NCBI GenBank assembly: GCA_963675665.1
Contig: OY776510.1
Coordinates: 2,368,001-2,432,000, forward strand
Length of the DNA: 64,000 nucleotides
Direction of reading: 5' to 3'
From: Spirochaetia bacterium
GTDB taxonomy: Bacteria > Spirochaetota > Spirochaetia > UBA9216
Numbering within the stretch: position 1 is the stretch's first letter; every line of letters begins with the position of its first letter. The translations under genes and the position numbers were made by a program. Below the pieces are notes generated by a model. The model was not told where the DNA came from. It worked only from the letters and a program-made list of their open reading frames with translations, and made no database searches. Positions 1-64,000 of the stretch are shown here, piece by piece.

Positions 1-2
1 AT

Positions 3-917
3 ATATGCAGTTTTCATTCTTGTATAAAAACCGGAAAATACATGCTGTCGAAGAGAAAGCGCGGAAAGGGCATAATACCGGTAGTTCAGAATAAGTCTTG
101 AGGTGGTATATTCAAAAGGTTTAACCACTTCAGCTTTCATCTTGTTTCCTTCCTCTTCCTTTCCTTCCTCAAGCAGGGCTTTTTGCTGTTTTCTGAGTTC
201 GGTCAGTTCCGCTTTGTTGGTTTCATATAATGCCGCCCAGTATTCAATCTGTTTCACAAGATCATCCAGCTGGATTGAAAGACTCTGTATTGCTGCGGAA
301 GGTTCACCCATCATTTTATTAATTTTTTCGGAATTCCATGCATCAAACTCAAGTTTGCCTTCCATAACCGGGAATTTTTCTCCGGGGGGCATTCCCGCCG
401 CGACCTCAACACCTTCATTTTTCTCAAGTATCACCGATTCGCCCTGTCCGCTTACTTCCACAGCTCCGGTCTCAACCGTAACCAGTGATGAGCCGTCAGC
501 CCCGGCGTAAACGGTAAACTCGGTGCCCCGTACGCCCATAACAGTCGACGGTGTTGAGATAAGCGGCTCATTAGTCATTCGGTTGAACTTAAACGAAACC
601 TGCCCCAGGGTTGTTGAAACAACAGACTGTTTTTTTCCGTTGACATCCATCTCCTTGATTGAAAAAACAGTTCCGGGTTTTACTATTATGCGGCTTCCGT
701 TCTGGGGTTCAAGTTCGGCAACACCGTCGTCGCCTGTAATAACGGTATCGCCGTTATAAACCCTGTCGCCTATAAACAGTTCGAATATTTCGCCGGAGCT
801 GTCTTTAATATCTACCCAGCCGTCTATGAAAACGACATCGGATTCCTGTGCATAAAGTCCTGCGGCACAAAAGAGTACAATTGCGGCTGTTATAAACGGT
901 AAAATATTTCTTTTCAT
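3..917 (-). CDS. FecR-domain secreted protein (3' end runs off the window start)
   Basis: Absent from the ORF track. Manual translation from ATG at 917 (TGATG overlap with the upstream stop): MKRNILPFITAAIVLFCAAGLYAQ signal peptide, 'GDRVYNGDTVITGDDGVAEL', 'TPSTVMGVRGTEFTV' FecR motif, then a coiled-coil; frame open to the window edge. Confidence 0.85.
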   Translation of the reverse strand, partial: MKRNILPFITAAIVLFCAAGLYAQESDVVFIDGWVDIKDSSGEIFELFIGDRVYNGDTVITGDDGVAELEPQNGSRIIVKPGTVFSIKEMDVNGKKQSVVSTTLGQVSFKFNRMTNEPLISTPSTVMGVRGTEFTVYAGADGSSLVTVETGAVEVSGQGESVILEKNEGVEVAAGMPPGEKFPVMEGKLEFDAWNSEKINKMMGEPSAAIQSLSIQLDDLVKQIEYWAALYETNKAELTELRKQQKALLEEGKEEEGNKMKAEVVKPFEYTTSRLILNYRYYALSALSLRQHVFSGFYTRMKTAY

Positions 918-1372
918 CAGAAAGGACCTCCGAATGCAATAATTCTGTTTGTGCCGTTTCCGACGGGGCCGAGTATAATCGCATAATCGGCCGAATCAGT
1001 ACCTATCCTGAAAAACATTGACTGGGCCGGGATGTACCTGCTGAAGAATGCTTCTGTTTCGGGGCTGTTGCCGAAAAGAGTCTTGTCGGAACCCTGCGGT
1101 GGCCGGCTTTCAAGAATTACCGGATTGTCCATTTTAAAACCTGAATCAGAAAGCCCAAACCAAAGGCTGTCTATTATTGCAGGACTGTGGAGTATCTCTG
1201 CATCAAGCAGGAACGAATCGGAGCTGAGTTCTGTAAGCTCAGCGTGATTTCCGCTGTTAATCAGCCCGATGATTTCCAGGATGTCCTCGTCCCCAGCAGG
1301 TTTTATGCTTGCGCACCCTGCAGCAAGAATTACCGTCAATAAAACTAACCCAAAGAATTTTATTAATTTCAT
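917..1372 (-). CDS. Hypothetical lipoprotein
   Basis: MKLIKFF...ILAAGC lipobox; translationally coupled to the FecR gene. Confidence 0.75.
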   Translation of the reverse strand: MKLIKFFGLVLLTVILAAGCASIKPAGDEDILEIIGLINSGNHAELTELSSDSFLLDAEILHSPAIIDSLWFGLSDSGFKMDNPVILESRPPQGSDKTLFGNSPETEAFFSRYIPAQSMFFRIGTDSADYAIILGPVGNGTNRIIAFGGPF

Positions 1373-1402
1373 ATAATAATTATACCGTTAATTCATTTAT
1401 TC

Positions 1403-1888
1403 TCATAGTCTGAAACCGTAAGTAAGGGTAAGGTCGGGGATAAAATCAAGATCATATCCTGTTTTATCCGTAGAAATCATAAAAGGAATACCGCCGCCGC
1501 CTTTCAGCCCAAGCCGGTGTTTCTCGTTAAACTCATAATAAACGCCCAGTCCGGCCCCTGTGCTGAGCATTGTATCAGGAAATGACGGAGTAAAAACTGT
1601 GTATCCGTCCATTAGACCTGCAAAAAGTTCAATTCCGAAACCCTCCGTATCCGGCATGAAATCCCAGACACCGGTCAGGTCGTACAGAAGCGCAAAGTCG
1701 CCTTCAAGTGAAAATAACGACGAGCCGATTCCCGTTCTGAGTGAGAAATTGTCTGTGAAGTAGAACTGTGCTCCGATTTCAAGCCGAAGGTCCCATCCTG
1801 TACTGACCTGAAGTTCGGTTTTTTCATATGCGTACAATGATGCTGATACCAGCAGAAGAATGAAAAATATGCAAATAATTTTTTTCAT
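1403..1888 (-). CDS. Small outer-membrane beta-barrel protein
   Basis: Signal peptide MKKIICIFFILLLVSASLYA (start 1888 preferred over 1912), alternating amphipathic strands, C-terminal 'LTLTYGFRL'. Confidence 0.65.
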   Translation of the reverse strand: MKKIICIFFILLLVSASLYAYEKTELQVSTGWDLRLEIGAQFYFTDNFSLRTGIGSSLFSLEGDFALLYDLTGVWDFMPDTEGFGIELFAGLMDGYTVFTPSFPDTMLSTGAGLGVYYEFNEKHRLGLKGGGGIPFMISTDKTGYDLDFIPDLTLTYGFRL

Positions 1889-1946
1889 ATCTGATTCCTT
1901 CGTTCCCCGCATAGAGTGTAACGCAGAAGTTTAAGGAAAACAAGAT

Positions 1947-2347
1947 TTAATAACAGACCCTGTTTCTGCCTTCCTTTTTGGCTTTATACAGATTCTTATC
2001 GGCTACTTCTATTAAATTTTCAATGCTGGCCGGTTCAATAAAGGATTCGGCTATTCCCATACTTACTGTAACGGTTCCGGATTCTCAGCCATAATGCCTT
2101 CAGCAAAGGTGCTTTTTATATCCTTTGTATTTATAAGTGTTTCAAATATTAAATCAGCAGTTTCGGAATAAGCGCTGACCGTGATTTCGTATTCATCGCG
2201 GATCATATCCATATAACCGTCGAGGGTTTCCTTTTTCATTTGTGCGAAATACTGAAACATCATGAAGTAAATGGCTGCGAATAAAACAAATATGAGAGAT
2301 ATTATGATTAGAAGTAACGGGTGCTCATTTTTTTTCTTCATAACCAT
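1947..2347 (-). pseudogene. Internally deleted membrane sensor diguanylate cyclase (N-terminal TM/sensor start joined out of frame to the GGDEF C-terminus)
   Basis: ORF 2063..2347 has a TM helix and the start of a periplasmic domain, then stops. In another frame from ~2080 to stop 1947-1949 the minus strand reads GTVTVSMGIAESFIEPASIENLIEVADKNLYKAKKEGRNRVCY*, the typical GGDEF-domain tail. The GGDEF motif itself is missing. Confidence 0.8.
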
Positions 2348-2446
2348 TAATATTTTAATAGAAACAAATCCAAAACGCTACAAATTAAAAAAATATTACA
2401 GGGTTGGTTATGGATATTTATACGGTTGTAAAGTAAACTCGTCTTT

Positions 2447-3874
2447 ATGGCTTTTTTAAGTAAAAATACAACATTAAAAAAACTTCTTGTAATAGCAGTG
2501 CCTATGGTTATTTCCCAGGCATCGGATACCATAATGCTGTTTGTTGACAGGCTTTTTTTGTCCCGTCTCGGTGAGGAATATCTTGCAGCTTCAATGAGCG
2601 GCGGTTTGACACAATTTATGGTTAGTTCATTCTTCATAGGTACTATCGGTTATGTGACTGCTGTTGTCGCCCAGTATTTTGGCGCCGGCAAAAAGGAAAA
2701 GTGTGCCGAAGCTGTGTTTCAGGCCGGACTGCTTTCATGTTTGTGTTACCCGGTGATTCTTGCCATGGCGCCTCTTGTAAGGTTGTTTTTTTCAGCAACT
2801 GGACAATCCGTTATGCAGGTGGAGCTTGCCTATACTTATTTTCAAACCCTGATTTTCGGTGTCATATTTCTGATTCTGAGAAATGCCCTGGCCGGTTTTT
2901 TCATCGGGATAGGCAGGACTACCATGGTTATGATAGCCAATACCGCCGGAATGCTGGTTAACATACCGGCAAATTACCTGCTTATCTATGGGAAAATGGG
3001 CTTCCCGGCTTTTGGACTGCGGGGCGCAGCAATAGGTACAATATGCGGAAACGCTGTTATCTTTATAATTCTGATTTCATTTTACTTCAGGAAGAAAAAC
3101 AGGGATGAATTTTTCACCCATAAAGCAGCGGGCTTCCGCCCTGCAATTCTGCGGACTCTTCTGAAATTCGGTGTTCCCGCGGGTGTAGAGATGTTTCTTA
3201 ATGTAGCAGCCTTTAATCTGTTTGTTCAGACAATGCATACCTACGGAACAAAGGTGGCAGCCGCTGTAACAGTTGCATTTAACTGGGACGTCGTATCCTT
3301 TCTTCCCATGCTGGGGATGGGGCATGCCGTAACGTCTCTTGTGGGGCAGAATGTAGGTTCCTGCAATATCGATGAGGCTGAGAGATCGACATATACCGGG
3401 CTTCACACCGCCTGGGTGTATTCAGCGACCATGGTTTTTGTTTTTGTTATTTTTGCCAAAACGCTCGCTTCTCTTTTTTACCCTGAAGACTCAGGCGGTC
3501 CGGACGAACTTGCAGTACTCATGCTTCGCCTTGCGTCTATTTATATACTTGCCGATTCGGCGCAGATTGTATTTGTCGGAGCTCTAAGGGGGGCAGGAGA
3601 TACCCGCTGGGTAATGACCGCATCAGTTGCCCTCCACTGGGGTTTTTCAGTTATAGTTATTTTCCTTATCAGGGTTATACATGTAGATCCTGTAACAGCA
3701 TGGCTTGTATTTATCGGTTTTGTTGTGGTTTTGGGAATAACCATGTTTCTGCGCTTCCGGGGTGGAAAGTGGACTGATAAAAGCATTATTGCGGCCGGCG
3801 ATCATTCTGATTACCGTTACAGTTCCGGGGCCTGTCCCGAGATTGTTACTGATGAGCCTGTAAACGATGCCTGA
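2447..3874 (+). CDS. MATE family efflux transporter
   Basis: ~12 TM helices; 'IAVPMVISQ...FVDRLFLSRLG', 'NIPANYLLIYG...FGLRGAAIGT', 'GALRGAGDTR' MATE signatures. Confidence 0.95.
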   Translation: MAFLSKNTTLKKLLVIAVPMVISQASDTIMLFVDRLFLSRLGEEYLAASMSGGLTQFMVSSFFIGTIGYVTAVVAQYFGAGKKEKCAEAVFQAGLLSCLCYPVILAMAPLVRLFFSATGQSVMQVELAYTYFQTLIFGVIFLILRNALAGFFIGIGRTTMVMIANTAGMLVNIPANYLLIYGKMGFPAFGLRGAAIGTICGNAVIFIILISFYFRKKNRDEFFTHKAAGFRPAILRTLLKFGVPAGVEMFLNVAAFNLFVQTMHTYGTKVAAAVTVAFNWDVVSFLPMLGMGHAVTSLVGQNVGSCNIDEAERSTYTGLHTAWVYSATMVFVFVIFAKTLASLFYPEDSGGPDELAVLMLRLASIYILADSAQIVFVGALRGAGDTRWVMTASVALHWGFSVIVIFLIRVIHVDPVTAWLVFIGFVVVLGITMFLRFRGGKWTDKSIIAAGDHSDYRYSSGACPEIVTDEPVNDA

Positions 3875-3963
3875 ATATTTTGTTCCTTAATAGGAACCTG
3901 CCGGAACAATAACCGAAAAACACCGGCGGATGTATTGGGGATTTTTATCTGCCTGTTTGTTCT

Positions 3964-3998
3964 GCCCGGCAAAGAGTTGCCTGCCGGGCTTTTATTTT
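3964..3998 (+). terminator. Intrinsic terminator between the convergent MATE and M48 genes
   Basis: GCCCGGCA...TGCCGGGC stem followed by TTTTATTTT. Confidence 0.7.
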
Positions 3999-4714
3999 CA
4001 GACCAGCATTGTCCGGTAATTGTCGTTCAGTTTTTTTTTGCGTGATTTCCAGTCAGGGCAAACTCTGGTTACCAGTTTATAAAAGCGCGGGCTGTGGTTC
4101 TGTTCAATTAAATGGCACAGTTCGTGCAGCATTACATAGTCGATACATTCTGCGGGTGCTGAAACAAGCTCGAGATTAAGATTTATTCTGCCTTTTGCCG
4201 AGCAGCTGCCCCAGCTGCGTTTAAGCACCCGGCTTTTCAGCTCAGGAGTATTTTTTATTCCTATTGCCTGGACAGCTTTCATACAGAGCGCCAAACGCCT
4301 TGGGAAGATTATTTCAGACTGCTTTCTGTACCACTTCTGCAGCAGTTTTTTCTTTTGGTCGGTATCATATGATTCCGGTGCGGTTATTACCAGCGAATCA
4401 TTTGCGATATGGACTGACGGTTTGCCTGAAACAAAATGAAGTATAAACAGTTTGCCGAGATAACTGACGTTTTCTCCTTCTGTAAAACCCTGTCCGGGAT
4501 TTGCCGACGGCAATTTGGAGAATTCAAGCTGCTTTTTGATGATCCATTCGGCACGTTCGGATACCTGCTTCAGAAGTACCCTCCCGGATGTAAATTTGGG
4601 AGCAAGAACCCGTACCGTCCGGTCGCGATGAACCTGTATGGAAGTTGTTTTCCTGTTTCGAAGTTCAACTGTAAAGTTTATTTCATGTTGTCCGTGTTTT
4701 ATTTTATATTCCAT
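3998..4714 (-). CDS. YgjP/DUF45 (M48-like) zinc metallohydrolase
   Basis: 'KRSWGSCS..GRINLNLEL...CIDYVMLHELCHLIEQNHSPRFY' (HExxH). Confidence 0.9.
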   Translation of the reverse strand: MEYKIKHGQHEINFTVELRNRKTTSIQVHRDRTVRVLAPKFTSGRVLLKQVSERAEWIIKKQLEFSKLPSANPGQGFTEGENVSYLGKLFILHFVSGKPSVHIANDSLVITAPESYDTDQKKKLLQKWYRKQSEIIFPRRLALCMKAVQAIGIKNTPELKSRVLKRSWGSCSAKGRINLNLELVSAPAECIDYVMLHELCHLIEQNHSPRFYKLVTRVCPDWKSRKKKLNDNYRTMLV

Positions 4715-4784
4715 ATATCCGTTCGCCAGAACTATACTACAGAGACTGATTTTATGTAACTATGATGTTTTAAAAGAAGCTCTA

Positions 4785-4814
4785 TTGACTTATCAATAAA
4801 AAGAAATGTATTCT
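4785..4814 (+). promoter_or_regulatory. Probable sigma70 promoter for the riboswitch-led operon
   Basis: TTGACT (4785-4790), 18 nt spacer, TATTCT (4809-4814), just upstream of the riboswitch P1 stem. Confidence 0.5.
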
Positions 4815-4828
4815 TAATTACTAATTAA

Positions 4829-4970
4829 CAGTATGTTTCAATGGAATGAAGGTGAGATTCCTTCGCGATCCCGTCACTGTGATAGGGAAGGTTACGCATA
4901 AGCCACTGGCGAAAAGCCGGGAAGGCGCAGAACCTGTAAAACCCTTAAGTCAGGAAACTTTGGCATACTG
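4829..4970 (+). ncRNA. Cobalamin riboswitch
   Basis: P1 CAGTATG(4829)/CATACTG(4970); 'GGAATGAAGGTGAGATTCCTT' T-loop arm; 'CCCGTCACTGTGA'; 'GCCACTGG...CCGGGAAGGC'; B12-box-like 'AAGTCAGGAAAC'; upstream of a TonB-receptor operon. Confidence 0.92.
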
Positions 4971-5084
4971 CAATATATTCAGACTTCGCGGACTGAGTCG
5001 GAATGTGCCTTATGCTGATAAAGAAACATTAAGGTTTATCCCCCGAACAGTTCCTCGAATGAAAGTTTTTTCATGGAGGAAATG

Positions 5085-5837
5085 ATGAAAAAAACACTAT
5101 CTATCTTGAGCGCCCTGGCAATCGCAGCGGTGCTTCTGGCGTCCCTGGCAGGATGCGGTCAGGTTCCGACACTTACCCTAAGTGATACGGAAATAACTAT
5201 CACAGAAAAAGAAGGGGCTTACCTTGCTGTCTCGGCAACCGCAGCAACAGGCCGGGACGATACTGTTACCGTAGCTTCTTCTGATGAGACTGTGGCTACT
5301 GCAACAGTCAATACTTCAGGCACCCAGGTTAATATTACGGCGGTAGAAGTCGGCACTGCAACAATTACAGTAACAAGCGCTTCCGGTGAAACTTCTTCCT
5401 GTGCTGTAACCGTTGAAGAAGGTATTGAGGTCTACGGAACATGGATAGATTCTTATGACGGAAAGAGAGTTATTACCAATAAGTACCTCATCTCATACAA
5501 CACGTCCTCGGATACAGAGTCCGCATATGTTTTTTCGATTGAGGAGTTTAATAACAGCGCGTGGAACGGCGGGGAGACAGGAGCCAATGATTGCGGGTAC
5601 GCGGTTTGCTTATGCATAGACCCTCCGTCATGGAATACTGACCAGAAAGGAACATATACGGTTTTCAGATGGCAGAACCTGGATACAAGCGGGAGCGCTA
5701 CAGTTTATGAATTTTCAGAGGGATCCCCTCCGGCATGGCCGAACGGTTACGAGGATTCTGCTGATGATGCCAAAGCAAATGCAACGGATGCGAACGGATG
5801 GTTCGGCTTTGGATATTCAGCCGGAACCCTGCAGTAA
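5085..5837 (+). CDS. Surface lipoprotein: Ig-like (Big_2-type) domain plus unknown aromatic-rich C-terminal domain; first gene under the B12 riboswitch
   Basis: LAGC lipobox; 'VTVASSDETVATATV...ITAVEVGTATITVTS' Ig-like motif; SD GGAGGA at 5075-5080. Confidence 0.75.
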   Translation: MKKTLSILSALAIAAVLLASLAGCGQVPTLTLSDTEITITEKEGAYLAVSATAATGRDDTVTVASSDETVATATVNTSGTQVNITAVEVGTATITVTSASGETSSCAVTVEEGIEVYGTWIDSYDGKRVITNKYLISYNTSSDTESAYVFSIEEFNNSAWNGGETGANDCGYAVCLCIDPPSWNTDQKGTYTVFRWQNLDTSGSATVYEFSEGSPPAWPNGYEDSADDAKANATDANGWFGFGYSAGTLQ

Positions 5838-5881
5838 ATAAAAACGGCGGGCTCCTGTTTTCAGGGGCTCGTTGCAATCTT

Positions 5882-6997
5882 ATGAAAATGAGTTTCAGCC
5901 GGCAAAATATTACGATTTTTACAAGTATACTCTCGGCAATACTGATATCCTGTTCAGGAATGAATCCCGACCCGCAGACGCAGGATACTCTTGTGTCAGG
6001 CGGCGGCACGCAGGATACAACATCCGATGCTCTTCCTGCTGGATATATTCCGTCAGGCTGGGTTGAACCTGTGCTTTTTTATAATCCGGATGAATATTTT
6101 CCCGCTGAGGTAACAGCTTATGTTCAGGCTCCCGGACAGTTTGCAAACGATTCGACTTACGGAATCAGCGGCAATACAGCCAAGCTTCTCGGGGTTCCTT
6201 CCGGAGGAGGTACGACGGCTCCCGACAACAGTTCCTTAATATCTCCGGGTATGGCAGGCGGTTCGGTGACGGTGAAATTTGAGCCGCCGATCGAGAATCA
6301 TGCCGACAATATCGGCGGTTATGATTTTATCGTTTTCGGAAATGCATACTGGTACGGCGGTAGCCCCTCAAACGGCTGCTGGCAGGAGCCGGGTGTTATC
6401 TGGGTAATGAAGGATCAGAACGGCAATTCGGATCCGGATGATACCTGGTACCTGATTCCGGGGTCACACCTGTCGGTTGCTGATTCGCCGCAGGATGTGA
6501 TTTACGATGATACTGATTCCGCTTATCCGCCGCCTGAAGACAAAAAATCCGCATGGTGGCCGGACGAAGTCTCTTCTCCTCTGACAATCAACGGCCAGAT
6601 GCTTCTGCCTGATGAGCTTTTCAGTTCAACCGGCGGCGGGGAAGCATGCTGGGGTTACGCCGACGTCACCCCGACATTGAAGCTGGGCGATATGTCGGGC
6701 GCTTCAGTTAGCAGCAGTACCGATAATTTGCTTAATGATGCTGAAGACTATCCCGAAATAGAGCCTGTTTATTTCTATACAACACCTGATACTCATGGCG
6801 ACGATAAAATTGATACGGGAACAGGCGGCGGCGACGCAATCGACATCAGCTGGGCCGTTGATCCTGATACCTTTATTTCAGCAGATCTGGATGAAATCAG
6901 CTGGATCAGGATTGCCGGGGCAACAACACTAACAGGCACTGTGGGTGAATTCTCTCCCGAGATTGACGGCGTTGCCAGGGTCAGGAGGACCGACTGA
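5882..6997 (+). CDS. BtuH-like cobamide-binding surface lipoprotein
   Basis: ILISC lipobox; 'YVQAPGQFAN', 'GMAGGSVTVKF...YDFIVFGNA', 'EPGVIWVMKDQNGNSDPDDTWY', 'WGYAD', 'GGGDAIDISWAVD' resemble the Bacteroides BtuH-type B12-binding domain as recalled; riboswitch context. Confidence 0.72.
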   Translation: MKMSFSRQNITIFTSILSAILISCSGMNPDPQTQDTLVSGGGTQDTTSDALPAGYIPSGWVEPVLFYNPDEYFPAEVTAYVQAPGQFANDSTYGISGNTAKLLGVPSGGGTTAPDNSSLISPGMAGGSVTVKFEPPIENHADNIGGYDFIVFGNAYWYGGSPSNGCWQEPGVIWVMKDQNGNSDPDDTWYLIPGSHLSVADSPQDVIYDDTDSAYPPPEDKKSAWWPDEVSSPLTINGQMLLPDELFSSTGGGEACWGYADVTPTLKLGDMSGASVSSSTDNLLNDAEDYPEIEPVYFYTTPDTHGDDKIDTGTGGGDAIDISWAVDPDTFISADLDEISWIRIAGATTLTGTVGEFSPEIDGVARVRRTD

Positions 6998-9015
6998 TGA
7001 AAAAAATTACTTTCGTATTACTTTTGATACTATTTTCAGTTTTTATTACTTTTCTTCTGCCGGCGCAGGATCCCCGGGAACCGTCTGAAGCCGAAAAAAT
7101 CACCATAATTGCAGACTATGAACCTATGGATCCCGAAAATATATCGGCCCAGGTAACCGTAATAACATCCGATGAAATCAGGGCTGCAGCGCCCAGGACA
7201 GCTGCCGACATAATTGTGCCGGTGCTTGGGGTGCAGCTGAGCAGGTACGGCGGGGTTACGGCCCCTTCCGTTGTCTCAATACGGGGGTCTTCACCTGAGC
7301 AGGTGCTTGTTCTGGTGAACGGAAAGCGGTTGAACTCCGCCCAGGGCGGGGGCGTGGATTTCAACACAATAAACCCTGGTGATATTGAGCGCATCGAGAT
7401 TGTCCGGGGCGGCGGAAGCGCGCTGTTCGGAGAAAGCGCATTCGGCGGGGTAATAAACATAGTCACCAAAGACGGGTACGGAAAGGATCTGGACGGCTCA
7501 ATAGAATATGAGTTCGGTTCTTTTAATACCCATTCGGTGAGTGCTCAGGTTCTGGGAGGATTGGGAGAAACCAAAGCTTTTGATTATTTTCTGTCGGCGA
7601 AAGGAACATTTTCAGAGGGGACATATTCATATGAAGATGAACACGCCGAGGACGGAGAGAATCTCCGCGGGAATGCAGGAGGAATGTTAGGTGATTTATC
7701 CTTCAAGGCGGGCTGGGATATTGATAAAGAATCCGGTCTGAGGCTGTCTGTTTCCGGTCAGGGCCATGCTGATGAGAAGGGTGTTCCGGGCCTGACCGAA
7801 TTCCCGACTGAAACTGCTGAAATGAGCGATCAACGCTACCTTGGGCTGGTTACTTTTAATTATCTGGATAATCCGTTTGCCGGTATAACGCTTGATGTTT
7901 ACGGAGGCAGGCAGTACAGGCACTACACGGATCCCGCTTTTTACCTTGGCGCCGTGGATGATACCCATGACAATATTTCAGCAGGAGCAGATCTTTCACT
8001 TTCCAGGCAGGATGATTTATCGGCAGTTTTAACGGATACCTCGGCCGGGTACTCATACCGCCGTGATTACCTTGAATCTACCGGGCTTATTAAAACCGGG
8101 GGCGATGAAAGCGAGGGCAATGTTCAACGGCAGAGTCACAGCGCATTTTTCAGAAGCGAGTTCAATATTCTGCCTTTTAAAGATACAAAGACGGGACGGC
8201 TGATTTTATCCCCGTCAATCCGTTTTGACAGTCACAGGGTTGTTTACGCAGATGATGGTATTGATAAATTTGAATATGCCTTCAGCTGGAATGCCGGAGC
8301 GATGGTCCCCTTCTCCAGTGGAAAAGAGGTTATCCTGAAGGCAAATATCGGCACTGCATACCGGCTGCCGTCATTTGATGATCTGTTCTGGCCGGCTACG
8401 GCCTTCGCAGCCGGTAACCCGGGACTGCTGCCTGAAGAGGCTTTTATCTATGATATCGGGATTCTGATTCAGCCCTATGATTTCTTTTCTCTGGAACTTG
8501 TGCATTTCAGCCAGGACGTTACAAACCTTATTCAGTGGAACCCCGGGGCAAACGGACAATGGCAGCCGGAAAATATAGGAAAGGCCCTTCTTAACGGTTT
8601 TGAAGGGGAGGCAAAATTCCTGTTTCCGCTTTTTTGGGCTTCAGGCTACCTTGAAATGAAAGGAAACTATTCATATCTTTTTGCCAGGGATATGGTTGAA
8701 GGAAGTTCAACATACGGAAAACAGCTTCCGAGAAGGCCCTTCGAAAAAGGAAATGTGACAGGTACATTCAGCCATTTTGACGGACACAGCCTGCGGGTTG
8801 AAGGACGCTTTGTCGGTTTCAGGTATATCACGGCGCAGAATACAAAGTATCTGCCTTCCTGCTTCATTATAGACGCCGCAGGCCGTTTTCAATTTACTGA
8901 TTATCTTTCACTGACAGCATCATTGAAGAACCTTCTGAATGAATCCTATGTTGATATGAGAGAATATCCGGTGCCCGGACGGGAGTTCAGCATTGCCTGT
9001 TTGGTGAGTTTTTAG
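6997..9015 (+). CDS. btuB: TonB-dependent receptor, BtuB-like (cobalamin)
   Basis: Plug motifs 'VSIRGSSPEQVLVLVNG' and 'DIERIEIVRGGGSALFGESAFGGVINIVTK'; barrel 'AYRLPSFDDLFW', 'NLLNESY...YPVPGR'; terminal Phe; B12 riboswitch upstream. Confidence 0.85.
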   Translation: MKKITFVLLLILFSVFITFLLPAQDPREPSEAEKITIIADYEPMDPENISAQVTVITSDEIRAAAPRTAADIIVPVLGVQLSRYGGVTAPSVVSIRGSSPEQVLVLVNGKRLNSAQGGGVDFNTINPGDIERIEIVRGGGSALFGESAFGGVINIVTKDGYGKDLDGSIEYEFGSFNTHSVSAQVLGGLGETKAFDYFLSAKGTFSEGTYSYEDEHAEDGENLRGNAGGMLGDLSFKAGWDIDKESGLRLSVSGQGHADEKGVPGLTEFPTETAEMSDQRYLGLVTFNYLDNPFAGITLDVYGGRQYRHYTDPAFYLGAVDDTHDNISAGADLSLSRQDDLSAVLTDTSAGYSYRRDYLESTGLIKTGGDESEGNVQRQSHSAFFRSEFNILPFKDTKTGRLILSPSIRFDSHRVVYADDGIDKFEYAFSWNAGAMVPFSSGKEVILKANIGTAYRLPSFDDLFWPATAFAAGNPGLLPEEAFIYDIGILIQPYDFFSLELVHFSQDVTNLIQWNPGANGQWQPENIGKALLNGFEGEAKFLFPLFWASGYLEMKGNYSYLFARDMVEGSSTYGKQLPRRPFEKGNVTGTFSHFDGHSLRVEGRFVGFRYITAQNTKYLPSCFIIDAAGRFQFTDYLSLTASLKNLLNESYVDMREYPVPGREFSIACLVSF

Positions 9016-10098
9016 GTGGAAATGATGAAGAAAAAAGTGGTTAAGTCCGCTGTTCTGCTGTCGGCTGTTTTTGTTGTATTTTCCTGTATGCGCGACCCGT
9101 ATGTTACGCCGTCCAGGCGTACTTTTCAGGACTTCGATAAAGAACTTTTTGTTATCAATACTCTTGCAGAAACTGTTTCGGTTATAAACGGTGATGACAC
9201 CAACGAGGTTTATTCTGATGTATTCACAACAGGAATGTGGCCGAACCATTGCCTTTTTCACAGGGGAAATATCTACTTCGTCAATTCGGGTGACAATAAT
9301 ATAACCGTTTACAACGAATCAACCTTTGAGTATTTGGGCGAGATTTATCTGGGCCCCGGTTCTAACCCCTGGATGGTAATTCAGAAAACCGGAACCGATA
9401 CAGCCTGGGTACCATGCTTTGCTTCAGGAGATATGGTCGTTGTCGATCTTGAATCACTTACTGCAGGGGACAGGATCCAGCTGGGAAACGGCCCCGAAGG
9501 CGGTACATATCAGGATGGAAAAGTCTATGTAGGCAATACCGCCTGGGACTACCAGTCTTTTGATTTCGGCGAGGGCACAGTCAGCGTTGTAGACGGCGGA
9601 ACAGGCGAACCGGTGAAAACCATAACCGTCGGAATAAATCCCCAGTCAGTTATACCGTTTCCTGATCTGCATGAAGTTCATGTTATATGCACCGGAAAAA
9701 ACGGCGGAGCAGGTTCGGACGACGGCAAAGTTATTGTCATAGATACATTGACTGATACGGTAACCGCTAATATTGAAATCGGCGGGTCTCCGGTGGGCGG
9801 CATCGGCGGAATAGACAGCATTGCAAACAGGGTTTATCTTTCAGGCGTCGGCGGCATCCTCTGCTATAACTATATAACAAAAGCCGTCATAAACGGTTCC
9901 GGAAATTATCTTCTTGAAGGACAGGACACGGACGGGGATTTTTTCTCCGGTCTGGTTGTAGATGAAGATTACCGGCGTCTTTATGTATGTTTCTTTTCGA
10001 ACGATTCGATTATTGAGATTGATCTTGAAAGTTTATCCCTTGTAAAGGAGATTGAAGGTTCAGATGGGCCGCAGTCTGTATATTTATACGAAGAATAA
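9016..10098 (+). CDS. YncE-type beta-propeller lipoprotein, BtuG-like
   Basis: VFSC lipobox; repeated YVTN-like blades ('TVSVIN', 'VYVGNT', 'TVSVVD...ITVGINP'); directly follows the receptor. Confidence 0.75.
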   Translation: MEMMKKKVVKSAVLLSAVFVVFSCMRDPYVTPSRRTFQDFDKELFVINTLAETVSVINGDDTNEVYSDVFTTGMWPNHCLFHRGNIYFVNSGDNNITVYNESTFEYLGEIYLGPGSNPWMVIQKTGTDTAWVPCFASGDMVVVDLESLTAGDRIQLGNGPEGGTYQDGKVYVGNTAWDYQSFDFGEGTVSVVDGGTGEPVKTITVGINPQSVIPFPDLHEVHVICTGKNGGAGSDDGKVIVIDTLTDTVTANIEIGGSPVGGIGGIDSIANRVYLSGVGGILCYNYITKAVINGSGNYLLEGQDTDGDFFSGLVVDEDYRRLYVCFFSNDSIIEIDLESLSLVKEIEGSDGPQSVYLYEE

Positions 10099-10759
10099 AC
10101 TTCTTCTCTTTATAACGGCGTCTATTCTTATACACATAGGGATTTTCTCCGTCATAAAAATCAATCCCGGTTCGCAGGTTGAGGCGGAACCGATCCGTTA
10201 TACGGTAAATATGCGATCGATTAAAACTGAACCAATTGCCGTGAAATCTGAGCCTGAAGCGCCGCCGGATACACCTCGGCCGGAATCCCCCCCTGCCGAT
10301 CCTGTTATACAGGAAGCGGAAGTTCCGCCTGTAGAGGCTCCAGCGGAGGTTTCGGCACAGGCTCCTGCGCAGATTCAGACACCGTCCGTGAAATCCGTTT
10401 CTGAGGAAAGTCAGGCTGAAGCGGAAGCGGTGCCTGTTGTTGCGGAACAGGAAACTGTTGTGTCCCGGAACGACTCCGGTGTTATAAATTTTGAAGAACT
10501 TGATATTACAGGGGCAAAAATACCGAAACCCTCATACCCTGATATAGCGCGCCGCTGGGGACATGAGGGTACTGTGCTGATGGAGATAACCATTTCGGAA
10601 AACGGCGCTGTTTCCGATGCCGTAATCATTGAATCCAGCGGATACGCCGAGCTTGATAAAGCAGCACTGAAGGCTGTATTGAAAAAATGGAAATTTCCCG
10701 GGCAGGGAAGAGAAATTGTTACCCGGAAGGAGTTTGAGTTCAGGCTCAACAGGGATTAA
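10052..10759 (+). CDS. tonB: Energy transducer TonB (start uncertain; overlaps the previous gene)
   Basis: TM anchor 'ASILIH', Pro/Glu-rich linker, C-terminal 'PSYPDIARRWGHEGTV...SSGYAELDKAALKAVLKKWKF'. Confidence 0.92.
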   Translation: MKVQMGRSLYIYTKNKLLLFITASILIHIGIFSVIKINPGSQVEAEPIRYTVNMRSIKTEPIAVKSEPEAPPDTPRPESPPADPVIQEAEVPPVEAPAEVSAQAPAQIQTPSVKSVSEESQAEAEAVPVVAEQETVVSRNDSGVINFEELDITGAKIPKPSYPDIARRWGHEGTVLMEITISENGAVSDAVIIESSGYAELDKAALKAVLKKWKFPGQGREIVTRKEFEFRLNRD

Positions 10760-10764
10760 TTTTT

Positions 10765-11733
10765 ATGAACGGGATCAAGCTGCAGGGAGTCTTTTTAATT
10801 TTGATATTTTTCTTTCACGGGTGCAGCGGGTATCAGAACCCTTCTACGGAAAGCGGCTTAACTCTTAATGCAACAGGGGCAGCCGATACGGATAATTCCG
10901 GGGATGATGACTGCAGCTGTGCAGAACTGACCCCGAAGTATGATCCGGAGCAGGACCCCAATAATGTTTATCTTGACATGTGCGTAGAAAGCGAATGGTT
11001 TCCGGGGATGGTGGGAGCTGAAAGGGCCGGCTGGCATGACGGCGGGGTAGCTGACGCCGATTGTGTTCCTGTTCAGAACAACGGGGCATTGGGTCCTCCC
11101 GGAGGGCTCGGAGCATATTCAAGCAGCGGAACATATACCTGTGTTGGAATAAACGGAAGTGCTGTCTGGCGTTTTAATGAAGATTATTATATCCATGACG
11201 GAGAAGGGGCTGATTTTGTCACATTCAGTTCCGTCTTTGCCTGGGGTTCTGTCTGTGACGGTCTCTGCTGCGAACTCTCCCATATCGAAGTATCCGAAGA
11301 TCTGGTTGAGTGGTATTACAACAGCGAAGAAGAATACGATGTTAACCCTGAACCTGATACCGACAACAGCGGGTACAGTTATTTCAATGTTAAAAATATG
11401 CATGGAAACAATCCTGTCTGGGCCAACAGTGAACTTAATGTTCAGGCCCAGGATATCGAAGAAATCAACGGGGTAAAAAAATGGGTGGACATTCCGGACG
11501 TATGTGTTTCCAGGTATTTCAAGCCCGGAGATCCGTATCTTGGAGGCGTCGAATTTGATCTTTCCGTGTTCAGATCAAAAGATGATGATTCACCCTGGCC
11601 TGCAGAAGGCCGGATGCGGTATTTAAGAATTATTGATGATTCGGAAATACTGGACGGACAGGATTATCTTAAAGACTGGTGCCTCGGGGCTAACATGATG
11701 TCGGCTATGGCCCTGAACTTTGCTCCACGATAA
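10765..11733 (+). CDS. Cys-rich acidic lipoprotein, jelly-roll-like; distant relative of the BtuH-type domain
   Basis: FHGC lipobox; 'DGEGADFVTF', 'IEVSEDLVEWY', 'GGVEFDLS', 'RYLRIID' echo motifs of the BtuH-like gene; last gene of the riboswitch operon. Confidence 0.55.
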   Translation: MNGIKLQGVFLILIFFFHGCSGYQNPSTESGLTLNATGAADTDNSGDDDCSCAELTPKYDPEQDPNNVYLDMCVESEWFPGMVGAERAGWHDGGVADADCVPVQNNGALGPPGGLGAYSSSGTYTCVGINGSAVWRFNEDYYIHDGEGADFVTFSSVFAWGSVCDGLCCELSHIEVSEDLVEWYYNSEEEYDVNPEPDTDNSGYSYFNVKNMHGNNPVWANSELNVQAQDIEEINGVKKWVDIPDVCVSRYFKPGDPYLGGVEFDLSVFRSKDDDSPWPAEGRMRYLRIIDDSEILDGQDYLKDWCLGANMMSAMALNFAPR

Positions 11734-12121
11734 AAGAAATGGTTGTGATGCCGGTCTTTCTGACAAGATCGGTTATTTCAATAACTGTTCCGAAGGACAG
11801 GTTTTTATCGCTCTGGATAAAAACCTCTTTAACTGCCTGCTGTTCCTTTATGCTGTTCAGTTCGGCGATTATTTCATCCTTCCTTAAAACCTTGTCGTTT
11901 AAAAGGATGGTTCCGTCCTTTTTAAGTGTAACTGTAAGTTCAACTTCAGGCTTATTGTCGCCGGTTTCAGCTTCAGGAAGATTAACTGTAATCGCGGGAA
12001 GCATCACTACCGAGGTCAGCAGGAAAAAGACCAGAAGGATAAAAACCATATCTATCATCGGGGTAAGATCAACGCTGTTCCGGCTGCCGGTGAGATCCTC
12101 TTCCTGGGAAAACCTGATCAT
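11705..12121 (-). CDS. exbD: ExbD/TolR biopolymer transport protein
   Basis: 'VDLTPMIDMVFILLVFFLLTS...ITVNLP'. Confidence 0.95.
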   Translation of the reverse strand: MIRFSQEEDLTGSRNSVDLTPMIDMVFILLVFFLLTSVVMLPAITVNLPEAETGDNKPEVELTVTLKKDGTILLNDKVLRKDEIIAELNSIKEQQAVKEVFIQSDKNLSFGTVIEITDLVRKTGITTISFIVEQSSGP

Positions 12122-12723
12122 TTTTTCTCCTTCAGAATTGAAATGATTGACTCTGCATGGTCTTTCATTTCAAACGAAATCGATTTGATTTTGTTCTCGT
12201 ACAGGTGAAAAAAGATTATTGCCGGAATAGCTATGAAGAGTCCCGTAACGGTTGTAATCAGGGCTTCCCATATTCCGCCCGCAAGTTGCGACGGGTCCGC
12301 GGCGGTTTTTAATGAAGCTACTGTCTGAAAGGTTCCGGCAAGACCCAGAACTGTGCCCGAAAGCCCGACCATCGGGGATATTTTGCCTATTAGTTCCAGA
12401 AGGTGAAGATTTCCGGTAAGCATCTTCAGTTCCCTGGACCCGGCATGAGAAACAAGGGCTTCCAGTTCTTCTCTTGCCAGGTCCTGGTTTTTCAGGATTG
12501 TTTTTGCGATTTCAGGTACGGGCCCTTTCTGCATCCGGTATTCTTTCAGGGCGGAATCCGAACCGCTGCTTTTAAGAACGTTAAGAAGACTATCAAGTCT
12601 GGTTTCCGTAACCGATGATCTTCCGAGATAAACGCCGCGCTCAATTATTACTGCGATTGACAATACCGAGAAGAACAGCAGGGGGAACATCAGCGGTCCC
12701 CCTTTTAAAAACATTTCAACCAT
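12118..12723 (-). CDS. exbB: ExbB/MotA/TolQ proton channel
   Basis: 'SPMVGLSGTVLG', 'LAGGIWEALITTVTGLFIAIPA'. Confidence 0.95.
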   Translation of the reverse strand: MVEMFLKGGPLMFPLLFFSVLSIAVIIERGVYLGRSSVTETRLDSLLNVLKSSGSDSALKEYRMQKGPVPEIAKTILKNQDLAREELEALVSHAGSRELKMLTGNLHLLELIGKISPMVGLSGTVLGLAGTFQTVASLKTAADPSQLAGGIWEALITTVTGLFIAIPAIIFFHLYENKIKSISFEMKDHAESIISILKEKK

Positions 12724-12766
12724 ATAATTTTATAATATCATACCGAAAATCAGTCAACCGCCGGGT

Positions 12767-13747
12767 CTATTTCTTTACGATTTCAACTCTCCGGTTTTTA
12801 GCCGCGCCTTCGGCAGTATCATTTGAAGCAAGTGGACAGAGCGCTCCGACTCCGTGGGCTTCAAGCTGATCAGCGTCCACGCCGTATGAGTCGACAAGTC
12901 GCTTAATAACTGCTTGCGCTCTCTGTTTCGAAAGCTCAAGCCCCTCTTCAAAATCGCCAATTCCGGCAGCGTGCCCGACAATGAAGTATTTTTTATCGGG
13001 ATTATCATTGAAGAAATCGGCGATATTGGCAATGGCTGCTTCAGATTCGGTTTTTATGGTTGCTTTGTCCCCGTCAAAACGTATGTCGTATATAGCAATA
13101 TGGCCCGAGGCCGAAATATCGTCGGCAATACTTGCCGCGGAAACCAGCCCCGTTTCTACTGCCTCAACTTCAATAATATCCTGCGTAATAAGAGTATAGT
13201 TTTCTGTTTCAATCGCGTAGATTACTGCGTAGATATCTTTTCCGCTGTCATGACCTCTGGCGGCGATAAAACAGTGATTGTTCTGCCATGTGGGAAAACC
13301 GATTCCAAGGCCGAATTTCGAATTATTAAGCCCGTTATAGTATCCGCCTGCGTCATAATACTTTGCATGCCATGTATGAGGTCTGTCGGCAAAACCCAGC
13401 TCTTCGTCAGCCAGGGCAATCAATACCTCAAATCCGGCATTTTTAAATGCTGATTTATAATTATGAAGAACAAATGCTGAATTGTTGTCGGGAGAGGCCG
13501 TATACTGTGTTCGGATAACCCGGCCCTCAAGCGACATCGGGTTGTTCCAGTCTATGGTGCCGTTTTTTCCTACGGGCAGCAGGTACTTGTTCCATTTGGT
13601 TTCCTTGTAGAACTCGATAACAGATCCTTCAAATCTTGAGAGCAGCGGATAATCCTTTCCGCCCTCGATATCTTCAGTGCGTTGAGCATAAATCGGGGTC
13701 AGGAGTATAATTGCCACTGAAATTGATAATAAAACGATTTTTTTCAT
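12767..13747 (-). CDS. OmpA-family peptidoglycan-binding protein with DUF4892-like N-terminus
   Basis: 'DIEGGKDYPLLSRFEGSVI' N-terminus; OmpA_C 'IRFDGDKATIK...LSKQRAQAV...AKNRRVEIV'. Confidence 0.85.
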   Translation of the reverse strand: MKKIVLLSISVAIILLTPIYAQRTEDIEGGKDYPLLSRFEGSVIEFYKETKWNKYLLPVGKNGTIDWNNPMSLEGRVIRTQYTASPDNNSAFVLHNYKSAFKNAGFEVLIALADEELGFADRPHTWHAKYYDAGGYYNGLNNSKFGLGIGFPTWQNNHCFIAARGHDSGKDIYAVIYAIETENYTLITQDIIEVEAVETGLVSAASIADDISASGHIAIYDIRFDGDKATIKTESEAAIANIADFFNDNPDKKYFIVGHAAGIGDFEEGLELSKQRAQAVIKRLVDSYGVDADQLEAHGVGALCPLASNDTAEGAAKNRRVEIVKK

Positions 13748-13909
13748 AATAATTTCTCCTATAAAATTGCTCTTCTCTGATTATACCAGAGTTTGTCAGG
13801 TTTTTCATGTTTATGCGGGACGGTAAAATATTGTGTTTATCCGAATTAACTCTTGACTTGTGAAATGATTTTAAATATATTAAAAACGATATATAGGAGA
13901 AATCTCTTT

Positions 13910-14992
13910 ATGAAAAATGAAAAGCAGAAAGGGTTCAGTCTGGAATCATTTGTTCCGTCCTGGCCTTCTTTGGTTATGGGAACAGGAATAATTCCCGTAG
14001 CCCTATCTTTGGGAAGCATAAAAATATTATTTTTCATACCGCTGGCCGCGGCTTTCTCATTACTTAGTGCAGTGTTCCTGATTGTAATTACGGTTTTATG
14101 GCTGATGCGGCTTACAAGATATAGAAAGAAATTCATTCAGGAGCTGCATCATCCTGTTTCCGGGAGCTTCATTCCGACGATGCCCATCTCGTTCATGATA
14201 ATCGGAATCAATTTTACCGTTATTGCTCCGCGTTATATCGGACTTCAGGCATCATTAATAACGGCTCAGGTGCTTTTCCTGGCAGGAACAGCAGGGATAT
14301 ACCTGTTAAGCTGGCTCATTATGCCTGCTCTTTTCCGGAACAGTAATGTCCAGGAGATACACGGTACATTCGGATGGTATATCCCTCCGGTTTCACACCT
14401 GATTGTACCGGTTTTGGGTCTGGAACTGATAAGCAAGCTTAACGGCGGGGGGCTAAGCGATTTCTACATGACAATATCACTGGTCAGCTCCGGAATTGGG
14501 TTCTTTCTTTTTCTGTTCATCGGCTCAAATGTCTTTTACAGATATCTTTATAAATCTTCACCCGTCGGGAAAATGGCGCCGACGCTTTTTATCGGTCTGG
14601 CACCGACCAGTATTTTGCTTATTATTCTCGTAAAACTAAATGCAGCACTTAAAGTCCTTCCTGATTTTAGCGGCTCCGCAGAGTTGAGCGGATTAATCAG
14701 AATCGCAGGTTTATCATTATGGGGTTTTTCCTTATGGTGGATTGTTCTTTCGGTGATCAAGATCATTGGAGCGCTGAAAAGAAAAGAGCTCGGGTTTGTT
14801 CTCAGCTGGTGGGCCTTTACATTTCCTGCAGGCGCTTTCGCGGTTGCCACCGGCGCATTGAATCACTTCATGCACAGGGACTGGCTTGCTTATTTCCAGA
14901 TCGGGGTGACGGTATTTCTGATTTTAATCTGGATATACGTGATTGTGAAGACTATTTCAGGTATTTCGGACAGAACTATATTTGACGAATAA
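13910..14992 (+). CDS. TDT/SLAC1 (tellurite/dicarboxylate) family anion channel
   Basis: 'PSWPSLVMGTG', 'WYIPPV', 'SWWAFTFP'; ~10 TM helices; SD AGGAGA before ATG 13910. Confidence 0.9.
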   Translation: MKNEKQKGFSLESFVPSWPSLVMGTGIIPVALSLGSIKILFFIPLAAAFSLLSAVFLIVITVLWLMRLTRYRKKFIQELHHPVSGSFIPTMPISFMIIGINFTVIAPRYIGLQASLITAQVLFLAGTAGIYLLSWLIMPALFRNSNVQEIHGTFGWYIPPVSHLIVPVLGLELISKLNGGGLSDFYMTISLVSSGIGFFLFLFIGSNVFYRYLYKSSPVGKMAPTLFIGLAPTSILLIILVKLNAALKVLPDFSGSAELSGLIRIAGLSLWGFSLWWIVLSVIKIIGALKRKELGFVLSWWAFTFPAGAFAVATGALNHFMHRDWLAYFQIGVTVFLILIWIYVIVKTISGISDRTIFDE

Positions 14993-14998
14993 ACATGA

Positions 14999-15751
14999 TT
15001 AAAGAATTAACGGTATTATCGCTTTCCTTTTAACGGGATAGTCGGGAAAGGTTTGCCGGTACCATTTCAGATTGGAGTAAGCGCGGGGTATCAGGTTTGC
15101 CGCGGTAAAACACATAAATGCAGCCCCGGCGGGTGACCATGTCATGACAGCCCATCCTGTCCATTCAAGGAGTTCTCCCAGGTAATGCGGGCTGCATACA
15201 TACCTGAAAAGTCCCTGTTCCGGTATTTTATAACCGGATTCTCCGGGAACTCTCAGATTTCTGAGAATGTGATCTGATCGCATGTTAATAAAGAAGCCGC
15301 CAGTGAAAATTGCAGCCCCCGATATAAACCGTAACGAGATAATTGCCGGCGTGCCGTAATCATGAAGACTGAATATTCCGAATCCGTTGATAAAACCGTT
15401 TAACAGGTTGAAGACGGTCGAAAACAGAATAATCAGAATCGGCATTTTATGTGAGCCCCTGTTCATCAGGGCGGGGTAGATGAATGTCCGCTGGATATAG
15501 TGAACTTCCCAGATTATGATGAATATGATACTCAGCATATTCGTCGGCTGTCCGGAGAATATGAAAAATGCCGCCGGCAGGGCTACCGCGGGCAGCTCCA
15601 TGAAAAACCAGGCTAACGGAGCTCTGACGGCAGGGCCCCAGCCTGATTTCGCAAATTTACCGTACGGAGCCCGTACGAAAAACAGGAGAATGAAAACAGG
15701 CGCGGCAATAAGGAGCTCAACAGAAAGAAAGATTCTGTAAAAAGTATTCAT
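14999..15751 (-). CDS. Steroid 5-alpha-reductase-like (3-oxo-5-alpha-steroid 4-dehydrogenase family) membrane reductase
   Basis: 'APYGK', 'AWFFMELP', 'HYIQRTFIYP', 'SDHILRNLR..GESGYKIP.GLFRYVCSPHYLGELLEW', 'NLIPRA...WYRQTFPDYP..RKAIIP'. Confidence 0.92.
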   Translation of the reverse strand: MNTFYRIFLSVELLIAAPVFILLFFVRAPYGKFAKSGWGPAVRAPLAWFFMELPAVALPAAFFIFSGQPTNMLSIIFIIIWEVHYIQRTFIYPALMNRGSHKMPILIILFSTVFNLLNGFINGFGIFSLHDYGTPAIISLRFISGAAIFTGGFFINMRSDHILRNLRVPGESGYKIPEQGLFRYVCSPHYLGELLEWTGWAVMTWSPAGAAFMCFTAANLIPRAYSNLKWYRQTFPDYPVKRKAIIPLIL

Positions 15752-15754
15752 CGG

Positions 15755-17224
15755 TTATTCTACCCTGCATAACGTGAATGTGAAATCCCTGCCGTCGGCG
15801 GAGATAATAATCTCACTCTGACTGCAGCCGGCACCGGATGCATCTTTCAGCTTTTTGACTGCCTCCGGTATAAGGCCGACGGGTATTTCCTCTTTTGAGA
15901 CAGCAGGCACTATAACTGTTCGGAGAAGTCCCCGCTGAAGTTCCTGTTCAGTAGAATTTACTTCAACTGTCGTGCTTACCCGCTGACTGTAACCTCCCGA
16001 CGGCGAAGCTGTGCGCCTGAAATATTCCTCTCCCCGCCGGCAGCCGTATTCGCCTTCGCGAAGCAGGCAGCCTTTCGGGCAGACAATGCATACCAGGTAA
16101 TTCTCAGCTTCAATCCGTTTAAAAAAATCAGAGTTCAGATCTTTCTTCGGCTGAGGTTCAGCATAGGGTAGCTTACCGGCGGCATTTTCAGCTTTCCGGC
16201 GGAAATCTTCATTTTTTCTGATATATTCAAGCACGAAGTCAGCGGTTCTGATTCCTTCGGCCGCAGCGGAGTCGGCAAGGTCATTAATATGCAGGCAATT
16301 GCCTGCCGCGAAAAGTCCCGGAATATTTGTTTCGTATAGACTGTTTACTTTCGGATGAAAGTTATCCGGAAGTCTGACGCCGGCAGGTTTAACCGATTCA
16401 AGTTCAGGTATTAACCCCACGGCAAAAAGAACAGTGTCGCATTCAAATTCAATTTCGCTTCCGGGGAGTAACTCTCCCCCGGTTCCGACAGCCCGGCTTA
16501 TGACGGAACTGACTCTTCCCCGGCCGCAGATCTCCGTTATCTGCCTTCCAAGGTGAAGTTTTATCCCGAAATGATCCAGGCACTGGACCTTGTTTCTGAT
16601 TAGGCCGCTCAGCCATGGAAGCCTCTCAAGGACCGCAACCACATTAAACCCTTCAATGGTCAGTCTGCGGGCCATGATAAGCCCTATGTCGCCGGAGCCC
16701 TGGATTATTACTCTTTTGCCGGGTGCATAATGTTTCCGGTTGATTAAATTCTGCGCCTGGCCAGCGGTATAGATTCCTGCAGGTCGGCTGCCGGCCACTT
16801 CAATGTTTTCCCGGGTCCTTTCACGGCACCCTGTAGCGGTTATTATAACGCCGGTTTTTATGCTGAGCAGACCTGATTCTTTTGAGCTGATTCTGACGAT
16901 AAAACGGTCGTCCGGCAGTTTTTCGACTTTTCTTACCATTGACGCTCTTAGTACAACCGGAGGCGTCTGTGTTCTGTCGGCCGACTCGGCGATCAGGATT
17001 TCAAGTTCGTTTTTCAGCCGGCAGGCGAATTCCGGACCTGTAAGATCTTCCTTGTACAGCTCAAGCCCGAACCCGGTATGAATACACTGGTTAAGGATTC
17101 CCCCCGTTTCCCGTTCCCGTTCAATCAGAATAAAATCAGTCATTCCTTCCCGGGCAAGCTTGACTGCAGCGGCCAGCCCTGCCGGCCCGGAGCCGATAAT
17201 TACGCACCGGTATTCAGATCTCAT
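15755..17224 (-). CDS. NAD(P)/FAD-dependent oxidoreductase with fused C-terminal DUF1667-like Cys domain
   Basis: GSGPAG, 'GGILNQCIHTGFG', 'ATGCRER', 'GSGDIGLIMARR'; C-terminal 'CIVCPKGC...C.RGEEY...RVSTTV'. Confidence 0.88.
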   Translation of the reverse strand: MRSEYRCVIIGSGPAGLAAAVKLAREGMTDFILIERERETGGILNQCIHTGFGLELYKEDLTGPEFACRLKNELEILIAESADRTQTPPVVLRASMVRKVEKLPDDRFIVRISSKESGLLSIKTGVIITATGCRERTRENIEVAGSRPAGIYTAGQAQNLINRKHYAPGKRVIIQGSGDIGLIMARRLTIEGFNVVAVLERLPWLSGLIRNKVQCLDHFGIKLHLGRQITEICGRGRVSSVISRAVGTGGELLPGSEIEFECDTVLFAVGLIPELESVKPAGVRLPDNFHPKVNSLYETNIPGLFAAGNCLHINDLADSAAAEGIRTADFVLEYIRKNEDFRRKAENAAGKLPYAEPQPKKDLNSDFFKRIEAENYLVCIVCPKGCLLREGEYGCRRGEEYFRRTASPSGGYSQRVSTTVEVNSTEQELQRGLLRTVIVPAVSKEEIPVGLIPEAVKKLKDASGAGCSQSEIIISADGRDFTFTLCRVE

Positions 17225-18681
17225 TTTATCCTCCCGGAAAGCACCGGAGAGCCGGCAGAGCTTTTAACAATCTCTTCTACGCTGACGCCGGTTTCTTCGC
17301 TGATTATGTCTATTATGCGCGGCAGGCAGAAACCGCTCTGGCAGCGTCCCATCATAGCATATGTCCGTTTTTTTATTGCGCCGAGGTTGTGTGCGCCCAG
17401 GGGATTATGAACAGCCTGCAGGATCTCGGCCCTGCTTACCTGTTCACATCGGCAGATTATTTCAAAATAGTCCGGGTTTGTGGCTGCAAGTTTTATAAAG
17501 GCTGCTTCAGAAAGTTTTGCCGTGCGTATGATTCCTTTCCTCTGAGGGTTAAACGAAGGATTTAAATGCAGATCTGTTCGTGAACCTATCAGTTCTTCAA
17601 GAACATATTTGGCAATGGCCGGGGCGCTTGTAAGGCCCGGAGATTCTATGCCCAAAAGGTTTATCATACCGGGAAAAGTATCAGATTCTTCCATTATAAA
17701 GTCGGCAAAACTGAGGCCGCTGTTTTTTGCAAAAAGTTTGGGCCGCATGCCTGAATAATTTTTTATGAAAATATGGTCCCTGAGTTCCGGCATCAGTTCA
17801 ACAGCTTCTTTCTTCAAAAGGGCCATGATCTCGGCTGTATTTGATAGATCACTTCCGTCGTCAATATAATCCGCGGACGGACCGATCAGAATGTTCCCGT
17901 TGCAGGTAGGGGTAAGGTGTACACCCAGGCCGCTTCCGTCCGCAGGGGGAACAGGATATATCGGCATTTTTAGAAAGCTTCCATCTTCCTTGTCAGTGAT
18001 ATAGTACTCTCCGCGGCAGGGATAAATCGTTATTGAATGCGGTTCTATCAGAGATTTAATACCAGCCGCCTGCATTCCGGCGCTGTTAACAAGGAATCTG
18101 CAGCTGAAAATTCTGCCCTCCGACGCGGTCACTCTGAAGCCACCGGAAGGAAGGGGTTCAATCCGACTGACATCAGTATTCAGAAAGAATTCAACCCCGT
18201 TTTCCGCCGCGTTTTCTGCCAGAGCGATATTGAATTGAAAAGGGGTAATTATGCCGGTAGATTCGGACAGCAGCGCCCACTCGGCTTCAACTCCCGGTTC
18301 GTATTCGCGGATTTTTTCCTTTCCGATAATGGACAGACCGCTGCAGCCGTTCTTCTGCCCCTGTTCAAGAAGGCGTTTAAGGTAGGGGAGATCTTTATCA
18401 GATTTGCCGACTACGAGTTTTCCGCATATTTCATAATCGACATCAAGTTCTTCGGCAATACCGGGACACATTTTAAGACCCTGAACGTTAAACCGGGCCT
18501 TAAGCGAGCCCGGACGGACGTTGAAACCGGCATGAAGCACCCCGCTGTTGGCCTTGCTGATGCCTTCGGCTACGTCGGGTTCTTTTTCAAGAAGCGCGAT
18601 TTTAAGTTTATACTTCGAGGCTTCACGTGCAATTGCGCACCCGACAACGCCTCCGCCGATTATTAACAGATCATATTTCAT
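17221..18681 (-). CDS. GlpA/L-2-hydroxyglutarate-oxidase-like FAD dehydrogenase with BFD-like [2Fe-2S] domain
   Basis: GGGVVG, 'SKANSGVLHAG', 'GIESPGLTSAPAIA', 'ICRCEQV...MGRCQSGFC'. Confidence 0.9.
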   Translation of the reverse strand: MKYDLLIIGGGVVGCAIAREASKYKLKIALLEKEPDVAEGISKANSGVLHAGFNVRPGSLKARFNVQGLKMCPGIAEELDVDYEICGKLVVGKSDKDLPYLKRLLEQGQKNGCSGLSIIGKEKIREYEPGVEAEWALLSESTGIITPFQFNIALAENAAENGVEFFLNTDVSRIEPLPSGGFRVTASEGRIFSCRFLVNSAGMQAAGIKSLIEPHSITIYPCRGEYYITDKEDGSFLKMPIYPVPPADGSGLGVHLTPTCNGNILIGPSADYIDDGSDLSNTAEIMALLKKEAVELMPELRDHIFIKNYSGMRPKLFAKNSGLSFADFIMEESDTFPGMINLLGIESPGLTSAPAIAKYVLEELIGSRTDLHLNPSFNPQRKGIIRTAKLSEAAFIKLAATNPDYFEIICRCEQVSRAEILQAVHNPLGAHNLGAIKKRTYAMMGRCQSGFCLPRIIDIISEETGVSVEEIVKSSAGSPVLSGRIK

Positions 18682-18790
18682 GGCTTTGTGAACAATAATA
18701 TCGAATAAGGCGTCTGCTGTAAATAATAGTCTTTCGGCTTGTTTTCAAGTCAGCGCATGTACTAAAATAAAGAAAAGAGAGGAGGTCAGG

Positions 18791-19924
18791 ATGAGCAGTC
18801 CCGAAACAGCCTTTTTTAAACCCCGCAGGTCCTTTAACCGTATTTGGATAATAATGGCCGGTTTCGGTATTTTTATTCCAATAGGTATTATTATCTATTT
18901 CCTTTCCGGTGATCCTCAGGCTTTTATCATGTCGGCATTCGGAATTGTTCCGGTAATATATCTTCTTTACAGGATTTTGTCGCCCGGTTCGGTTTATTCG
19001 GTAGGCAGGGACGGTGTATTTCTGCGAAACGGCAGCTATAAAAGACTTATTCCGCTGGATGAAATCAGGGGGGGCGCGGTCCTGTCTGAAGACCAGGCAA
19101 GGAGTATCCTGTCAAAATATATGTTCCCGTCTGTTGAGAGCGAAAGAGAACGGGATATAAAACAGTGGTATAAATCAAACAAAGCCTACGGTTATTTTAC
19201 CGGATTCTGTACTGTGCCCATTGTTCAGGAACATGTTTCGGCCGGGAATGAAATCAATATTGTAAAATTCGGAACAAAGGTGACCGGGCAGTTTGTAATT
19301 ATAAAACTCGTTTCAGGAGAAGAATTCCTTATCAGTCCCGAAGACTGCAGCGGGTTTTATGAAGCCCTTTCCGCCGGGACAAACCTTGAAGATACAAGCC
19401 CCACCACCTCCTATAACTATTCAATGGACATAAACCGTAAACAGAAACTCAGGAAATTCTTCAGATGGTACCGGATAATCGGCGCTGTCGTAATACTGGC
19501 GATCGCGGCTGTTCTTCTGATAAACAACCTGGAACAGGTCCCTGCAGAAGACGCTGACGGGTGGATTGATACCGATACCTACCGGTTTTCCGTAACCGCG
19601 GGCCTCAGTTCGGGAAGTGAAAATCCCGATGAACGGGAACAGGAACTTTATCAGGCGGTATCAGAGAATTATGTTTACAGTTTTATCAGCACGATTATTG
19701 CATGGTATTGCCGCGAAGAGGGTTTTGAGCCCGATGAAGCGCAGTACGATGCTCTCCATGGTGCTTTATTAAAGCTGATTAATAAAATCGCCCCGGCGCC
19801 TTTATCCAAATCAATTAATGATGATGTTACTGAAATAGTAGTGGTAATTGAACTGTCGGAAGAAAATTTTCAGGCAACGGTTCGATCCGTTCTTAAGCAG
19901 GCTATAGGGGATCTTCAGCAGTAA
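18791..19924 (+). CDS. Hypothetical membrane protein (bacterial PH-like domain)
   Basis: Two N-terminal TM helices, beta-rich region ending 'EEFLISPED', third TM helix and a soluble tail; SD GAGGAGG. Confidence 0.55.
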   Translation: MSSPETAFFKPRRSFNRIWIIMAGFGIFIPIGIIIYFLSGDPQAFIMSAFGIVPVIYLLYRILSPGSVYSVGRDGVFLRNGSYKRLIPLDEIRGGAVLSEDQARSILSKYMFPSVESERERDIKQWYKSNKAYGYFTGFCTVPIVQEHVSAGNEINIVKFGTKVTGQFVIIKLVSGEEFLISPEDCSGFYEALSAGTNLEDTSPTTSYNYSMDINRKQKLRKFFRWYRIIGAVVILAIAAVLLINNLEQVPAEDADGWIDTDTYRFSVTAGLSSGSENPDEREQELYQAVSENYVYSFISTIIAWYCREEGFEPDEAQYDALHGALLKLINKIAPAPLSKSINDDVTEIVVVIELSEENFQATVRSVLKQAIGDLQQ

Positions 19925-20170
19925 TACCGATGCATAAAAAGAAGAAACTATTGACAAAGCCTGTTAAAAGTTTTATCAGAGAATATAAGTCCGGCAGACA
20001 ACGGACCCTTTATGCTAACAATGTCTGCTTATATCTGTATTAAGGTATAAGCGGTTGAATTGGAAGGCATGCCTCCTCTGTGTATATATCCTGCCTTTTT
20101 TTTCAGCCGTTCCTGATGGAGGGATACATTAATTGAATTCGTTTATGCAATTTGAAAGCGGTGTTTTATT

Positions 20171-21232
20171 ATGAGGATAACCGATAATGCTTCAGGTCAG
20201 CTCCCGCTGGTATCAGAAGAGATTTTTGAGTTAACGAGAACCGCCTCGGATCCTGATGTAGACATAGGTTACCGGCTGGAAGCTTTTGAGGATATTATTG
20301 CCTCGGAAGTAGGCGATACCCTGCTGGCCCGTGCTCGCAATATTGAACGTGAAAACGGACTAAGACAGATTTATCTGAAATTTGAAGGCGGAAACCCTTC
20401 CGGTACACAGAAAGACAGGATAGCATTTGCCCAGGTCCAGGATGCCATGCGCAGGGGATACGGAACCATTTGCGTTGCTACATGCGGAAACTACGGCGTT
20501 GCTGTTGCCTTTGCCGCCCATCTGGCGGGAATAAAATGCTGCATTTTTGTCCCGGTCGGATATCATACAAAGCGTGAAGAGGAGATGAGAAAATGGGGAG
20601 CGGATATTATCCGCGAAGGTGTTGATTATGAAGATTCGGTTGTTATTTCCAGTCGAAAAGCAGCGGAACAGGATTATTACGATGCAAACCCCGGCGCGCA
20701 GAACACAGCGCTCCAGCTGAAAGCTTACGGTGAAATAGCCTATGAAATTTATGATGAATTGAGAGATGCGCCTGCAGCAATTGCCGTACCGGTTTCCAAC
20801 GGCACAACGCTTTTTGGTATTTACAGGGGGTTTCAACAGCTCTACAGAAGGGGCAAGACCTCACGAATACCGAAAATAATTGCCGGTTCCAGTTCAAAAA
20901 TGAACCCTATTATTTCCTCATATAAAAAAGGGTTGTCATACTGTGAAGATCTTGATCCGAAAAAGATTCGCGAATCCGTCATTAATGAACCGTTGATTAA
21001 CTGGCATTCGATTGACGGAAATGCTGCAATAGAAGCGATAAATGATTCAGACGGCTGGGCCTGGGAGGCCGGCGACCGGAAGATGCTTCATTATGCAAAT
21101 TATATCAAGAAAAACGAAGGACTTTCAGTATTACCGGCTTCGACAGCCGGATTGCTGGCATTGCTTGAAATGAATAACAGAAATGCGCTGCCGGGCGACC
21201 GATATGTTGTCCTGCTGACGGGAAGGGGGTAG
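20171..21232 (+). CDS. PLP-dependent fold-type II enzyme, threonine-synthase-like
   Basis: 'LKFEGGNPSGTQKDR' (PLP lysine), 'ATCGNYG', 'VPVSNGT', C-terminal 'VVLLTG'. Confidence 0.88.
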   Translation: MRITDNASGQLPLVSEEIFELTRTASDPDVDIGYRLEAFEDIIASEVGDTLLARARNIERENGLRQIYLKFEGGNPSGTQKDRIAFAQVQDAMRRGYGTICVATCGNYGVAVAFAAHLAGIKCCIFVPVGYHTKREEEMRKWGADIIREGVDYEDSVVISSRKAAEQDYYDANPGAQNTALQLKAYGEIAYEIYDELRDAPAAIAVPVSNGTTLFGIYRGFQQLYRRGKTSRIPKIIAGSSSKMNPIISSYKKGLSYCEDLDPKKIRESVINEPLINWHSIDGNAAIEAINDSDGWAWEAGDRKMLHYANYIKKNEGLSVLPASTAGLLALLEMNNRNALPGDRYVVLLTGRG

Positions 21233-21235
21233 TTA

Positions 21236-22288
21236 ATGGACGGTACAGCTGTAGTATACTGTGAGGGTGCATTCGACAGCACATATGGAAAGACCGCGCA
21301 CGGCCTTGTACGCTTTACTGAAAGATACAAAATCGCCGGGGTTATAGACAGTTCGCTGGCCGGGCAGGATGCCGGCATGGTTCTTGATAAAAAGACTTCG
21401 GGCATTCCTGTTGTCAGAAACCTGACAGAGGCTTTTGAAAAGGCTGAAGCCGCAGGATTAAAACTTACTCATTTTGTTGTCGGTATTGCAACCGACGGCG
21501 GATACCTTGAGCAGCCGGTCATTGATGCTGCGTTCGAAGCGGTCGATGCCGGCCTGAACCTCGATTCGGGCCTGCATGAGTTCCTGTCGGATATTAGAGA
21601 TCTCAGAATAAAAGCAGAATCTGCCGGTCTTGTTATCAGGGACATCCGTCGCCAGGATCTTCGGAGGCCGCATTCTTTTACCGGTAAAATTGAAAAAACA
21701 GGCTCGAAACGAATTGCAGTACTCGGAACAGATTCTGCAATTGGCAAGCGCACGACGGCCTGGATTCTGGTTCATGCACTGCGTGCCGCCGGGCGAACTG
21801 CGGAGATGATCGGTACCGGCCAGACCGCCTGGATGCAGGGGGCTGCATACGGAATAATTCTTGATTCACTTCTGAACGATTACATCAGCGGAGAACTGGA
21901 GCATGCAGTCTGGTCTGCCTGGAATGACAAAGGCATGGATTTCGCAGTAATAGAGGGGCAGGGAAGCCTTATGAACCCGGCATATCCCGGCGGGTTTGAA
22001 ATTATTGCCGCCGGCCGGCCGCATGGAATTATCATGCAGCATGCTCCGGCGCGTCTGGAATATGACGGGTTTCCCGGATATCCGCTTGATTCGCTTGAAG
22101 ACCAGATCCATATTGCCGAGTTTTTGTCAAAAAAGCCGGTTGTTGCCGTAACCGTAAATCATGAAAATATTCAACCCGAAAAACTGGATGAGGTCTGTGC
22201 TGAAATCAGCAGGCTTACCGGTCTTCCGGCTGTTGATCCGCTGATTCACGGAATGGATTCACTGGTTCCTGTAATCGAAGCCCTGTAA
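21236..22288 (+). CDS. DUF1611 protein (DgcN-like P-loop N-acetyltransferase family)
   Basis: 'GKTAHGL', 'SGLHEFL', 'LGTDSAIGKRTT', 'GTGQT', 'IEGQGSL'. Confidence 0.9.
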   Translation: MDGTAVVYCEGAFDSTYGKTAHGLVRFTERYKIAGVIDSSLAGQDAGMVLDKKTSGIPVVRNLTEAFEKAEAAGLKLTHFVVGIATDGGYLEQPVIDAAFEAVDAGLNLDSGLHEFLSDIRDLRIKAESAGLVIRDIRRQDLRRPHSFTGKIEKTGSKRIAVLGTDSAIGKRTTAWILVHALRAAGRTAEMIGTGQTAWMQGAAYGIILDSLLNDYISGELEHAVWSAWNDKGMDFAVIEGQGSLMNPAYPGGFEIIAAGRPHGIIMQHAPARLEYDGFPGYPLDSLEDQIHIAEFLSKKPVVAVTVNHENIQPEKLDEVCAEISRLTGLPAVDPLIHGMDSLVPVIEAL

Positions 22289-22290
22289 AA

Positions 22291-23349
22291 ATGGTAATAG
22301 ACTCTGTCGAGGCTGTAAAACTTGATCTGCCGATGAAATACCCGTATTCGGTGGCGTATGAGTCTTTTGACAGGGCCGAGAATGTTCTGATAAGGCTGAG
22401 TGCTGGAGGGTTGACCGGCTGGGGATGCGCCGCGCCGGATCCTCATGTGACCGGCGAATACCCTGAGACAATTCACAAGCTGGCGTTAGATCTTCTGCCG
22501 GCTCTTATCGGTAAGGATCCGTTCCGGAAAGCAAGTATAATGAATCAGCTTAAGAAAGATGCGGCAAAGGCATTCAGCCTCTGGGCTGCGGTCGACATGG
22601 CGCTGTGGGATCTGCTTGGTAAAAAAGCTGATTTGCCGGTCTGGAAGATTCTCGGAGGGTACAGGGAAAGAATCAGAACAAGCGTTACGATAGGGATATG
22701 CGGTATTGACGAGACAATGAGATCCTCGCGAGAGCTGGTTGATGAGGGGTTTTCCGTGATAAAACTCAAGGGAGGTCATGATGTTTTTGAGGATCTTGAG
22801 CGTCTGAGGGCCATGCGTACGGAGTTCGGAGATTCGCTGCATGTAAGGTTTGATGCAAACCAGGGGTATTCTCTTGATGAAGCGCTTTATTTTCTTGCAA
22901 AATCGGAGGATCTGGCCATTGAACTGTTCGAGCAGCCAACAGCAAAAGCCGAACCTGAGCTACTCGGAGTAGTCACGAAAAAATCGGAAACCCCGATAAT
23001 GGCTGACGAGAGCCTGGTTTCGCTGCTTGATGCTTTTCACCTGGTGAAAAAAGGCTTAATTGATTTAATGAATATAAAGATCATGAAGGTTGGAGGAATC
23101 ACCGAAGCAATACAGGTTGATGCCGTCGCCAGGTCGGCAGCAGTGGAGGTGATGGTCGGGTGTATGGACGAATCGGCTCTCGGTATTGCCGCAGGACTGC
23201 ATTTTGCGCTCAGCAGAAAAAATATCCGTTATGCCGATCTTGACGGTCACTTCGGGTTGAAAAACGATCCTGCTGCAGGGGCCGTAATCCTGAAAAAAGG
23301 TTATCTCTACCCGGCAAAAGGCCCCGGGCTCGGCTGGGGCGGGCTGTAG
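22291..23349 (+). CDS. Enolase-superfamily dipeptide epimerase (L-Ala-D/L-Glu epimerase/DgcA-like)
   Basis: KxK 'IKLKG', 'DANQG', 'FEQP', 'ADES', 'NIKIMKVGG', 'VGCMDE', 'DLDG'. Confidence 0.92.
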   Translation: MVIDSVEAVKLDLPMKYPYSVAYESFDRAENVLIRLSAGGLTGWGCAAPDPHVTGEYPETIHKLALDLLPALIGKDPFRKASIMNQLKKDAAKAFSLWAAVDMALWDLLGKKADLPVWKILGGYRERIRTSVTIGICGIDETMRSSRELVDEGFSVIKLKGGHDVFEDLERLRAMRTEFGDSLHVRFDANQGYSLDEALYFLAKSEDLAIELFEQPTAKAEPELLGVVTKKSETPIMADESLVSLLDAFHLVKKGLIDLMNIKIMKVGGITEAIQVDAVARSAAVEVMVGCMDESALGIAAGLHFALSRKNIRYADLDGHFGLKNDPAAGAVILKKGYLYPAKGPGLGWGGL

Positions 23350-23365
23350 GCTGTTAAGCCCGTAA

Positions 23366-24298
23366 TTAGAGATATCTTTTTATCAGCGGCAGCAGTTGAT
23401 TAATATCTTCTTCGGCCTGGTTGTATTCATTAATAATTATCTTCTGCCAGTTATCAATTTTTCGAAGCTCGCGTGGCGTCATTGAGAATATTTTTTTGAA
23501 ATACCTGTTAAAGTACCGGATATCGGAAAAACCTGTTTCCAGGGCAATATCTATCAGTTTATTTGATGAATTCATCATAAGTTTAATTGCATGTTGTGTT
23601 CTTATCAGTCCCAGGTTTTCCTGAAAAGAGTATCCGGTATATTTTTTTATAAGATGTGAAACATAAAATGTACTCAATTCAAGAGTCTCAGCCAGATCCT
23701 GCAGAGAGATATTTTCCTGATGATTCGTATTAATGAAATCAAGCATCTTTTTCAGTCTGTTGTTCCTGTTATCGGTTTCAGTGAATGCTTCATGTTCTTC
23801 AGGTCCTTCTGAGTAATTTCTGGATATCAGCCCGATAATTGTATAAACCTCGCCGATACAGATGAAATCGAACCCCTTTTTCTTTTCCAGAACCTCAATC
23901 ATTATCGTTGCCAATGAGCTGCAGATTTTTCTGTATTCCGTACTGGACTTATTAAAATAAGTTGGAAGTTTGAAGCGGACGGTCCGCAGATTGCGATGAT
24001 ATTCGCTTGATATATCGGGATCAATCTGAAGTGCTAAAAGCAAGTTTCCTTTTTCTCCCTGAATCAAGCCGTGAAAGTCGTTTGGATTCGTCAGGAAGAT
24101 ATCTCCTTCCGAAAGACGTTTATTTCCTTCATGAGTCATAAAATTCACTTCACCTTTAAGAACAAGGATCAGCTCTATGTCCTTGTGCCAGTGAAATCCG
24201 CGAAATCCTATTGATATGAAAAATATCTTAAACGGTAAAGATGATTCGTGGTGCACATATTCATAGGTTATCTGAGAGAAGTCGAATTCCCTTTTCAT
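23366..24298 (-). CDS. AraC family regulator (cupin + HTH)
   Basis: 'FHWHKDIELILVLKG', 'IALETGFSDIRYFNRYFKK...TPRE'; start moved to MKREF (24298) to avoid overlapping the divergent gene. Confidence 0.92.
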   Translation of the reverse strand: MKREFDFSQITYEYVHHESSLPFKIFFISIGFRGFHWHKDIELILVLKGEVNFMTHEGNKRLSEGDIFLTNPNDFHGLIQGEKGNLLLALQIDPDISSEYHRNLRTVRFKLPTYFNKSSTEYRKICSSLATIMIEVLEKKKGFDFICIGEVYTIIGLISRNYSEGPEEHEAFTETDNRNNRLKKMLDFINTNHQENISLQDLAETLELSTFYVSHLIKKYTGYSFQENLGLIRTQHAIKLMMNSSNKLIDIALETGFSDIRYFNRYFKKIFSMTPRELRKIDNWQKIIINEYNQAEEDINQLLPLIKRYL

Positions 24299-24412
24299 AC
24301 TTGTATTTTTACAGAATATAGCAAGATTGTCTACTAAATTGAGCAAGAGCAGTATGGAACGAATCGAAAAATCTGCATTATAGTATAAAAAACAAATAAT
24401 CAGGAGAAAATA

Positions 24413-25444
24413 ATGGCTGAATTCAAGTTTTCTGTCGGACCCTGGAATGTTCATGAAGGAGCGGATGCTTTTGGTCCGGAAGTTAGAGAGAGCATTGATT
24501 TTGAAAAAAAAGTTCTGAAATTCAAGGAAATAGGTTTATCGGCAGTTCAGTTTCATGATGACGACGCTGTTCCGGAGATGAACAGCATGACTGAAGAGCA
24601 GATCAAAAAGGCCGCAGGGGACGTTAAGGCCCTGCTGGACAGTCAGGGCCTTGCCGCTGAATTTGTTGCTCCCCGGTTGTGGATGGATCCGCATACGACG
24701 GACGGCGGTTTTACATCCAACAGCAAGGAAGACAGGGATTTTGCGATGTGGAGGGCGTTTCGGTCGATTGATATAGCAAGAGCACTCGGAACTGACAAGA
24801 TTGTCTTGTGGCTGGCACGCGAAGGCACTCTGTGCGCTGAGAGCAAAGAAACCGTTGAAGGGGTAAACAGGCTTATCGCCTCAATAAACGCGATGCTTGA
24901 TTATGATTCCTCCATAAAAGTCATAGTTGAACCAAAACCCAATGAGCCTATTGACCGGAGCTTCTGCCCGACAATGGGACATGTTATGGCTGTCTCGGCG
25001 GCAAGCAAGGACCCTTCCAGGGTCGGCGGACTTCTTGAATCGGCCCACGCGATTTTGGCCGGGCTTGATCCTGCAAACGAGATTGCTTTTGCGCTTGCAA
25101 TGGGCAAGCTGTTCGGTGTTCATCTGAACGACCAGAACGGAATGAAATATGATCAGGATAAGTCTTTCGGAGTTGAAAATCTTCGCCAGGCGTTTAACCA
25201 GGTTAAGGTCCTTAAAGAAAATAATTACGGCTCAAAAGGTGAGTATGTAGGCCTTGATGTGAAAGTTATGAGAACTCAAAAGATTGACGACTGTTACCGC
25301 CACATTGAAAACAGCATAAAGATTTTCAGAATGCTCGAAGCCAAGGTTGCAAAGTTTGATTATGATCTTCAGAAAAAACTTGTTGCAGAACGAAATTATG
25401 AAGCCCTAGAAATGTATGTAATGGAACTTTTACTGAAGGGCTGA
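24413..25444 (+). CDS. Xylose-isomerase-family sugar isomerase (short, atypical metal site)
   Basis: 'FHDDD', 'WLAREG', 'EPKPNEP', 'LESAH', 'HLNDQNG.KYDQD', 'LDVK'. Confidence 0.85.
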   Translation: MAEFKFSVGPWNVHEGADAFGPEVRESIDFEKKVLKFKEIGLSAVQFHDDDAVPEMNSMTEEQIKKAAGDVKALLDSQGLAAEFVAPRLWMDPHTTDGGFTSNSKEDRDFAMWRAFRSIDIARALGTDKIVLWLAREGTLCAESKETVEGVNRLIASINAMLDYDSSIKVIVEPKPNEPIDRSFCPTMGHVMAVSAASKDPSRVGGLLESAHAILAGLDPANEIAFALAMGKLFGVHLNDQNGMKYDQDKSFGVENLRQAFNQVKVLKENNYGSKGEYVGLDVKVMRTQKIDDCYRHIENSIKIFRMLEAKVAKFDYDLQKKLVAERNYEALEMYVMELLLKG

Positions 25445-25520
25445 ATAGTATAAACTCGGTTTATTCCGCCCAAAGGACATGCTCCTGCGGACGGAATGAA
25501 AAATCGGATGAAGCAGGGCT

Positions 25521-26393
25521 GTGATGAAAAACCACATTGAAGACTATAGGCATTTCGGGAAATGTATTTGCCTCACCAACGAGTTTATTGAGTTGAAAAT
25601 TCCGTTGTCGTTCGGAATAAGGATAATATATTGTTCTTTGAAAGGGGAAAGAAATATCTTTTATGAGCAGCCGGTTGATGCGGATTATCTTAAGAATGAA
25701 AACGGGTGGAGAATCTACGGCGGCCATCGTCTTTGGCTGGCTCCTGAATCAGACAAAACCTATTATCCTGATAATGAAGAGATTTCGTATCATACAGGGA
25801 GTAATTCAGTCAGGTTTGAGCAACCTGCCGACAGCTATCTTGATGTGATAAAATCTCTGGAAATCAGGTTCCCGGATACTGATCCTTCGTTAATAGAACT
25901 GGAACATACGGTAAGAAACATCGGAGATAAAGATCTGTATACCGGATTATGGACTATCAGCGCTATGGCTCCAGGCTCCGTTGCCGAAATCCCGTTTTCC
26001 GGATTCGAGAGCGGTTATTCTCCCGGAAGATATATTTCATTGTGGGGCGAAACGGATTTAAGCGACCCCCGTTTTGATATTAATCCGGAGTATATAAAAT
26101 TTAAACATCTTCCTCTTGATAATTATTCCAAGATTGGTTTATGGAACCGGGACGGAACGGCTTCATGCATCACAAACGGGCAAAAACTGGATAAACGTAT
26201 TCAGGTTTTTAACGACAGGAAATATCCGGACAATAACGTCAATTTCGAGTTCTATCAGTGTCGGCATATGCTGGAGTTTGAAATTTTAAGTCCGCTGATG
26301 AATATAAAACCCGGGGAAGTCGCAACGTTTAAAGAACAATGGCAAGTCAGTCTTGCTCGTGAAAATATCCATACAGACGGAGTAAAGAAATGA
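25521..26393 (+). CDS. Galactose-mutarotase-like hypothetical protein (DUF4380-like)
   Basis: 'FGIRII', 'WRIYGGHRLWLAPE', 'EFEILSP'; beta-sandwich character; inside a sugar operon. Confidence 0.55.
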   Translation: MMKNHIEDYRHFGKCICLTNEFIELKIPLSFGIRIIYCSLKGERNIFYEQPVDADYLKNENGWRIYGGHRLWLAPESDKTYYPDNEEISYHTGSNSVRFEQPADSYLDVIKSLEIRFPDTDPSLIELEHTVRNIGDKDLYTGLWTISAMAPGSVAEIPFSGFESGYSPGRYISLWGETDLSDPRFDINPEYIKFKHLPLDNYSKIGLWNRDGTASCITNGQKLDKRIQVFNDRKYPDNNVNFEFYQCRHMLEFEILSPLMNIKPGEVATFKEQWQVSLARENIHTDGVKK

Positions 26394-27580
26394 AAATACA
26401 CGGAACGGGATGTTCTCTTGTAGATAATCTGTATACGCCAATTGATTTTTATTCCGATCATTACATGAAATGGCTGGCCCGTAAAGAGTTTGATGCCGGT
26501 ATTATTACCGGCGGGCTTGTGTTCGGAGATAATCTGGAAAAAGAGGCTGGTGTAAAGTACGCGGATATTATTGCAGAAATTACCGGCGACATGCAACCGC
26601 AACGCAATGTAGGCGGTCCGTCCGTTGTTGCATTGCTCCACATGTCGCAGATAACTGATATGAAGGAAGTTGAAATCTCCTATTACGGCGCCCGATCGGA
26701 TGATGAAACGGGCAAATATCTGAAAGAAAAACTGTCCCGGTTCAACATAAACATAGATAATTATATTGTTACTGATGGGAATACGCCGTTTACGGATGTC
26801 CTTTCCGATCCTTCATATAACAATAATAACGGTGAGCGTACTTTTATAAACTACATTGGTGCCGCAGGAAGAATTGCCGGCAGGGATTTGCCGGCCTCCT
26901 TTTTTGAAGCCGATATTCTGGTCTTCGGCGGTACAGCTTTGACGCCCGGGATCCATGATGATCTGAGTCAGGTTCTGAAACGCGGCCGGGATAGCGGTTG
27001 TATCAACTTTGTCAATACGGTCTATGACTTCAGAAACCAGAGAAGAAATCCCGAAAAACCCTGGCCCCTGGTGAGCAGGGAAGAAGATTTTAGACTGATC
27101 GATCTGCTGATTGCGGATAATGAGGAAGCAGTCAGAATAAGCGGAAAGCCCGATAAAAGAGAAGCCGCGCGTTTTTTTCTTTCAAAAGGGGTCCGGTCAG
27201 GAATAATAACACACGGTTCTGAAGATATTACCTGTTTCTCAAACGGGAATTTCTTCAGTGAAGAAGGCATCTTTACTATGCCGGTTTCCAGGGAAGCCGG
27301 GGCTCGAATGAAGGCGATGCCTTCCGGCAAGGCGGATACCACCGGCTGCGGGGATAATTTTGCAGGCGGCGTGTATGCGTCAGTTGTCAGGCAGCTCTCT
27401 GAATCTCCCGGGAACGTTCCTTCCCTCAGAAAAGCGGCTCTAATGGGTATTGTTTCAGGCGGCTTTGCCGGGTTGTATCTCGGAGGCGTATATTATGAGC
27501 AATACCGGAATGAAAAAGCTGAAAAACTTAAACCCCTCATTGAATCATATGGCCGGCAGACCGGAGTAAAGTATGAGTGA
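26390..27580 (+). CDS. PfkB family carbohydrate kinase
   Basis: 'NVGGP', 'ERTF', 'NEEA', 'DTTGCGDNFAGG'. Confidence 0.9.
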   Translation: MKIHGTGCSLVDNLYTPIDFYSDHYMKWLARKEFDAGIITGGLVFGDNLEKEAGVKYADIIAEITGDMQPQRNVGGPSVVALLHMSQITDMKEVEISYYGARSDDETGKYLKEKLSRFNINIDNYIVTDGNTPFTDVLSDPSYNNNNGERTFINYIGAAGRIAGRDLPASFFEADILVFGGTALTPGIHDDLSQVLKRGRDSGCINFVNTVYDFRNQRRNPEKPWPLVSREEDFRLIDLLIADNEEAVRISGKPDKREAARFFLSKGVRSGIITHGSEDITCFSNGNFFSEEGIFTMPVSREAGARMKAMPSGKADTTGCGDNFAGGVYASVVRQLSESPGNVPSLRKAALMGIVSGGFAGLYLGGVYYEQYRNEKAEKLKPLIESYGRQTGVKYE

Positions 27581-28742
27581 GGCTGTTATCTTCGGTGCCG
27601 GAAATATCGGCCGTTCGTTTATAGGTAATATTTTTACCCGGGGAGGCTGGAAGGTCACTTTTATTGATGCTGATAAAAAGCTCGTGGATCTTCTGAACAA
27701 CAGAGGTTGTTATACAATAAAAGTGAAACAGAGCGGCAGAAAAGATGAAATTATTGAAGTGGCTGGAATCTCGGCTGTTCATAGCGACGACATGGAGGCG
27801 GTAATGAAGTTGCTGATCTCATGCCGAATCTGTTCAACATCTGTAGGCAAGGGCGCGCTTAAATATGTAATCCCGGTCCTGGCTGACGCAGTCAAACGGC
27901 GTCTTGAAGCCGGAGCGTTGCCGCTTGATATAATAATTGCGGAGAATATACGTGAAGGTTCGGAGTATTTCCGTAATATTTTCAAGAGTCAGGGATTGAG
28001 TGTTTTTGAGGCAGGTTTGGTAGAAACAAGTATAGGAAAGATGGTTCCCATTATGAAAACCGAAGACCTTGCTGTAGATCCGCTGGTTCTTCATGCCGAG
28101 AAATATAACACTCTGATTGTTGACAGAAACGGGTTTCTGAATGGCGTTCCGGCTTTGCCGGATATAAAAGCCGTGGACAATATCGGAGCCTGGGTGGACC
28201 GAAAGCTGTTTATTCACAATCTCGGTCATGCAGCCGCGGCATATTTCGGTTACGAAACCTGTCCCTCCAGGACCCTGATTGCAGATGTTTTGCGTGAAAA
28301 GTCTGTTTACTCAAAGGTTCGCCGGGTTATGGAAGAGGCTGCTGTTGCCCTGTTTGTTGAGTACCCGGATGATTTCACACAGGACGGGTTGAATGCTCAT
28401 ATTGAAGATTTACTGCATCGTTTTGAAAACAGGGCGCTCGGAGATACTGTGTACAGGGTAGGCCGTGATCTCGGCCGAAAGTTAAATAGAACGGACCGGG
28501 TTCTGGGGGCAGCAGCTCTCTGTATAAAGCACGGGCTACAATGCAGTAATATTCTTGATGTGTTTCACGCTGCCCTGTCTTTTGGGGCCGTAGGCCCTGA
28601 CGGTTTGATGTTCGAAGCAGACCGGGTTTTTACGTCAGCCTTGAAGAAGCATGGAGTAGAATGGGTGATTAAAAATAAATTGGGGATTGGCTCTGAAGAC
28701 GGACAGTTATTAAAACTGTTGCTTGATGTGTGCGGTGTGTGA
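27573..28742 (+). CDS. Mannitol-1-phosphate-5-dehydrogenase-like polyol-phosphate dehydrogenase
   Basis: 'FGAGNIGRSFIG', 'IAEN', 'RKLFIHNLGHA', 'RFENRALGDTVYRVGRD..RKL...DR'. Confidence 0.88.
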   Translation: MSEAVIFGAGNIGRSFIGNIFTRGGWKVTFIDADKKLVDLLNNRGCYTIKVKQSGRKDEIIEVAGISAVHSDDMEAVMKLLISCRICSTSVGKGALKYVIPVLADAVKRRLEAGALPLDIIIAENIREGSEYFRNIFKSQGLSVFEAGLVETSIGKMVPIMKTEDLAVDPLVLHAEKYNTLIVDRNGFLNGVPALPDIKAVDNIGAWVDRKLFIHNLGHAAAAYFGYETCPSRTLIADVLREKSVYSKVRRVMEEAAVALFVEYPDDFTQDGLNAHIEDLLHRFENRALGDTVYRVGRDLGRKLNRTDRVLGAAALCIKHGLQCSNILDVFHAALSFGAVGPDGLMFEADRVFTSALKKHGVEWVIKNKLGIGSEDGQLLKLLLDVCGV

Positions 28743-28753
28743 GTACAGGGTTA

Positions 28754-29758
28754 TTATTTTCGCGGAGGAGCTGTGCTTTCCCTGATAATTAATTCACAAT
28801 GAGGTATTGTCACCGAATCACATTCTTCTCCGTTTAGAATCCGTTTTAACAGCTCAATTCCCATTTTCCCGATTGTCTGTATGTTGACTCTTACTGTAGT
28901 AAGGGCCGGAATAAGGAATCTGGAAACATTAATATCATCGATACCTATTACCGATATATCATTCGGGACATTGATTCCTTTTGAATGCAAATATTTAATT
29001 GCATGTATCGCATATGAATCGGTTGTACAAAACAAAGCCGTAGGATATTTCTCACCGGATAATGCGTGATCAATACATTTATAGAGTGAGTCCTCATTAT
29101 GAACGCTGATCTGAATCCGGTTCATACTCAATGTTAGCCCGAATTCAGTAGTGGCATTCTGGAAGCCGGAAAATGTAAGCACATCGAATTCATTTTGCTG
29201 TTCATTTCCGATATAGGCGATATCGCTATGGCCGATATCTATAAGATATTTTGTTGCAGTATATGCCGCCTCCGTATAATCAACATGCACGGCATTCTTT
29301 GTTACTTCCTTGCGGCTGCAGTCGAGAACAAGCATGGGGACTTCAAGCTTTTTCAACTCCGGGAGAATCTCCTTGTCGACATCTCCGTAAGTTATTATTA
29401 CGTCCAAATCCGGGGAGCGCAAGATGTCTGAAAAGATTAATTTATCGTCTTTATAATGTGTGGATGCAATAATGAAATTATACGGAAGCTGTTCGCATTC
29501 CTGAATAATATTAGTATTGAGTTCGGTGTAGAACTGACGGTCCAGCGCCGAGATATTATTTCTGAAGAGTATGGCAATGTTGGAACGGGTATTATTTGCC
29601 TTTGACAAAGGATACAGGTATCCGGTATCTTCAATCACTTTCAATATCCTTTTTCGGGTTTCTTCACTAATTCCCGGGCGATTATTGATAGCAAATGATA
29701 CTGCCGCTTTTGAGACATTGGCCAGTTTTGCTATATCGTTAATTGTTACATTAGCCAT
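28754..29758 (-). CDS. LacI family regulator
   Basis: 'VTINDIAKLANVSKAAVS', 'VPNDISVIGIDD', 'PALTTV', 'LIIREST'. Confidence 0.95.
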   Translation of the reverse strand: MANVTINDIAKLANVSKAAVSFAINNRPGISEETRKRILKVIEDTGYLYPLSKANNTRSNIAILFRNNISALDRQFYTELNTNIIQECEQLPYNFIIASTHYKDDKLIFSDILRSPDLDVIITYGDVDKEILPELKKLEVPMLVLDCSRKEVTKNAVHVDYTEAAYTATKYLIDIGHSDIAYIGNEQQNEFDVLTFSGFQNATTEFGLTLSMNRIQISVHNEDSLYKCIDHALSGEKYPTALFCTTDSYAIHAIKYLHSKGINVPNDISVIGIDDINVSRFLIPALTTVRVNIQTIGKMGIELLKRILNGEECDSVTIPHCELIIRESTAPPRK

Positions 29759-30034
29759 TCTTTTAACATCCTTTAATTCAAAACTGATATAATCATACTA
29801 CATAAAACTAAACTTGTTAAGTAGATAATGTATTATTTAGTATATTCTTTAATATTAAATCTGTTATTTTGCTTATATCTCCTATAAAGTGTTTATGATA
29901 TAAGGAAATATTAATAATTATTTTTTTTCTTTACAAAAATCAATTATAATCATATACTAAACCATACATTAAACAACTTAACAGATAAGTTTGTTAATGT
30001 AAAACAATATTTTTTACTGTAAAGGAGTCAAAAG

Positions 30035-31105
30035 ATGAAAAGAGGTTTGAGTTTCATAATGTTGCTGGCGTTGGTGTGTAGTCTTGCTTTCAGCGGAGGA
30101 CAGCAGGAACAGGCTGATGCGGTTACGGTCGCTATAATGATGCCCACAAAAGAACAGCCGATATGGTCTGCTCAGGGAGAACTTATTAAAGAGCAGATGG
30201 AAGCGAAGGGTTATAAAACAATTCTTGAATTTGCTGAAGATATTGCTGAACTTCAGTTGTCGCAGGTGGAAAATGCAATAACAAGGGGCGCTGATTATCT
30301 GATTATGGGTTCGGTGGATTCGTATGCTGTAACAGATACGGTTCAGAAGGCCCGCGAGGCAGGTGTTGCTGTAATTGCCTCCGACCGGCTTATTATGAAT
30401 ACTGAGGCTGTTGATTATTATGTTACTTTCGATCTCTTCAGGCTGGGTGAACTACAGGGCGAATATATTGTAAGCGCTCTCGGTCTGGATAAGGGCGAAA
30501 AAGGGCCCTTCAATCTGGAAATCTTTTCCGGCAGCCCGGATGATCCGAACAGTATTCCTTTTTATGAAGGAGCAATGAGCAAACTTCAGCCTTTCCTTGA
30601 TAAGGGATCTCTGATTGTAAAAAGCGGCCAGACAGGTCTGGATGTTACCGGAACCTTGAAATGGGACGGCTCCAAGGCTCAGTCCCGGCTGGATAATATA
30701 ATAGGTGCATACTACACGGATTCAAAGATCGATGCTGTGCTGGCGGCTGCTGATTGTCTTGCTATGGGTGTCATTTCTTCGTTATCATCATTTGGTTACG
30801 GTAAAAGTGACGATTTGCCGTTTCCGGTTGTTGTAGGGCAGGATTGTGAAATACCGGCTATCAAATCCATAATCGCAGGAGAGCAGTCGATGTCTGTTTT
30901 TCTGGACCAGTTTGTTCTTTCAGAGAAGATGGCAAACCTGGTTGCAGCTCTCGAAGCCGGCGAACCGGTTGTTCCTGATACAAAATATAACAATAATGTT
31001 TTTGATGTTCCGACTCTCCTCTATGAACCAGTGCTTGTAGATATTAATAATTACGATCTTCTGATAGAGAGAGGATTCTATACAAGAGAAGATCTGGGAC
31101 TTTAA
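30035..31105 (+). CDS. chvE: ChvE-like monosaccharide ABC substrate-binding protein
   Basis: 'IMMPTK...W', 'DRLIMNT...YYVTFD', 'GPFNLEIFSGSPDDPN', 'VVGQDCE'. Confidence 0.8.
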   Translation: MKRGLSFIMLLALVCSLAFSGGQQEQADAVTVAIMMPTKEQPIWSAQGELIKEQMEAKGYKTILEFAEDIAELQLSQVENAITRGADYLIMGSVDSYAVTDTVQKAREAGVAVIASDRLIMNTEAVDYYVTFDLFRLGELQGEYIVSALGLDKGEKGPFNLEIFSGSPDDPNSIPFYEGAMSKLQPFLDKGSLIVKSGQTGLDVTGTLKWDGSKAQSRLDNIIGAYYTDSKIDAVLAAADCLAMGVISSLSSFGYGKSDDLPFPVVVGQDCEIPAIKSIIAGEQSMSVFLDQFVLSEKMANLVAALEAGEPVVPDTKYNNNVFDVPTLLYEPVLVDINNYDLLIERGFYTREDLGL

Positions 31106-31177
31106 TATTTACGGCGGGTCAGCCTGACCCTCGTCCTGATGATGAGGGTCGGCTGAATCGTGATTAAGGAGAGCGCT

Positions 31178-32698
31178 GTGAGCGAAGATATTATTCTTGA
31201 GATGCGAGAAATAACAAAAACATTTTCCGGAGTAAAAGCTCTTGAAGAAGTATTCCTGTCGGTATGTAATGGCGAGATCCATGCCCTGGTTGGTGAGAAC
31301 GGAGCCGGGAAATCAACTTTAATGAATGTTCTAAGCGGTGTTTTTGCCTATGGAAACTATACAGGAGAGATTTTTTTCAACGGAGAGCTGTGTAAGTTTA
31401 AATCAATAAAACAGAGTGAAGCCAAAGGTATAGCTATTATCCACCAGGAGTTGGCTCTGTCTCCATATTTGTCTATTGCGGAGAATATTTTTTTAGGAAA
31501 TGAGAATTCCAGATACGGCATAATGAACTGGAACACAACAACAAGAAAGACGGCGCATTTATTGCAGGAAGTTGGACTTGATGAGAACCCGGAAACAATA
31601 ATTACAAACATCGGGATAGGGAAACAGCAGCTTGTAGAAATTGCAAAGGCCTTATCCAAGGATGTTAAACTTTTAATCCTTGACGAGCCGACAGCCGCCC
31701 TGAATGAAACGGAGAGTGAAAATCTTCTGAATCTTCTTCTTAAGCTTAAAAATCGCGGTATTACAAGCATTTTAATATCTCACAAGCTTAATGAGGTTGT
31801 TAAGGTCGCTGATGCGATAACAGTTCTGAGAGATGGGAAAACAATAGAGACGCTTAGGGCCGGGGTTCATTCTATTGATGAAGACAGGATTATCAGGGGA
31901 ATGGTCGGTCGGGAATTAACAGATCGTTTTCCCGAAAGAATTTCGGAAGTCGGCTCTACCGTTTTTCAGGTAAGGAACTGGACCGCATATCATCCTCAGC
32001 ATTCGGCGAGGAAGATTGTAGATGATGTATCGATTGATATCAAGGCGGGCGAGGTGGTAGGCATTGCCGGCCTGATGGGTGCCGGAAGAACTGAATTCGC
32101 AATGAGCGTGTTTGGACGATCGTACGGACGAAATATCAGCGGGCAGGTTTTTAAGGATGGAAAAGAGATATCTGTCAAAACCGTTGCCGATGCTATTAAA
32201 AATAAAATTGCATATATTTCGGAAGATCGGAAAAAATTCGGGCTAGTACTTATCAATGATATTTCTGAAAATATAACTTTAACCAATCTTGAAAAAATAT
32301 CCAGTTTATTTGTACTGGATGAAAACAGAGAGATCCTTGCTGCTGAAAAAGCTGTTGAGATGTTTAAGATAAAATGCACCAGTATCCTGCAGAAAACCGG
32401 CCAATTAAGCGGTGGGAACCAGCAGAAAGTGGTGTTGAGCAAATGGATTTTTTCAGAGGCTGATATTCTTATTATGGATGAACCGACAAGAGGTATAGAT
32501 GTCGGGGCAAAAAATGAAGTCTATAAAATTATTAATGATCTCGCAGCACAGGGAAAATCAATACTATTAATATCCTCTGAACTGCCTGAAATTCTTGGCG
32601 TATGCGATCGGATATACGTAATGAGTGAGGGCAGGATAAAGGGGGAAATGTCCCGGCAGGAAGCAACCCAGGAAAAAATAATGAAACTGGTTGTCTGA
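31178..32698 (+). CDS. gguA: GguA/MmsA sugar ABC ATPase (two NBDs)
   Basis: [10 protein letters not shown], 'LILDEPT', 'FGRSYG', 'LSGGNQQK', '[12 protein letters not shown]'. Confidence 0.88.
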
Positions 32699-32712
32699 CC
32701 GGGGCTTGGAGG

Positions 32713-32813
32713 AATGATAAAAAGTCCTCCATGACTTTTTATCATTTTGAAGTTTAAAAAGAAGACTTTTTAAACTTCACTTCTGAAGCCAGCCTTCCAT
32801 GGCTGGAGTTTTT
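32713..32813. repeat. Triple palindrome (REP-like) between gguA and gguB
   Basis: 14-bp stem with CTCCAT loop (32713-32746), 14-bp stem with AAGA loop (32748-32779), 6-bp stem with TTCCAT loop (32789-32806) running into TGGAGTTTT. Confidence 0.8.
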
Positions 32814-32827
32814 TATAGGAGGAAAGA

Positions 32828-34075
32828 ATGAGTACGAATGCAGAAATGAAAGAAGAGAATATTACAGCCAAACCTGAAGCAGCTGTTTCTGAAAAGCCGC
32901 AGAAAAGTAATTCAGGTATGCTTAAAGTATTATTGCAGAATAATATCCGTCAATACGGAATGATAATAGCATTGATAGTAATTACTGGGCTGTTTCAGCT
33001 GCTGACGGGCGGAATATTGCTTAAGCCTCTTAATGTAACGAATATAGTGCTTCAAAATAGTTATATTCTGATACTTGCAATCGGAATGCTTCCGGTGATT
33101 TTAACCGGAGATATTGATCTTTCGGTAGGGTCCGTTGCCGCCTTTGTGGGAGCTATTACAGCCGTTTTAATGGTCAACCACGATTTTGGTTTCTGGGCTA
33201 CTTTGTTAATCGGTCTTCTGATGGGTCTTATGGTTGGTGCCTGGCAGGGATTCTGGATTGCCATCGTTAAAATTCCCGCTTTTATAGCCACTCTTTCCTC
33301 GATGCTGGTTTTTAGAGGCCTAACAATGGTTATTCTTGACGGCCGTTCAATAGGTCCTTTTTCCGACAGTTTCAGGGCGATGAGTTCAAGTTTTATTCCC
33401 GATTTTCTGTCGGGTGAATCCCTGCATATGACATCAATAATCATAGGTGTTGCCATATGTGCTGTTTTTATAATAATCGAGATTCTTAACAGGCGGGCCA
33501 AAAAAAGTTACGGTTTTGATATTCTGCCTTCCGTGTTTGTTTTAATAAAGCTTGTTCTCGTGTGCGGAGCTGTTATGGCTCTTGCTGTCGAATTTGCCTC
33601 TTATAAAGGAATACCTACTCTTCTTGTAATGCTTGGCGTTCTGTTCGTGATTTATACTTTTATTACAAGTAACACGGTAATAGGTCGCAGAGTATACGCA
33701 TTGGGTGGGAATGAGAAAGCAGCTGCTCTATCAGGGATAAATATTAAGCAGTTGAAGTTTATTATATTCTGCAATATGGGAGTTTTGTCTGCTGTTGCCG
33801 GAATGGTTTTTGCGGCAAGATTAAATGCCGGAACACCTAAAGCCGGTACCAATTTTGAGCTGGACGCAATAGCTGCATGTTTTATAGGTGGGGCTTCAAC
33901 CAAAGGCGGGATCGGTACAATTGCAGGAGCCATGATAGGCGGTCTTATAATGGGCGTTATTAATAACGGAATGTCCATCGTTGGAATAGCGATAGACTGG
34001 CAACAGGCAATTAAGGGTCTTGTTTTACTTCTTGCAGTTGCCTTTGACATCTACACAAAGAGCAAGGAAAGATAA
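32828..34075 (+). CDS. gguB: GguB/MmsB sugar ABC permease
   Basis: 'NIRQYGM', 'QNSYILILAIGM', 'IDLSVGSV', 'GRRVYALGGN', 'FELDAIAACFIGG'. Confidence 0.88.
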   Translation: MSTNAEMKEENITAKPEAAVSEKPQKSNSGMLKVLLQNNIRQYGMIIALIVITGLFQLLTGGILLKPLNVTNIVLQNSYILILAIGMLPVILTGDIDLSVGSVAAFVGAITAVLMVNHDFGFWATLLIGLLMGLMVGAWQGFWIAIVKIPAFIATLSSMLVFRGLTMVILDGRSIGPFSDSFRAMSSSFIPDFLSGESLHMTSIIIGVAICAVFIIIEILNRRAKKSYGFDILPSVFVLIKLVLVCGAVMALAVEFASYKGIPTLLVMLGVLFVIYTFITSNTVIGRRVYALGGNEKAAALSGINIKQLKFIIFCNMGVLSAVAGMVFAARLNAGTPKAGTNFELDAIAACFIGGASTKGGIGTIAGAMIGGLIMGVINNGMSIVGIAIDWQQAIKGLVLLLAVAFDIYTKSKER

Positions 34076-34130
34076 GAACTATTCTCGACAAATAGAAATC
34101 AATAGATAAATAATCCACAGGAGAAGAAAA

Positions 34131-35324
34131 ATGGCAGGCGGACCAGGTGCGTATTTAATTGGCGACGAAGAAAAAAAAGAGCTGCTGGAAGTAATAGACT
34201 CAAAGTATCTGTTCAGGTACGGTGCGGCGGATGACAGGAATTATAAACACAAGGTTGTTTCATTTGAAAAGGAATTGTCGGGTTATCTGGGGACAGAATA
34301 TACGGTTGCTACAAGCAGCGGAACAGGCGCTCTGATGTGCTGTTTGTCGGCATTGAATATCTCCGGAGGAGATGAAGTTCTTGTGCCGGGATATACGTTC
34401 ATTGCATCAATATCATCGATAATACTTTCCAATGCAACTCCGGTTCTGGTGGAAGTGGATGAATCTCTTACAATGGACCCGCGTGACATTGAAAAAAAGA
34501 TTACCAAAAAAACAAAAGCAATAATGCCGGTTCATATGCTGGGAAATCCTTGTAAAATGGATGAAATCAAATCGATTGCCGAAAAGTACAACCTGTATAT
34601 TATTGAAGATTGTTGCCAGGCTTTCGGTGCGTCTTATAAAGGGTTGAAGTGCGGAAATTACGGAGATATAGCTGCGTATTCATTGAATATATTTAAAACA
34701 ATAACCGCCGGAGACGGGGGTGCTGTTGCAACAAGCAGTTACAATTTATATGAAAGAGCTTTTGGTTTTCATGACCAGGGGCATAAACCTTCAAGGATGG
34801 GCGTTGAGGTTGGTAACAGGAATATAGTCGGTATGAATCTTCGAATGAATGAATTGACCGGGGCTGTATCATTGGCCCAGTTGAAGAAGCTGGATATGAT
34901 TTTAAAACTGCTCAGAAGGAATAAGGCCAGGTTTAAAAGAGGATTGAAAACGTCGCCGCACTATGCTTTCAGGGTTATAAATGATGAGAAAGGGGAGTGC
35001 GCCACATTATTGACATTAATATTCAAGACAAAGGAACTCGCTGAGAAAGTGGGTGGAGAACTGGGGATTAAACCGCTGTCTTATTCCGGGTGGCATGTTT
35101 ATAATAATATGGAACAGATTCTTGTTCACGAATCACTGTCAAAGAATATACTGCCGCAAACGGATGATATACTGTCCCGTTCAATTAATATAAGTGTCGG
35201 GGTTGTTGACAGCGGTTTGGGAGCGGGATTCGGTGTAAATATTAATTCCACTGATAAAGAAATCGATGAAGCTGCAAAAAGGTTGAGTTGTGTTATTCAA
35301 AATTCCGTCGGAGGAAAATCATGA
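34131..35324 (+). CDS. DegT/DnrJ/EryC1/StrS sugar aminotransferase, KdnA-like (copy 1)
   Basis: 'SSGTGAL', 'GDEVLVPGYTFIAS', 'EDCCQ', 'SLNIFKTITAGDGG' (PLP lysine), N-terminal 'LFRY'. Confidence 0.92.
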   Translation: MAGGPGAYLIGDEEKKELLEVIDSKYLFRYGAADDRNYKHKVVSFEKELSGYLGTEYTVATSSGTGALMCCLSALNISGGDEVLVPGYTFIASISSIILSNATPVLVEVDESLTMDPRDIEKKITKKTKAIMPVHMLGNPCKMDEIKSIAEKYNLYIIEDCCQAFGASYKGLKCGNYGDIAAYSLNIFKTITAGDGGAVATSSYNLYERAFGFHDQGHKPSRMGVEVGNRNIVGMNLRMNELTGAVSLAQLKKLDMILKLLRRNKARFKRGLKTSPHYAFRVINDEKGECATLLTLIFKTKELAEKVGGELGIKPLSYSGWHVYNNMEQILVHESLSKNILPQTDDILSRSINISVGVVDSGLGAGFGVNINSTDKEIDEAAKRLSCVIQNSVGGKS

Positions 35325-36457
35325 TTAATGCAGGTGTTATCGGGGCCGGGTATATTGGAAAGATACATCTTGATGCACTGAAAAGAATCAGCGGTGTGAA
35401 TATCAAGGCCGTCAGTGACATCAATCCAGAGTTTGCGCAGTCTGCGGCGGTGCATTTTGATGTTTCGGTTGCTGTACAAGATTATAAGGAAATTATTAAT
35501 GACAGTACTATTGATGTGATTCACAACTGTACTCCGAATAAATATCATTTTGATATAACTGAATCAGCCCTCGCAGCGGGAAAGCATGTAATGAGCGAGA
35601 AGCCTCTTGCCATGAATATCGTACAGGCTGAAGAGCTCTGTAATCTGGCTGAATCAAAAAAAGCCGTAACAGGTGTTAATTTTTGTTATCGATATTACCC
35701 GCTTGTTCAGGAGATGGCTGCAAGATTCAGACGGGGAGATGCGGGGGCTTTGCAGCTTGTTACAGGCACATGGTTTCAGGACTGGCTTTCAAGGGAAACT
35801 GATTATTCCTGGAGGCTTGATCGGGCGGAAGGGGGCGATTCGAATATAGCGGCAGATCTTGGCAGTCACTGGTTTGATCTTGTGCAATTTGTTACAGGGC
35901 AAAAGGTTAAAGAGGTTTTTGGAGATTTCCAGACGATCATAAAAGAAAGAAAAAAGCCAAAAATACAGGCGCTGGCTTTTCAGAAGACAGATTCTATTGA
36001 ATACGATTCGGTTGATGTTGAAGTAGAAGATTATGCTTCCATTCTTTTTCATTTTCAGAATGGAAGGCCCGGCTCGTTTACGGCAAGCCAGGTATGCAAC
36101 GGGAGAAAATCGGATACTGAATTCCAGATTTACGGATCAAAGTGTTCAATGGCCTGGAACCATAATGCCTCAGATAAAATATGGATAGGTTACAGGGACA
36201 AGGCTAACGAAGTTTTGACCGAATCACCTGTTTTGCAAATGGAGTCTACGGCTCGGTATGCTACGCTTCCTTCAGGGCATCCGGTAGGCTACTATGGCGC
36301 AGTACTGAATTTATTTAACGACTTTTATAATGCTGTTAAACAGAATTCTGTTCCCAACGAACTCGGGCGCCCGACTTTTGAAACCGGGTTTGAAGAAATG
36401 TGTATTTTGAAAGCAATACTGAAAAGTGTGAAAGAGAAGACCTGGGTTTTAGTATAG
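35321..36457 (+). CDS. Gfo/Idh/MocA oxidoreductase (copy 1)
   Basis: GAGYIG, 'CTPN..H', 'SEKP', 'DLGSHWFD'. Confidence 0.93.
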   Translation: MINAGVIGAGYIGKIHLDALKRISGVNIKAVSDINPEFAQSAAVHFDVSVAVQDYKEIINDSTIDVIHNCTPNKYHFDITESALAAGKHVMSEKPLAMNIVQAEELCNLAESKKAVTGVNFCYRYYPLVQEMAARFRRGDAGALQLVTGTWFQDWLSRETDYSWRLDRAEGGDSNIAADLGSHWFDLVQFVTGQKVKEVFGDFQTIIKERKKPKIQALAFQKTDSIEYDSVDVEVEDYASILFHFQNGRPGSFTASQVCNGRKSDTEFQIYGSKCSMAWNHNASDKIWIGYRDKANEVLTESPVLQMESTARYATLPSGHPVGYYGAVLNLFNDFYNAVKQNSVPNELGRPTFETGFEEMCILKAILKSVKEKTWVLV

Positions 36458-36485
36458 ATGTTGAGGAAGATTGCTAAAAGATTTT

Positions 36486-36518
36486 GCCCGGAAGAATAAA
36501 CATTCTCCCGGGCTTTTT
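36486..36518 (+). terminator. Intrinsic terminator
   Basis: GCCCGG...CCGGGC stem plus TTTTT between convergent genes. Confidence 0.7.
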
Positions 36519-36527
36519 GTGCCAGTC

Positions 36528-37760
36528 TTATTTTTCAGATTCCTCTGATTTCTTCCTGAGGAACCTGTAAAAGGCTCTCAAACCGGCTCCGTAGGCATCG
36601 TCTGATTCATTATAATCACAGTAGATTGTTTCGTAGTCAATCAGTAGTTCCGGAAGCAGTTCATATACAATTTTTTGTTCCAGCGATTCTTTAAAAAAGT
36701 TTCCCAGAATTGAGCTGTATCCGCTGATTAGTATCTTCTGGGGATTATATAGTTTGATCAAAGTGCAGCACGCGTTCCCGATAAAATTTCCGACTTCGTG
36801 AAGCGTATTTATTGCAAGTCTGTCTCCGCTTTCAGCCGCCTCTTTTATCAGCTCAATAGTTATGCCTGTCGCTCCTTCTTCAAGGTATTGCGACATGCTT
36901 GATATTACACCTTCTTTTAAACGATCATTAATTACTCTGATGATGCCGGTAGGGGAAATAATGGATTCAAGACAGCCGATTTTGCCGCAACTGCACCTGT
37001 ATGAGTTGTTGTTAACGGAAATGTGGCCTATCTCTCCGGCTGTGCCGTGATTCCCGATATATAATTCGCCGTTTATAAAGATGCCCGATCCGATTCCGTT
37101 GCCAAGGTAGAGCAGTACAAAATTATCAAGATCTTTTCCCTTTCCTGTGTTTTTTTCCAGGAAGGTAACTGATCGAGCCCTGTCGTCGATAAAAAATGGA
37201 AGGTGTGTAAAATTTTCAAGCATTTCAGCAATTTTTACGGGTTTAAGGATTCCGTGATGCGGACCGCTAAGCCATGTACCCCTTTTGGAATCAACCATAC
37301 CGGTTAACGCCATGCAGGCAGCCGATATGGTTTTATTCTCTGCGGTATATTCCGAGACTATTTTATTAATACAGGTTCCAATTGTTTCAACAAGATAAGC
37401 CGGAATGTCAGTCTCGGCAGGAATTTCCAAAGAGAATTTTTTGGAAAACACAAGTTTCTTTTCACAATCGGTTATTGCTATATAAAAATATTCTGCTTCA
37501 AGGGCTATTCCAAGGGTGTAAAAGACCTCGGCGGTCAGGGTGTAAATAATCGAGGGGCGGCCCGTTCCGGATTGTTGTTTCCCTTCTTTTTTTATAACTC
37601 CCATTTTCTCAAGTTCGTTAAGGAGTTCTGTAATCTTGATTATACTGAAGCCCGTAGTCTCCGACAGGGAGGCCCTTGTCGGAACGGACAGCTTAAATAT
37701 CGAATCTATTATTTTTATTTGGTCTTTTGTAAATTCCACTTCATAAGCCTCGGCCAACAT
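36528..37760 (-). CDS. ROK family transcriptional repressor (NagC/XylR-like)
   Basis: N-terminal wHTH ('GRP'), 'GNGIGSGIFINGELY.G..GTAGEIGH', 'CSCGKIGCLE'. Confidence 0.93.
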   Translation of the reverse strand: MLAEAYEVEFTKDQIKIIDSIFKLSVPTRASLSETTGFSIIKITELLNELEKMGVIKKEGKQQSGTGRPSIIYTLTAEVFYTLGIALEAEYFYIAITDCEKKLVFSKKFSLEIPAETDIPAYLVETIGTCINKIVSEYTAENKTISAACMALTGMVDSKRGTWLSGPHHGILKPVKIAEMLENFTHLPFFIDDRARSVTFLEKNTGKGKDLDNFVLLYLGNGIGSGIFINGELYIGNHGTAGEIGHISVNNNSYRCSCGKIGCLESIISPTGIIRVINDRLKEGVISSMSQYLEEGATGITIELIKEAAESGDRLAINTLHEVGNFIGNACCTLIKLYNPQKILISGYSSILGNFFKESLEQKIVYELLPELLIDYETIYCDYNESDDAYGAGLRAFYRFLRKKSEESEK

Positions 37761-37789
37761 TTATAACATGTTGCTGATAAATTGACAAC

Positions 37790-37818
37790 ATAGTTTAATA
37801 ATGAATATAACAAACTAT
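37790..37818. promoter_or_regulatory. Putative ROK operator upstream of the ROK gene
   Basis: ATAGTTT-N15-AAACTAT inverted repeat; half-sites match the 39037 site. Confidence 0.45.
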
Positions 37819-37864
37819 TCAAAATTTATGCCTATTTAAGTATAATTATAGTTTAAGTATATGT

Positions 37865-39001
37865 TTATACAGATGTCCATGCCTTTTTTTCATTACTCCT
37901 TATAATCGCGTCAAGAATTACCATTTCTTCATATCCCGTGCGGAAGTCAGGGCGACCGAGTTTATTATTTTCAGTTCCGTTTTTAACTGTATTATAGAAA
38001 TCCTTAAACAGGTTCAGTACTGCGCTGTAATAGCCAACGGGGTGACCCGTCGGGAGTGTCGCATATTTTGCAGTGGACGGATCCTGTAATAAAGGGGATT
38101 CGGTAAGGATTTCATTAGCTTTTTCCCGATGCCCAATCCATAACTTGTCCGCATATTTATGGTTCCATGCCATTGAGTACTTTGAGCCGTAAATTTGAAA
38201 TTCGGTGTCGGACTTTCTTCCGTTGCATATCTGGCTTGTAGTAAAGGAGCCCGGTTTTCCGTTTGAAAAGCGGAAAAGTATTGAAGAGTAATCATCAACT
38301 TCAATATCTACAGTCTCGTATCCTTCCGATTTAGCCTTTTCGAAAGCAAGAACCTGCTGTTTCGGCTTTTTTCTTTGTTTTATAAGCGTACGCATGTCTC
38401 CGAAGACTTCGATGATTTTTTCTCCTGTAACAAACTGTACCAAATCGAACCAATGACTGCCCAAATCTGCTGTTGTGTTGGATATTCCGCCTTCGGACTT
38501 GTCAAGCCTCCATGAATAATCAGTTTCTTTTGAAAGCCAGTCCTGAAACCATGTTCCCGTTGCAAACTGTAAATCTCCTGCATCTCCGCGCCTGAATCTT
38601 GCAGCCATTTCCTGAACGACCGGATAATACCGGTAACAGAAATTTACGCCGGTCACCGCCCGCTTTGATTCCGCAAGATTAGTAAGCTCTTCAGCTTCCT
38701 TCAGTGTCATAGCAAGAGGTTTCTCGCTTAATACATTCTTGCCTACAAGAAGAGCTTCTCTTGTTATGTCGTAATGATACTTGTTGGGGGTGCAATTGTG
38801 TATTACGTCGATATCCGGCGATTCGATTATCTCCTTGTAATCTGTTGCCGTTTTGCTGACGTCGAATTCGGCAGCAGTTGTTTCTGCAAGTTTTCTGTTT
38901 GAATCGGTTACAGCCAGAACTTTGACTCCGCTGATTCTTTTCAGGGCGTCGATATGTACTCTGCCGATATAACCTGTTCCGATAACTCCGATATTTATCA
39001 T
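37865..39001 (-). CDS. Gfo/Idh/MocA oxidoreductase (copy 2, close paralog of copy 1)
   Basis: Same motifs and long near-identical stretches with 35321..36457 (e.g. 'QEMAARFRRGDAG', 'CNGRKSDTEFQIYGSK'). Confidence 0.93.
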   Translation of the reverse strand: MINIGVIGTGYIGRVHIDALKRISGVKVLAVTDSNRKLAETTAAEFDVSKTATDYKEIIESPDIDVIHNCTPNKYHYDITREALLVGKNVLSEKPLAMTLKEAEELTNLAESKRAVTGVNFCYRYYPVVQEMAARFRRGDAGDLQFATGTWFQDWLSKETDYSWRLDKSEGGISNTTADLGSHWFDLVQFVTGEKIIEVFGDMRTLIKQRKKPKQQVLAFEKAKSEGYETVDIEVDDYSSILFRFSNGKPGSFTTSQICNGRKSDTEFQIYGSKYSMAWNHKYADKLWIGHREKANEILTESPLLQDPSTAKYATLPTGHPVGYYSAVLNLFKDFYNTVKNGTENNKLGRPDFRTGYEEMVILDAIIRSNEKKAWTSV

Positions 39002-39036
39002 AGATATGCTCCTTTCAAAATAATGCTAATGGCAAT

Positions 39037-39061
39037 TTAGTTATTTGTCAAACCAAACTAT
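39037..39061. promoter_or_regulatory. Putative ROK (XylR-type) operator in the divergent promoter region
   Basis: TTAGTTATTTGTCAAACCAAACTAT, a 25-bp imperfect palindrome resembling the Bacillus XylR operator layout (TTAGTTTG...CAAACTAA). Confidence 0.55.
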
Positions 39062-39238
39062 GCATAAAAAGTGAAAAATGGGTGTTATTTAAATATAAAA
39101 TATATTTAAATAACCCAGAAAAACAATAAAAATTGTAAAATTAAACAAAAATCATATAAAAATAATTTGACAGATGCGAATTGCGGTGATAACATCGTTT
39201 TATAGACATACGGGGATGTGCCCGATAAGGAGAATCAG

Positions 39239-40519
39239 ATGAAAGAAAAGCTCGCCATGGAAGGCGGACCTAAAGCTAAAACTACTGCGACGTATCCGAT
39301 GTATCCGGGAGGGTTGGAAATAGGTGAAGAGGAAAAAAAGGAAGTGCTCGAAGTCCTGGAGAGAAAATATCTGTTCAGGTATTACGGGCCGGAAAAATAT
39401 CCGTCCAAGGTAAAAGAGTTTGAAACCCGATTTGCGGAAATGGTCGGGGCGAAAAATGCATTGGCTGTAACTAACTGTACCGGGGCCCTTATAACATCAT
39501 TGGTTGCCTGCGGTATTGGCCCGGGAGATGAGGTCATTGTCAGCGGTTATACTTTTTTTGCTTCATGCGCCGCTATTGTTGCAGCAAAAGCTATCCCGGT
39601 AATTGCCGAAGTAGATGAAACGCTGACGCTGGATCCTGTTGACTTTGAAAAGAAAATTACTCCGTCGACAAAAGCGGTAATAGTAGTTCACATGAGAGGA
39701 GTTCCCTGCGATATGGACAGGATAATGGCTATAGCTCAAAAGCACAATCTGAAGGTGATTGAAGACTGTGCTCAGGCTGTGGGAGGTTCCTATAAGGGGA
39801 AAGCGCTCGGGACTTTCGGAGATTGCGGCTGCTACTCTTTTCAGTACCATAAGATCATTACTGCCGGTGAAGGCGGGATGATAGTGACCGATGATGATCG
39901 CATTTATGATCGATGTATGGGGTATCATGACACCGCAGCCTGCTGGAGGCCTGAGAGGTTTGCTGAGCAGCGCTATGAAGGGGAGCTCTTTGCCGGTGTT
40001 AATTACAGGATGAGTGAACTGACGGGGGCTGTAATGAATGCCCAGCTTTCAAAACTGGATAATCTTGTTGCTCTTATGAGAAGAAATCAAAAAAGGATAA
40101 TTGACGGAATACGTGAAACAGACGGAATAACAATTCGACCGGTAAATGATCCGGAAGGAGATGTCGGAATATGCCTGATGTTTTATTTGGACAGTTCGGA
40201 TAAGGTTGAGCCCTTTGTGAAGGCTTTGAATGCGGAAGGCGTTGATGCGGGCGGCGTTTTTGATGCTGCTGTTCCCGATTGGCATGTATATTCTCACTGG
40301 AAACACATTATTGAGAAAAAAACGCCTACCGAAGAAGGCTGCCCGTGGACTTGTCCGTTTCATAAAGGCAAGGATATCGAGTATTCCGAAGATATGAATC
40401 CGAATACTCTTGATTACCTGGGAAGGGTTGTACATCTTGATATCCCATCACAACTTACAGTAGAAGAGTGCGATATGATTGCAAAGGGAATTAATAAGGT
40501 TGCGGCTCATTTTGCGTAG
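39239..40519 (+). CDS. DegT/DnrJ/EryC1/StrS sugar aminotransferase, KdnA-like (copy 2)
   Basis: 'LFRYYG', 'EDCAQ', 'SFQYHKIITAGEGG', 'NYRMSELTGAV'. Confidence 0.92.
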   Translation: MKEKLAMEGGPKAKTTATYPMYPGGLEIGEEEKKEVLEVLERKYLFRYYGPEKYPSKVKEFETRFAEMVGAKNALAVTNCTGALITSLVACGIGPGDEVIVSGYTFFASCAAIVAAKAIPVIAEVDETLTLDPVDFEKKITPSTKAVIVVHMRGVPCDMDRIMAIAQKHNLKVIEDCAQAVGGSYKGKALGTFGDCGCYSFQYHKIITAGEGGMIVTDDDRIYDRCMGYHDTAACWRPERFAEQRYEGELFAGVNYRMSELTGAVMNAQLSKLDNLVALMRRNQKRIIDGIRETDGITIRPVNDPEGDVGICLMFYLDSSDKVEPFVKALNAEGVDAGGVFDAAVPDWHVYSHWKHIIEKKTPTEEGCPWTCPFHKGKDIEYSEDMNPNTLDYLGRVVHLDIPSQLTVEECDMIAKGINKVAAHFA

Positions 40520-40546
40520 GCACACACTGAAAGGGGAGTATGATAT

Positions 40547-41662
40547 ATGGCCTTGAAATTTGATATTCCTCATGGCGAAGTGGAACGAAGAAAAGATGTT
40601 GTTCGCAGAGTGTGGGACTATAAAGAGGTTGATCATATTCCCGTCTGTTTTGATCTTAAATACAATCCCGGGGGGATAACGGTTAGAGAAGAACTGACGG
40701 ATAAGGAGAAGCAGCTTGAATTGCGTTTATATAATATTGAAAAAAGTATAAACGAAATTCCTGATGACTATATTCCATCGTGTTTTCTCAATATCGGGTG
40801 TGTGGGCGTTGATGTGGCATATGGAGCGGAAGTTTTCTGGGAAGACGAAGCCAGGAATCCGTATATAAAAAAAGAAGTAATTAACAAGACTGAAGATATT
40901 TTCAAGCTGCAAAAACCTGATGTAAGAAAAGACGGAATGTTTCCGATGTTTCTTGATCTTATGAAATATGTGATAAAGGAAACTGAAGGATACATTCCGG
41001 TGTCGTGTCTGGATAATAACGGTATTACGGGGGTTGCCTGTGATCTTCTGGGAGCAGACAGGTTCTACATGATGCTCCTGGATGATGAGGCGGCCATGAA
41101 GCATTTGCTTGATATGATAAGTGATACCATCATTGAATTTACTGATGTATGTATTGAAATAGCCGGTGGTATCAACAATGTTACTTCTACCGACTGGTTT
41201 TACTTTTGGACGCCTGAAGGCCGGAAAGGGCATGTTTCCTGTGATGCCAGTGCAAATTACGGCCCGCAAATGTTTAAAAAGTATGATATTCCATTTAATA
41301 ATAAAATCTTTGAAAAATATGGAGCAGGCTTATTACATAATTGCGGACCGAATCCCTGCGGTCTCGAGTATCCTGAGCATTCGCAAAATCTTGCCGGTGT
41401 AAACCTTGCATATAAATATTCCAAAGACGATTTCGCTCGGATGAAAAAAGCGTACAGCGGGAAAAATATAATTTACATTATTTTTGATAATGAATCTCCA
41501 GAAGAAGCCTTATCAGGATGGAAAACGGCAATGGAAATCCTGTCCCCGGATGTTATCTCAATACCTATAGTTTTTATAGCCGAGGAAACAGATGATATAG
41601 CACGCCTCTATGAGAGATATCTGAAAGTGGGGAAAGAGTACGCCCGAAGAGTATGGCGTTGA
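40547..41662 (+). CDS. Uroporphyrinogen-decarboxylase-superfamily protein (MtaA/CmuA-like cobamide methyltransferase)
   Basis: 'AYGAEV', 'ACDLLGADRFYMMLLDD..AMKHLLD', 'GPQMFKKYDIP', Zn-ligand-like 'LHNCG'. Confidence 0.7.
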   Translation: MALKFDIPHGEVERRKDVVRRVWDYKEVDHIPVCFDLKYNPGGITVREELTDKEKQLELRLYNIEKSINEIPDDYIPSCFLNIGCVGVDVAYGAEVFWEDEARNPYIKKEVINKTEDIFKLQKPDVRKDGMFPMFLDLMKYVIKETEGYIPVSCLDNNGITGVACDLLGADRFYMMLLDDEAAMKHLLDMISDTIIEFTDVCIEIAGGINNVTSTDWFYFWTPEGRKGHVSCDASANYGPQMFKKYDIPFNNKIFEKYGAGLLHNCGPNPCGLEYPEHSQNLAGVNLAYKYSKDDFARMKKAYSGKNIIYIIFDNESPEEALSGWKTAMEILSPDVISIPIVFIAEETDDIARLYERYLKVGKEYARRVWR

Positions 41663-41729
41663 AAATATTTTATAATGGATTTTATGGTGTAACCATAGGA
41701 TAATAAAAATTTTATTAAAGGACGGTGTT

Positions 41730-42986
41730 ATGAAGTCAGTGAGAAAAATTGGTGTCTGTATCATGCTTCTGGTTTTACTGGGAATTATCCCGGTTTTTGC
41801 CGGTGGTGCACAGGAGAAATCTGATGATGGAGTAGTAAAACTCCAATTCGCAAGCTGGATGGTAGCTGAGGCTTCAGGCGGAGAGGAAATTATCCCTGCA
41901 AAGATAGCTGAATGGGAAGCTGCACATCCCGGTGTTGAAGTGGAAGTTGTTCCTCTTGGATGGGAAGAAACACCGGATAAAATCATCCAGCAGACCATTG
42001 CGAAAAATATGCCTGACATTTTTACTATTGAGTCTTTATGGCTTGGTAAGTTTGAAGGCATGCCGAACTGCGTAGAAGATCTGAGTTCTTACATGGACGC
42101 AGGTTTTACTTCGGAGCTCATTCCTGCATATAAAAGCGGGATTATGAACGGTAGAACCGCCGGTCTGTTGTGGAGTCCGAACCCGATGTTCATTGTTTAT
42201 AACAAGGAGCTGGCAGCAAAAGCCGGGGTCTCCGGAACGCCGAAAAGTCTGGAAGACTGGGTTTCGCAGGCTGAAAAAATAAGCGCCCTTGGAGACGATA
42301 TATACGGTCTCGGTCTGCAGCTGGGTATTGATGAATATTCGGCAGACTTTTTTCATATCCTTGCCTGGATGAAAGGTGCCGATCTTCTTGATGCCTCCGG
42401 AAAACCTGTGGTGGATTCTGCAGAAATGGCCGATACGGTTGATCTTGTCAAATCTCTGGTCGACAGGAAGATTGTTCCCTTCGGTGAGGAAGTAAGAAAT
42501 TTGAGAACGATGTTTGCTCAGGGAAAGCTCGGGTTTTTTATTGAAGGCCCATGGATTGCCGGTATACTGGATGCGGAAGGAATGTCGAGAGACGAATGGG
42601 GCGCTGCTGCTGTGCCTGGAAATGTATCTCCCTGTTCTCACCTGCTGTGTATGTCTGCGCAAACGGAGAATAAGGATCTTGCATGGGATCTTATGAAATA
42701 TATTGTTTCCGAAGAATCTCTTACGAGTGAGTATTTTAAGGGTACCGGTTTGCTTCCGGTAGTGGCATATCAGTATGATAATGCCATTTATAATGATGAG
42801 CCCACCCGAATCGCTTTGGAAGCAATGTCAAATCTTAAGAATCCCAATGTATGGCAATCCCAGAAGAAATATGAAATTGAAATAGCTTTCATGGAGGTTG
42901 TTCAGAAAATCCTTCTTAATGATGACGATATCGGTAGCTCGTTAAGCGCTCTTAATGAGGACATTGCTGAAATCATTTCAGAGTAG
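41730..42986 (+). CDS. CUT1 carbohydrate ABC substrate-binding protein
   Basis: 'VFAGGAQEK' leader, 'HPGVEVEV', 'IVYNKEL', 'FAQGKLGFFIEGPW'. Confidence 0.9.
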   Translation: MKSVRKIGVCIMLLVLLGIIPVFAGGAQEKSDDGVVKLQFASWMVAEASGGEEIIPAKIAEWEAAHPGVEVEVVPLGWEETPDKIIQQTIAKNMPDIFTIESLWLGKFEGMPNCVEDLSSYMDAGFTSELIPAYKSGIMNGRTAGLLWSPNPMFIVYNKELAAKAGVSGTPKSLEDWVSQAEKISALGDDIYGLGLQLGIDEYSADFFHILAWMKGADLLDASGKPVVDSAEMADTVDLVKSLVDRKIVPFGEEVRNLRTMFAQGKLGFFIEGPWIAGILDAEGMSRDEWGAAAVPGNVSPCSHLLCMSAQTENKDLAWDLMKYIVSEESLTSEYFKGTGLLPVVAYQYDNAIYNDEPTRIALEAMSNLKNPNVWQSQKKYEIEIAFMEVVQKILLNDDDIGSSLSALNEDIAEIISE

Positions 42987-43027
42987 TACAGAGGGCCTTC
43001 GGGCCCTTTGATTTTAATAGGGGGGTA

Positions 43028-43942
43028 TTGATGAAAGATAGTACTAAACCATTGTCCGGCCATTATCTCAGCGACAGGATGTTTGCTTTCCTCCTGCTTC
43101 TTCCGGCTATAGTAGTGATAATTTTTATTATTGTTGTACCGCTTGTTACCGGAATTTATACAAGTTTTTTCAGATATTTTATGTCTGATTCCAGGGGTAT
43201 GGAATTTGTAGGTTTTCAGAATTATATTAGAATGTTCAGCAGGGGAGCTTTTTGGAATGCCTTTTTGAACACTCTGGTATATGTAGGAGGCTGCGTCCTG
43301 GGAGAGTTTGTAATCGGTTTTACTCTGGCTCTGCTTTTAAACTTTAGTTTCAGGGGCAAAGAGATAATAAACAGCCTTTTCTTTGTGTCGTGGATTATTC
43401 CGTCTATTGTTGTCGCCCTGATAACAAAGTTTTTATTTTTTGATCATTATCACGGAATAATTAATGTAGTACTTCAAAATCTGGGAATAATTGATGAATT
43501 TCTTCCCTGGTTGAAAGATCCAAACCTGGCAATGCCTTCGATACTTATAGCGACTGTATGGAAGATGTTTCCATTCATGTTTGTCCTTCTTTATGCGGGG
43601 CTTCAGGCTATACCGATTTCCGAAATAGAGGCTGCGAGGATAGACGGCGCAAATGCTTTTCAAAGATTTTTCTATATCACAATCCCTAATATGAGAGAGA
43701 TTATTGCCCTTGCCACCGTGCTGGAATTTATATGGATGTTTCAGTATATGACGATTATCTGGACTACAACAAAAGGCGGGCCGGCAGATGTGACTACAAC
43801 TCTACCGGTTATGATTTACAGGGTTTCGTTCAAAGGAAGCATGAATATGGGTTATGCTTCGGCAATAGGAGTTTTCTGGATGCTTTTTCTTCTGGGCTTC
43901 AGTATTTTTTACGTAAAAATGGTCGGAAAGGAGGAGAAGTAG
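43028..43942 (+). CDS. CUT1 ABC permease (MalF-like)
   Basis: 'FVGFQNY', 'LQAIP...EAARIDGA', 'TKGGP'. Confidence 0.93.
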   Translation: MMKDSTKPLSGHYLSDRMFAFLLLLPAIVVIIFIIVVPLVTGIYTSFFRYFMSDSRGMEFVGFQNYIRMFSRGAFWNAFLNTLVYVGGCVLGEFVIGFTLALLLNFSFRGKEIINSLFFVSWIIPSIVVALITKFLFFDHYHGIINVVLQNLGIIDEFLPWLKDPNLAMPSILIATVWKMFPFMFVLLYAGLQAIPISEIEAARIDGANAFQRFFYITIPNMREIIALATVLEFIWMFQYMTIIWTTTKGGPADVTTTLPVMIYRVSFKGSMNMGYASAIGVFWMLFLLGFSIFYVKMVGKEEK

Positions 43943-44808
43943 TGAGACAGCCGGGAAAGATGAACAGAACGAGAATAATAAAAACTATCAGAATAGTAAT
44001 TATTATAATTCTGCTTACTATAACATTATCGCCGCTTTACTGGATGGTGAATGTATCATTCAAGAATCAGGATGAAATCTTTCAGATTCCTCCTACTTTT
44101 TTTCCGAACAATTTTACGCTTGAGAATTATAAAGCTATTCTGATTGGAAATTTGTCTTCTTCCATTAAATTCTTAATGTATTTTAAAAACAGCCTGATAG
44201 TTGCAGCATTGACGGTTGTCGTTACTTTGCTGGTTGCTACACCGGCCGCATATGCCCTTTCAAGGGTCCGGTTTAAAGGTAAAAGGATGCTGATATATTT
44301 TGTGCTGATTTCACAGATGTTTCCAATTGTATTGATTCTTATCCCCCTCTATCAATCATTTCTTCGGTTGAATCTGGTCAGTACATTTGCAGGCCTTATG
44401 CTGGCAAATATGATGTTTGCCCTGCCGTTTTCAATATGGATGCTGAAAGGATATTTCGATTCAATACCGGGGGTTCTGGATGACGCTGCCAAAGTTGACG
44501 GTTGCAGTCGTATGCAGGCAATGCTTCTGGTAATCATGCCGAATGTCAGGCCGGGGCTTACTGCTGCAGCTATAGTGGTTTTTATTCAATGTTGGGATGA
44601 ATTCATGATTGCCCTGACCGTAATGGATAAAAATTCGATGAGGACTCTGCCTGTGGGCATTATTCAGTCTTTTGTGGGTGAGTTCTCGATAAAATGGGGA
44701 GAGATGATGGCTGCTTCCGTTATAACGACAATTCCGGTTGTTATCATCTTTATTTTTCTCAGCAAGAATCTTATCGGCGGACTGACTGCGGGCGCTGTTA
44801 AGGGATAA
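43942..44808 (+). CDS. CUT1 ABC permease (MalG-like)
   Basis: GTG start overlapping the previous stop; 'AAYALSR', 'YFDSIP..LDDAAKVDG', 'GLTAGAVKG'. Confidence 0.93.
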   Translation: MRQPGKMNRTRIIKTIRIVIIIILLTITLSPLYWMVNVSFKNQDEIFQIPPTFFPNNFTLENYKAILIGNLSSSIKFLMYFKNSLIVAALTVVVTLLVATPAAYALSRVRFKGKRMLIYFVLISQMFPIVLILIPLYQSFLRLNLVSTFAGLMLANMMFALPFSIWMLKGYFDSIPGVLDDAAKVDGCSRMQAMLLVIMPNVRPGLTAAAIVVFIQCWDEFMIALTVMDKNSMRTLPVGIIQSFVGEFSIKWGEMMAASVITTIPVVIIFIFLSKNLIGGLTAGAVKG

Positions 44809-44824
44809 TATTGGAGTATGAATA

Positions 44825-46258
44825 ATGCAAATGAATAATCTGAAGGTGTTATCCGATGAGGAAGTTGCAAACATAGTAAAAGCCTCATCGAGGATCCTCA
44901 GTGAAACAGGAGTCAAAATCGACAGCAGTACTGTTCTTGAAAAGCTTTCAAAAAAGGGCGCTGTAGTTGATTTTAAAGCGGGTATAGCAAGGTTTCCGGA
45001 GGAAATACAAAGAAAATGCCTGGAGTCGGCTCCCAAGGAAATACCTGTAGTTAACCGTAATGGAGAATATCAATTTACAATCGGCGGAGACAGTACTGTT
45101 TTTGCAAGCGGGCATAATGCTGTTTTTTTTGATGACTATATAACAGGTGAGCACAGACAGTTCGTTCGAAAGGACGTCAGAGATTATATTGCGGTTGCTC
45201 ATAATCTGGATGAGGTTGATTTAATCGGTTTGCCGGCCTCGCCTGGAGATGTGCCGCCGGCAAGTTCATTATTATATTCGCTGATGGATACATTTACTTT
45301 AAGTGATAAACCTGTTTATTTCTCTACTGAAAGCGACAGAATAAATCATTATGCAATTGAAATGGCTCAAGCGTCTGCGCCTCTGGCTGTGAATAAAGGT
45401 GCATATATGATCAGCCAGCTGTCTCCCACCTCTCCGTTGTTCTGGGAGAAGGGCGCCGTACAGGGAGTTGTTGAATGTGCGGAAAGAGGGTTTCCTGTTT
45501 CAATCCTTCCTGAACCTATAGCAGGCGTAACGGCTCCATATTCGCTTTCAGGACTTGTGACCGTGCATAACGTGGAAGCTCTTTCGGGAATAATTATCAC
45601 ACAGCTGATTAATCCCGGAACCCCTGTAATATGGGCAAGCAGCTGGACAACTTTTGACATGAAAAAAAGCGCTGCACTTGTCGGTTCTGTAGAAACTACA
45701 CTTTGCAGAATTGCCGGAGCCCAGGTTGCAAAGTATTATAATCTTCCCCTGCATACGACCGCCCCTAATTCGGACAATCATTCGCCTGATGAGCAGAACA
45801 GCTGGGAAAAGACTTTAAGTTCCTTTTGTGCAGCTTCGTCCGGAAATAATCTTATTATGAATATGGGAATGTATGCCTGCGGTATGACTATCAGCCTGGA
45901 GCAGTTAGTGCTTGATGCTGAAATAATCGGTCAGATTAAAAGGTTGAGAGAAGGTGTTGATGCTTCGGTTGATATGATAGCTGAAGAACTGATTGGAAAG
46001 GTCGGATACAGGGGTTCTTATATTATTGAAGATCATACCATAGATTTGTTGAAAACAGGTGAATACCGGGAACCTCTGATAGCTGTCAGGCAGAATCTTG
46101 ATTTATGGAAAGAAAAAGGAGCAAAGAATTCCATGGAACTTGCTCACGCTATGGTTAACAAGTTGCTGTCCCAGCCTTTGCCTGTGGTTGATGATAAAAA
46201 ATATGCAGAGATGTTTTCAATAATTAATACTTGTGAAAAGGAGTTGCTAAATGGCTAA
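44825..46258 (+). CDS. MttB (trimethylamine methyltransferase) superfamily, non-pyrrolysine member
   Basis: 'SPTSPL.W', 'AGVTAPYSLSG..TVHNVEALSG...QLINPGTP', 'SDNHSPDEQNSWEK', 'SLEQLVLDAEI'; no in-frame TAG. Confidence 0.9.
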   Translation: MQMNNLKVLSDEEVANIVKASSRILSETGVKIDSSTVLEKLSKKGAVVDFKAGIARFPEEIQRKCLESAPKEIPVVNRNGEYQFTIGGDSTVFASGHNAVFFDDYITGEHRQFVRKDVRDYIAVAHNLDEVDLIGLPASPGDVPPASSLLYSLMDTFTLSDKPVYFSTESDRINHYAIEMAQASAPLAVNKGAYMISQLSPTSPLFWEKGAVQGVVECAERGFPVSILPEPIAGVTAPYSLSGLVTVHNVEALSGIIITQLINPGTPVIWASSWTTFDMKKSAALVGSVETTLCRIAGAQVAKYYNLPLHTTAPNSDNHSPDEQNSWEKTLSSFCAASSGNNLIMNMGMYACGMTISLEQLVLDAEIIGQIKRLREGVDASVDMIAEELIGKVGYRGSYIIEDHTIDLLKTGEYREPLIAVRQNLDLWKEKGAKNSMELAHAMVNKLLSQPLPVVDDKKYAEMFSIINTCEKELLNG

Positions 46259-47066
46259 TATTAGTGTGTGTGCTGAATGTTTCTTTACCGATTTGCCTTT
46301 TGCAGAAAGGGTGAAGAAAATAGCTGCTATCGGATACCGGGATATTGAATTCTGGCATCCGGAAGGAACGTTTAACGGAAGTGATATTGATTTTACGCAA
46401 GCCAAGGATGCGGCGACGCTTAACAGTTCGGCCGGTTCGGTCGGCGTGAAATATAATGATTTCGCATTTGGCGCATGGGACGGTTCGATCGGCGGTAATG
46501 CGACAAAAAAAGAAGACCATGAAAAATGGCTGCAGCAGATTGATGCAATGCTGGCTTTTGCTCAAAGCATCTCCTGTCCAAAAGGGATAATTCTTTCGGG
46601 AATGACTCAGCAGGGAATGAATCGTGATCTTATGAACGGGAACCTGTTGATTGCGTTTGGAAAAGCCGCTTCCGCTGCTGAAAAAGCAGGCATTACGCTT
46701 GTGATAGAACCGCTTAACAGTCTTGTAGATCATGCCGGGTATTATCTTGATAAAACCGGTGCGGCTGTTGAACTTATAAGACAAATTAATAGCCCTAACC
46801 TGAAAATGCTGTACGATGTTTATCATATGCAGGTCATGGAGGGGAATATTCTGGATTTTATTGAAAGAAATATCGATATTATCGGACATTTTCATTCTGC
46901 CGGAGTTCCCGGACGTGCCGAATTGTTCGATACGGAAGTCAATTATCCTGTTATTATAAAGAAAATTGATGAACTTGGATATGACGGATGTTTTGGTCTT
47001 GAGTATTTCCCAAAACTGGAAGATGAAGAATCATTAAAAAGAACTCTGGAGTATTTAACTGTCTGA
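46251..47066 (+). CDS. Hydroxypyruvate-isomerase-like TIM-barrel isomerase/epimerase
   Basis: 'IEPLNSLVDH.GY', 'LYDVYHMQVMEGN', 'HFHSAGVPGR', 'GLEY'. Confidence 0.85.
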   Translation: MANISVCAECFFTDLPFAERVKKIAAIGYRDIEFWHPEGTFNGSDIDFTQAKDAATLNSSAGSVGVKYNDFAFGAWDGSIGGNATKKEDHEKWLQQIDAMLAFAQSISCPKGIILSGMTQQGMNRDLMNGNLLIAFGKAASAAEKAGITLVIEPLNSLVDHAGYYLDKTGAAVELIRQINSPNLKMLYDVYHMQVMEGNILDFIERNIDIIGHFHSAGVPGRAELFDTEVNYPVIIKKIDELGYDGCFGLEYFPKLEDEESLKRTLEYLTV

Positions 47067-47089
47067 TTAAGAATTCTGAATAAATAGTG

Positions 47090-47132
47090 AGAGCCTTTAG
47101 TGCTGAATTGCCGCCCGAAGGCTCTTTTTTTT
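47090..47132 (+). terminator. Intrinsic terminator between the methyltransferase operon and hgcA
   Basis: AGAGCCTT...AAGGCTCT stem followed by a T-run. Confidence 0.7.
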
Positions 47133-47169
47133 GATCGCTGGAAAATAAATATCAATAACTAATTTATAG

Positions 47170-47198
47170 ATGACCAGATAACTAAGATATGATATTGT
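47170..47198 (+). promoter_or_regulatory. Putative extended -10 promoter giving a leaderless hgcA mRNA
   Basis: ATGACC (47170-75), 17 nt spacer, TG-A-TATTGT (47190-98); predicted +1 falls at the ATG (47205); no SD upstream. Confidence 0.4.
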
Positions 47199-47204
47199 CC
47201 ATGT

Positions 47205-48176
47205 ATGACTGAAATAACTGACAGCAGGATAAAAATAAAGGACAAGTTGGGCGCTGTAGCTGTGCGCCTGGGGTTTTTCAGGGGTTCTTATTCGATTTCT
47301 CCGGGATTATACAATTTGAATAATCCCGATTCAAACTCCCCGGTTTTTGTTTCTGCAAATTATAAATTGTCGTTTGATATTCTCAGAAAATCATTGAAGG
47401 GCATAAGTTGCTGGTTGCTTGTTCTGGATACAAAAGGAATAAATGTATGGTGTGCTGCGGGTAAGGGGACTTTCGGGACCGATGAGCTTGTTGAACGTAT
47501 TGACAAAGTGCAGCTTTCACGTCAAGTGAACCATAAAAATATAATTGTACCGCAGCTAGGCGCACCAGGGATTAAAGCTCGGGAAATCAGGCTGAAAACA
47601 GGATTCAGGGTGATTTACGGGCCGGTTGAAGCCAGGGACATTCCTGAATTTATTTCAAACGGACTAAGAAAATCGGAGCAAATGCGAAGAAAGACTTTCA
47701 GGATCCGTGAACGTCTTGTTCTGGTTCCGGTTGAGCTGATTCATGCATGGAAGCTCCTGCTGCCGATAATTGCTGCCAGTATACTATTCAGTTTCTTTAC
47801 GGCCGGGCCGGAGAAGTTTGATTTGCTTTCTGCTGTTTTGCCCGGTATTCTGGGTGTAGTGTCAGGAGGGCTGTTGATGCCCACGCTCCTTCCCTGGTTG
47901 CCTTTCAGGGCGTTTTCATTGAAAGGGGTATTCAGCGGAGTAATAGTTGCACTGTTATGGCTTATAACGACAGGACCTGAGCTTGCAGCTGCATTGTTCG
48001 GCGGCGGTTTGCTGATAACGTCATCATCCTTTGTGGCAATGAATTTTACCGGATCCTCGACTTTCACTTCATTGTCCGGGGTTAGGAAAGAGATGAGAAT
48101 TGCGGTTCCTGCGCAGATTGTTTCTGTTTTTATTTTTACCGTATCCGCAATTTTTCTTGCTGTTTTTGGAGGTTGA
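47205..48176 (+). CDS. hgcA: Mercury methylation corrinoid protein HgcA
   Basis: Cap-helix motif 'GINVWCAAGKGTFGT', 'SANYKLSFD', 'VPQLGAPG', 'YGPVEA.DIP', C-terminal TM domain with 'MNFTGSSTFTS.SGV.KEM'; hgcB directly downstream. Confidence 0.97.
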   Translation: MTEITDSRIKIKDKLGAVAVRLGFFRGSYSISPGLYNLNNPDSNSPVFVSANYKLSFDILRKSLKGISCWLLVLDTKGINVWCAAGKGTFGTDELVERIDKVQLSRQVNHKNIIVPQLGAPGIKAREIRLKTGFRVIYGPVEARDIPEFISNGLRKSEQMRRKTFRIRERLVLVPVELIHAWKLLLPIIAASILFSFFTAGPEKFDLLSAVLPGILGVVSGGLLMPTLLPWLPFRAFSLKGVFSGVIVALLWLITTGPELAAALFGGGLLITSSSFVAMNFTGSSTFTSLSGVRKEMRIAVPAQIVSVFIFTVSAIFLAVFGG

Positions 48177-48178
48177 TT

Positions 48179-48475
48179 TTGATTTATCTGAAGAATGTTT
48201 CTACGCTTGAGTATGATCGGAACAGCTGTACGGGATGCGGCATGTGTATTGAGGTCTGTCCGCATAATGTTTTTGAGCGCGAAGATGGAAAAGTTAAAAT
48301 TCTTTCAAAAGATCGATGTATGGAATGCGGTGCCTGCATGATGAACTGTGCATTCGATGCAATACGGGTAAATAAAGGAGTCGGTTGTGCTTCTGCTGTA
48401 ATCAATGGAGTTCTGAAGGGGACTGAACCGTCCTGCGGATGCAGCGACGGTAATAGCAGCGGCTGCTGTTGTTGA
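48179..48475 (+). CDS. hgcB: Mercury methylation ferredoxin HgcB
   Basis: TTG start 6 nt after GGAGG; 'IYLKNVSTL', 'CTGCGMCIEVCPH', 'CMECGACMMNC', 'GVGCA', C-terminal CCC. Confidence 0.97.
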   Translation: MIYLKNVSTLEYDRNSCTGCGMCIEVCPHNVFEREDGKVKILSKDRCMECGACMMNCAFDAIRVNKGVGCASAVINGVLKGTEPSCGCSDGNSSGCCC

Positions 48476-48483
48476 GTGAAGTA

Positions 48484-49512
48484 TCAATCGATAGTATCGG
48501 ATGTTATAATTTCAATCGGAATATCCAGTATATCGGCCTCAGGCGACTGGTGTCTTATCAGGTGATCGAACATGGTTTTTATCAGAAGGTACCCCTGGTA
48601 TTCCGGGTTTTGTCCCAATGTGAAATCGATTGTTCCGTTTTTAAGCAGGTTTACGGTCGCGGGAACAACATCGTGTGAAATAACCTTAATTTTTCCAACT
48701 TTGCCGGCTATCTCCAGGGCCCGGCCTATTCCGGCGCAGCCTCCACCCGTTATGTAAATACCTTTCAGGTTAGGGTGGTTTTGGCAGTATTCAAGAACAA
48801 TTTTAAAAGCTGCTTCAGTCCGGTCCTGGTTTTCCCGGATATCTATAATATTAACGTGTGGGTGAAAGTCGTTGATCCTTTCCTGGAAGCCTCTGAGCCG
48901 GTCCTGGTGACAAGAGAGGCTTTTTGAGCTGATGATTATTCCGATATCGCCTCCTTCGGGAAGGAGTTTGCTCATCAGTCCGGCGGCAGTACGTCCGCCC
49001 CTGAAATGGTTCTGCCCGACAAAGCAGATATCGTCTATTTCCTTAATCTGTGAATTAAAAGTAATAATCGCTGTTCCCTTTTTGCCCATAAGGTTAATCT
49101 TTTCGACAACCTGGGGGTCGTTCAGCGGGAAAACCGCTACGCCTGCAAAGTTTTCATTCTCAAAATGGTTTAAAATACCGATTTGTTCAGCAGGTTCAAG
49201 TGTGCTGAGCATTTTTATTGTTATGTCGATACCGAATAATTTGAATTCATCCCGGGCTTTGTGTATTCCCTGAATGATTTCGTGGACAAAGGGGTTGTAT
49301 TCGGGAGTGAGAATAACTCCTATTCTGGTTTTTTCCTTGCTCATAACAAGGGCTTTTCCAAGATAATTGGGCTTGTAGTTCAGCTCTTTAGCTATTCTGA
49401 GAACACGTTCCCTGGTTTCTGTTTTCACACCCGGACGGTCGTTAAGTACTTTGTCTACCGTACCGCGTGATACTTCCGCCAGTTCTGCGATCTGCTTTAT
49501 TGTAACAGACAC
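48484..49512 (-). CDS. LacI family regulator (periplasmic-binding-type effector domain)
   Basis: 'VTIKQIAELAEVSRGTVDKVLNDR', 'FVGQNH..GGRTAA', 'LGQNPEYQG'. Confidence 0.93.
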   Translation of the reverse strand: MSVTIKQIAELAEVSRGTVDKVLNDRPGVKTETRERVLRIAKELNYKPNYLGKALVMSKEKTRIGVILTPEYNPFVHEIIQGIHKARDEFKLFGIDITIKMLSTLEPAEQIGILNHFENENFAGVAVFPLNDPQVVEKINLMGKKGTAIITFNSQIKEIDDICFVGQNHFRGGRTAAGLMSKLLPEGGDIGIIISSKSLSCHQDRLRGFQERINDFHPHVNIIDIRENQDRTEAAFKIVLEYCQNHPNLKGIYITGGGCAGIGRALEIAGKVGKIKVISHDVVPATVNLLKNGTIDFTLGQNPEYQGYLLIKTMFDHLIRHQSPEADILDIPIEIITSDTID

Positions 49513-49581
49513 CCTCTGCCTCCAGTAATGTCTATTATATGTGTAAAAAAAAACTTTTGCTATACGTTTTTAAGGAAAAAT

Positions 49582-49595
49582 AACACACGTGCACA
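49582..49595. promoter_or_regulatory. Putative LacI operator (secondary)
   Basis: AACACACGTGCACA, sharing the CACG.GCACA core with the 49711 site. Confidence 0.55.
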
Positions 49596-49710
49596 ATTGA
49601 TTATAAAAATAGTAACGTAAAATTCGTGTTAAGAGTATAAATGAGCAAAAATACGGCAAATATCATCAGAAAAACATTGCAATCCGGGTATTCATATGTT
49701 AACATAAAAA

Positions 49711-49724
49711 TGTGCACGAGCACA
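49711..49724. promoter_or_regulatory. Putative LacI operator (primary)
   Basis: TGTGCACGAGCACA, near-perfect palindrome with a central CG, in the divergent promoter region. Confidence 0.7.
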
Positions 49725-49819
49725 ATTTTATGTTGTAAGCTATCAATAAGAAACTGTTTTACATTTATACACAAACATATTTTGGGGTTTGTGTTTGTGG
49801 AATATCAGAAGGAGTGACT

Positions 49820-50692
49820 ATGAAATTTGGAACGTTGTATTCCTACTGGAATAATACCTGGAGCTGTGACTATTTCAGAACAGCTGAAAGGGTAAGACGT
49901 GCAGGTTTTGATATCCTTGAAATAGGAGCAGGGCATCTGCTGGATATGTCAAAAGAGGATATTCTGAAACTGAAGGAACATTCAGCAAATTTGGGGCTGA
50001 CTGTAACCTGTAATATAGGTCCTGCGAAGGACAAGGATGTTGCATCTGCAGATGCGGATACTCGGAGAGCAGGCATTACATTTCTGTCGGATATCATGAA
50101 AGCAATGAAGCTTCTCGGATCAAAAACGCTTGTAGGTGTTCAATATACATACTGGCCGAATGATTTCAGTGATCTTGATAAACCTGCTATCTGGGCGCGC
50201 GGAGTTGAAAGTGTAAAGGAACTCGCGAAAACAGCTGAAGACTGTGATGTGCAGATGTGTCTTGAGGTTGTCAACAGATTTGAGACTCACATTCTAAATA
50301 CAGCAGAAGAGGCTATATCGTTTTGCAATGAAGTAGGGCACAAGAATGTCAGCATACTTCTTGATACATTTCACATGAATATTGAAGAAGACAATATTGC
50401 TGATGCGATCCGGTTGGCAGGCAGCAGGCTTGATCATCTTCATGTCGGAGAAGGAAACCGGAAGCTTCCGGGCGAAGGTTCGCTTCCCTGGACTGAAATT
50501 GGGCAGGCATTACGAGATATTAATTTTACAAAAGGCGTTGTTATGGAACCGTTTTACTTTTCAGGGGGAAAAGTGGGCGAGGATATCAAGGTCTGGCGTG
50601 ACCTCAGTGAAGGTGCAACTGCCGAAGAGATGGATAAGCGCATAGAAACATCCTTAAAATTCCTCAGGAATAAATTCGTCGGTGAGGATTAA
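49820..50692 (+). CDS. Ketose 3-epimerase (D-psicose/D-tagatose 3-epimerase family)
   Basis: 'LEVVNRFE', 'LDTFHMNIEE', 'HLHVGEGNR', 'VMEPF', 'IKVWRDL'. Confidence 0.9.
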   Translation: MKFGTLYSYWNNTWSCDYFRTAERVRRAGFDILEIGAGHLLDMSKEDILKLKEHSANLGLTVTCNIGPAKDKDVASADADTRRAGITFLSDIMKAMKLLGSKTLVGVQYTYWPNDFSDLDKPAIWARGVESVKELAKTAEDCDVQMCLEVVNRFETHILNTAEEAISFCNEVGHKNVSILLDTFHMNIEEDNIADAIRLAGSRLDHLHVGEGNRKLPGEGSLPWTEIGQALRDINFTKGVVMEPFYFSGGKVGEDIKVWRDLSEGATAEEMDKRIETSLKFLRNKFVGED

Positions 50693-50696
50693 TTGA

Positions 50697-51641
50697 ATGG
50701 CTGAAATATGGACTATGGGTGAAATGATTGTAGAGATAATGCGGCCCAAGGCGGGCATGGATCTTGATAAGGCCGGCCTTTTTAAAGGTCCCTATCCCAG
50801 CGGGGCGCCTGCGATTTTTATAGATACAGTTGCGCGTATGGGACACAGCTCAGGCATTATAGGCGGCGTCGGTCATGATGATTTCGGGAAATGCCTTCTT
50901 GAGCGTCTGGAATCGGACGGAGTAGATTGTTCGAAGGTTGTGATCAGTGAAAGCGGAACTACCGGTGTGGCATTTGTAACATATTTTAATGACGGTTCAA
51001 GGAAGTTCCTTTACCATATCGGCAATACTCCTGCTGTTGAAGCCAAAGCTCCTGCGGCTTCTGAACTTGCGGGCATCAGGTTCTTCCATATTATGGGCTG
51101 CTCATTAATGGCTGAACCGAATTTTGCGAAAGAGATAATCAAAACAATGCACACGGCAGTTTCTATGGGAGCAAAGATAAGCTTCGATCCGAATATCCGT
51201 AAAGAACTGCTTAAAGACAACTCTGTTATGTCGATTGTTCATGAAGCTTTTAAAAATACAAACATCTTTATGCCCGGGGTTGATGAACTTCTGATGCTCA
51301 CGGAAGAAAGCACTGCGGAACAGGCTGTGAAAAAGTGTTTTGAGCAGCAATCAATGGAAATGGTTGTACTAAAGCGCGGATCAGAAGGCTGTACCGTTTA
51401 TACCCGGACCGGAACTTATGAAAAGGGCGTTTACAAGGTTGAAGCAGTTGATCCTACTGGCGCAGGGGACAGTTTTGACGGAGCATTTTTATGCGGGTTG
51501 CTGGAATCGCTGCCTGTAACTGAAGTTATTGAGCTTGCCGCTTCGGCGGGGGCTTTGAATACAGCTGCATTCGGCCCTATGGAAGGTGCTATTTCGGTTG
51601 AGAATGTAAAGCGCCTGATCTCTGCCGGTATTTCCGGCTGA
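50697..51641 (+). CDS. PfkB sugar kinase (tagatose/fructokinase-like)
   Basis: 'GPYPSGAPAIF', 'SFDPNIR', 'DPTGAGDSFDGAF'. Confidence 0.9.
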   Translation: MAEIWTMGEMIVEIMRPKAGMDLDKAGLFKGPYPSGAPAIFIDTVARMGHSSGIIGGVGHDDFGKCLLERLESDGVDCSKVVISESGTTGVAFVTYFNDGSRKFLYHIGNTPAVEAKAPAASELAGIRFFHIMGCSLMAEPNFAKEIIKTMHTAVSMGAKISFDPNIRKELLKDNSVMSIVHEAFKNTNIFMPGVDELLMLTEESTAEQAVKKCFEQQSMEMVVLKRGSEGCTVYTRTGTYEKGVYKVEAVDPTGAGDSFDGAFLCGLLESLPVTEVIELAASAGALNTAAFGPMEGAISVENVKRLISAGISG

Positions 51642-51657
51642 TATTTGAAAGGAACGA

Positions 51658-52980
51658 ATGGAAATGAGCGATATCTTATTAAGGATTGTAGAAAAGCAAA
51701 AAGCCGGCATTCCGGCTGGAATAGTTTCGGTTTGTACATCCAACGGCTATGCAATTAAATCCGCGATGAAACATGCCATGGAATATGACGTACCGGTTCT
51801 TCTGGAAGCGACGGCAAACCAGGTAGATCAGGCCGGCGGATATACCGGTATGAAACCTGTTGATTTTATCGCCTTTATTCATAATATTGCTCAGGAAATA
51901 AATTTTCCGGTAAAACGGATTATCCTGGGGGGGGACCATCTGGGACCTCTGACCAGAAAGCATCTGGATGAAAAAGAAGCCATGGAGTATGCGGAGGTCC
52001 TTGTAAGCGAATACGTCTCAGCCGGGTTTTCAAAAATACATCTGGATACTTCCATGAAGCTTGGAAGCGATCCCGCCGGAGAAGCGCTGCATATTTCAAC
52101 AGTAGCCGAACGCGGTGCCAGGTTGTGTATTGCAGCGGAAGCCGCATTTAAACAGCGGTCTGAAAAGTATCCGGCAGAAACACCTCCGTTTTACATTATA
52201 GGAAGCGAAGTACCAATTCCGGGTGGTGCGCAGGATCCGGAGGAAGGTGCTGATGTAACATCACCCGAACACTGCAGGGAAACCTTTGAAACATACAAAC
52301 AGGTTTTCAGTAAACACAATCTTGATGATGCCTTTAAAAGAGTCATTGCGCTGGTTGTTCAAACCGGTGCCGAGTTTGGAGACACCGATATCTATCCGTA
52401 CAGCTCTGAAAAAGCACGATCCCTGACGGAATACGGGCGTAAGAACCTTCCTTTTGTTTTTGAAGGGCATTCAACCGATTATCAGACCGAAGATTCCTTG
52501 AAAGCAATGGTAAAAGACGGTATTGCTTTTCTAAAAGTGGGACCGGCTTTAACTTTCGCTCTCAGAGAGGCCCTTTTTATGCTGGAGATGATTGAGCAGG
52601 AGGTTTACTACGGTACTTCCTGGGATGCTTCAAATTTCAGGGATGTGCTTGAGCTGGCAATGCTGAATAACCCGGGATATTGGAAGAATCATTATCATGG
52701 AGATGCAAGAAAGCAGTATTTTTCACGTAAATTCAGTTTTTCGGATCGTGCGCGTTATTTTCTTAATGATCCCGAGGTTGAAAAGGCTGTGAACTGTCTT
52801 GTCAGGAATATCAATAATTTTGAAATACCTATCTCTTTGCTGAGTCAATACATGCCGCGGGAGATGTATGAATTTGCGAAGAATAAAAGAGATTTGAAAG
52901 CGGAAGATTTAATTGATATGCATATCGGATTTTATCTTGATAATTATTACAAAGCGATTTTGCCTGATGAGTTGAGATAA
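51658..52980 (+). CDS. gatZ: GatZ/KbaZ-family tagatose-6-phosphate 4-epimerase
   Basis: 'LEATANQVDQ.GGYTGM.P', 'GGDHLGP', 'KIHLDTS', 'GSEVPIPGG', 'FEGHSTDYQ', 'LKVGPALTF'. Confidence 0.9.
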   Translation: MEMSDILLRIVEKQKAGIPAGIVSVCTSNGYAIKSAMKHAMEYDVPVLLEATANQVDQAGGYTGMKPVDFIAFIHNIAQEINFPVKRIILGGDHLGPLTRKHLDEKEAMEYAEVLVSEYVSAGFSKIHLDTSMKLGSDPAGEALHISTVAERGARLCIAAEAAFKQRSEKYPAETPPFYIIGSEVPIPGGAQDPEEGADVTSPEHCRETFETYKQVFSKHNLDDAFKRVIALVVQTGAEFGDTDIYPYSSEKARSLTEYGRKNLPFVFEGHSTDYQTEDSLKAMVKDGIAFLKVGPALTFALREALFMLEMIEQEVYYGTSWDASNFRDVLELAMLNNPGYWKNHYHGDARKQYFSRKFSFSDRARYFLNDPEVEKAVNCLVRNINNFEIPISLLSQYMPREMYEFAKNKRDLKAEDLIDMHIGFYLDNYYKAILPDELR

Positions 52981-53051
52981 AATAAATTTTCATACATTAA
53001 ATTTTATCTCATTAAAGCCAGGTACTAAATAAATAAAGAAACGGAGAGAGT

Positions 53052-54293
53052 ATGAGTTATAAGGAAACACTTCTAAGCCAGATTAAGATTGGAAACAGAA
53101 TATGCAGGAACAGGTTTTTTGTTCAGGCTATGGAATGCAATGACGAGGATGCTACAGGTAACCCTTCTGATGAAACCACGGAAAGATATAAAACCCTTGC
53201 CCGGGGCGAGGCAGGACTGGTTTCGCTTGAAGCAATCTCGGTTACCCGCGAAAGCCGGGCGCGCGATAATCAGTTGATGATAATGGAACCCAACCGAGAG
53301 CCGCTTACAAAATTTGTAAAGGCCGTAAAAGAGGTGAATCCAGATACCCTTTTTATCTTTCAGCTTACTCATTCAGGAGAACTGTCAAATCCGGAGTTTT
53401 CACGGCGAGTTTGTGTTAAACCGCTTCCAGGTTACGGCGGCGATTTTTTGACTGAAGATGAAGTTGAAAAAATAATGGACGATTTCGTCCTAGCCGCAAA
53501 GATAGCGCATGCCGCCGGGGCCGACGGAATTGATATGAAGCTCTGTCACGGTTACCTGGGGTCACAAATCCTCAGGCCATATAACGATCGTAAATGGAAA
53601 TTCGGAGGGTCCTGGGAGAACCGCAGCAGGTTTGCATTTGAACTGTATGAGCGTATGTCAAAGGCTGTTAACGACAAGAACTTTCTAATCGGTTCTAAAA
53701 TCTCTGCTTGGGAAGGTTTTCCGGGCGGGTTTGGAACAGACGGACCGGATTCTCCGGTAATGGATTTAACAGAGCCTTTGAAACTTATCAAGGGACTTGA
53801 AGAACGCGGGGCGCAGTATTTTATACAGTCGGCAGGAAGCCCGTCAATTACTATCAGCCTTACACAGGTAGACAAATATCATCCGTATTTCGGTTACCTG
53901 CACCAGTACTGGGCAAAGGAAATGCGCAAAGCGTTGAAACCTGAAACTGTTGTTATAGGTTCAAACTTTTCTATTTTCGGCAACGGCAAGAACAAACTCT
54001 GCGCCGTCGACAAAAAAGACAACAACCTTTTCCGTTACGGAGCGCAGTGCGTGGAAAGAGGTGTAGTCGACATGATAGGTCTGGGACGCCAGTCTTTTGC
54101 CGATCCGCTGCTGCCTCTCAAGCTGCGTGAGGGACATGAAGAAGATATCAAGTACTGTGTAGTCTGCGACAATTGTCTTGAACTTTTAATCCAGCAGAGC
54201 AAAGTAGGTTGCAGCACCTTCAACAGGTATTACACGGACATTCTAAGAAAGACCAGGGAAGAGAAGGGTAAGCTTGTGATAAAGCATACCTAA
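53052..54293 (+). CDS. Old-yellow-enzyme-family FMN oxidoreductase with C-terminal Fe-S motif
   Basis: 'QLTHSG', 'DGIDMKLCHGYLGSQ', 'FGGSWENR', 'GLGRQSFADP', 'CVVCDNC...VGC'. Confidence 0.88.
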   Translation: MSYKETLLSQIKIGNRICRNRFFVQAMECNDEDATGNPSDETTERYKTLARGEAGLVSLEAISVTRESRARDNQLMIMEPNREPLTKFVKAVKEVNPDTLFIFQLTHSGELSNPEFSRRVCVKPLPGYGGDFLTEDEVEKIMDDFVLAAKIAHAAGADGIDMKLCHGYLGSQILRPYNDRKWKFGGSWENRSRFAFELYERMSKAVNDKNFLIGSKISAWEGFPGGFGTDGPDSPVMDLTEPLKLIKGLEERGAQYFIQSAGSPSITISLTQVDKYHPYFGYLHQYWAKEMRKALKPETVVIGSNFSIFGNGKNKLCAVDKKDNNLFRYGAQCVERGVVDMIGLGRQSFADPLLPLKLREGHEEDIKYCVVCDNCLELLIQQSKVGCSTFNRYYTDILRKTREEKGKLVIKHT

Positions 54294-54294
54294 T

Positions 54295-54461
54295 CAAAGC
54301 ACAGGAAGACCTGTGCTTTGCTCTTGGAGTTTGCCTGCAAAGCAGGCAAACATCCACAGATAGTCATCTATTACGGGTTTTTATTTTGGGTTATCAGCGT
54401 TCTGCGCTGAAACATCCACAACCGGCAACCCGTAAGGGAGTAATGCCTGGCGAAACATCCA
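54295..54461. repeat. Array of palindromic elements (TGGA-GTTT-stem-loop-AAAC-A-TCCA family)
   Basis: 11-bp hairpin with AAGA loop (54295-54320), then three units ending AAACATCCA (54325-54356 perfect; 54387-54418 and 54436-54461 degenerate). Confidence 0.75.
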
Positions 54462-54486
54462 TAAATGAACGTATTGGAGCGGGGAT

Positions 54487-55971
54487 ATGTCGAAACTGCT
54501 TGAAATGCAGGGAATAAGTAAAAGTTTCTTTGGAGTAGAGGTTCTGCACAGGGTAGATTTCAGCGTGGAAAAAGGGGAGATTCGGGCGTTGTGCGGCGAA
54601 AACGGGGCCGGCAAGTCCACGCTGATGAAGGTATTGTCGGGAATCCACGAACAGGAAGAAGGCGAGGTTTATTTCAAGGGTGAGCATATAAAGCGAACGG
54701 CCGATCCGCTTGAGGTGCAGGGGCACGGAATCTCGATGATCCACCAGGAACTGAACCTGTTTGATGATCTGAGCGTAGCGCAGAATATCTTTCTGTGCCG
54801 TGAACCGAAGACAAAGAGAGGTCTGATAGATTTCGGCGAGATGAACCGCGAGGCAAAAAAGCTTCTGGAGCGGCTGGGTCAGAATATAGACCCGCGGATG
54901 AATGTCCGCGAGCTGAAGATAGCGCAGAAGCAGATGGTTGAAATAGCGAAGGCAATCTCGTTCAACGTAGAGCTGTTGATAATGGACGAACCCACATCGG
55001 TGCTCACGGGAAAAGAAACCGGGATAATGTTCGGGCTGATGAGAAACCTGAGCGCGGAAGGGATAGCAATCATATACATCTCGCACAGGCTGAAGGAAAT
55101 AACCGAGGTATGCCACACGGTAACGGTGCTTCGCGACGGCTCGTACATAGACACGAAGCAGGTTGCTGAAGTAACCGAGAAAGACATAGCGACGCTGATG
55201 GTAGGGCGCGAGGTCAAGGAATCGAGTGTAGGGGACTTCTGCGGAGAGGAAGAAGACCTTGTACTTGAGGTAAAGAACGTAAGCGACGGGCTGTTGAAGG
55301 ACGTAAGCTTTGACGTGAAACGCGGCGAGATAGTGTGTTTCAGCGGGTTAGTCGGAGCGGGACGCACCGAGCTTATGGAGGTAATCTTCGGCATACGACA
55401 CCCGGAATCGGGTGAGGTGCTGCTTGAAGGAAAACCTGTAACGGTAAGAAGCGCGATAGATGCGATCAGGATGGACATAGGACTGGTGACCGAGGACCGT
55501 AAGGATTCGGGACTGGTGCTGTGCCGTGATATAACCGAGAACTCGAACTATGTGTTCTGGCGCAAGAACAGCGGTTTCTTCAAAAACAGGGGAAAGACCC
55601 GGAAGAACACGGACAGAATGATAGAACGCCTCCGGATAAGATGCGCCGGCTCGGACCAGGCAGTGGCGAACCTGAGCGGCGGGAACCAGCAGAAGGTTGC
55701 GCTTGCGAAGTGGCTGTTAAGCGACGCGAAGGTGCTGATACTTGACGAGCCTACGCGTGGAGTAGACGTCGGAGCAAGGCAGGAGATCTATCAGATCATC
55801 CGGGAGCTTGCCGACGACGGGATAGCGATAGTGATAGTGTCGTCGGACATGCAGGAAGTAATGAGCATCAGCCAGCGGGTGGTAGTAATGCATGAAGGAC
55901 GGAAGACCGGGGAGCTTAAGTGTTCCGAGCTTGAAGAAGAAAAAATAATGTACCTGGCAACAAACGTATAG
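54487..55971 (+). CDS. RbsA-like sugar ABC ATPase
   Basis: [10 protein letters not shown], 'LSGGNQQKV', 'DEPTRGVDVGA'. Confidence 0.93.
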   Translation: MSKLLEMQGISKSFFGVEVLHRVDFSVEKGEIRALCGENGAGKSTLMKVLSGIHEQEEGEVYFKGEHIKRTADPLEVQGHGISMIHQELNLFDDLSVAQNIFLCREPKTKRGLIDFGEMNREAKKLLERLGQNIDPRMNVRELKIAQKQMVEIAKAISFNVELLIMDEPTSVLTGKETGIMFGLMRNLSAEGIAIIYISHRLKEITEVCHTVTVLRDGSYIDTKQVAEVTEKDIATLMVGREVKESSVGDFCGEEEDLVLEVKNVSDGLLKDVSFDVKRGEIVCFSGLVGAGRTELMEVIFGIRHPESGEVLLEGKPVTVRSAIDAIRMDIGLVTEDRKDSGLVLCRDITENSNYVFWRKNSGFFKNRGKTRKNTDRMIERLRIRCAGSDQAVANLSGGNQQKVALAKWLLSDAKVLILDEPTRGVDVGARQEIYQIIRELADDGIAIVIVSSDMQEVMSISQRVVVMHEGRKTGELKCSELEEEKIMYLATNV

Positions 55972-55983
55972 CGGAGAGAGATA

Positions 55984-56967
55984 ATGGAAGAGTTGAAACA
56001 GGAAAACAGGTTTATTCAGCTGGCGTCGAGGGTATGGAAGAACTACAGCATAGTGGTAGTGTTTGTGGTAATCCTGATAATCTGCGGGATAGCAGCGCCG
56101 CGGTTTCTGAGGCCGAACAACCTTTTAAACATCCTGAGAAATACCTCGATAGTAGGAATCATAGCGTTGGGAATGACGTTTGTGATCATAGCCGGCGGAA
56201 TTGATTTATCGAGCGGGCCTGTGCTTGCGACATCGGGAGCGGCGTTGATAGCGCTGCAGAAGATGGTGACCGAGAGCGGGGACCCCGCGATGCCGTTGAT
56301 AGTACCGATACTGGTGTGCCTTGCGATATCGACGGGAATAGGCTTTGCGAACGGAATAATCATAACTAAGGCGAAACTGCCGCCGTTTATAGTAACGCTG
56401 GCAGTGGGGATAATAGCGCGGTCGGTGGTAATGTACTTCTGCCGCGGAGCGACAATCATGGGGAACAAGATTCCCGAGTTCACGAATATTGGAAACGGGT
56501 CGGTATTCAAGATACCGATACCGTTCATAATGGCGATAGTGCTGGCCTTGATACTGCATGTAGCGCTGACGCGATCGAAGTTCGGTACCTATGTGTTTGC
56601 TGTGGGCGGAAACGAGAACGCGGCGAAGTACTCGGGAATCAAGGTAGACCGTATAAAGATAGCGACGTACATGATAGTGGGACTGTGCACGGGCCTTGCG
56701 GCGGTCATAGAGATGTCGCGTATGGCGGCTGTGGCGGCGACGTCGAGCGGAATGCAGTACGAGTTTGAGGCGATAACGGCGGTAATAGTAGGCGGAACCT
56801 CGCTTAACGGAGGAAAGGGCCGGCTGATAGGAACGATAGTAGGATTTATCATCCTGGGAATAGTCAAGAACATGATGATAATGCTGAACATCTCGCCGTA
56901 CCTTGCCGGAGCGGTAAAGGGCGCGGTAATCCTGTTTGCGGTACTGATTCAACGTAGGGAGAAATAA
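55984..56967 (+). CDS. RbsC-like sugar ABC permease
   Basis: 'GMTFVIIAGGIDLS', 'AVGGNENAA..SGI', 'YEFEAITAVIVGGTSL.GG.G'. Confidence 0.93.
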   Translation: MEELKQENRFIQLASRVWKNYSIVVVFVVILIICGIAAPRFLRPNNLLNILRNTSIVGIIALGMTFVIIAGGIDLSSGPVLATSGAALIALQKMVTESGDPAMPLIVPILVCLAISTGIGFANGIIITKAKLPPFIVTLAVGIIARSVVMYFCRGATIMGNKIPEFTNIGNGSVFKIPIPFIMAIVLALILHVALTRSKFGTYVFAVGGNENAAKYSGIKVDRIKIATYMIVGLCTGLAAVIEMSRMAAVAATSSGMQYEFEAITAVIVGGTSLNGGKGRLIGTIVGFIILGIVKNMMIMLNISPYLAGAVKGAVILFAVLIQRREK

Positions 56968-57019
56968 TCAGCAAGCTGATTATTTCTCCTGGAGTTTTTC
57001 ACTTCGTGAAAAACATCCA
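56958..57019. repeat. Palindromic element (same family as 54295-54461)
   Basis: Perfect 15-bp inverted repeat covering the permease stop codon (GC-AA-GC apex), then TGGA-GTTTTTCAC-TTC-GTGAAAAAC-A-TCCA. Confidence 0.8.
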
Positions 57020-57123
57020 CGGACTGTAAACCGTAAAGTGTTTATATAAAGCAAGTTTTCGGGCTGTTCTGTATGGACAGGACCGGTTACTGATAAAACA
57101 AATTTCAATACGGAGGAACAAAA

Positions 57124-58077
57124 ATGAAAAGAACTGTAATGGTGATCTGTGCAGTGCTGATGCTTGCATCAGGAATGGTTTTTGCTGGAGGACAGCAGGA
57201 AGCAGTAGAAGACGGAGTATTCCGCGTAGCAGTATCACTGCCGCCGGCAAACAACGCATGGCAGGCAAAGCTTCTTGATTCAGTGCTTGAAGAGACAGCC
57301 AAAGACGTAGACGAATATTCTTTTGTTGTCAAAAATGCTGTTGATGATGCGGACCAGCTGAACATGCTGACAACCTTCAAGGAAGGCAACTACGACATGA
57401 TAATCTGTCTGCCCGGAAACGGCACCCTGATGACCCCGATCTGTGAAGAGATCTATGACGCCGGAATACAGCTGATGATAGTAGACCGCCCGATTGAAAG
57501 CGACAAGTATACAGTACTTATCGGCGGCGACAACTACCTCTGCGGCTCAAATGCGGCGAAATACCTCGGCGACAGGCTTGGAGGCAAGGGCGACATAGCG
57601 ATACTGAGAAGTTATGTGGGAATACCAATCGACCTCGACAGGTATAACGGTTTCATGGAATATCTTACAAAAGAATTTCCGGAAATCAATGTTCTTGTTG
57701 AAGGCGACGGCGAGTTCAACCAGGAAGCAGGGCTTAAGGCTATGAGCGATATCCTTCCGGCATATCCTAACATTGATGCTGTTTACACACAGGATGACGA
57801 AACTGCTGTAGGGGCCCTTACAGCTATCGAAAACGCCGGAAGAACAGACGTACAGTTTGTAACCGGTATGGGCGGCGGAAAGACTTCGTATAAGCTTATG
57901 CAGGAAAAGAATCCTCTTTACGGCGCATCAATGTCTTATTTCCCGACAATGGGCGGCGATGCTATAAGACTTGCAAAAGAGATCCTGAAGGGCGCTTCCT
58001 TTGAGAAGGACAATATTGCTCCTACTTATATTGTTACTGAAGACAATGTTGATCAATACCTTGAGAATGCATACTAG
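57124..58077 (+). CDS. RbsB-like sugar ABC substrate-binding protein
   Basis: 'VFAGGQQE' leader, 'IVDR', 'GGDNY', 'DAVYTQDDE'. Confidence 0.9.
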   Translation: MKRTVMVICAVLMLASGMVFAGGQQEAVEDGVFRVAVSLPPANNAWQAKLLDSVLEETAKDVDEYSFVVKNAVDDADQLNMLTTFKEGNYDMIICLPGNGTLMTPICEEIYDAGIQLMIVDRPIESDKYTVLIGGDNYLCGSNAAKYLGDRLGGKGDIAILRSYVGIPIDLDRYNGFMEYLTKEFPEINVLVEGDGEFNQEAGLKAMSDILPAYPNIDAVYTQDDETAVGALTAIENAGRTDVQFVTGMGGGKTSYKLMQEKNPLYGASMSYFPTMGGDAIRLAKEILKGASFEKDNIAPTYIVTEDNVDQYLENAY

Positions 58078-58157
58078 GATTAGTTTTTATTAATTTACAG
58101 GGGAAACGGCGGCCTGCTCCGACGCTTCCCCGTTTGGAACACAGGAGACTGTAAGGA

Positions 58158-59294
58158 ATGAAGATTTATAAAGCAGGTGTGATAGGCACAGGTTTTGTCG
58201 GGCGTATTCATATTGAAACAATACGCCGGCTGGGTAATGCTGAAGTAACGGCTGTAGCGGATATGGTATCGGCAGAACAAACAGCCGGTGATATGAATAT
58301 CCCCGAATATTTTACAGATTATAAAGAGATGATTGATCAACTCGATCTGGATATTGTGCACATCTGTACGCCTAATAATACGCATTTTGAAATTGCCTGT
58401 TATGCCCTGGATAACGGAGTTAATGTACTATGTGAAAAACCCATGACTGCAACGCTTGAAGAAGCGCAAATACTTGCGGAAAAAGCAAATAAGTCCGGTT
58501 TGATTGCAGCTTTGAATTATCATAATCGGTTTTACCCGATGAACCACCATCTGAGAAATATAATTCGGGACGGAGAACTGGGTGAGATCTTTTCAATAAC
58601 GGGAACATATACCCAGGACTGGCTGCTGAATATAACGGATTACAGCTGGCGTCTCAGTGCTGAAGAATCGGGCAAAACCCGGACGGTTGCAGATATAGGT
58701 TCGCACTGGATGGACCTGGTTGAATTTGTAAGCGGGCATAAAATTACTGCCGTATGCGCTGATTTCTCGATTATACATCCCGTACGGAAAAAACCGAAAA
58801 AGCAGGTCCTTGCATTCTCTACGGATCAGTTTGCTGAAGGCGATTATGAAGATATCCCTGTAAGCACCGAAGACTGCGCAAGCGTGCTGTTCAGGTTTGA
58901 CAATGGGGCAAAGGGGAGCGCTTTCTTTTCACAGGTAATAGCCGGAAAATCCGTTGCTATTGATTATCTTATCGGAGGGTACAGGAAATCAGCTGAATGG
59001 AACAGCGAATTGTGTAATAAGCTTGTGGTAGGAAGAAAAGACAGCTTTTGTGAAGTATCTGAAAAAGGGCCGGTAACGGTTCATCCCGACAGCAGGTCGG
59101 TTGTAGCTTATCCGATAGGGCATCTGGAAGGTTTTCCTGATGCTTTTAAACAGTGTTTTTCCCAGGTTTACGGAAGTATTGACAACCCGTATGCGCCCCG
59201 GGACTATGCTGATATGCAGGACGGACTGCACGAAATGATCCTGTGTGAAAAGATTTTTGAAAGTAATCAGAAACAGAAATGGATAGAAATCTGA
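58158..59294 (+). CDS. Gfo/Idh/MocA oxidoreductase (copy 3)
   Basis: GTGFVG, 'CEKP', 'QDWL...DYSWRL', 'ADIGSHWMD'. Confidence 0.93.
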   Translation: MKIYKAGVIGTGFVGRIHIETIRRLGNAEVTAVADMVSAEQTAGDMNIPEYFTDYKEMIDQLDLDIVHICTPNNTHFEIACYALDNGVNVLCEKPMTATLEEAQILAEKANKSGLIAALNYHNRFYPMNHHLRNIIRDGELGEIFSITGTYTQDWLLNITDYSWRLSAEESGKTRTVADIGSHWMDLVEFVSGHKITAVCADFSIIHPVRKKPKKQVLAFSTDQFAEGDYEDIPVSTEDCASVLFRFDNGAKGSAFFSQVIAGKSVAIDYLIGGYRKSAEWNSELCNKLVVGRKDSFCEVSEKGPVTVHPDSRSVVAYPIGHLEGFPDAFKQCFSQVYGSIDNPYAPRDYADMQDGLHEMILCEKIFESNQKQKWIEI

Positions 59295-59350
59295 ACTGAA
59301 TCTTCCAAACTGTGTTAATCTGATGTAGATATATCTGGAGGCTATTAACT

Positions 59351-60346
59351 ATGAATATTTCAATTTTTTCAGTTGTATATAAAGACCTTCCGCTTGATAA
59401 GGCGCTGGATTCCATAAAGGCAAAGGGAGTTTCTTCCGTTGAAGTCGGCGCAGGGGGGTTTATCGGTAAAGAACACTGTAACCCCGGAGAGCTGCTGGCG
59501 GATAAAGACAAGCTGGGCAAATTCAGGGACAGCTTTGAAAGCAGACATATGGAGATTAATTGTCTTAGTTGTCACGGAAATCCTGTGCATCCTCAGCAGA
59601 AACTTGCAGACGAGTATCATCAGGATATAAAAGACGCAATAGATTTGGCTTCAGAGCTTGGCGTGGAAAAGATTGTAACTTTTTCCGGCTGCCCGGGCGG
59701 CAGCGATACCGACAGCTATCCCAACTGGCCGGTCTCTCCTTTTCCGGAAGATTTTCAGTCGGTTTTTGAATGGCAGTGGAATGAGAAGCTTGTTCCTTAC
59801 TGGAAAAAGATGGGAAAATATGCTGAAGATAAGGGCGTTAAAATTGCAATGGAGCTGCACGGCGGATATTCGGTTCATACGCCCTATACAATGATTAAAA
59901 TGCGTAATGAAACCGGGTGCAAGGTTTTAGGCGGCAACCTTGACCCGAGCCATATGTGGTGGCAGGGAATAGACCCGGCGAAGGCCGCCCGTTATCTTAA
60001 TAACCAGGATTGTCTGTTTCATTTTCATGCCAAGGATGCATTCATTGATGAAGAGTATGTTTCCTATTACGGGGTAACTGATATGCAGAGTTTCGGTGTA
60101 ACATACGGCCGCGGATGGCAGTTTCGGACAGTAGGTTACGGCCATGATATGAAGGTCTGGGCCGATATTTTCAGTACGCTGCGTGCAACCGGGTATGACG
60201 GTGTTATCAGTATTGAGCATGAAGACTCATATATGTCGGTTGAAGAAGGTTTAAATAAGGCTGTTGCTAATCTTAATCAGGTGGTGATCTTCGAGCCGGC
60301 TTCATCGCCAAAAGCTTTTGATATTGACGATAAATTTTTGACTTAA
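59351..60346 (+). CDS. Sugar-phosphate isomerase/epimerase-type TIM barrel (AP-endonuclease-2 fold)
   Basis: 'SCHGNPVHP', 'FSGCPG', 'MELH', 'NLDPSH..WQG', 'HFHAKD', 'SIEHED'. Confidence 0.88.
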   Translation: MNISIFSVVYKDLPLDKALDSIKAKGVSSVEVGAGGFIGKEHCNPGELLADKDKLGKFRDSFESRHMEINCLSCHGNPVHPQQKLADEYHQDIKDAIDLASELGVEKIVTFSGCPGGSDTDSYPNWPVSPFPEDFQSVFEWQWNEKLVPYWKKMGKYAEDKGVKIAMELHGGYSVHTPYTMIKMRNETGCKVLGGNLDPSHMWWQGIDPAKAARYLNNQDCLFHFHAKDAFIDEEYVSYYGVTDMQSFGVTYGRGWQFRTVGYGHDMKVWADIFSTLRATGYDGVISIEHEDSYMSVEEGLNKAVANLNQVVIFEPASSPKAFDIDDKFLT

Positions 60347-60460
60347 AAAGTGCTTGATGTTTTCTGTTCCGGAAGATATTATTGCGCCAATAAAAACAAA
60401 TAATTTTAACTGGAGCTATGCAAGGTTTTAGGTAACCATCCCGGCTCAGGGGATGGGTGT

Positions 60461-62104
60461 ATGCTCCATGGAATAATATTCCTGACAATTTATTTTATAA
60501 TTATGGTTGTTCCTGATTTTCTGCCGGAAAAAAGAAAATCAGGCCGCCTGACTTCAACAGTCATTTCTTCCGACAGCAATTTTTTTCTGTCCGGAAAGAA
60601 CATGTCGGCAGTTGTTCTGCTTGTTTCTACCGCTGCGACAAATTTTTCAGCATTTACAATTCTCGGGTTATCAGGCGCCGGTTACCGCCTGGGTTATGCT
60701 TTTTATCCGGTTATGGCCTTCGGTACCGGTTTTATGGCGCTCGGAATGTACCTTGTCGGAGAACCTCTTGGTGAACTCGGCAGGAAGCGCAGCTATGTCA
60801 GCCCTGCTGATTTTATTCAGGACAGGTACGGCTCTTCGGCACTGGCCAAAGTTTATGCAATTTTACTTGTAATTATTACTTTGCCGTACCTTGCGCTTCA
60901 GCCGATGGCCGCGGGGATAATTCTGGAATCTTTTTTCGGAGTTCCTTACAGGATTGGAGTTGTTGCAAGCCTGGCCGTTGTCGGCCTGTACACAACACGG
61001 GGCGGCATGAGGGCAGTAGCGCGAACCGATCTGATTCAGGGCGTGATAATGCTTGTACTTGCCGCCGCTGCATATGCCGCAGTCCTGCACAGTTTAGGGG
61101 GATTTTCAGAAGCCCATAACACAGCATTCAAGGCCGCTCCTCAGCTTTTTGAGCGGGCAGGCGGGGGGGCGGGTGTTAGTTCGGCTGCTCTGGCCGGGTA
61201 TATCGTTCTCTGGTTTTTTGCCGACCCTATGTTTCCCCAGCTCAATCAGCGTTTTCTGGCAGCCGGCAGCAGCAGAACACTTGAGAAAACAGTGACAATC
61301 TATCCGCTTGTTACTATGGTTCTCTTTTTCCTGACTGTCTCCCTCGGCGTATTGGGAGCAGGCGCTCTTCCCGGCTTGTCGGCAACCGAGTCGGACAGGA
61401 TCTGGCCGGTTCTGATTGCAGAAGCGGCCAGCCCGGTTCTGGCATCTGTTTTTATGATTGCGCCTCTTGCCGCTATTATGTCCACGCTTGATTCGCAATT
61501 GTTAAGTCTCTCTTCAATTGTTACAAGAGATCTGCTTGGAAAAAAGAATACAAAACCTCGAAATATCAAGTTTATCACAGCTGCAATTGCTGCTGCCGGG
61601 TTAATAATTGCACTGTATCCTCCAAATAATATTCTTGATTTTATTAACAAATCAAGCTTTCTCGGTTATGCAGCGCTTGCACCACTTGTATTCGGCGGTC
61701 TTTATGGAAAGCGGTTGAATTATATTGGTGCTTTTTCTTCCATTATAACCGGTGAAGGACTTACCCTTCTGTTCGGGATTGGAGTAATCAGCCCCGGTAA
61801 GATTCCTGCAGTATTTATTATCTGCGGAGCATCATGGCTGGCGATGATTGCCGGTTCATACGCCGGGAAATTGCATCCTGCCGGGTTTCCCGTTTACAGG
61901 CTGCAGGATAAGCTGCCGCTTAAGTGGGCTGTGTTTTTTATAATTCTTTTCATTCTGGGCTGTGATTTCTTAAGCTATTTTGTGTTTAAGAGCACCGGCG
62001 GAGTCCCGGCTGGAGGGTTGCCGTTAAGGATGTATTACCAGGCAGGTTTATGTATTCTGCTTGCGGTAGGATACTTTATGTTTTTTCGAAATAAAAATAG
62101 GTGA
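60461..62104 (+). CDS. Sodium:solute symporter (PutP/PanF-like) with a small C-terminal fused membrane domain
   Basis: 'ATNFSAFT.LG..GAGY', 'YTTRGGMRAVARTDLIQG', 'AAIMSTLDSQLL'. Confidence 0.9.
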   Translation: MLHGIIFLTIYFIIMVVPDFLPEKRKSGRLTSTVISSDSNFFLSGKNMSAVVLLVSTAATNFSAFTILGLSGAGYRLGYAFYPVMAFGTGFMALGMYLVGEPLGELGRKRSYVSPADFIQDRYGSSALAKVYAILLVIITLPYLALQPMAAGIILESFFGVPYRIGVVASLAVVGLYTTRGGMRAVARTDLIQGVIMLVLAAAAYAAVLHSLGGFSEAHNTAFKAAPQLFERAGGGAGVSSAALAGYIVLWFFADPMFPQLNQRFLAAGSSRTLEKTVTIYPLVTMVLFFLTVSLGVLGAGALPGLSATESDRIWPVLIAEAASPVLASVFMIAPLAAIMSTLDSQLLSLSSIVTRDLLGKKNTKPRNIKFITAAIAAAGLIIALYPPNNILDFINKSSFLGYAALAPLVFGGLYGKRLNYIGAFSSIITGEGLTLLFGIGVISPGKIPAVFIICGASWLAMIAGSYAGKLHPAGFPVYRLQDKLPLKWAVFFIILFILGCDFLSYFVFKSTGGVPAGGLPLRMYYQAGLCILLAVGYFMFFRNKNR

Positions 62105-62152
62105 GAGGTTAATTAGAAACCGCCATGTTTCAGTTTGGATATGAGAATGTAA

Positions 62153-63031
62153 TCAGGCTTTGACAATCATTCTTACAAGCTGATCAGCCCCGTTTTCTTC
62201 AAACCTGTAACCGCTGCATGTTTCTACACGCAGCCTCTGGTTCTCAAACCTCCGTTTGAAGGGGTAAAAAATGGTTTCTTTTTCAAAGTATACAGCTTCC
62301 CAGAAAGCGTTATACCCGGCGCCGCAGACAAGAAGATCGACGGCATTGAAATAATCGACCGCCGGAAAGAGTCCCTCCTGGAAATTGGTTGTGTAGATGA
62401 TTTGATAGCCTTCTTCTTCAAGGTAAGAGTATGTCTTTTTTATTTCTTCGTACTCCCCGGGTTTGCCGTTTACTGAAAACAGGCATATTTTTGAACCGCC
62501 GCCGGGACTGAGTTTTTCAAGAGCGGCGGCCCGCGGAAGAATTTCATCGCGGTTGCGGATAACTATCGGGTTGATCTGTTCCATCGTTATTTTGGAATCA
62601 AACGGCTCCGTGGCGATAATACGGTCATACTGCTTCGGTTCAAAAACAAGTGGGTCTCCCGGCAGGGGAATTGAGAAGGCGTCGTCCGATACCTGGCGGC
62701 ACAGAAATATTTTCAGGCAGTCGAACCCGTCTATGAAATGGCGGAGTGTATACCATGACAGGTCGACAAGAAGGACGTCGGGTTTAAGCGCTGCAAGTTT
62801 TAAAAAAAGGGCAGACGACTTGAAGTTATCAGCCCCAAGCTGTTTTTCGTTTTCCGGCGGCAGTTCGACGTGAGAAACGTTCTCCCTGTCCGCCAGTTCG
62901 CCGAAACCGCCGCAGTGAAGAATTGTAAAGTCCGCGTTTATCCCGTTCCGCTTCAGGGCTCGGGCAACGGAAAGCCCCTGAACAATATGCCCGGAACCGG
63001 TCATCATCGAAGAATAGTAAACTATGTTCAT
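62153..63031 (-). CDS. GT-B-fold glycosyltransferase-like protein
   Basis: N-terminal 'TGSGH' loop, 'KPDVLLVD', 'DLLVCGAGYNAFWE', 'ENQ..R', 'NGADQL'. Confidence 0.6.
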   Translation of the reverse strand: MNIVYYSSMMTGSGHIVQGLSVARALKRNGINADFTILHCGGFGELADRENVSHVELPPENEKQLGADNFKSSALFLKLAALKPDVLLVDLSWYTLRHFIDGFDCLKIFLCRQVSDDAFSIPLPGDPLVFEPKQYDRIIATEPFDSKITMEQINPIVIRNRDEILPRAAALEKLSPGGGSKICLFSVNGKPGEYEEIKKTYSYLEEEGYQIIYTTNFQEGLFPAVDYFNAVDLLVCGAGYNAFWEAVYFEKETIFYPFKRRFENQRLRVETCSGYRFEENGADQLVRMIVKA

Positions 63032-63046
63032 TCCGGGCAAAGACTG

Positions 63047-64000
63047 TCAGTACTGTTCGAAAAAACTGAAAGGAGATTCGCCGACGTCGTCCGGGTTGAA
63101 GGTCTCCCAGTCTGATCCGCTGATGTCGTCGAACGAAACAACCCGCTCCGCATCGCTTGAAGAGCCGCCGTTTTCATCTGCCAGCCTTATTTTCCGCGCC
63201 GGCACAGCCAGAAAACGGTGCGGGCCGAAGAAATCAGTGGATTCCGGATCGGTTGACGGCATGCCCTCGGGAGCTCCGTAGCCTGCGACGTATCCAAGCG
63301 AGGTGCTGAATTGCAGGATCTGGAAACCTGTTCCGCCCTGGTTGTTCGCAACATAGACGGCCGAATCCTTTACGATGATGTCCCATGGATCGGCCAGCCC
63401 GGAATAGGCATTGTGCGCAGTCTCCGTTTCGGTAGAGGGATCATACCTGAATACGGCCTTTGCAGCCGAATCATTTGTTCCGACCATATACAGCATGCCG
63501 TTTTGGTCCGAATCAATTCCCGTTATTGTATTAATTGTCGTAGCCGCCAGGCTCAATGTTGCCGGGTTTCCGCCGTCGAGATCGCATTTCCACAGGTTTG
63601 TTCCGTCCGAGTAGTATACGATTCCGTTAGTTCTGTCTACGGCAAGGGCGTCAATTCCGTCGCTCTGGTCCGGGAGGCCTGTTGCCGAGGTGTCGTTTAT
63701 ATCATCGAGAACAAAAACCCGGTTATATCCGGTGGAAAATGCGCGATTGGCAAAATAGATTTTTCCGTCGGCATCATAATCTATATCATAAACACGAAGG
63801 TAACTGCCCGCAAAACCGATTCCCGAATATAGAATTTCGGTCCAGTTGTCGCCGGCCATATTATCAATCTGAACCATTCGGTAATTCTGATAATCGGGGA
63901 TTAAAATCTTCATGTCGTCAATCTGATCGATTGTTACGGCAACATTCGACGCGACCCCGGCGCTAAGGTCGTCTGTTTCAGACCCGTAGAAACTCAGGAA
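63047..64000 (-). CDS. Secreted beta-propeller (NHL-like) protein; 5' end beyond the window
   Basis: Frame stays open upstream of the listed Met 63913 to the window end (FLSFYGSETDDLSAG...); repeated 'DIDYDADGKIYFAN', 'LAVDRTNGIVYY', 'PWDIIV...VYVAN' blades. Confidence 0.65.
   Translation of the reverse strand, partial: FLSFYGSETDDLSAGVASNVAVTIDQIDDMKILIPDYQNYRMVQIDNMAGDNWTEILYSGIGFAGSYLRVYDIDYDADGKIYFANRAFSTGYNRVFVLDDINDTSATGLPDQSDGIDALAVDRTNGIVYYSDGTNLWKCDLDGGNPATLSLAATTINTITGIDSDQNGMLYMVGTNDSAAKAVFRYDPSTETETAHNAYSGLADPWDIIVKDSAVYVANNQGGTGFQILQFSTSLGYVAGYGAPEGMPSTDPESTDFFGPHRFLAVPARKIRLADENGGSSSDAERVVSFDDISGSDWETFNPDDVGESPFSFFEQY

Follow-up and report, generated by a model that had tools for sequence, protein, structure and literature searches.

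The gene set at positions 28754-47066 of the window (the whole 64,000-nucleotide stretch analysed here, from the 5.15-Mb genome of a sugar-fermenting spirochaete) is a conserved unit common to bacteria of about a dozen phyla. Its MttB-superfamily member belongs to a "sugar-operon" clade that is most likely, on sequence grounds, a new subtype of vitamin-B12-type methyltransferase. Together with the operon at 24413-28742, the gene set would form, on the reading that we tentatively favour, a system that breaks down an amino-sugar-like compound, plain or methylated, by a combination of corrinoid-dependent demethylation, transamination, isomerisation and reduction. This reading is built on direct observations of gene content, synteny in both directions, a clade-specific pocket and corrinoid machinery elsewhere in the genome. 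The literature searched held no description of such an MttB clade.

ORF calls with Pfam and NCBIfam searches recovered every gene that the initial annotation had named in 28754-47066 (Table 1), and its remark that nucleotidyltransferase, glycosyltransferase and exporter are missing held as well, none being matched by the locus ORFs in Pfam (E <= 1e-5). The models for particular families (Hyi, OtnI, levoglucosan dehydrogenase, MtaA, ChvE) all stayed below their curated cut-offs. Two starts were revised. Gfo1 probably begins at 35321, overlapping the DegT1 stop, because residue 12 is the first to align with Gfo2; the MalG-type permease begins at ATG 43960, not 43732, as the long ORF matches MalG only from residue 76 onwards and this in-frame ATG is preceded by GGAGGAG. 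The Hyi-like gene shares its first 8 nt with the end of the MttB gene, and the CUT1-type importer has no ATPase of its own. Among solved structures, ChvE (3URM, 326 bits) is the top relative of the binding protein at 30035; the one at 41730 has weak relatives among sophoro-oligosaccharide and maltose binders. The inverted repeat upstream of DegT2 is the sole perfect copy pair in the window and a candidate operator, flanked by promoter-like sites at 39051-39023 (-) and 39167-39195 (+). The hairpin closing the DegT2-to-Hyi operon (-18.5 kcal/mol, z-score -1.88) was missed by the consensus terminator scan because its loop is long.

Table 1. Features of the locus and its flanks, with positions in the window
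Feature	Coordinates	Strand	Evidence
AraC-family regulator, divergent from XylA-like operon	23366..24454	-	Pfam HTH_18, AraC_binding
XylA-like (class I xylose-isomerase-like) TIM barrel, TIM_a	24413..25444	+	TIGR02631 204 bits < 447 cut-off
TTE1925-type mutarotase-like protein	25521..26393	+	NF052227 162 bits < 550 cut-off
Divergent PfkB-family sugar kinase	26390..27580	+	PF00294 53 bits
Mannitol-1-phosphate-5-dehydrogenase-like oxidoreductase	27573..28742	+	PF01232, PF08125; NF002646 199 bits < 368 cut-off
LacI-family repressor of transport unit A	28754..29758	-	Pfam LacI, Peripla_BP_3
ChvE-like monosaccharide-type binding protein	30035..31105	+	NF040907 365.6 bits < 460 cut-off
GguA-type ABC ATPase	31160..32698	+	NF040905 829 bits, cut-off 810
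GguB-type ABC permease	32828..34075	+	NF040906 539.7 bits, cut-off 450
DegT1, KdnA-like PLP aminotransferase	34131..35324	+	PF01041 262 bits
Gfo1, Gfo/Idh/MocA dehydrogenase	35321..36457 (ORF alternative start 35288)	+	Pfam
12-bp hairpin between convergent Gfo1 and ROK genes, terminator-like	36486..36513		terminator scan
ROK-family (NagC/Mlc-like) regulator	36528..37760	-	PF00480 154 bits; NagC 178.8 bits < 650 cut-off
Gfo2, Gfo/Idh/MocA dehydrogenase	37865..39001	-	Pfam
Perfect 13-bp inverted repeat, 5-nt spacer	39084..39114		sequence; between divergent promoter-like sites
DegT2, KdnA-like PLP aminotransferase	39218..40519	+	PF01041 287 bits
UroD/MtaA-like TIM barrel	40547..41662	+	PF01208 44 bits, residues 84-204 only
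Family-1 (CUT1-type) sugar-binding protein	41730..42986	+	PF13416, PF01547
Hairpin after family-1 binding-protein gene	42989-43010		terminator scan
ABC permease (MalF/UgpA type)	43028..43942	+	PF00528; NCBIfam
ABC permease (MalG type), corrected start	43960..44808	+	NCBIfam MalG match
MttB-superfamily protein, sugar-operon clade	44825..46258	+	PF06253 272.8 bits; TIGR02369 347.8 bits < 525 cut-off
Hyi/OtnI-like TIM-barrel isomerase	46251..47066	+	TIGR03234 163.7 bits < 353; OtnI 150 bits < 325
Terminator-like end of DegT2-to-Hyi operon	47089..47134	+	10-bp stem, then run of 8 U
hgcA	47205-48176		NF040863 400.8 bits, cut-off 275
hgcB	48173-48475		NF040864 125.4 bits, cut-off 99

The MttB relatives collected from other genomes (80 loci, 40-70% identity, at least 12 phyla) carry a DegT gene within 10 kb at 43 loci, where about 2.5% would be expected by chance from the six strong DegT genes in the 5.15-Mb genome; the MttB-DegT locus is thus not a chance neighbourhood. 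The initial annotation had named a lack of such co-occurrence in other genomes as something that would refute its proposal, which survives this check. Where at least 5 kb was available on both flanks, DegT was present in 23/40 loci and absent from 17, and over the whole set the available flanks lack it in 37/80; ten genomes with DegT-less MttB loci all have DegT2-like genes elsewhere, but with 2-15 copies each their presence carries no discriminating weight. The linkage is scattered across the whole MttB clade (24 tree changes, compared with 28.3 in shuffles), and DegT and MttB usually form one tight same-strand block, as a rule arranged DegT2-Hyi-(UroD-like or XylA-like)-MttB, with a Hyi-like gene at 30 of the 80 loci and frequent MtaA-like partners (12 + 6 of 75). 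LacI homologues adjoin DegT/MttB in 11/75 loci and ROK genes occur in 7/75; ChvE-like homologues (55-61% identity) adjoin MttB in L038, L039 and L069, and loci from Bacillota and Atribacterota show DegT1 homologues (57-64%) in linkage with Gfo and MttB.

The scan was also run in reverse from DegT2, whose relatives in other phyla and metagenomes reach identities of up to 78-84%. A gene was labelled when its match spanned 30% or more of the query, and 25 of 80 metagenome loci had at least 3 kb downstream. Hyi adjoins DegT2 in 21 of these; Gfo2-type genes are present in 11 (plus 3 with Gfo1-type), MttB in 8, XylA-like genes in 6 (54-78% identity) and UroD-like genes in 4. Since Hyi is so regular but MttB is not, DegT2-Hyi looks like a deaminating core, with MttB an optional add-on.

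The linked xylose-isomerase-like operon upstream, 24413-28742, lay outside the account of the initial annotation. In other genomes it is tied to the same module as 28754-47066: XylA-like homologues of 54-76% identity stand within MttB/DegT2 modules at 12/75 loci, relatives of MttB and DegT2 repeatedly have AraC-type genes as neighbours, and in locus L204 a 45% homologue of the PfkB-family kinase lies downstream of DegT2-Hyi, along with a 41% homologue of the mannitol-1-phosphate-5-dehydrogenase-like protein. Judged by these homologues, the XylA-like TIM barrel is an accessory enzyme of the module.

The MttB-clade gene has no in-frame TAG or other in-frame stop and hence encodes no pyrrolysine. 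Eight residues (H97, N98, W207, E208, W274, H310, N346, G353) are invariant in 76/76 clade members. According to the accessible text of PMC13080624, MtgB binds glycine betaine through Y97, R312, H348 and F356, with R312 conserved in all members of known function. In our alignment these four are replaced by H97, H310, N346 and G353, a set that differs in seven paralogues and in the second MttB of the window genome. The pocket is therefore not of the betaine type, in line with the non-betaine substrate that had been proposed, and it appears to have changed from a betaine cage to a polar, sugar-type site. At the MttB sites Pyl334, Tyr364 and Met249 the clade has N315, M/V345 and E/Q230. The family-wide D317, D322, E328 and G96 are kept, as is G353, which aligns with MttB Gly372, a residue that hydrogen-bonds the corrinoid in the part of PMC9842639 available.

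No corrinoid-protein gene lies in the locus, and none recurs when the genes around the 80 MttB loci are clustered and the 40 largest clusters inspected. Because none was seen in cis, the B12 dependence of the clade would rest on genes encoded elsewhere. The window genome has a corrinoid hub (C1:2.066-2.073 Mb) with a corrinoid protein bearing DxHxxG, a full-length UroD, CobW and RamA. Five other module-bearing genomes encode small corrinoid proteins in 5/5 cases (46-64% identical to that of the window genome) and RamA in 4/5; RamA was found in 1/14 control genomes. Across 41 genomes, RamA occurs in 24, a corrinoid protein of at least 60% identity in 20 and the MttB clade in 3, and RamA and the corrinoid protein are both encoded by the two relatives that carry the clade (G020, G024). 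The hub is thus not specific to the MttB clade, since it is far more widespread among relatives. A candidate second methyltransferase is present in the operon itself: the AlphaFold2 model of the UroD-like protein at 40547 (pLDDT 92.8) has MtaA (4AY8/4AY7; 4AY8 E 7.9e-14) as its top fold matches, and H264 and C266 of its His-x-Cys motif are invariant in alignments of 14 and of 12 sequences.

We propose that the substrate would enter through two ABC importers, one of ChvE/GguAB monosaccharide type and one of CUT1 type. The MttB-clade enzyme would then methylate a small corrinoid protein in its Co(I) state, the product of a gene elsewhere in the genome that neighbours those for an MtaA-like enzyme, CobW and the activase RamA, and the operon's UroD/MtaA-like enzyme may hand the methyl to an acceptor. 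DegT1 and DegT2 would transfer the amino group to a 2-oxo acid, giving a keto or aldehydo sugar, which the Hyi-like and XylA-like isomerases and the Gfo enzymes could convert to an ordinary sugar that a kinase would pass into glycolysis. N-methyl and O-methyl positions would both fit, one MttB accounting for one methyl group only. Secondary and tertiary amines are no substrates for a transaminase, and the N-methyl route therefore fits a mono-N-methyl compound only; we know of no abundant natural N-methyl amino sugar.

A competing explanation, which we consider unlikely, is that the MttB clade, perhaps with the UroD-like protein, demethylates O-methylated neutral sugars from glycans (e.g. methyl-galactose, methyl-rhamnose, methyl-fucose) as an anaerobic counterpart of oxidative sugar demethylation, while the DegT-Hyi core serves a different, merely co-regulated amino sugar. 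DegT-less MttB loci do carry glycoside hydrolases (GH2, GH36, GH106, GH4, GH123) and SSF symporters, and the pocket has many His, Asn, Glu and Trp residues but no cation-pi pair. The window genome also has nine further UroD-like paralogues in or beside transporter loci, seven of these being sugar-type ABC operons, and a hub common in relatives without the clade must serve other first-step methyltransferases. The presence of DegT within 10 kb at more than half of the MttB loci, usually in a tight block, is however hard to explain if the substrates differ, an alkoxide is a poor leaving group under Co(I) attack, and the clade shows no invariant zinc site of Cys type.

We are more doubtful that the protein has given up methyl transfer and become a corrinoid-free TIM barrel acting as isomerase, lyase or dehydratase on a keto or amino sugar. 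Its alignment with MttB and MtgB runs over the full length, taking in the C-terminal dimerisation-loop region by which MttC is held, and it keeps the family-wide residues and the corrinoid-contacting G353; these features, the MtaA-like partners and the RamA and corrinoid proteins of module-bearing genomes all speak against such a loss, for which one could cite the missing corrinoid protein in cis, the replacement of the MtgB binding residues and of the three MttB positions, and neighbours that are other TIM-barrel sugar enzymes.

Biosynthesis of an N-methylated amino sugar (an osmolyte or cell-surface sugar) by oxidation, transamination and methylation has precedents, in that DegT enzymes are mostly biosynthetic, kanosamine is made by Gfo and DegT pairs, and Kdo8N by an oxidoreductase with KdnA. 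We consider it very improbable for a locus with two importers, three sugar-type repressors/activators and no nucleotidyltransferase, glycosyltransferase or exporter. A catabolic context had been claimed from the start, and neighbours in other genomes agree with it: LacI, ROK and AraC regulators, binding proteins, permeases, SSF symporters (14 loci), glutamate dehydrogenase (6 loci) and glycoside hydrolases. Characterised MttB-family enzymes, moreover, work in the demethylating direction, removing methyl groups from their substrates, as far as the accessible text of PMC13080624 goes.

Directly downstream, and also outside the initial account, lie canonical hgcA and hgcB genes, hgcA beginning 139 nt past the Hyi-like gene that ends the operon. 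They are an unrelated neighbour of the module, since HgcA occurs in 0/80 MttB-clade loci, and MttB, UroD-like, DegT and Hyi genes in 0/7 hgcAB loci from six relatives. That MttB and the UroD-like protein feed methyl to the adjacent HgcA as the native route of HgcAB is hardly credible and close to refuted by this synteny, even though HgcA (a corrinoid protein, with HgcB as its ferredoxin) would complete the operon as first methyltransferase, corrinoid protein and second methyltransferase; the terminator-like hairpin at 47089-47134 stands between them, and S-adenosylmethionine, the HgcAB donor according to the available part of a 2024 PNAS report (PMC11588087), speaks against it too.

The preferred reading, with an amino-sugar-like compound and a methylated version of it as catabolic substrates, keeps the conserved catabolic unit of the initial annotation and parts from it on two points. 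A streptamine-like alternation of two dehydrogenase/transaminase rounds finds no support: Gfo1 and Gfo2 are 71% identical paralogues, each belonging to a transport unit of its own, and so seem to act in parallel and not one after the other. An aminocyclitol or rhizopine substrate sits poorly with the aldose-type partners, and neither a rhizopine-type binding protein nor an oxygenase was matched in the locus (Pfam, NCBIfam); NF052284, the model for such a binding protein, matched only a LacI-like regulator at 48484-49512 (31.5 bits).

Among known systems, the non-pyrrolysine quaternary-amine:corrinoid methyltransferases of the MttB superfamily (MtgB, MtpB, MtcB, MtyB and MthB of Desulfitobacterium hafniense and Eubacterium limosum) resemble the clade protein in belonging to PF06253 and lacking pyrrolysine; it aligns to MtgB with 174 bits. 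Their activity depends on a separate corrinoid protein, a second methyltransferase and RamA, and the window genome has genes for all three. Unlike MtgB, the clade has His and Gly for the cation-pi pair and His and Asn for the carboxylate-binding pair, and in its sugar operons the neighbour is a transaminase gene instead of one for its corrinoid protein or for betaine transporters. The top solved relative (191 bits) is the pyrrolysine-dependent trimethylamine methyltransferase MttB of M. barkeri (PDB 7XCL/7XCM/7XCN), which shares the PTSPL stretch and the corrinoid-bonding glycine but differs at Pyl334, Tyr364 and Met249; TIGR02369 scores the clade protein below its cut-off.

KdnA of the 8-amino-Kdo pathway of Shewanella (5K8B) is the top solved relative of both DegT1 (252.8 bits) and DegT2 (271.5 bits), so that both, already called KdnA-like in the initial annotation, are nearest to an enzyme whose substrate is named as a sugar acid and not to NDP-sugar enzymes. 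In that pathway KdnB, an oxidoreductase, and KdnA, a transaminase, work as a pair on a free sugar and not on an NDP-sugar; the locus has the same pairing, with a Gfo/Idh/MocA-type oxidoreductase instead of the KdnB type. KdnA is biosynthetic, in a lipopolysaccharide context; the partners here are importers, repressors, isomerases and MttB. The levoglucosan and 3-keto-sugar pathways (LgdA with xylose-isomerase-like TIM barrels) and the DgpA-type C-glycoside systems likewise combine Gfo enzymes with AP_endonuc_2 TIM barrels and ABC importers, but have neither transaminase nor MttB. Levoglucosan dehydrogenase is the top NCBIfam match of Gfo1 and Gfo2 at 174-182 bits (Gfo1 174.5), far below the equivalog cut-off of 650, and among solved structures it is second for Gfo2 (6A3F, 134.5 bits), after the unannotated oxidoreductase 4H3V (148 bits) and ahead of DgpA and AFR. 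The moc genes of rhizobia for rhizopine (3-O-methyl-scyllo-inosamine) provide import, demethylation, a Gfo/Idh/MocA dehydrogenase and a TIM-barrel enzyme, a logic for a methylated amino-cyclitol similar to that of our locus, except that moc demethylates with an oxygenase. The XylA-like, SftI-like and mutarotase partners speak for an aldose substrate over a cyclitol, and they set the module apart from the moc system.

The gene content of the locus, a synteny that holds when read from MttB and from DegT2 alike, a residue signature in the MttB pocket and a corrinoid hub encoded elsewhere in the genome are all observed directly. The chemistry we infer throughout: with a confidence a little short of even, we tentatively read the locus as serving the catabolism of an amino-sugar-like compound and of its methylated form, the latter by way of corrinoid-dependent demethylation. 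That the methyl group is specifically an N-methyl is doubtful.

Every gene named in the initial annotation was found in its place by the ORF list, Pfam and NCBIfam, and the genes fall into two adjacent units, A and B (see table). DegT1 and DegT2 are KdnA-like PLP aminotransferases, Gfo1 and Gfo2 are Gfo/Idh/MocA dehydrogenases, and the Hyi-like protein is a TIM-barrel isomerase. The start of the second permease gene was corrected to 43960, while Gfo1 probably starts at 35321, overlapping the DegT1 stop. Because MttB and the Hyi-like gene overlap by 8 nt and the remaining gaps measure 16-67 nt, we regard DegT2 to Hyi as one operon. The AT-rich region between Gfo2 and DegT2 contains a perfect inverted repeat, a candidate operator, probably for the ROK regulator; no second copy of this palindrome occurs within the window, which gives no sign of a regulon shared by unit A, unit B and the XylA-like operon. 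Inside unit B, a GC-rich hairpin could set the ratio of binding-protein to permease transcript. Upstream of unit A lies a four-gene operon, absent from the initial annotation, that begins with a XylA-like isomerase and is faced by an AraC regulator, and further downstream a separate sugar operon follows a LacI-like regulator.

Features of the locus, its surroundings and the related genes elsewhere on C1, the single 5,150,563-base contig of the source genome, of which the window covers 2,368,001-2,432,000 (positions without prefix are window positions)
Feature	Position	Strand	Remarks
XylA-like isomerase	24413-25444		first of four-gene operon; TIGR02631 204 bits, below 447
TTE1925-type mutarotase-like protein, divergent PfkB kinase, mannitol-1-phosphate-dehydrogenase-like enzyme			rest of XylA-like operon
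LacI repressor	28754-29758	minus	unit A
ChvE-like binding protein, GguA, GguB, DegT1, Gfo1 (in order)	30035-36457	plus	unit A
ROK regulator, Gfo2	36528-39001	minus	unit B
Spacer	39002-39217		promoter-like sites in both directions
Inverted repeat	39084-39114		13 bp, 5-nt spacer
DegT2, UroD-like protein, binding protein, two permeases, MttB, Hyi-like protein	39218-47066	plus	unit B, seven-gene block
Internal hairpin	42989-43010		9 bp; just 3' of binding-protein gene, 5' of permeases
Operon-end hairpin	~47089-47134		10 bp, then eight U
hgcA	47205-48176		NF040863 400.8 bits, cut-off 275
hgcB	48173-48475		NF040864 125.4 bits, cut-off 99
LacI-like regulator	48484-49512		precedes separate sugar operon
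Separate sugar operon	49814-52980		D-psicose 3-epimerase (NF051856 385.9 bits, cut-off 300), tagatose-kinase-like PfkB (281.5 bits, below 420), GatZ/KbaZ-like protein
Corrinoid hub	C1:2066551-2074377 (L094 6551-14377)		PocR-AraC regulator, 228-residue corrinoid protein (DxHxxG), MtaA-like UroD (full-length, Cys-rich C-terminal extension), CobW, RamA, MalK-type ATPase
Second corrinoid protein and UroD pair	5.11 Mb		
Second MttB-family gene	C1:2756281-2757573 (L097 8282-9628)		
Nine UroD-like paralogues (L114-L121)	~71.9 kb; 321-334 kb (three copies); 974 kb; 1.046, 1.830, 3.801, 4.910 Mb		

A profile built from 22 MttB relatives, run over one genome for each species, gave 186 relatives, and the 80 best of these 186 loci were kept; their ORFs were labelled by BLASTP against the window proteins, and neighbour families without a window counterpart were named via Pfam and NCBIfam. 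The nearest named relatives belong to Spirochaetota, and the best 80 of 186 loci come from this phylum and from Bacillota, Atribacterota, Planctomycetota, Lentisphaerota, Bacteroidota, Armatimonadota, Acidobacteriota, Hydrogenedentota, Chloroflexota, Actinomycetota and Latescibacterota. The initial annotation had made its proposal depend on MttB and DegT homologues co-occurring in other genomes, and this they do: DegT is found at 43 of the best 80 of 186 loci, with a Hyi-like gene at 30, and at 23 of the 40 MttB loci that have at least 5 kb on each side. With six strong DegT genes in the 5.15-Mb source genome, one would be expected in only ~2.5% of random 20-kb spans. A second count, on non-overlapping ORFs, lost the MttB ORF in 5 loci; in the remaining 75 the neighbours were DegT (38), Hyi-like (25), an SftI-like isomerase (15), Gfo and an SSF symporter (14 each), XylA-like (12), UroD-like (12, plus 6 with a second UroD group) and glutamate dehydrogenase (6). 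The usual gene order is DegT2-Hyi-(UroD-like or XylA-like)-MttB, while Bacillota have LacI-DegT1-Gfo-(XylA-like)-MttB or DegT1-ChvE-GguA-GguB-MttB; both window units are therefore linked to MttB elsewhere.

The same neighbourhood emerges from the side of DegT2. A metagenome scan gave 522 relatives, from which 80 loci, at 53-84% identity, were kept; most contigs were short, and neighbour counts were limited to the 25 loci with at least 3 kb downstream. Here a Hyi-like gene was present in 21 of 25 loci, a Gfo2-type gene in 11, MttB in 8, XylA-like in 6, UroD-like in 4 and a Gfo1-type gene in 3. The module comes in two recurrent forms, LacI/DegT2-Hyi-Gfo-XylA-like lacking MttB, and DegT2-Hyi-MttB in which UroD-like is optional. 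Parts of both are present in the source genome, and at one locus (L204) homologues of the PfkB-like and mannitol-1-phosphate-dehydrogenase-like genes in the window occur as well. This makes DegT2-Hyi the core and MttB an add-on in about one third of loci, as would be expected were MttB to make a methylated form of the core substrate ready for use. Together, the MttB and DegT2 neighbour counts rule out a chance neighbourhood.

On a quick tree, DegT linkage was scattered across the whole MttB clade rather than limited to one branch, and no DegT-specific MttB subclade was found. Pfam was applied to twelve DegT-less MttB loci that have long flanks (including L007, L010, L018, L019, L024, L061, L071 and L076). 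They contain GH2, GH36, GH106, GH4 and GH123 hydrolases and a malectin-domain protein, together with SSF symporters, ROK/LacI regulators and more UroD-like genes, and their context is still carbohydrate. These loci suit an alternative reading in which O-methyl neutral sugars are demethylated; set against the recurrence of DegT at the other loci, we consider it unlikely. DegT2-like genes do occur elsewhere in 10 of 10 genomes of DegT-less MttB loci, at 2-15 paralogues each, so that their presence is non-discriminating. These ten genomes (G045-G054, the sources of L007, L018, L019, L024, L037, L046, L061, L071, L076 and L080) belong to glycan degraders of the Planctomycetota, Acidobacteriota, Armatimonadota and Hydrogenedentota, and the expansion of KdnA-like DegT copies in them hints at a broad catabolic use of a "biosynthetic" family.

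The MttB protein matches PF06253 with 272.8 bits (threshold 25; residues 3-465 on profile positions 28-490) and reaches 347.8 bits with TIGR02369, the pyrrolysine-dependent trimethylamine methyltransferase, below its cut-off of 525. The frame is open with no in-frame UAG, and the pyrrolysine position is N315. Among solved structures it comes closest to M. barkeri MttB (191 bits) and D. hafniense MtgB (174 bits), and a search of the ESM Atlas gave generic MttB clusters only. According to PMC13080624, MtgB binds its substrate with a cation-pi pair, Y97 and F356, and with R312 and H348 as carboxylate binders, R312 being conserved in all members of known function. In our HMMER alignment (chain numbers are those of PMC13080624 minus 2), Y97, F356, R312 and H348 correspond to H97, G353, H310 and N346, which are invariant in 76 of 76 clade members, and the window MttB thus lacks the betaine-type residues. 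For M. barkeri MttB, PMC9842639 names Pyl334, Tyr364, Met249, the Gly110-Thr111 peptide and Gly372, the latter two of which hydrogen-bond the corrinoid; the corresponding residues are N315, M345, E230, A94-S95 and G353.

The positions H97, N98, W207, E208, W274, H310, N346 and G353 are invariant in all 76 clade members, which gives the clade a single conserved pocket of polar, Trp-rich character. D317, D322, E328 and G96 are family-wide, being found also in seven distant paralogues and in the second MttB of the source genome, all of which differ at the clade-specific positions. Judged by its aligned residues, the pocket is neither the betaine nor the pyrrolysine site and keeps the general family positions and the corrinoid-contacting Gly; the window MttB would accordingly be classed as a superfamily member that fails the defining residues of both characterised subtypes. 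A further alternative, that MttB is not a methyltransferase at all, could draw on this failure, while the retained family positions speak against it, and we hold it to be quite unlikely. The second MttB gene of the source genome is divergently transcribed from a polar-amino-acid-type ABC importer and adjoins a ferredoxin-like gene, and its pocket positions are unlike those of both MtgB and the sugar-operon clade. Separately, at seven loci (L002, L003, L004 and L065 of Spirochaetota, also L030, L040 and L055) a second, very divergent MttB paralogue of 21-34% identity sits close to the clade MttB, or in tandem with it, and differs at every clade-specific pocket position.

Corrinoid-dependent demethylation by MttB would call on a corrinoid protein, and no B12-binding family was found in the locus or among the recurring neighbour clusters of the best 80 of 186 MttB loci; no cognate corrinoid protein was accordingly found encoded with the first methyltransferase. 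The source genome does encode a DxHxxG corrinoid protein, a second methyltransferase and RamA in a hub outside the window that lacks its own first-step methyltransferase. Of five further module-bearing genomes on long contigs, all five have small corrinoid proteins (46-64% identical to that of the source genome) and four yielded RamA, as did 1 of 14 control genomes. A survey of 41 relatives, the source genome among them, showed the MttB clade in 3 genomes, RamA in 24 and, in 20, a corrinoid protein of at least 60% identity. The hub is present in both other clade-bearing genomes, and genomes of the same genus or family without the MttB clade have its corrinoid protein at 88-91% identity. From this distribution the hub looks necessary for MttB and not specific to it, and it must serve other methyltransferases too.

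The UroD-like protein of unit B gave no match at E <= 1 to solved structures by sequence. Its AlphaFold2 model is confident (pLDDT 92.8) and best matches M. mazei MtaA (4AY8, E 7.9e-14, TM 0.69/0.74; 4AY7, E 3.1e-13, TM 0.67/0.73), followed by uroporphyrinogen decarboxylases, which score only slightly lower, and by MetE. It reaches 44 bits with PF01208 (threshold 23.9) and 29 bits with the MtaA/CmuA model TIGR01463, below 235. An H264-x-C266 motif, which we take to resemble the zinc motif (His-x-Cys) of MtaA-type enzymes, is invariant in sets of 14 and of 12 homologues, in which no third conserved Cys was found. The source genome has 12 UroD-family matches: the window copy, two full-length proteins beside corrinoid proteins, and nine divergent paralogues, all in or beside transporter loci. 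Seven of the nine lie in sugar-type ABC loci with Peripla_BP_4, Peripla_BP_6 or SBP_bac_1 binding proteins, several of them closing a binding protein-ATPase-permease-permease operon; another has an AraC regulator and an MFS transporter as neighbours, and the ninth is probably an ORF in a TRAP-transporter locus. The nine are candidates for other hub-served methyltransferases, and they may act on imported sugar derivatives, either as dispersed methyltransferases or as decarboxylases.

DegT enzymes are as a rule taken to be biosynthetic. DegT1 and DegT2 (42% identical; 262 and 287 bits to PF01041, above the gathering score) carry a Lys in the aligned stretches IFKTITAG and YHKIITAG, presumably at the catalytic position and not the dehydratase His. 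Among solved structures KdnA, the 8-amino-Kdo transaminase, is closest to both (252.8 and 271.5 bits), with perosamine synthases, scyllo-inosose transaminases and NtdA well behind; in contrast to the KdnA system, the locus has no KdnB-type gene or lipopolysaccharide context, and no curated KdnA model was matched. The initial annotation had remarked on the lack of nucleotidyltransferases, glycosyltransferases and exporters, and Pfam bears this out, none of these families being matched by the ORFs of units A and B. That the locus is biosynthetic, as its DegT genes alone might imply, is on this gene content very improbable. The DegT2-Hyi core points to transamination as a common way of catabolising free amino sugars.

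Gfo1 and Gfo2 are 71% identical, with levoglucosan dehydrogenase as nearest annotated relative; at 174.5 and 182.2 bits they fall short of the NF052479 cut-off of 650 and belong to Gfo/Idh/MocA at family level only. The top solved matches of Gfo2 are 4H3V (148 bits) and levoglucosan dehydrogenase 6A3F (134.5 bits), with scyllo-inositol/L-glucose dehydrogenase lower. The Hyi-like protein belongs to the AP_endonuc_2 fold family (97 bits), its sole solved relatives are unannotated, and it scores below the models for hydroxypyruvate isomerase (TIGR03234, 163.7 against 353) and 2-oxo-tetronate isomerase (NF043033, 150 against 325). Within the locus, only GguA (829 bits, cut-off 810) and GguB (539.7, cut-off 450) reach family-specific models, as do the adjoining HgcA and HgcB. 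The ChvE-like binding protein is a close ChvE relative (326 bits), yet at 365.6 bits it stays below the equivalog cut-off of 460, so its ligand may differ from that of ChvE; the second binding protein (41730) has a distant likeness to oligosaccharide binders. No rhizopine-type binding protein and no MocDEF-type oxygenase/ferredoxin was matched by the ORFs of 28754-47066 in Pfam and NCBIfam.

Directly 3' of the operon-end hairpin, 139 nt past the sugar operon, lies a canonical hgcAB pair (mercury-methylation corrinoid protein and ferredoxin), single copy in the genome and missing from the initial annotation. The HgcA translation has the cap-helix NVWCAAGK and a hydrophobic C-terminal half, that of HgcB two ferredoxin motifs and a terminal CCC; the hallmarks we assume are a cap-helix N(V/I)WCA(A/G)GK and C-terminal membrane domain for HgcA, and two CX2CX2CX3C motifs and a C-terminal Cys pair for HgcB. 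The distribution of HgcA in relatives is uneven, with 9 of 41 genomes above cut-off, and same-genus hgcAB copies are 56% identical to the window pair. Seven hgcAB loci from six relatives have no MttB, UroD-like, DegT or Hyi gene within ~10 kb. HgcA as the corrinoid partner of MttB was rejected, the pairing occurring in 0 of the best 80 of 186 MttB loci and 0 of these 7; taken with the terminator-like hairpin, this makes coincidence the best reading of the adjacency. A link to HgcA, for which this adjacency speaks, is thus extremely improbable, and the case is a caution against over-reading the hgcAB pair beside the operon. S-adenosylmethionine has been reported as the HgcAB methyl donor in a 2024 paper (PMC11588087).

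We suggest that catabolism of the amino-sugar-like compound would proceed by import of the substrate, transfer of its methyl group by MttB to a Co(I) corrinoid protein, and onward transfer of the methyl by the UroD/MtaA-like enzyme. DegT would then transaminate the demethylated compound, the Hyi-like, XylA-like and Gfo enzymes would isomerise and reduce it, and phosphorylation would come last. In 6 loci glutamate dehydrogenase adjoins the module, which would suit the recycling of a presumed 2-oxoglutarate amino acceptor. More broadly, it is possible, though we would not call it probable, that fermentative anaerobes of a dozen phyla share a hitherto undescribed O2-independent, B12-dependent demethylation of methylated sugars and amino sugars, in which dispersed, substrate-specific first methyltransferases in sugar-uptake operons (the MttB clade with its sugar-type pocket and the nine UroD-like paralogues of the source genome) feed one hub of corrinoid protein, MtaA-like enzyme and RamA. 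The locus offers two binding proteins, one regulator with a candidate operator and a seven-gene operon as targets for deorphanisation. Our literature search, which omits most subscription journals, found no paper on this gene combination or on corrinoid-dependent sugar demethylation.

The clade would indicate a carbon and methyl source for anaerobic glycan degraders that annotation pipelines now mislabel as trimethylamine methyltransferase. To our knowledge, all characterised MttB-family enzymes act on trimethylamine or acidic quaternary amines. A multi-phylum clade with a conserved polar pocket in sugar operons would broaden the chemistry of the family and, if the shared demethylation is true, the MttB superfamily would extend past methylamines and betaines to carbohydrate chemistry.
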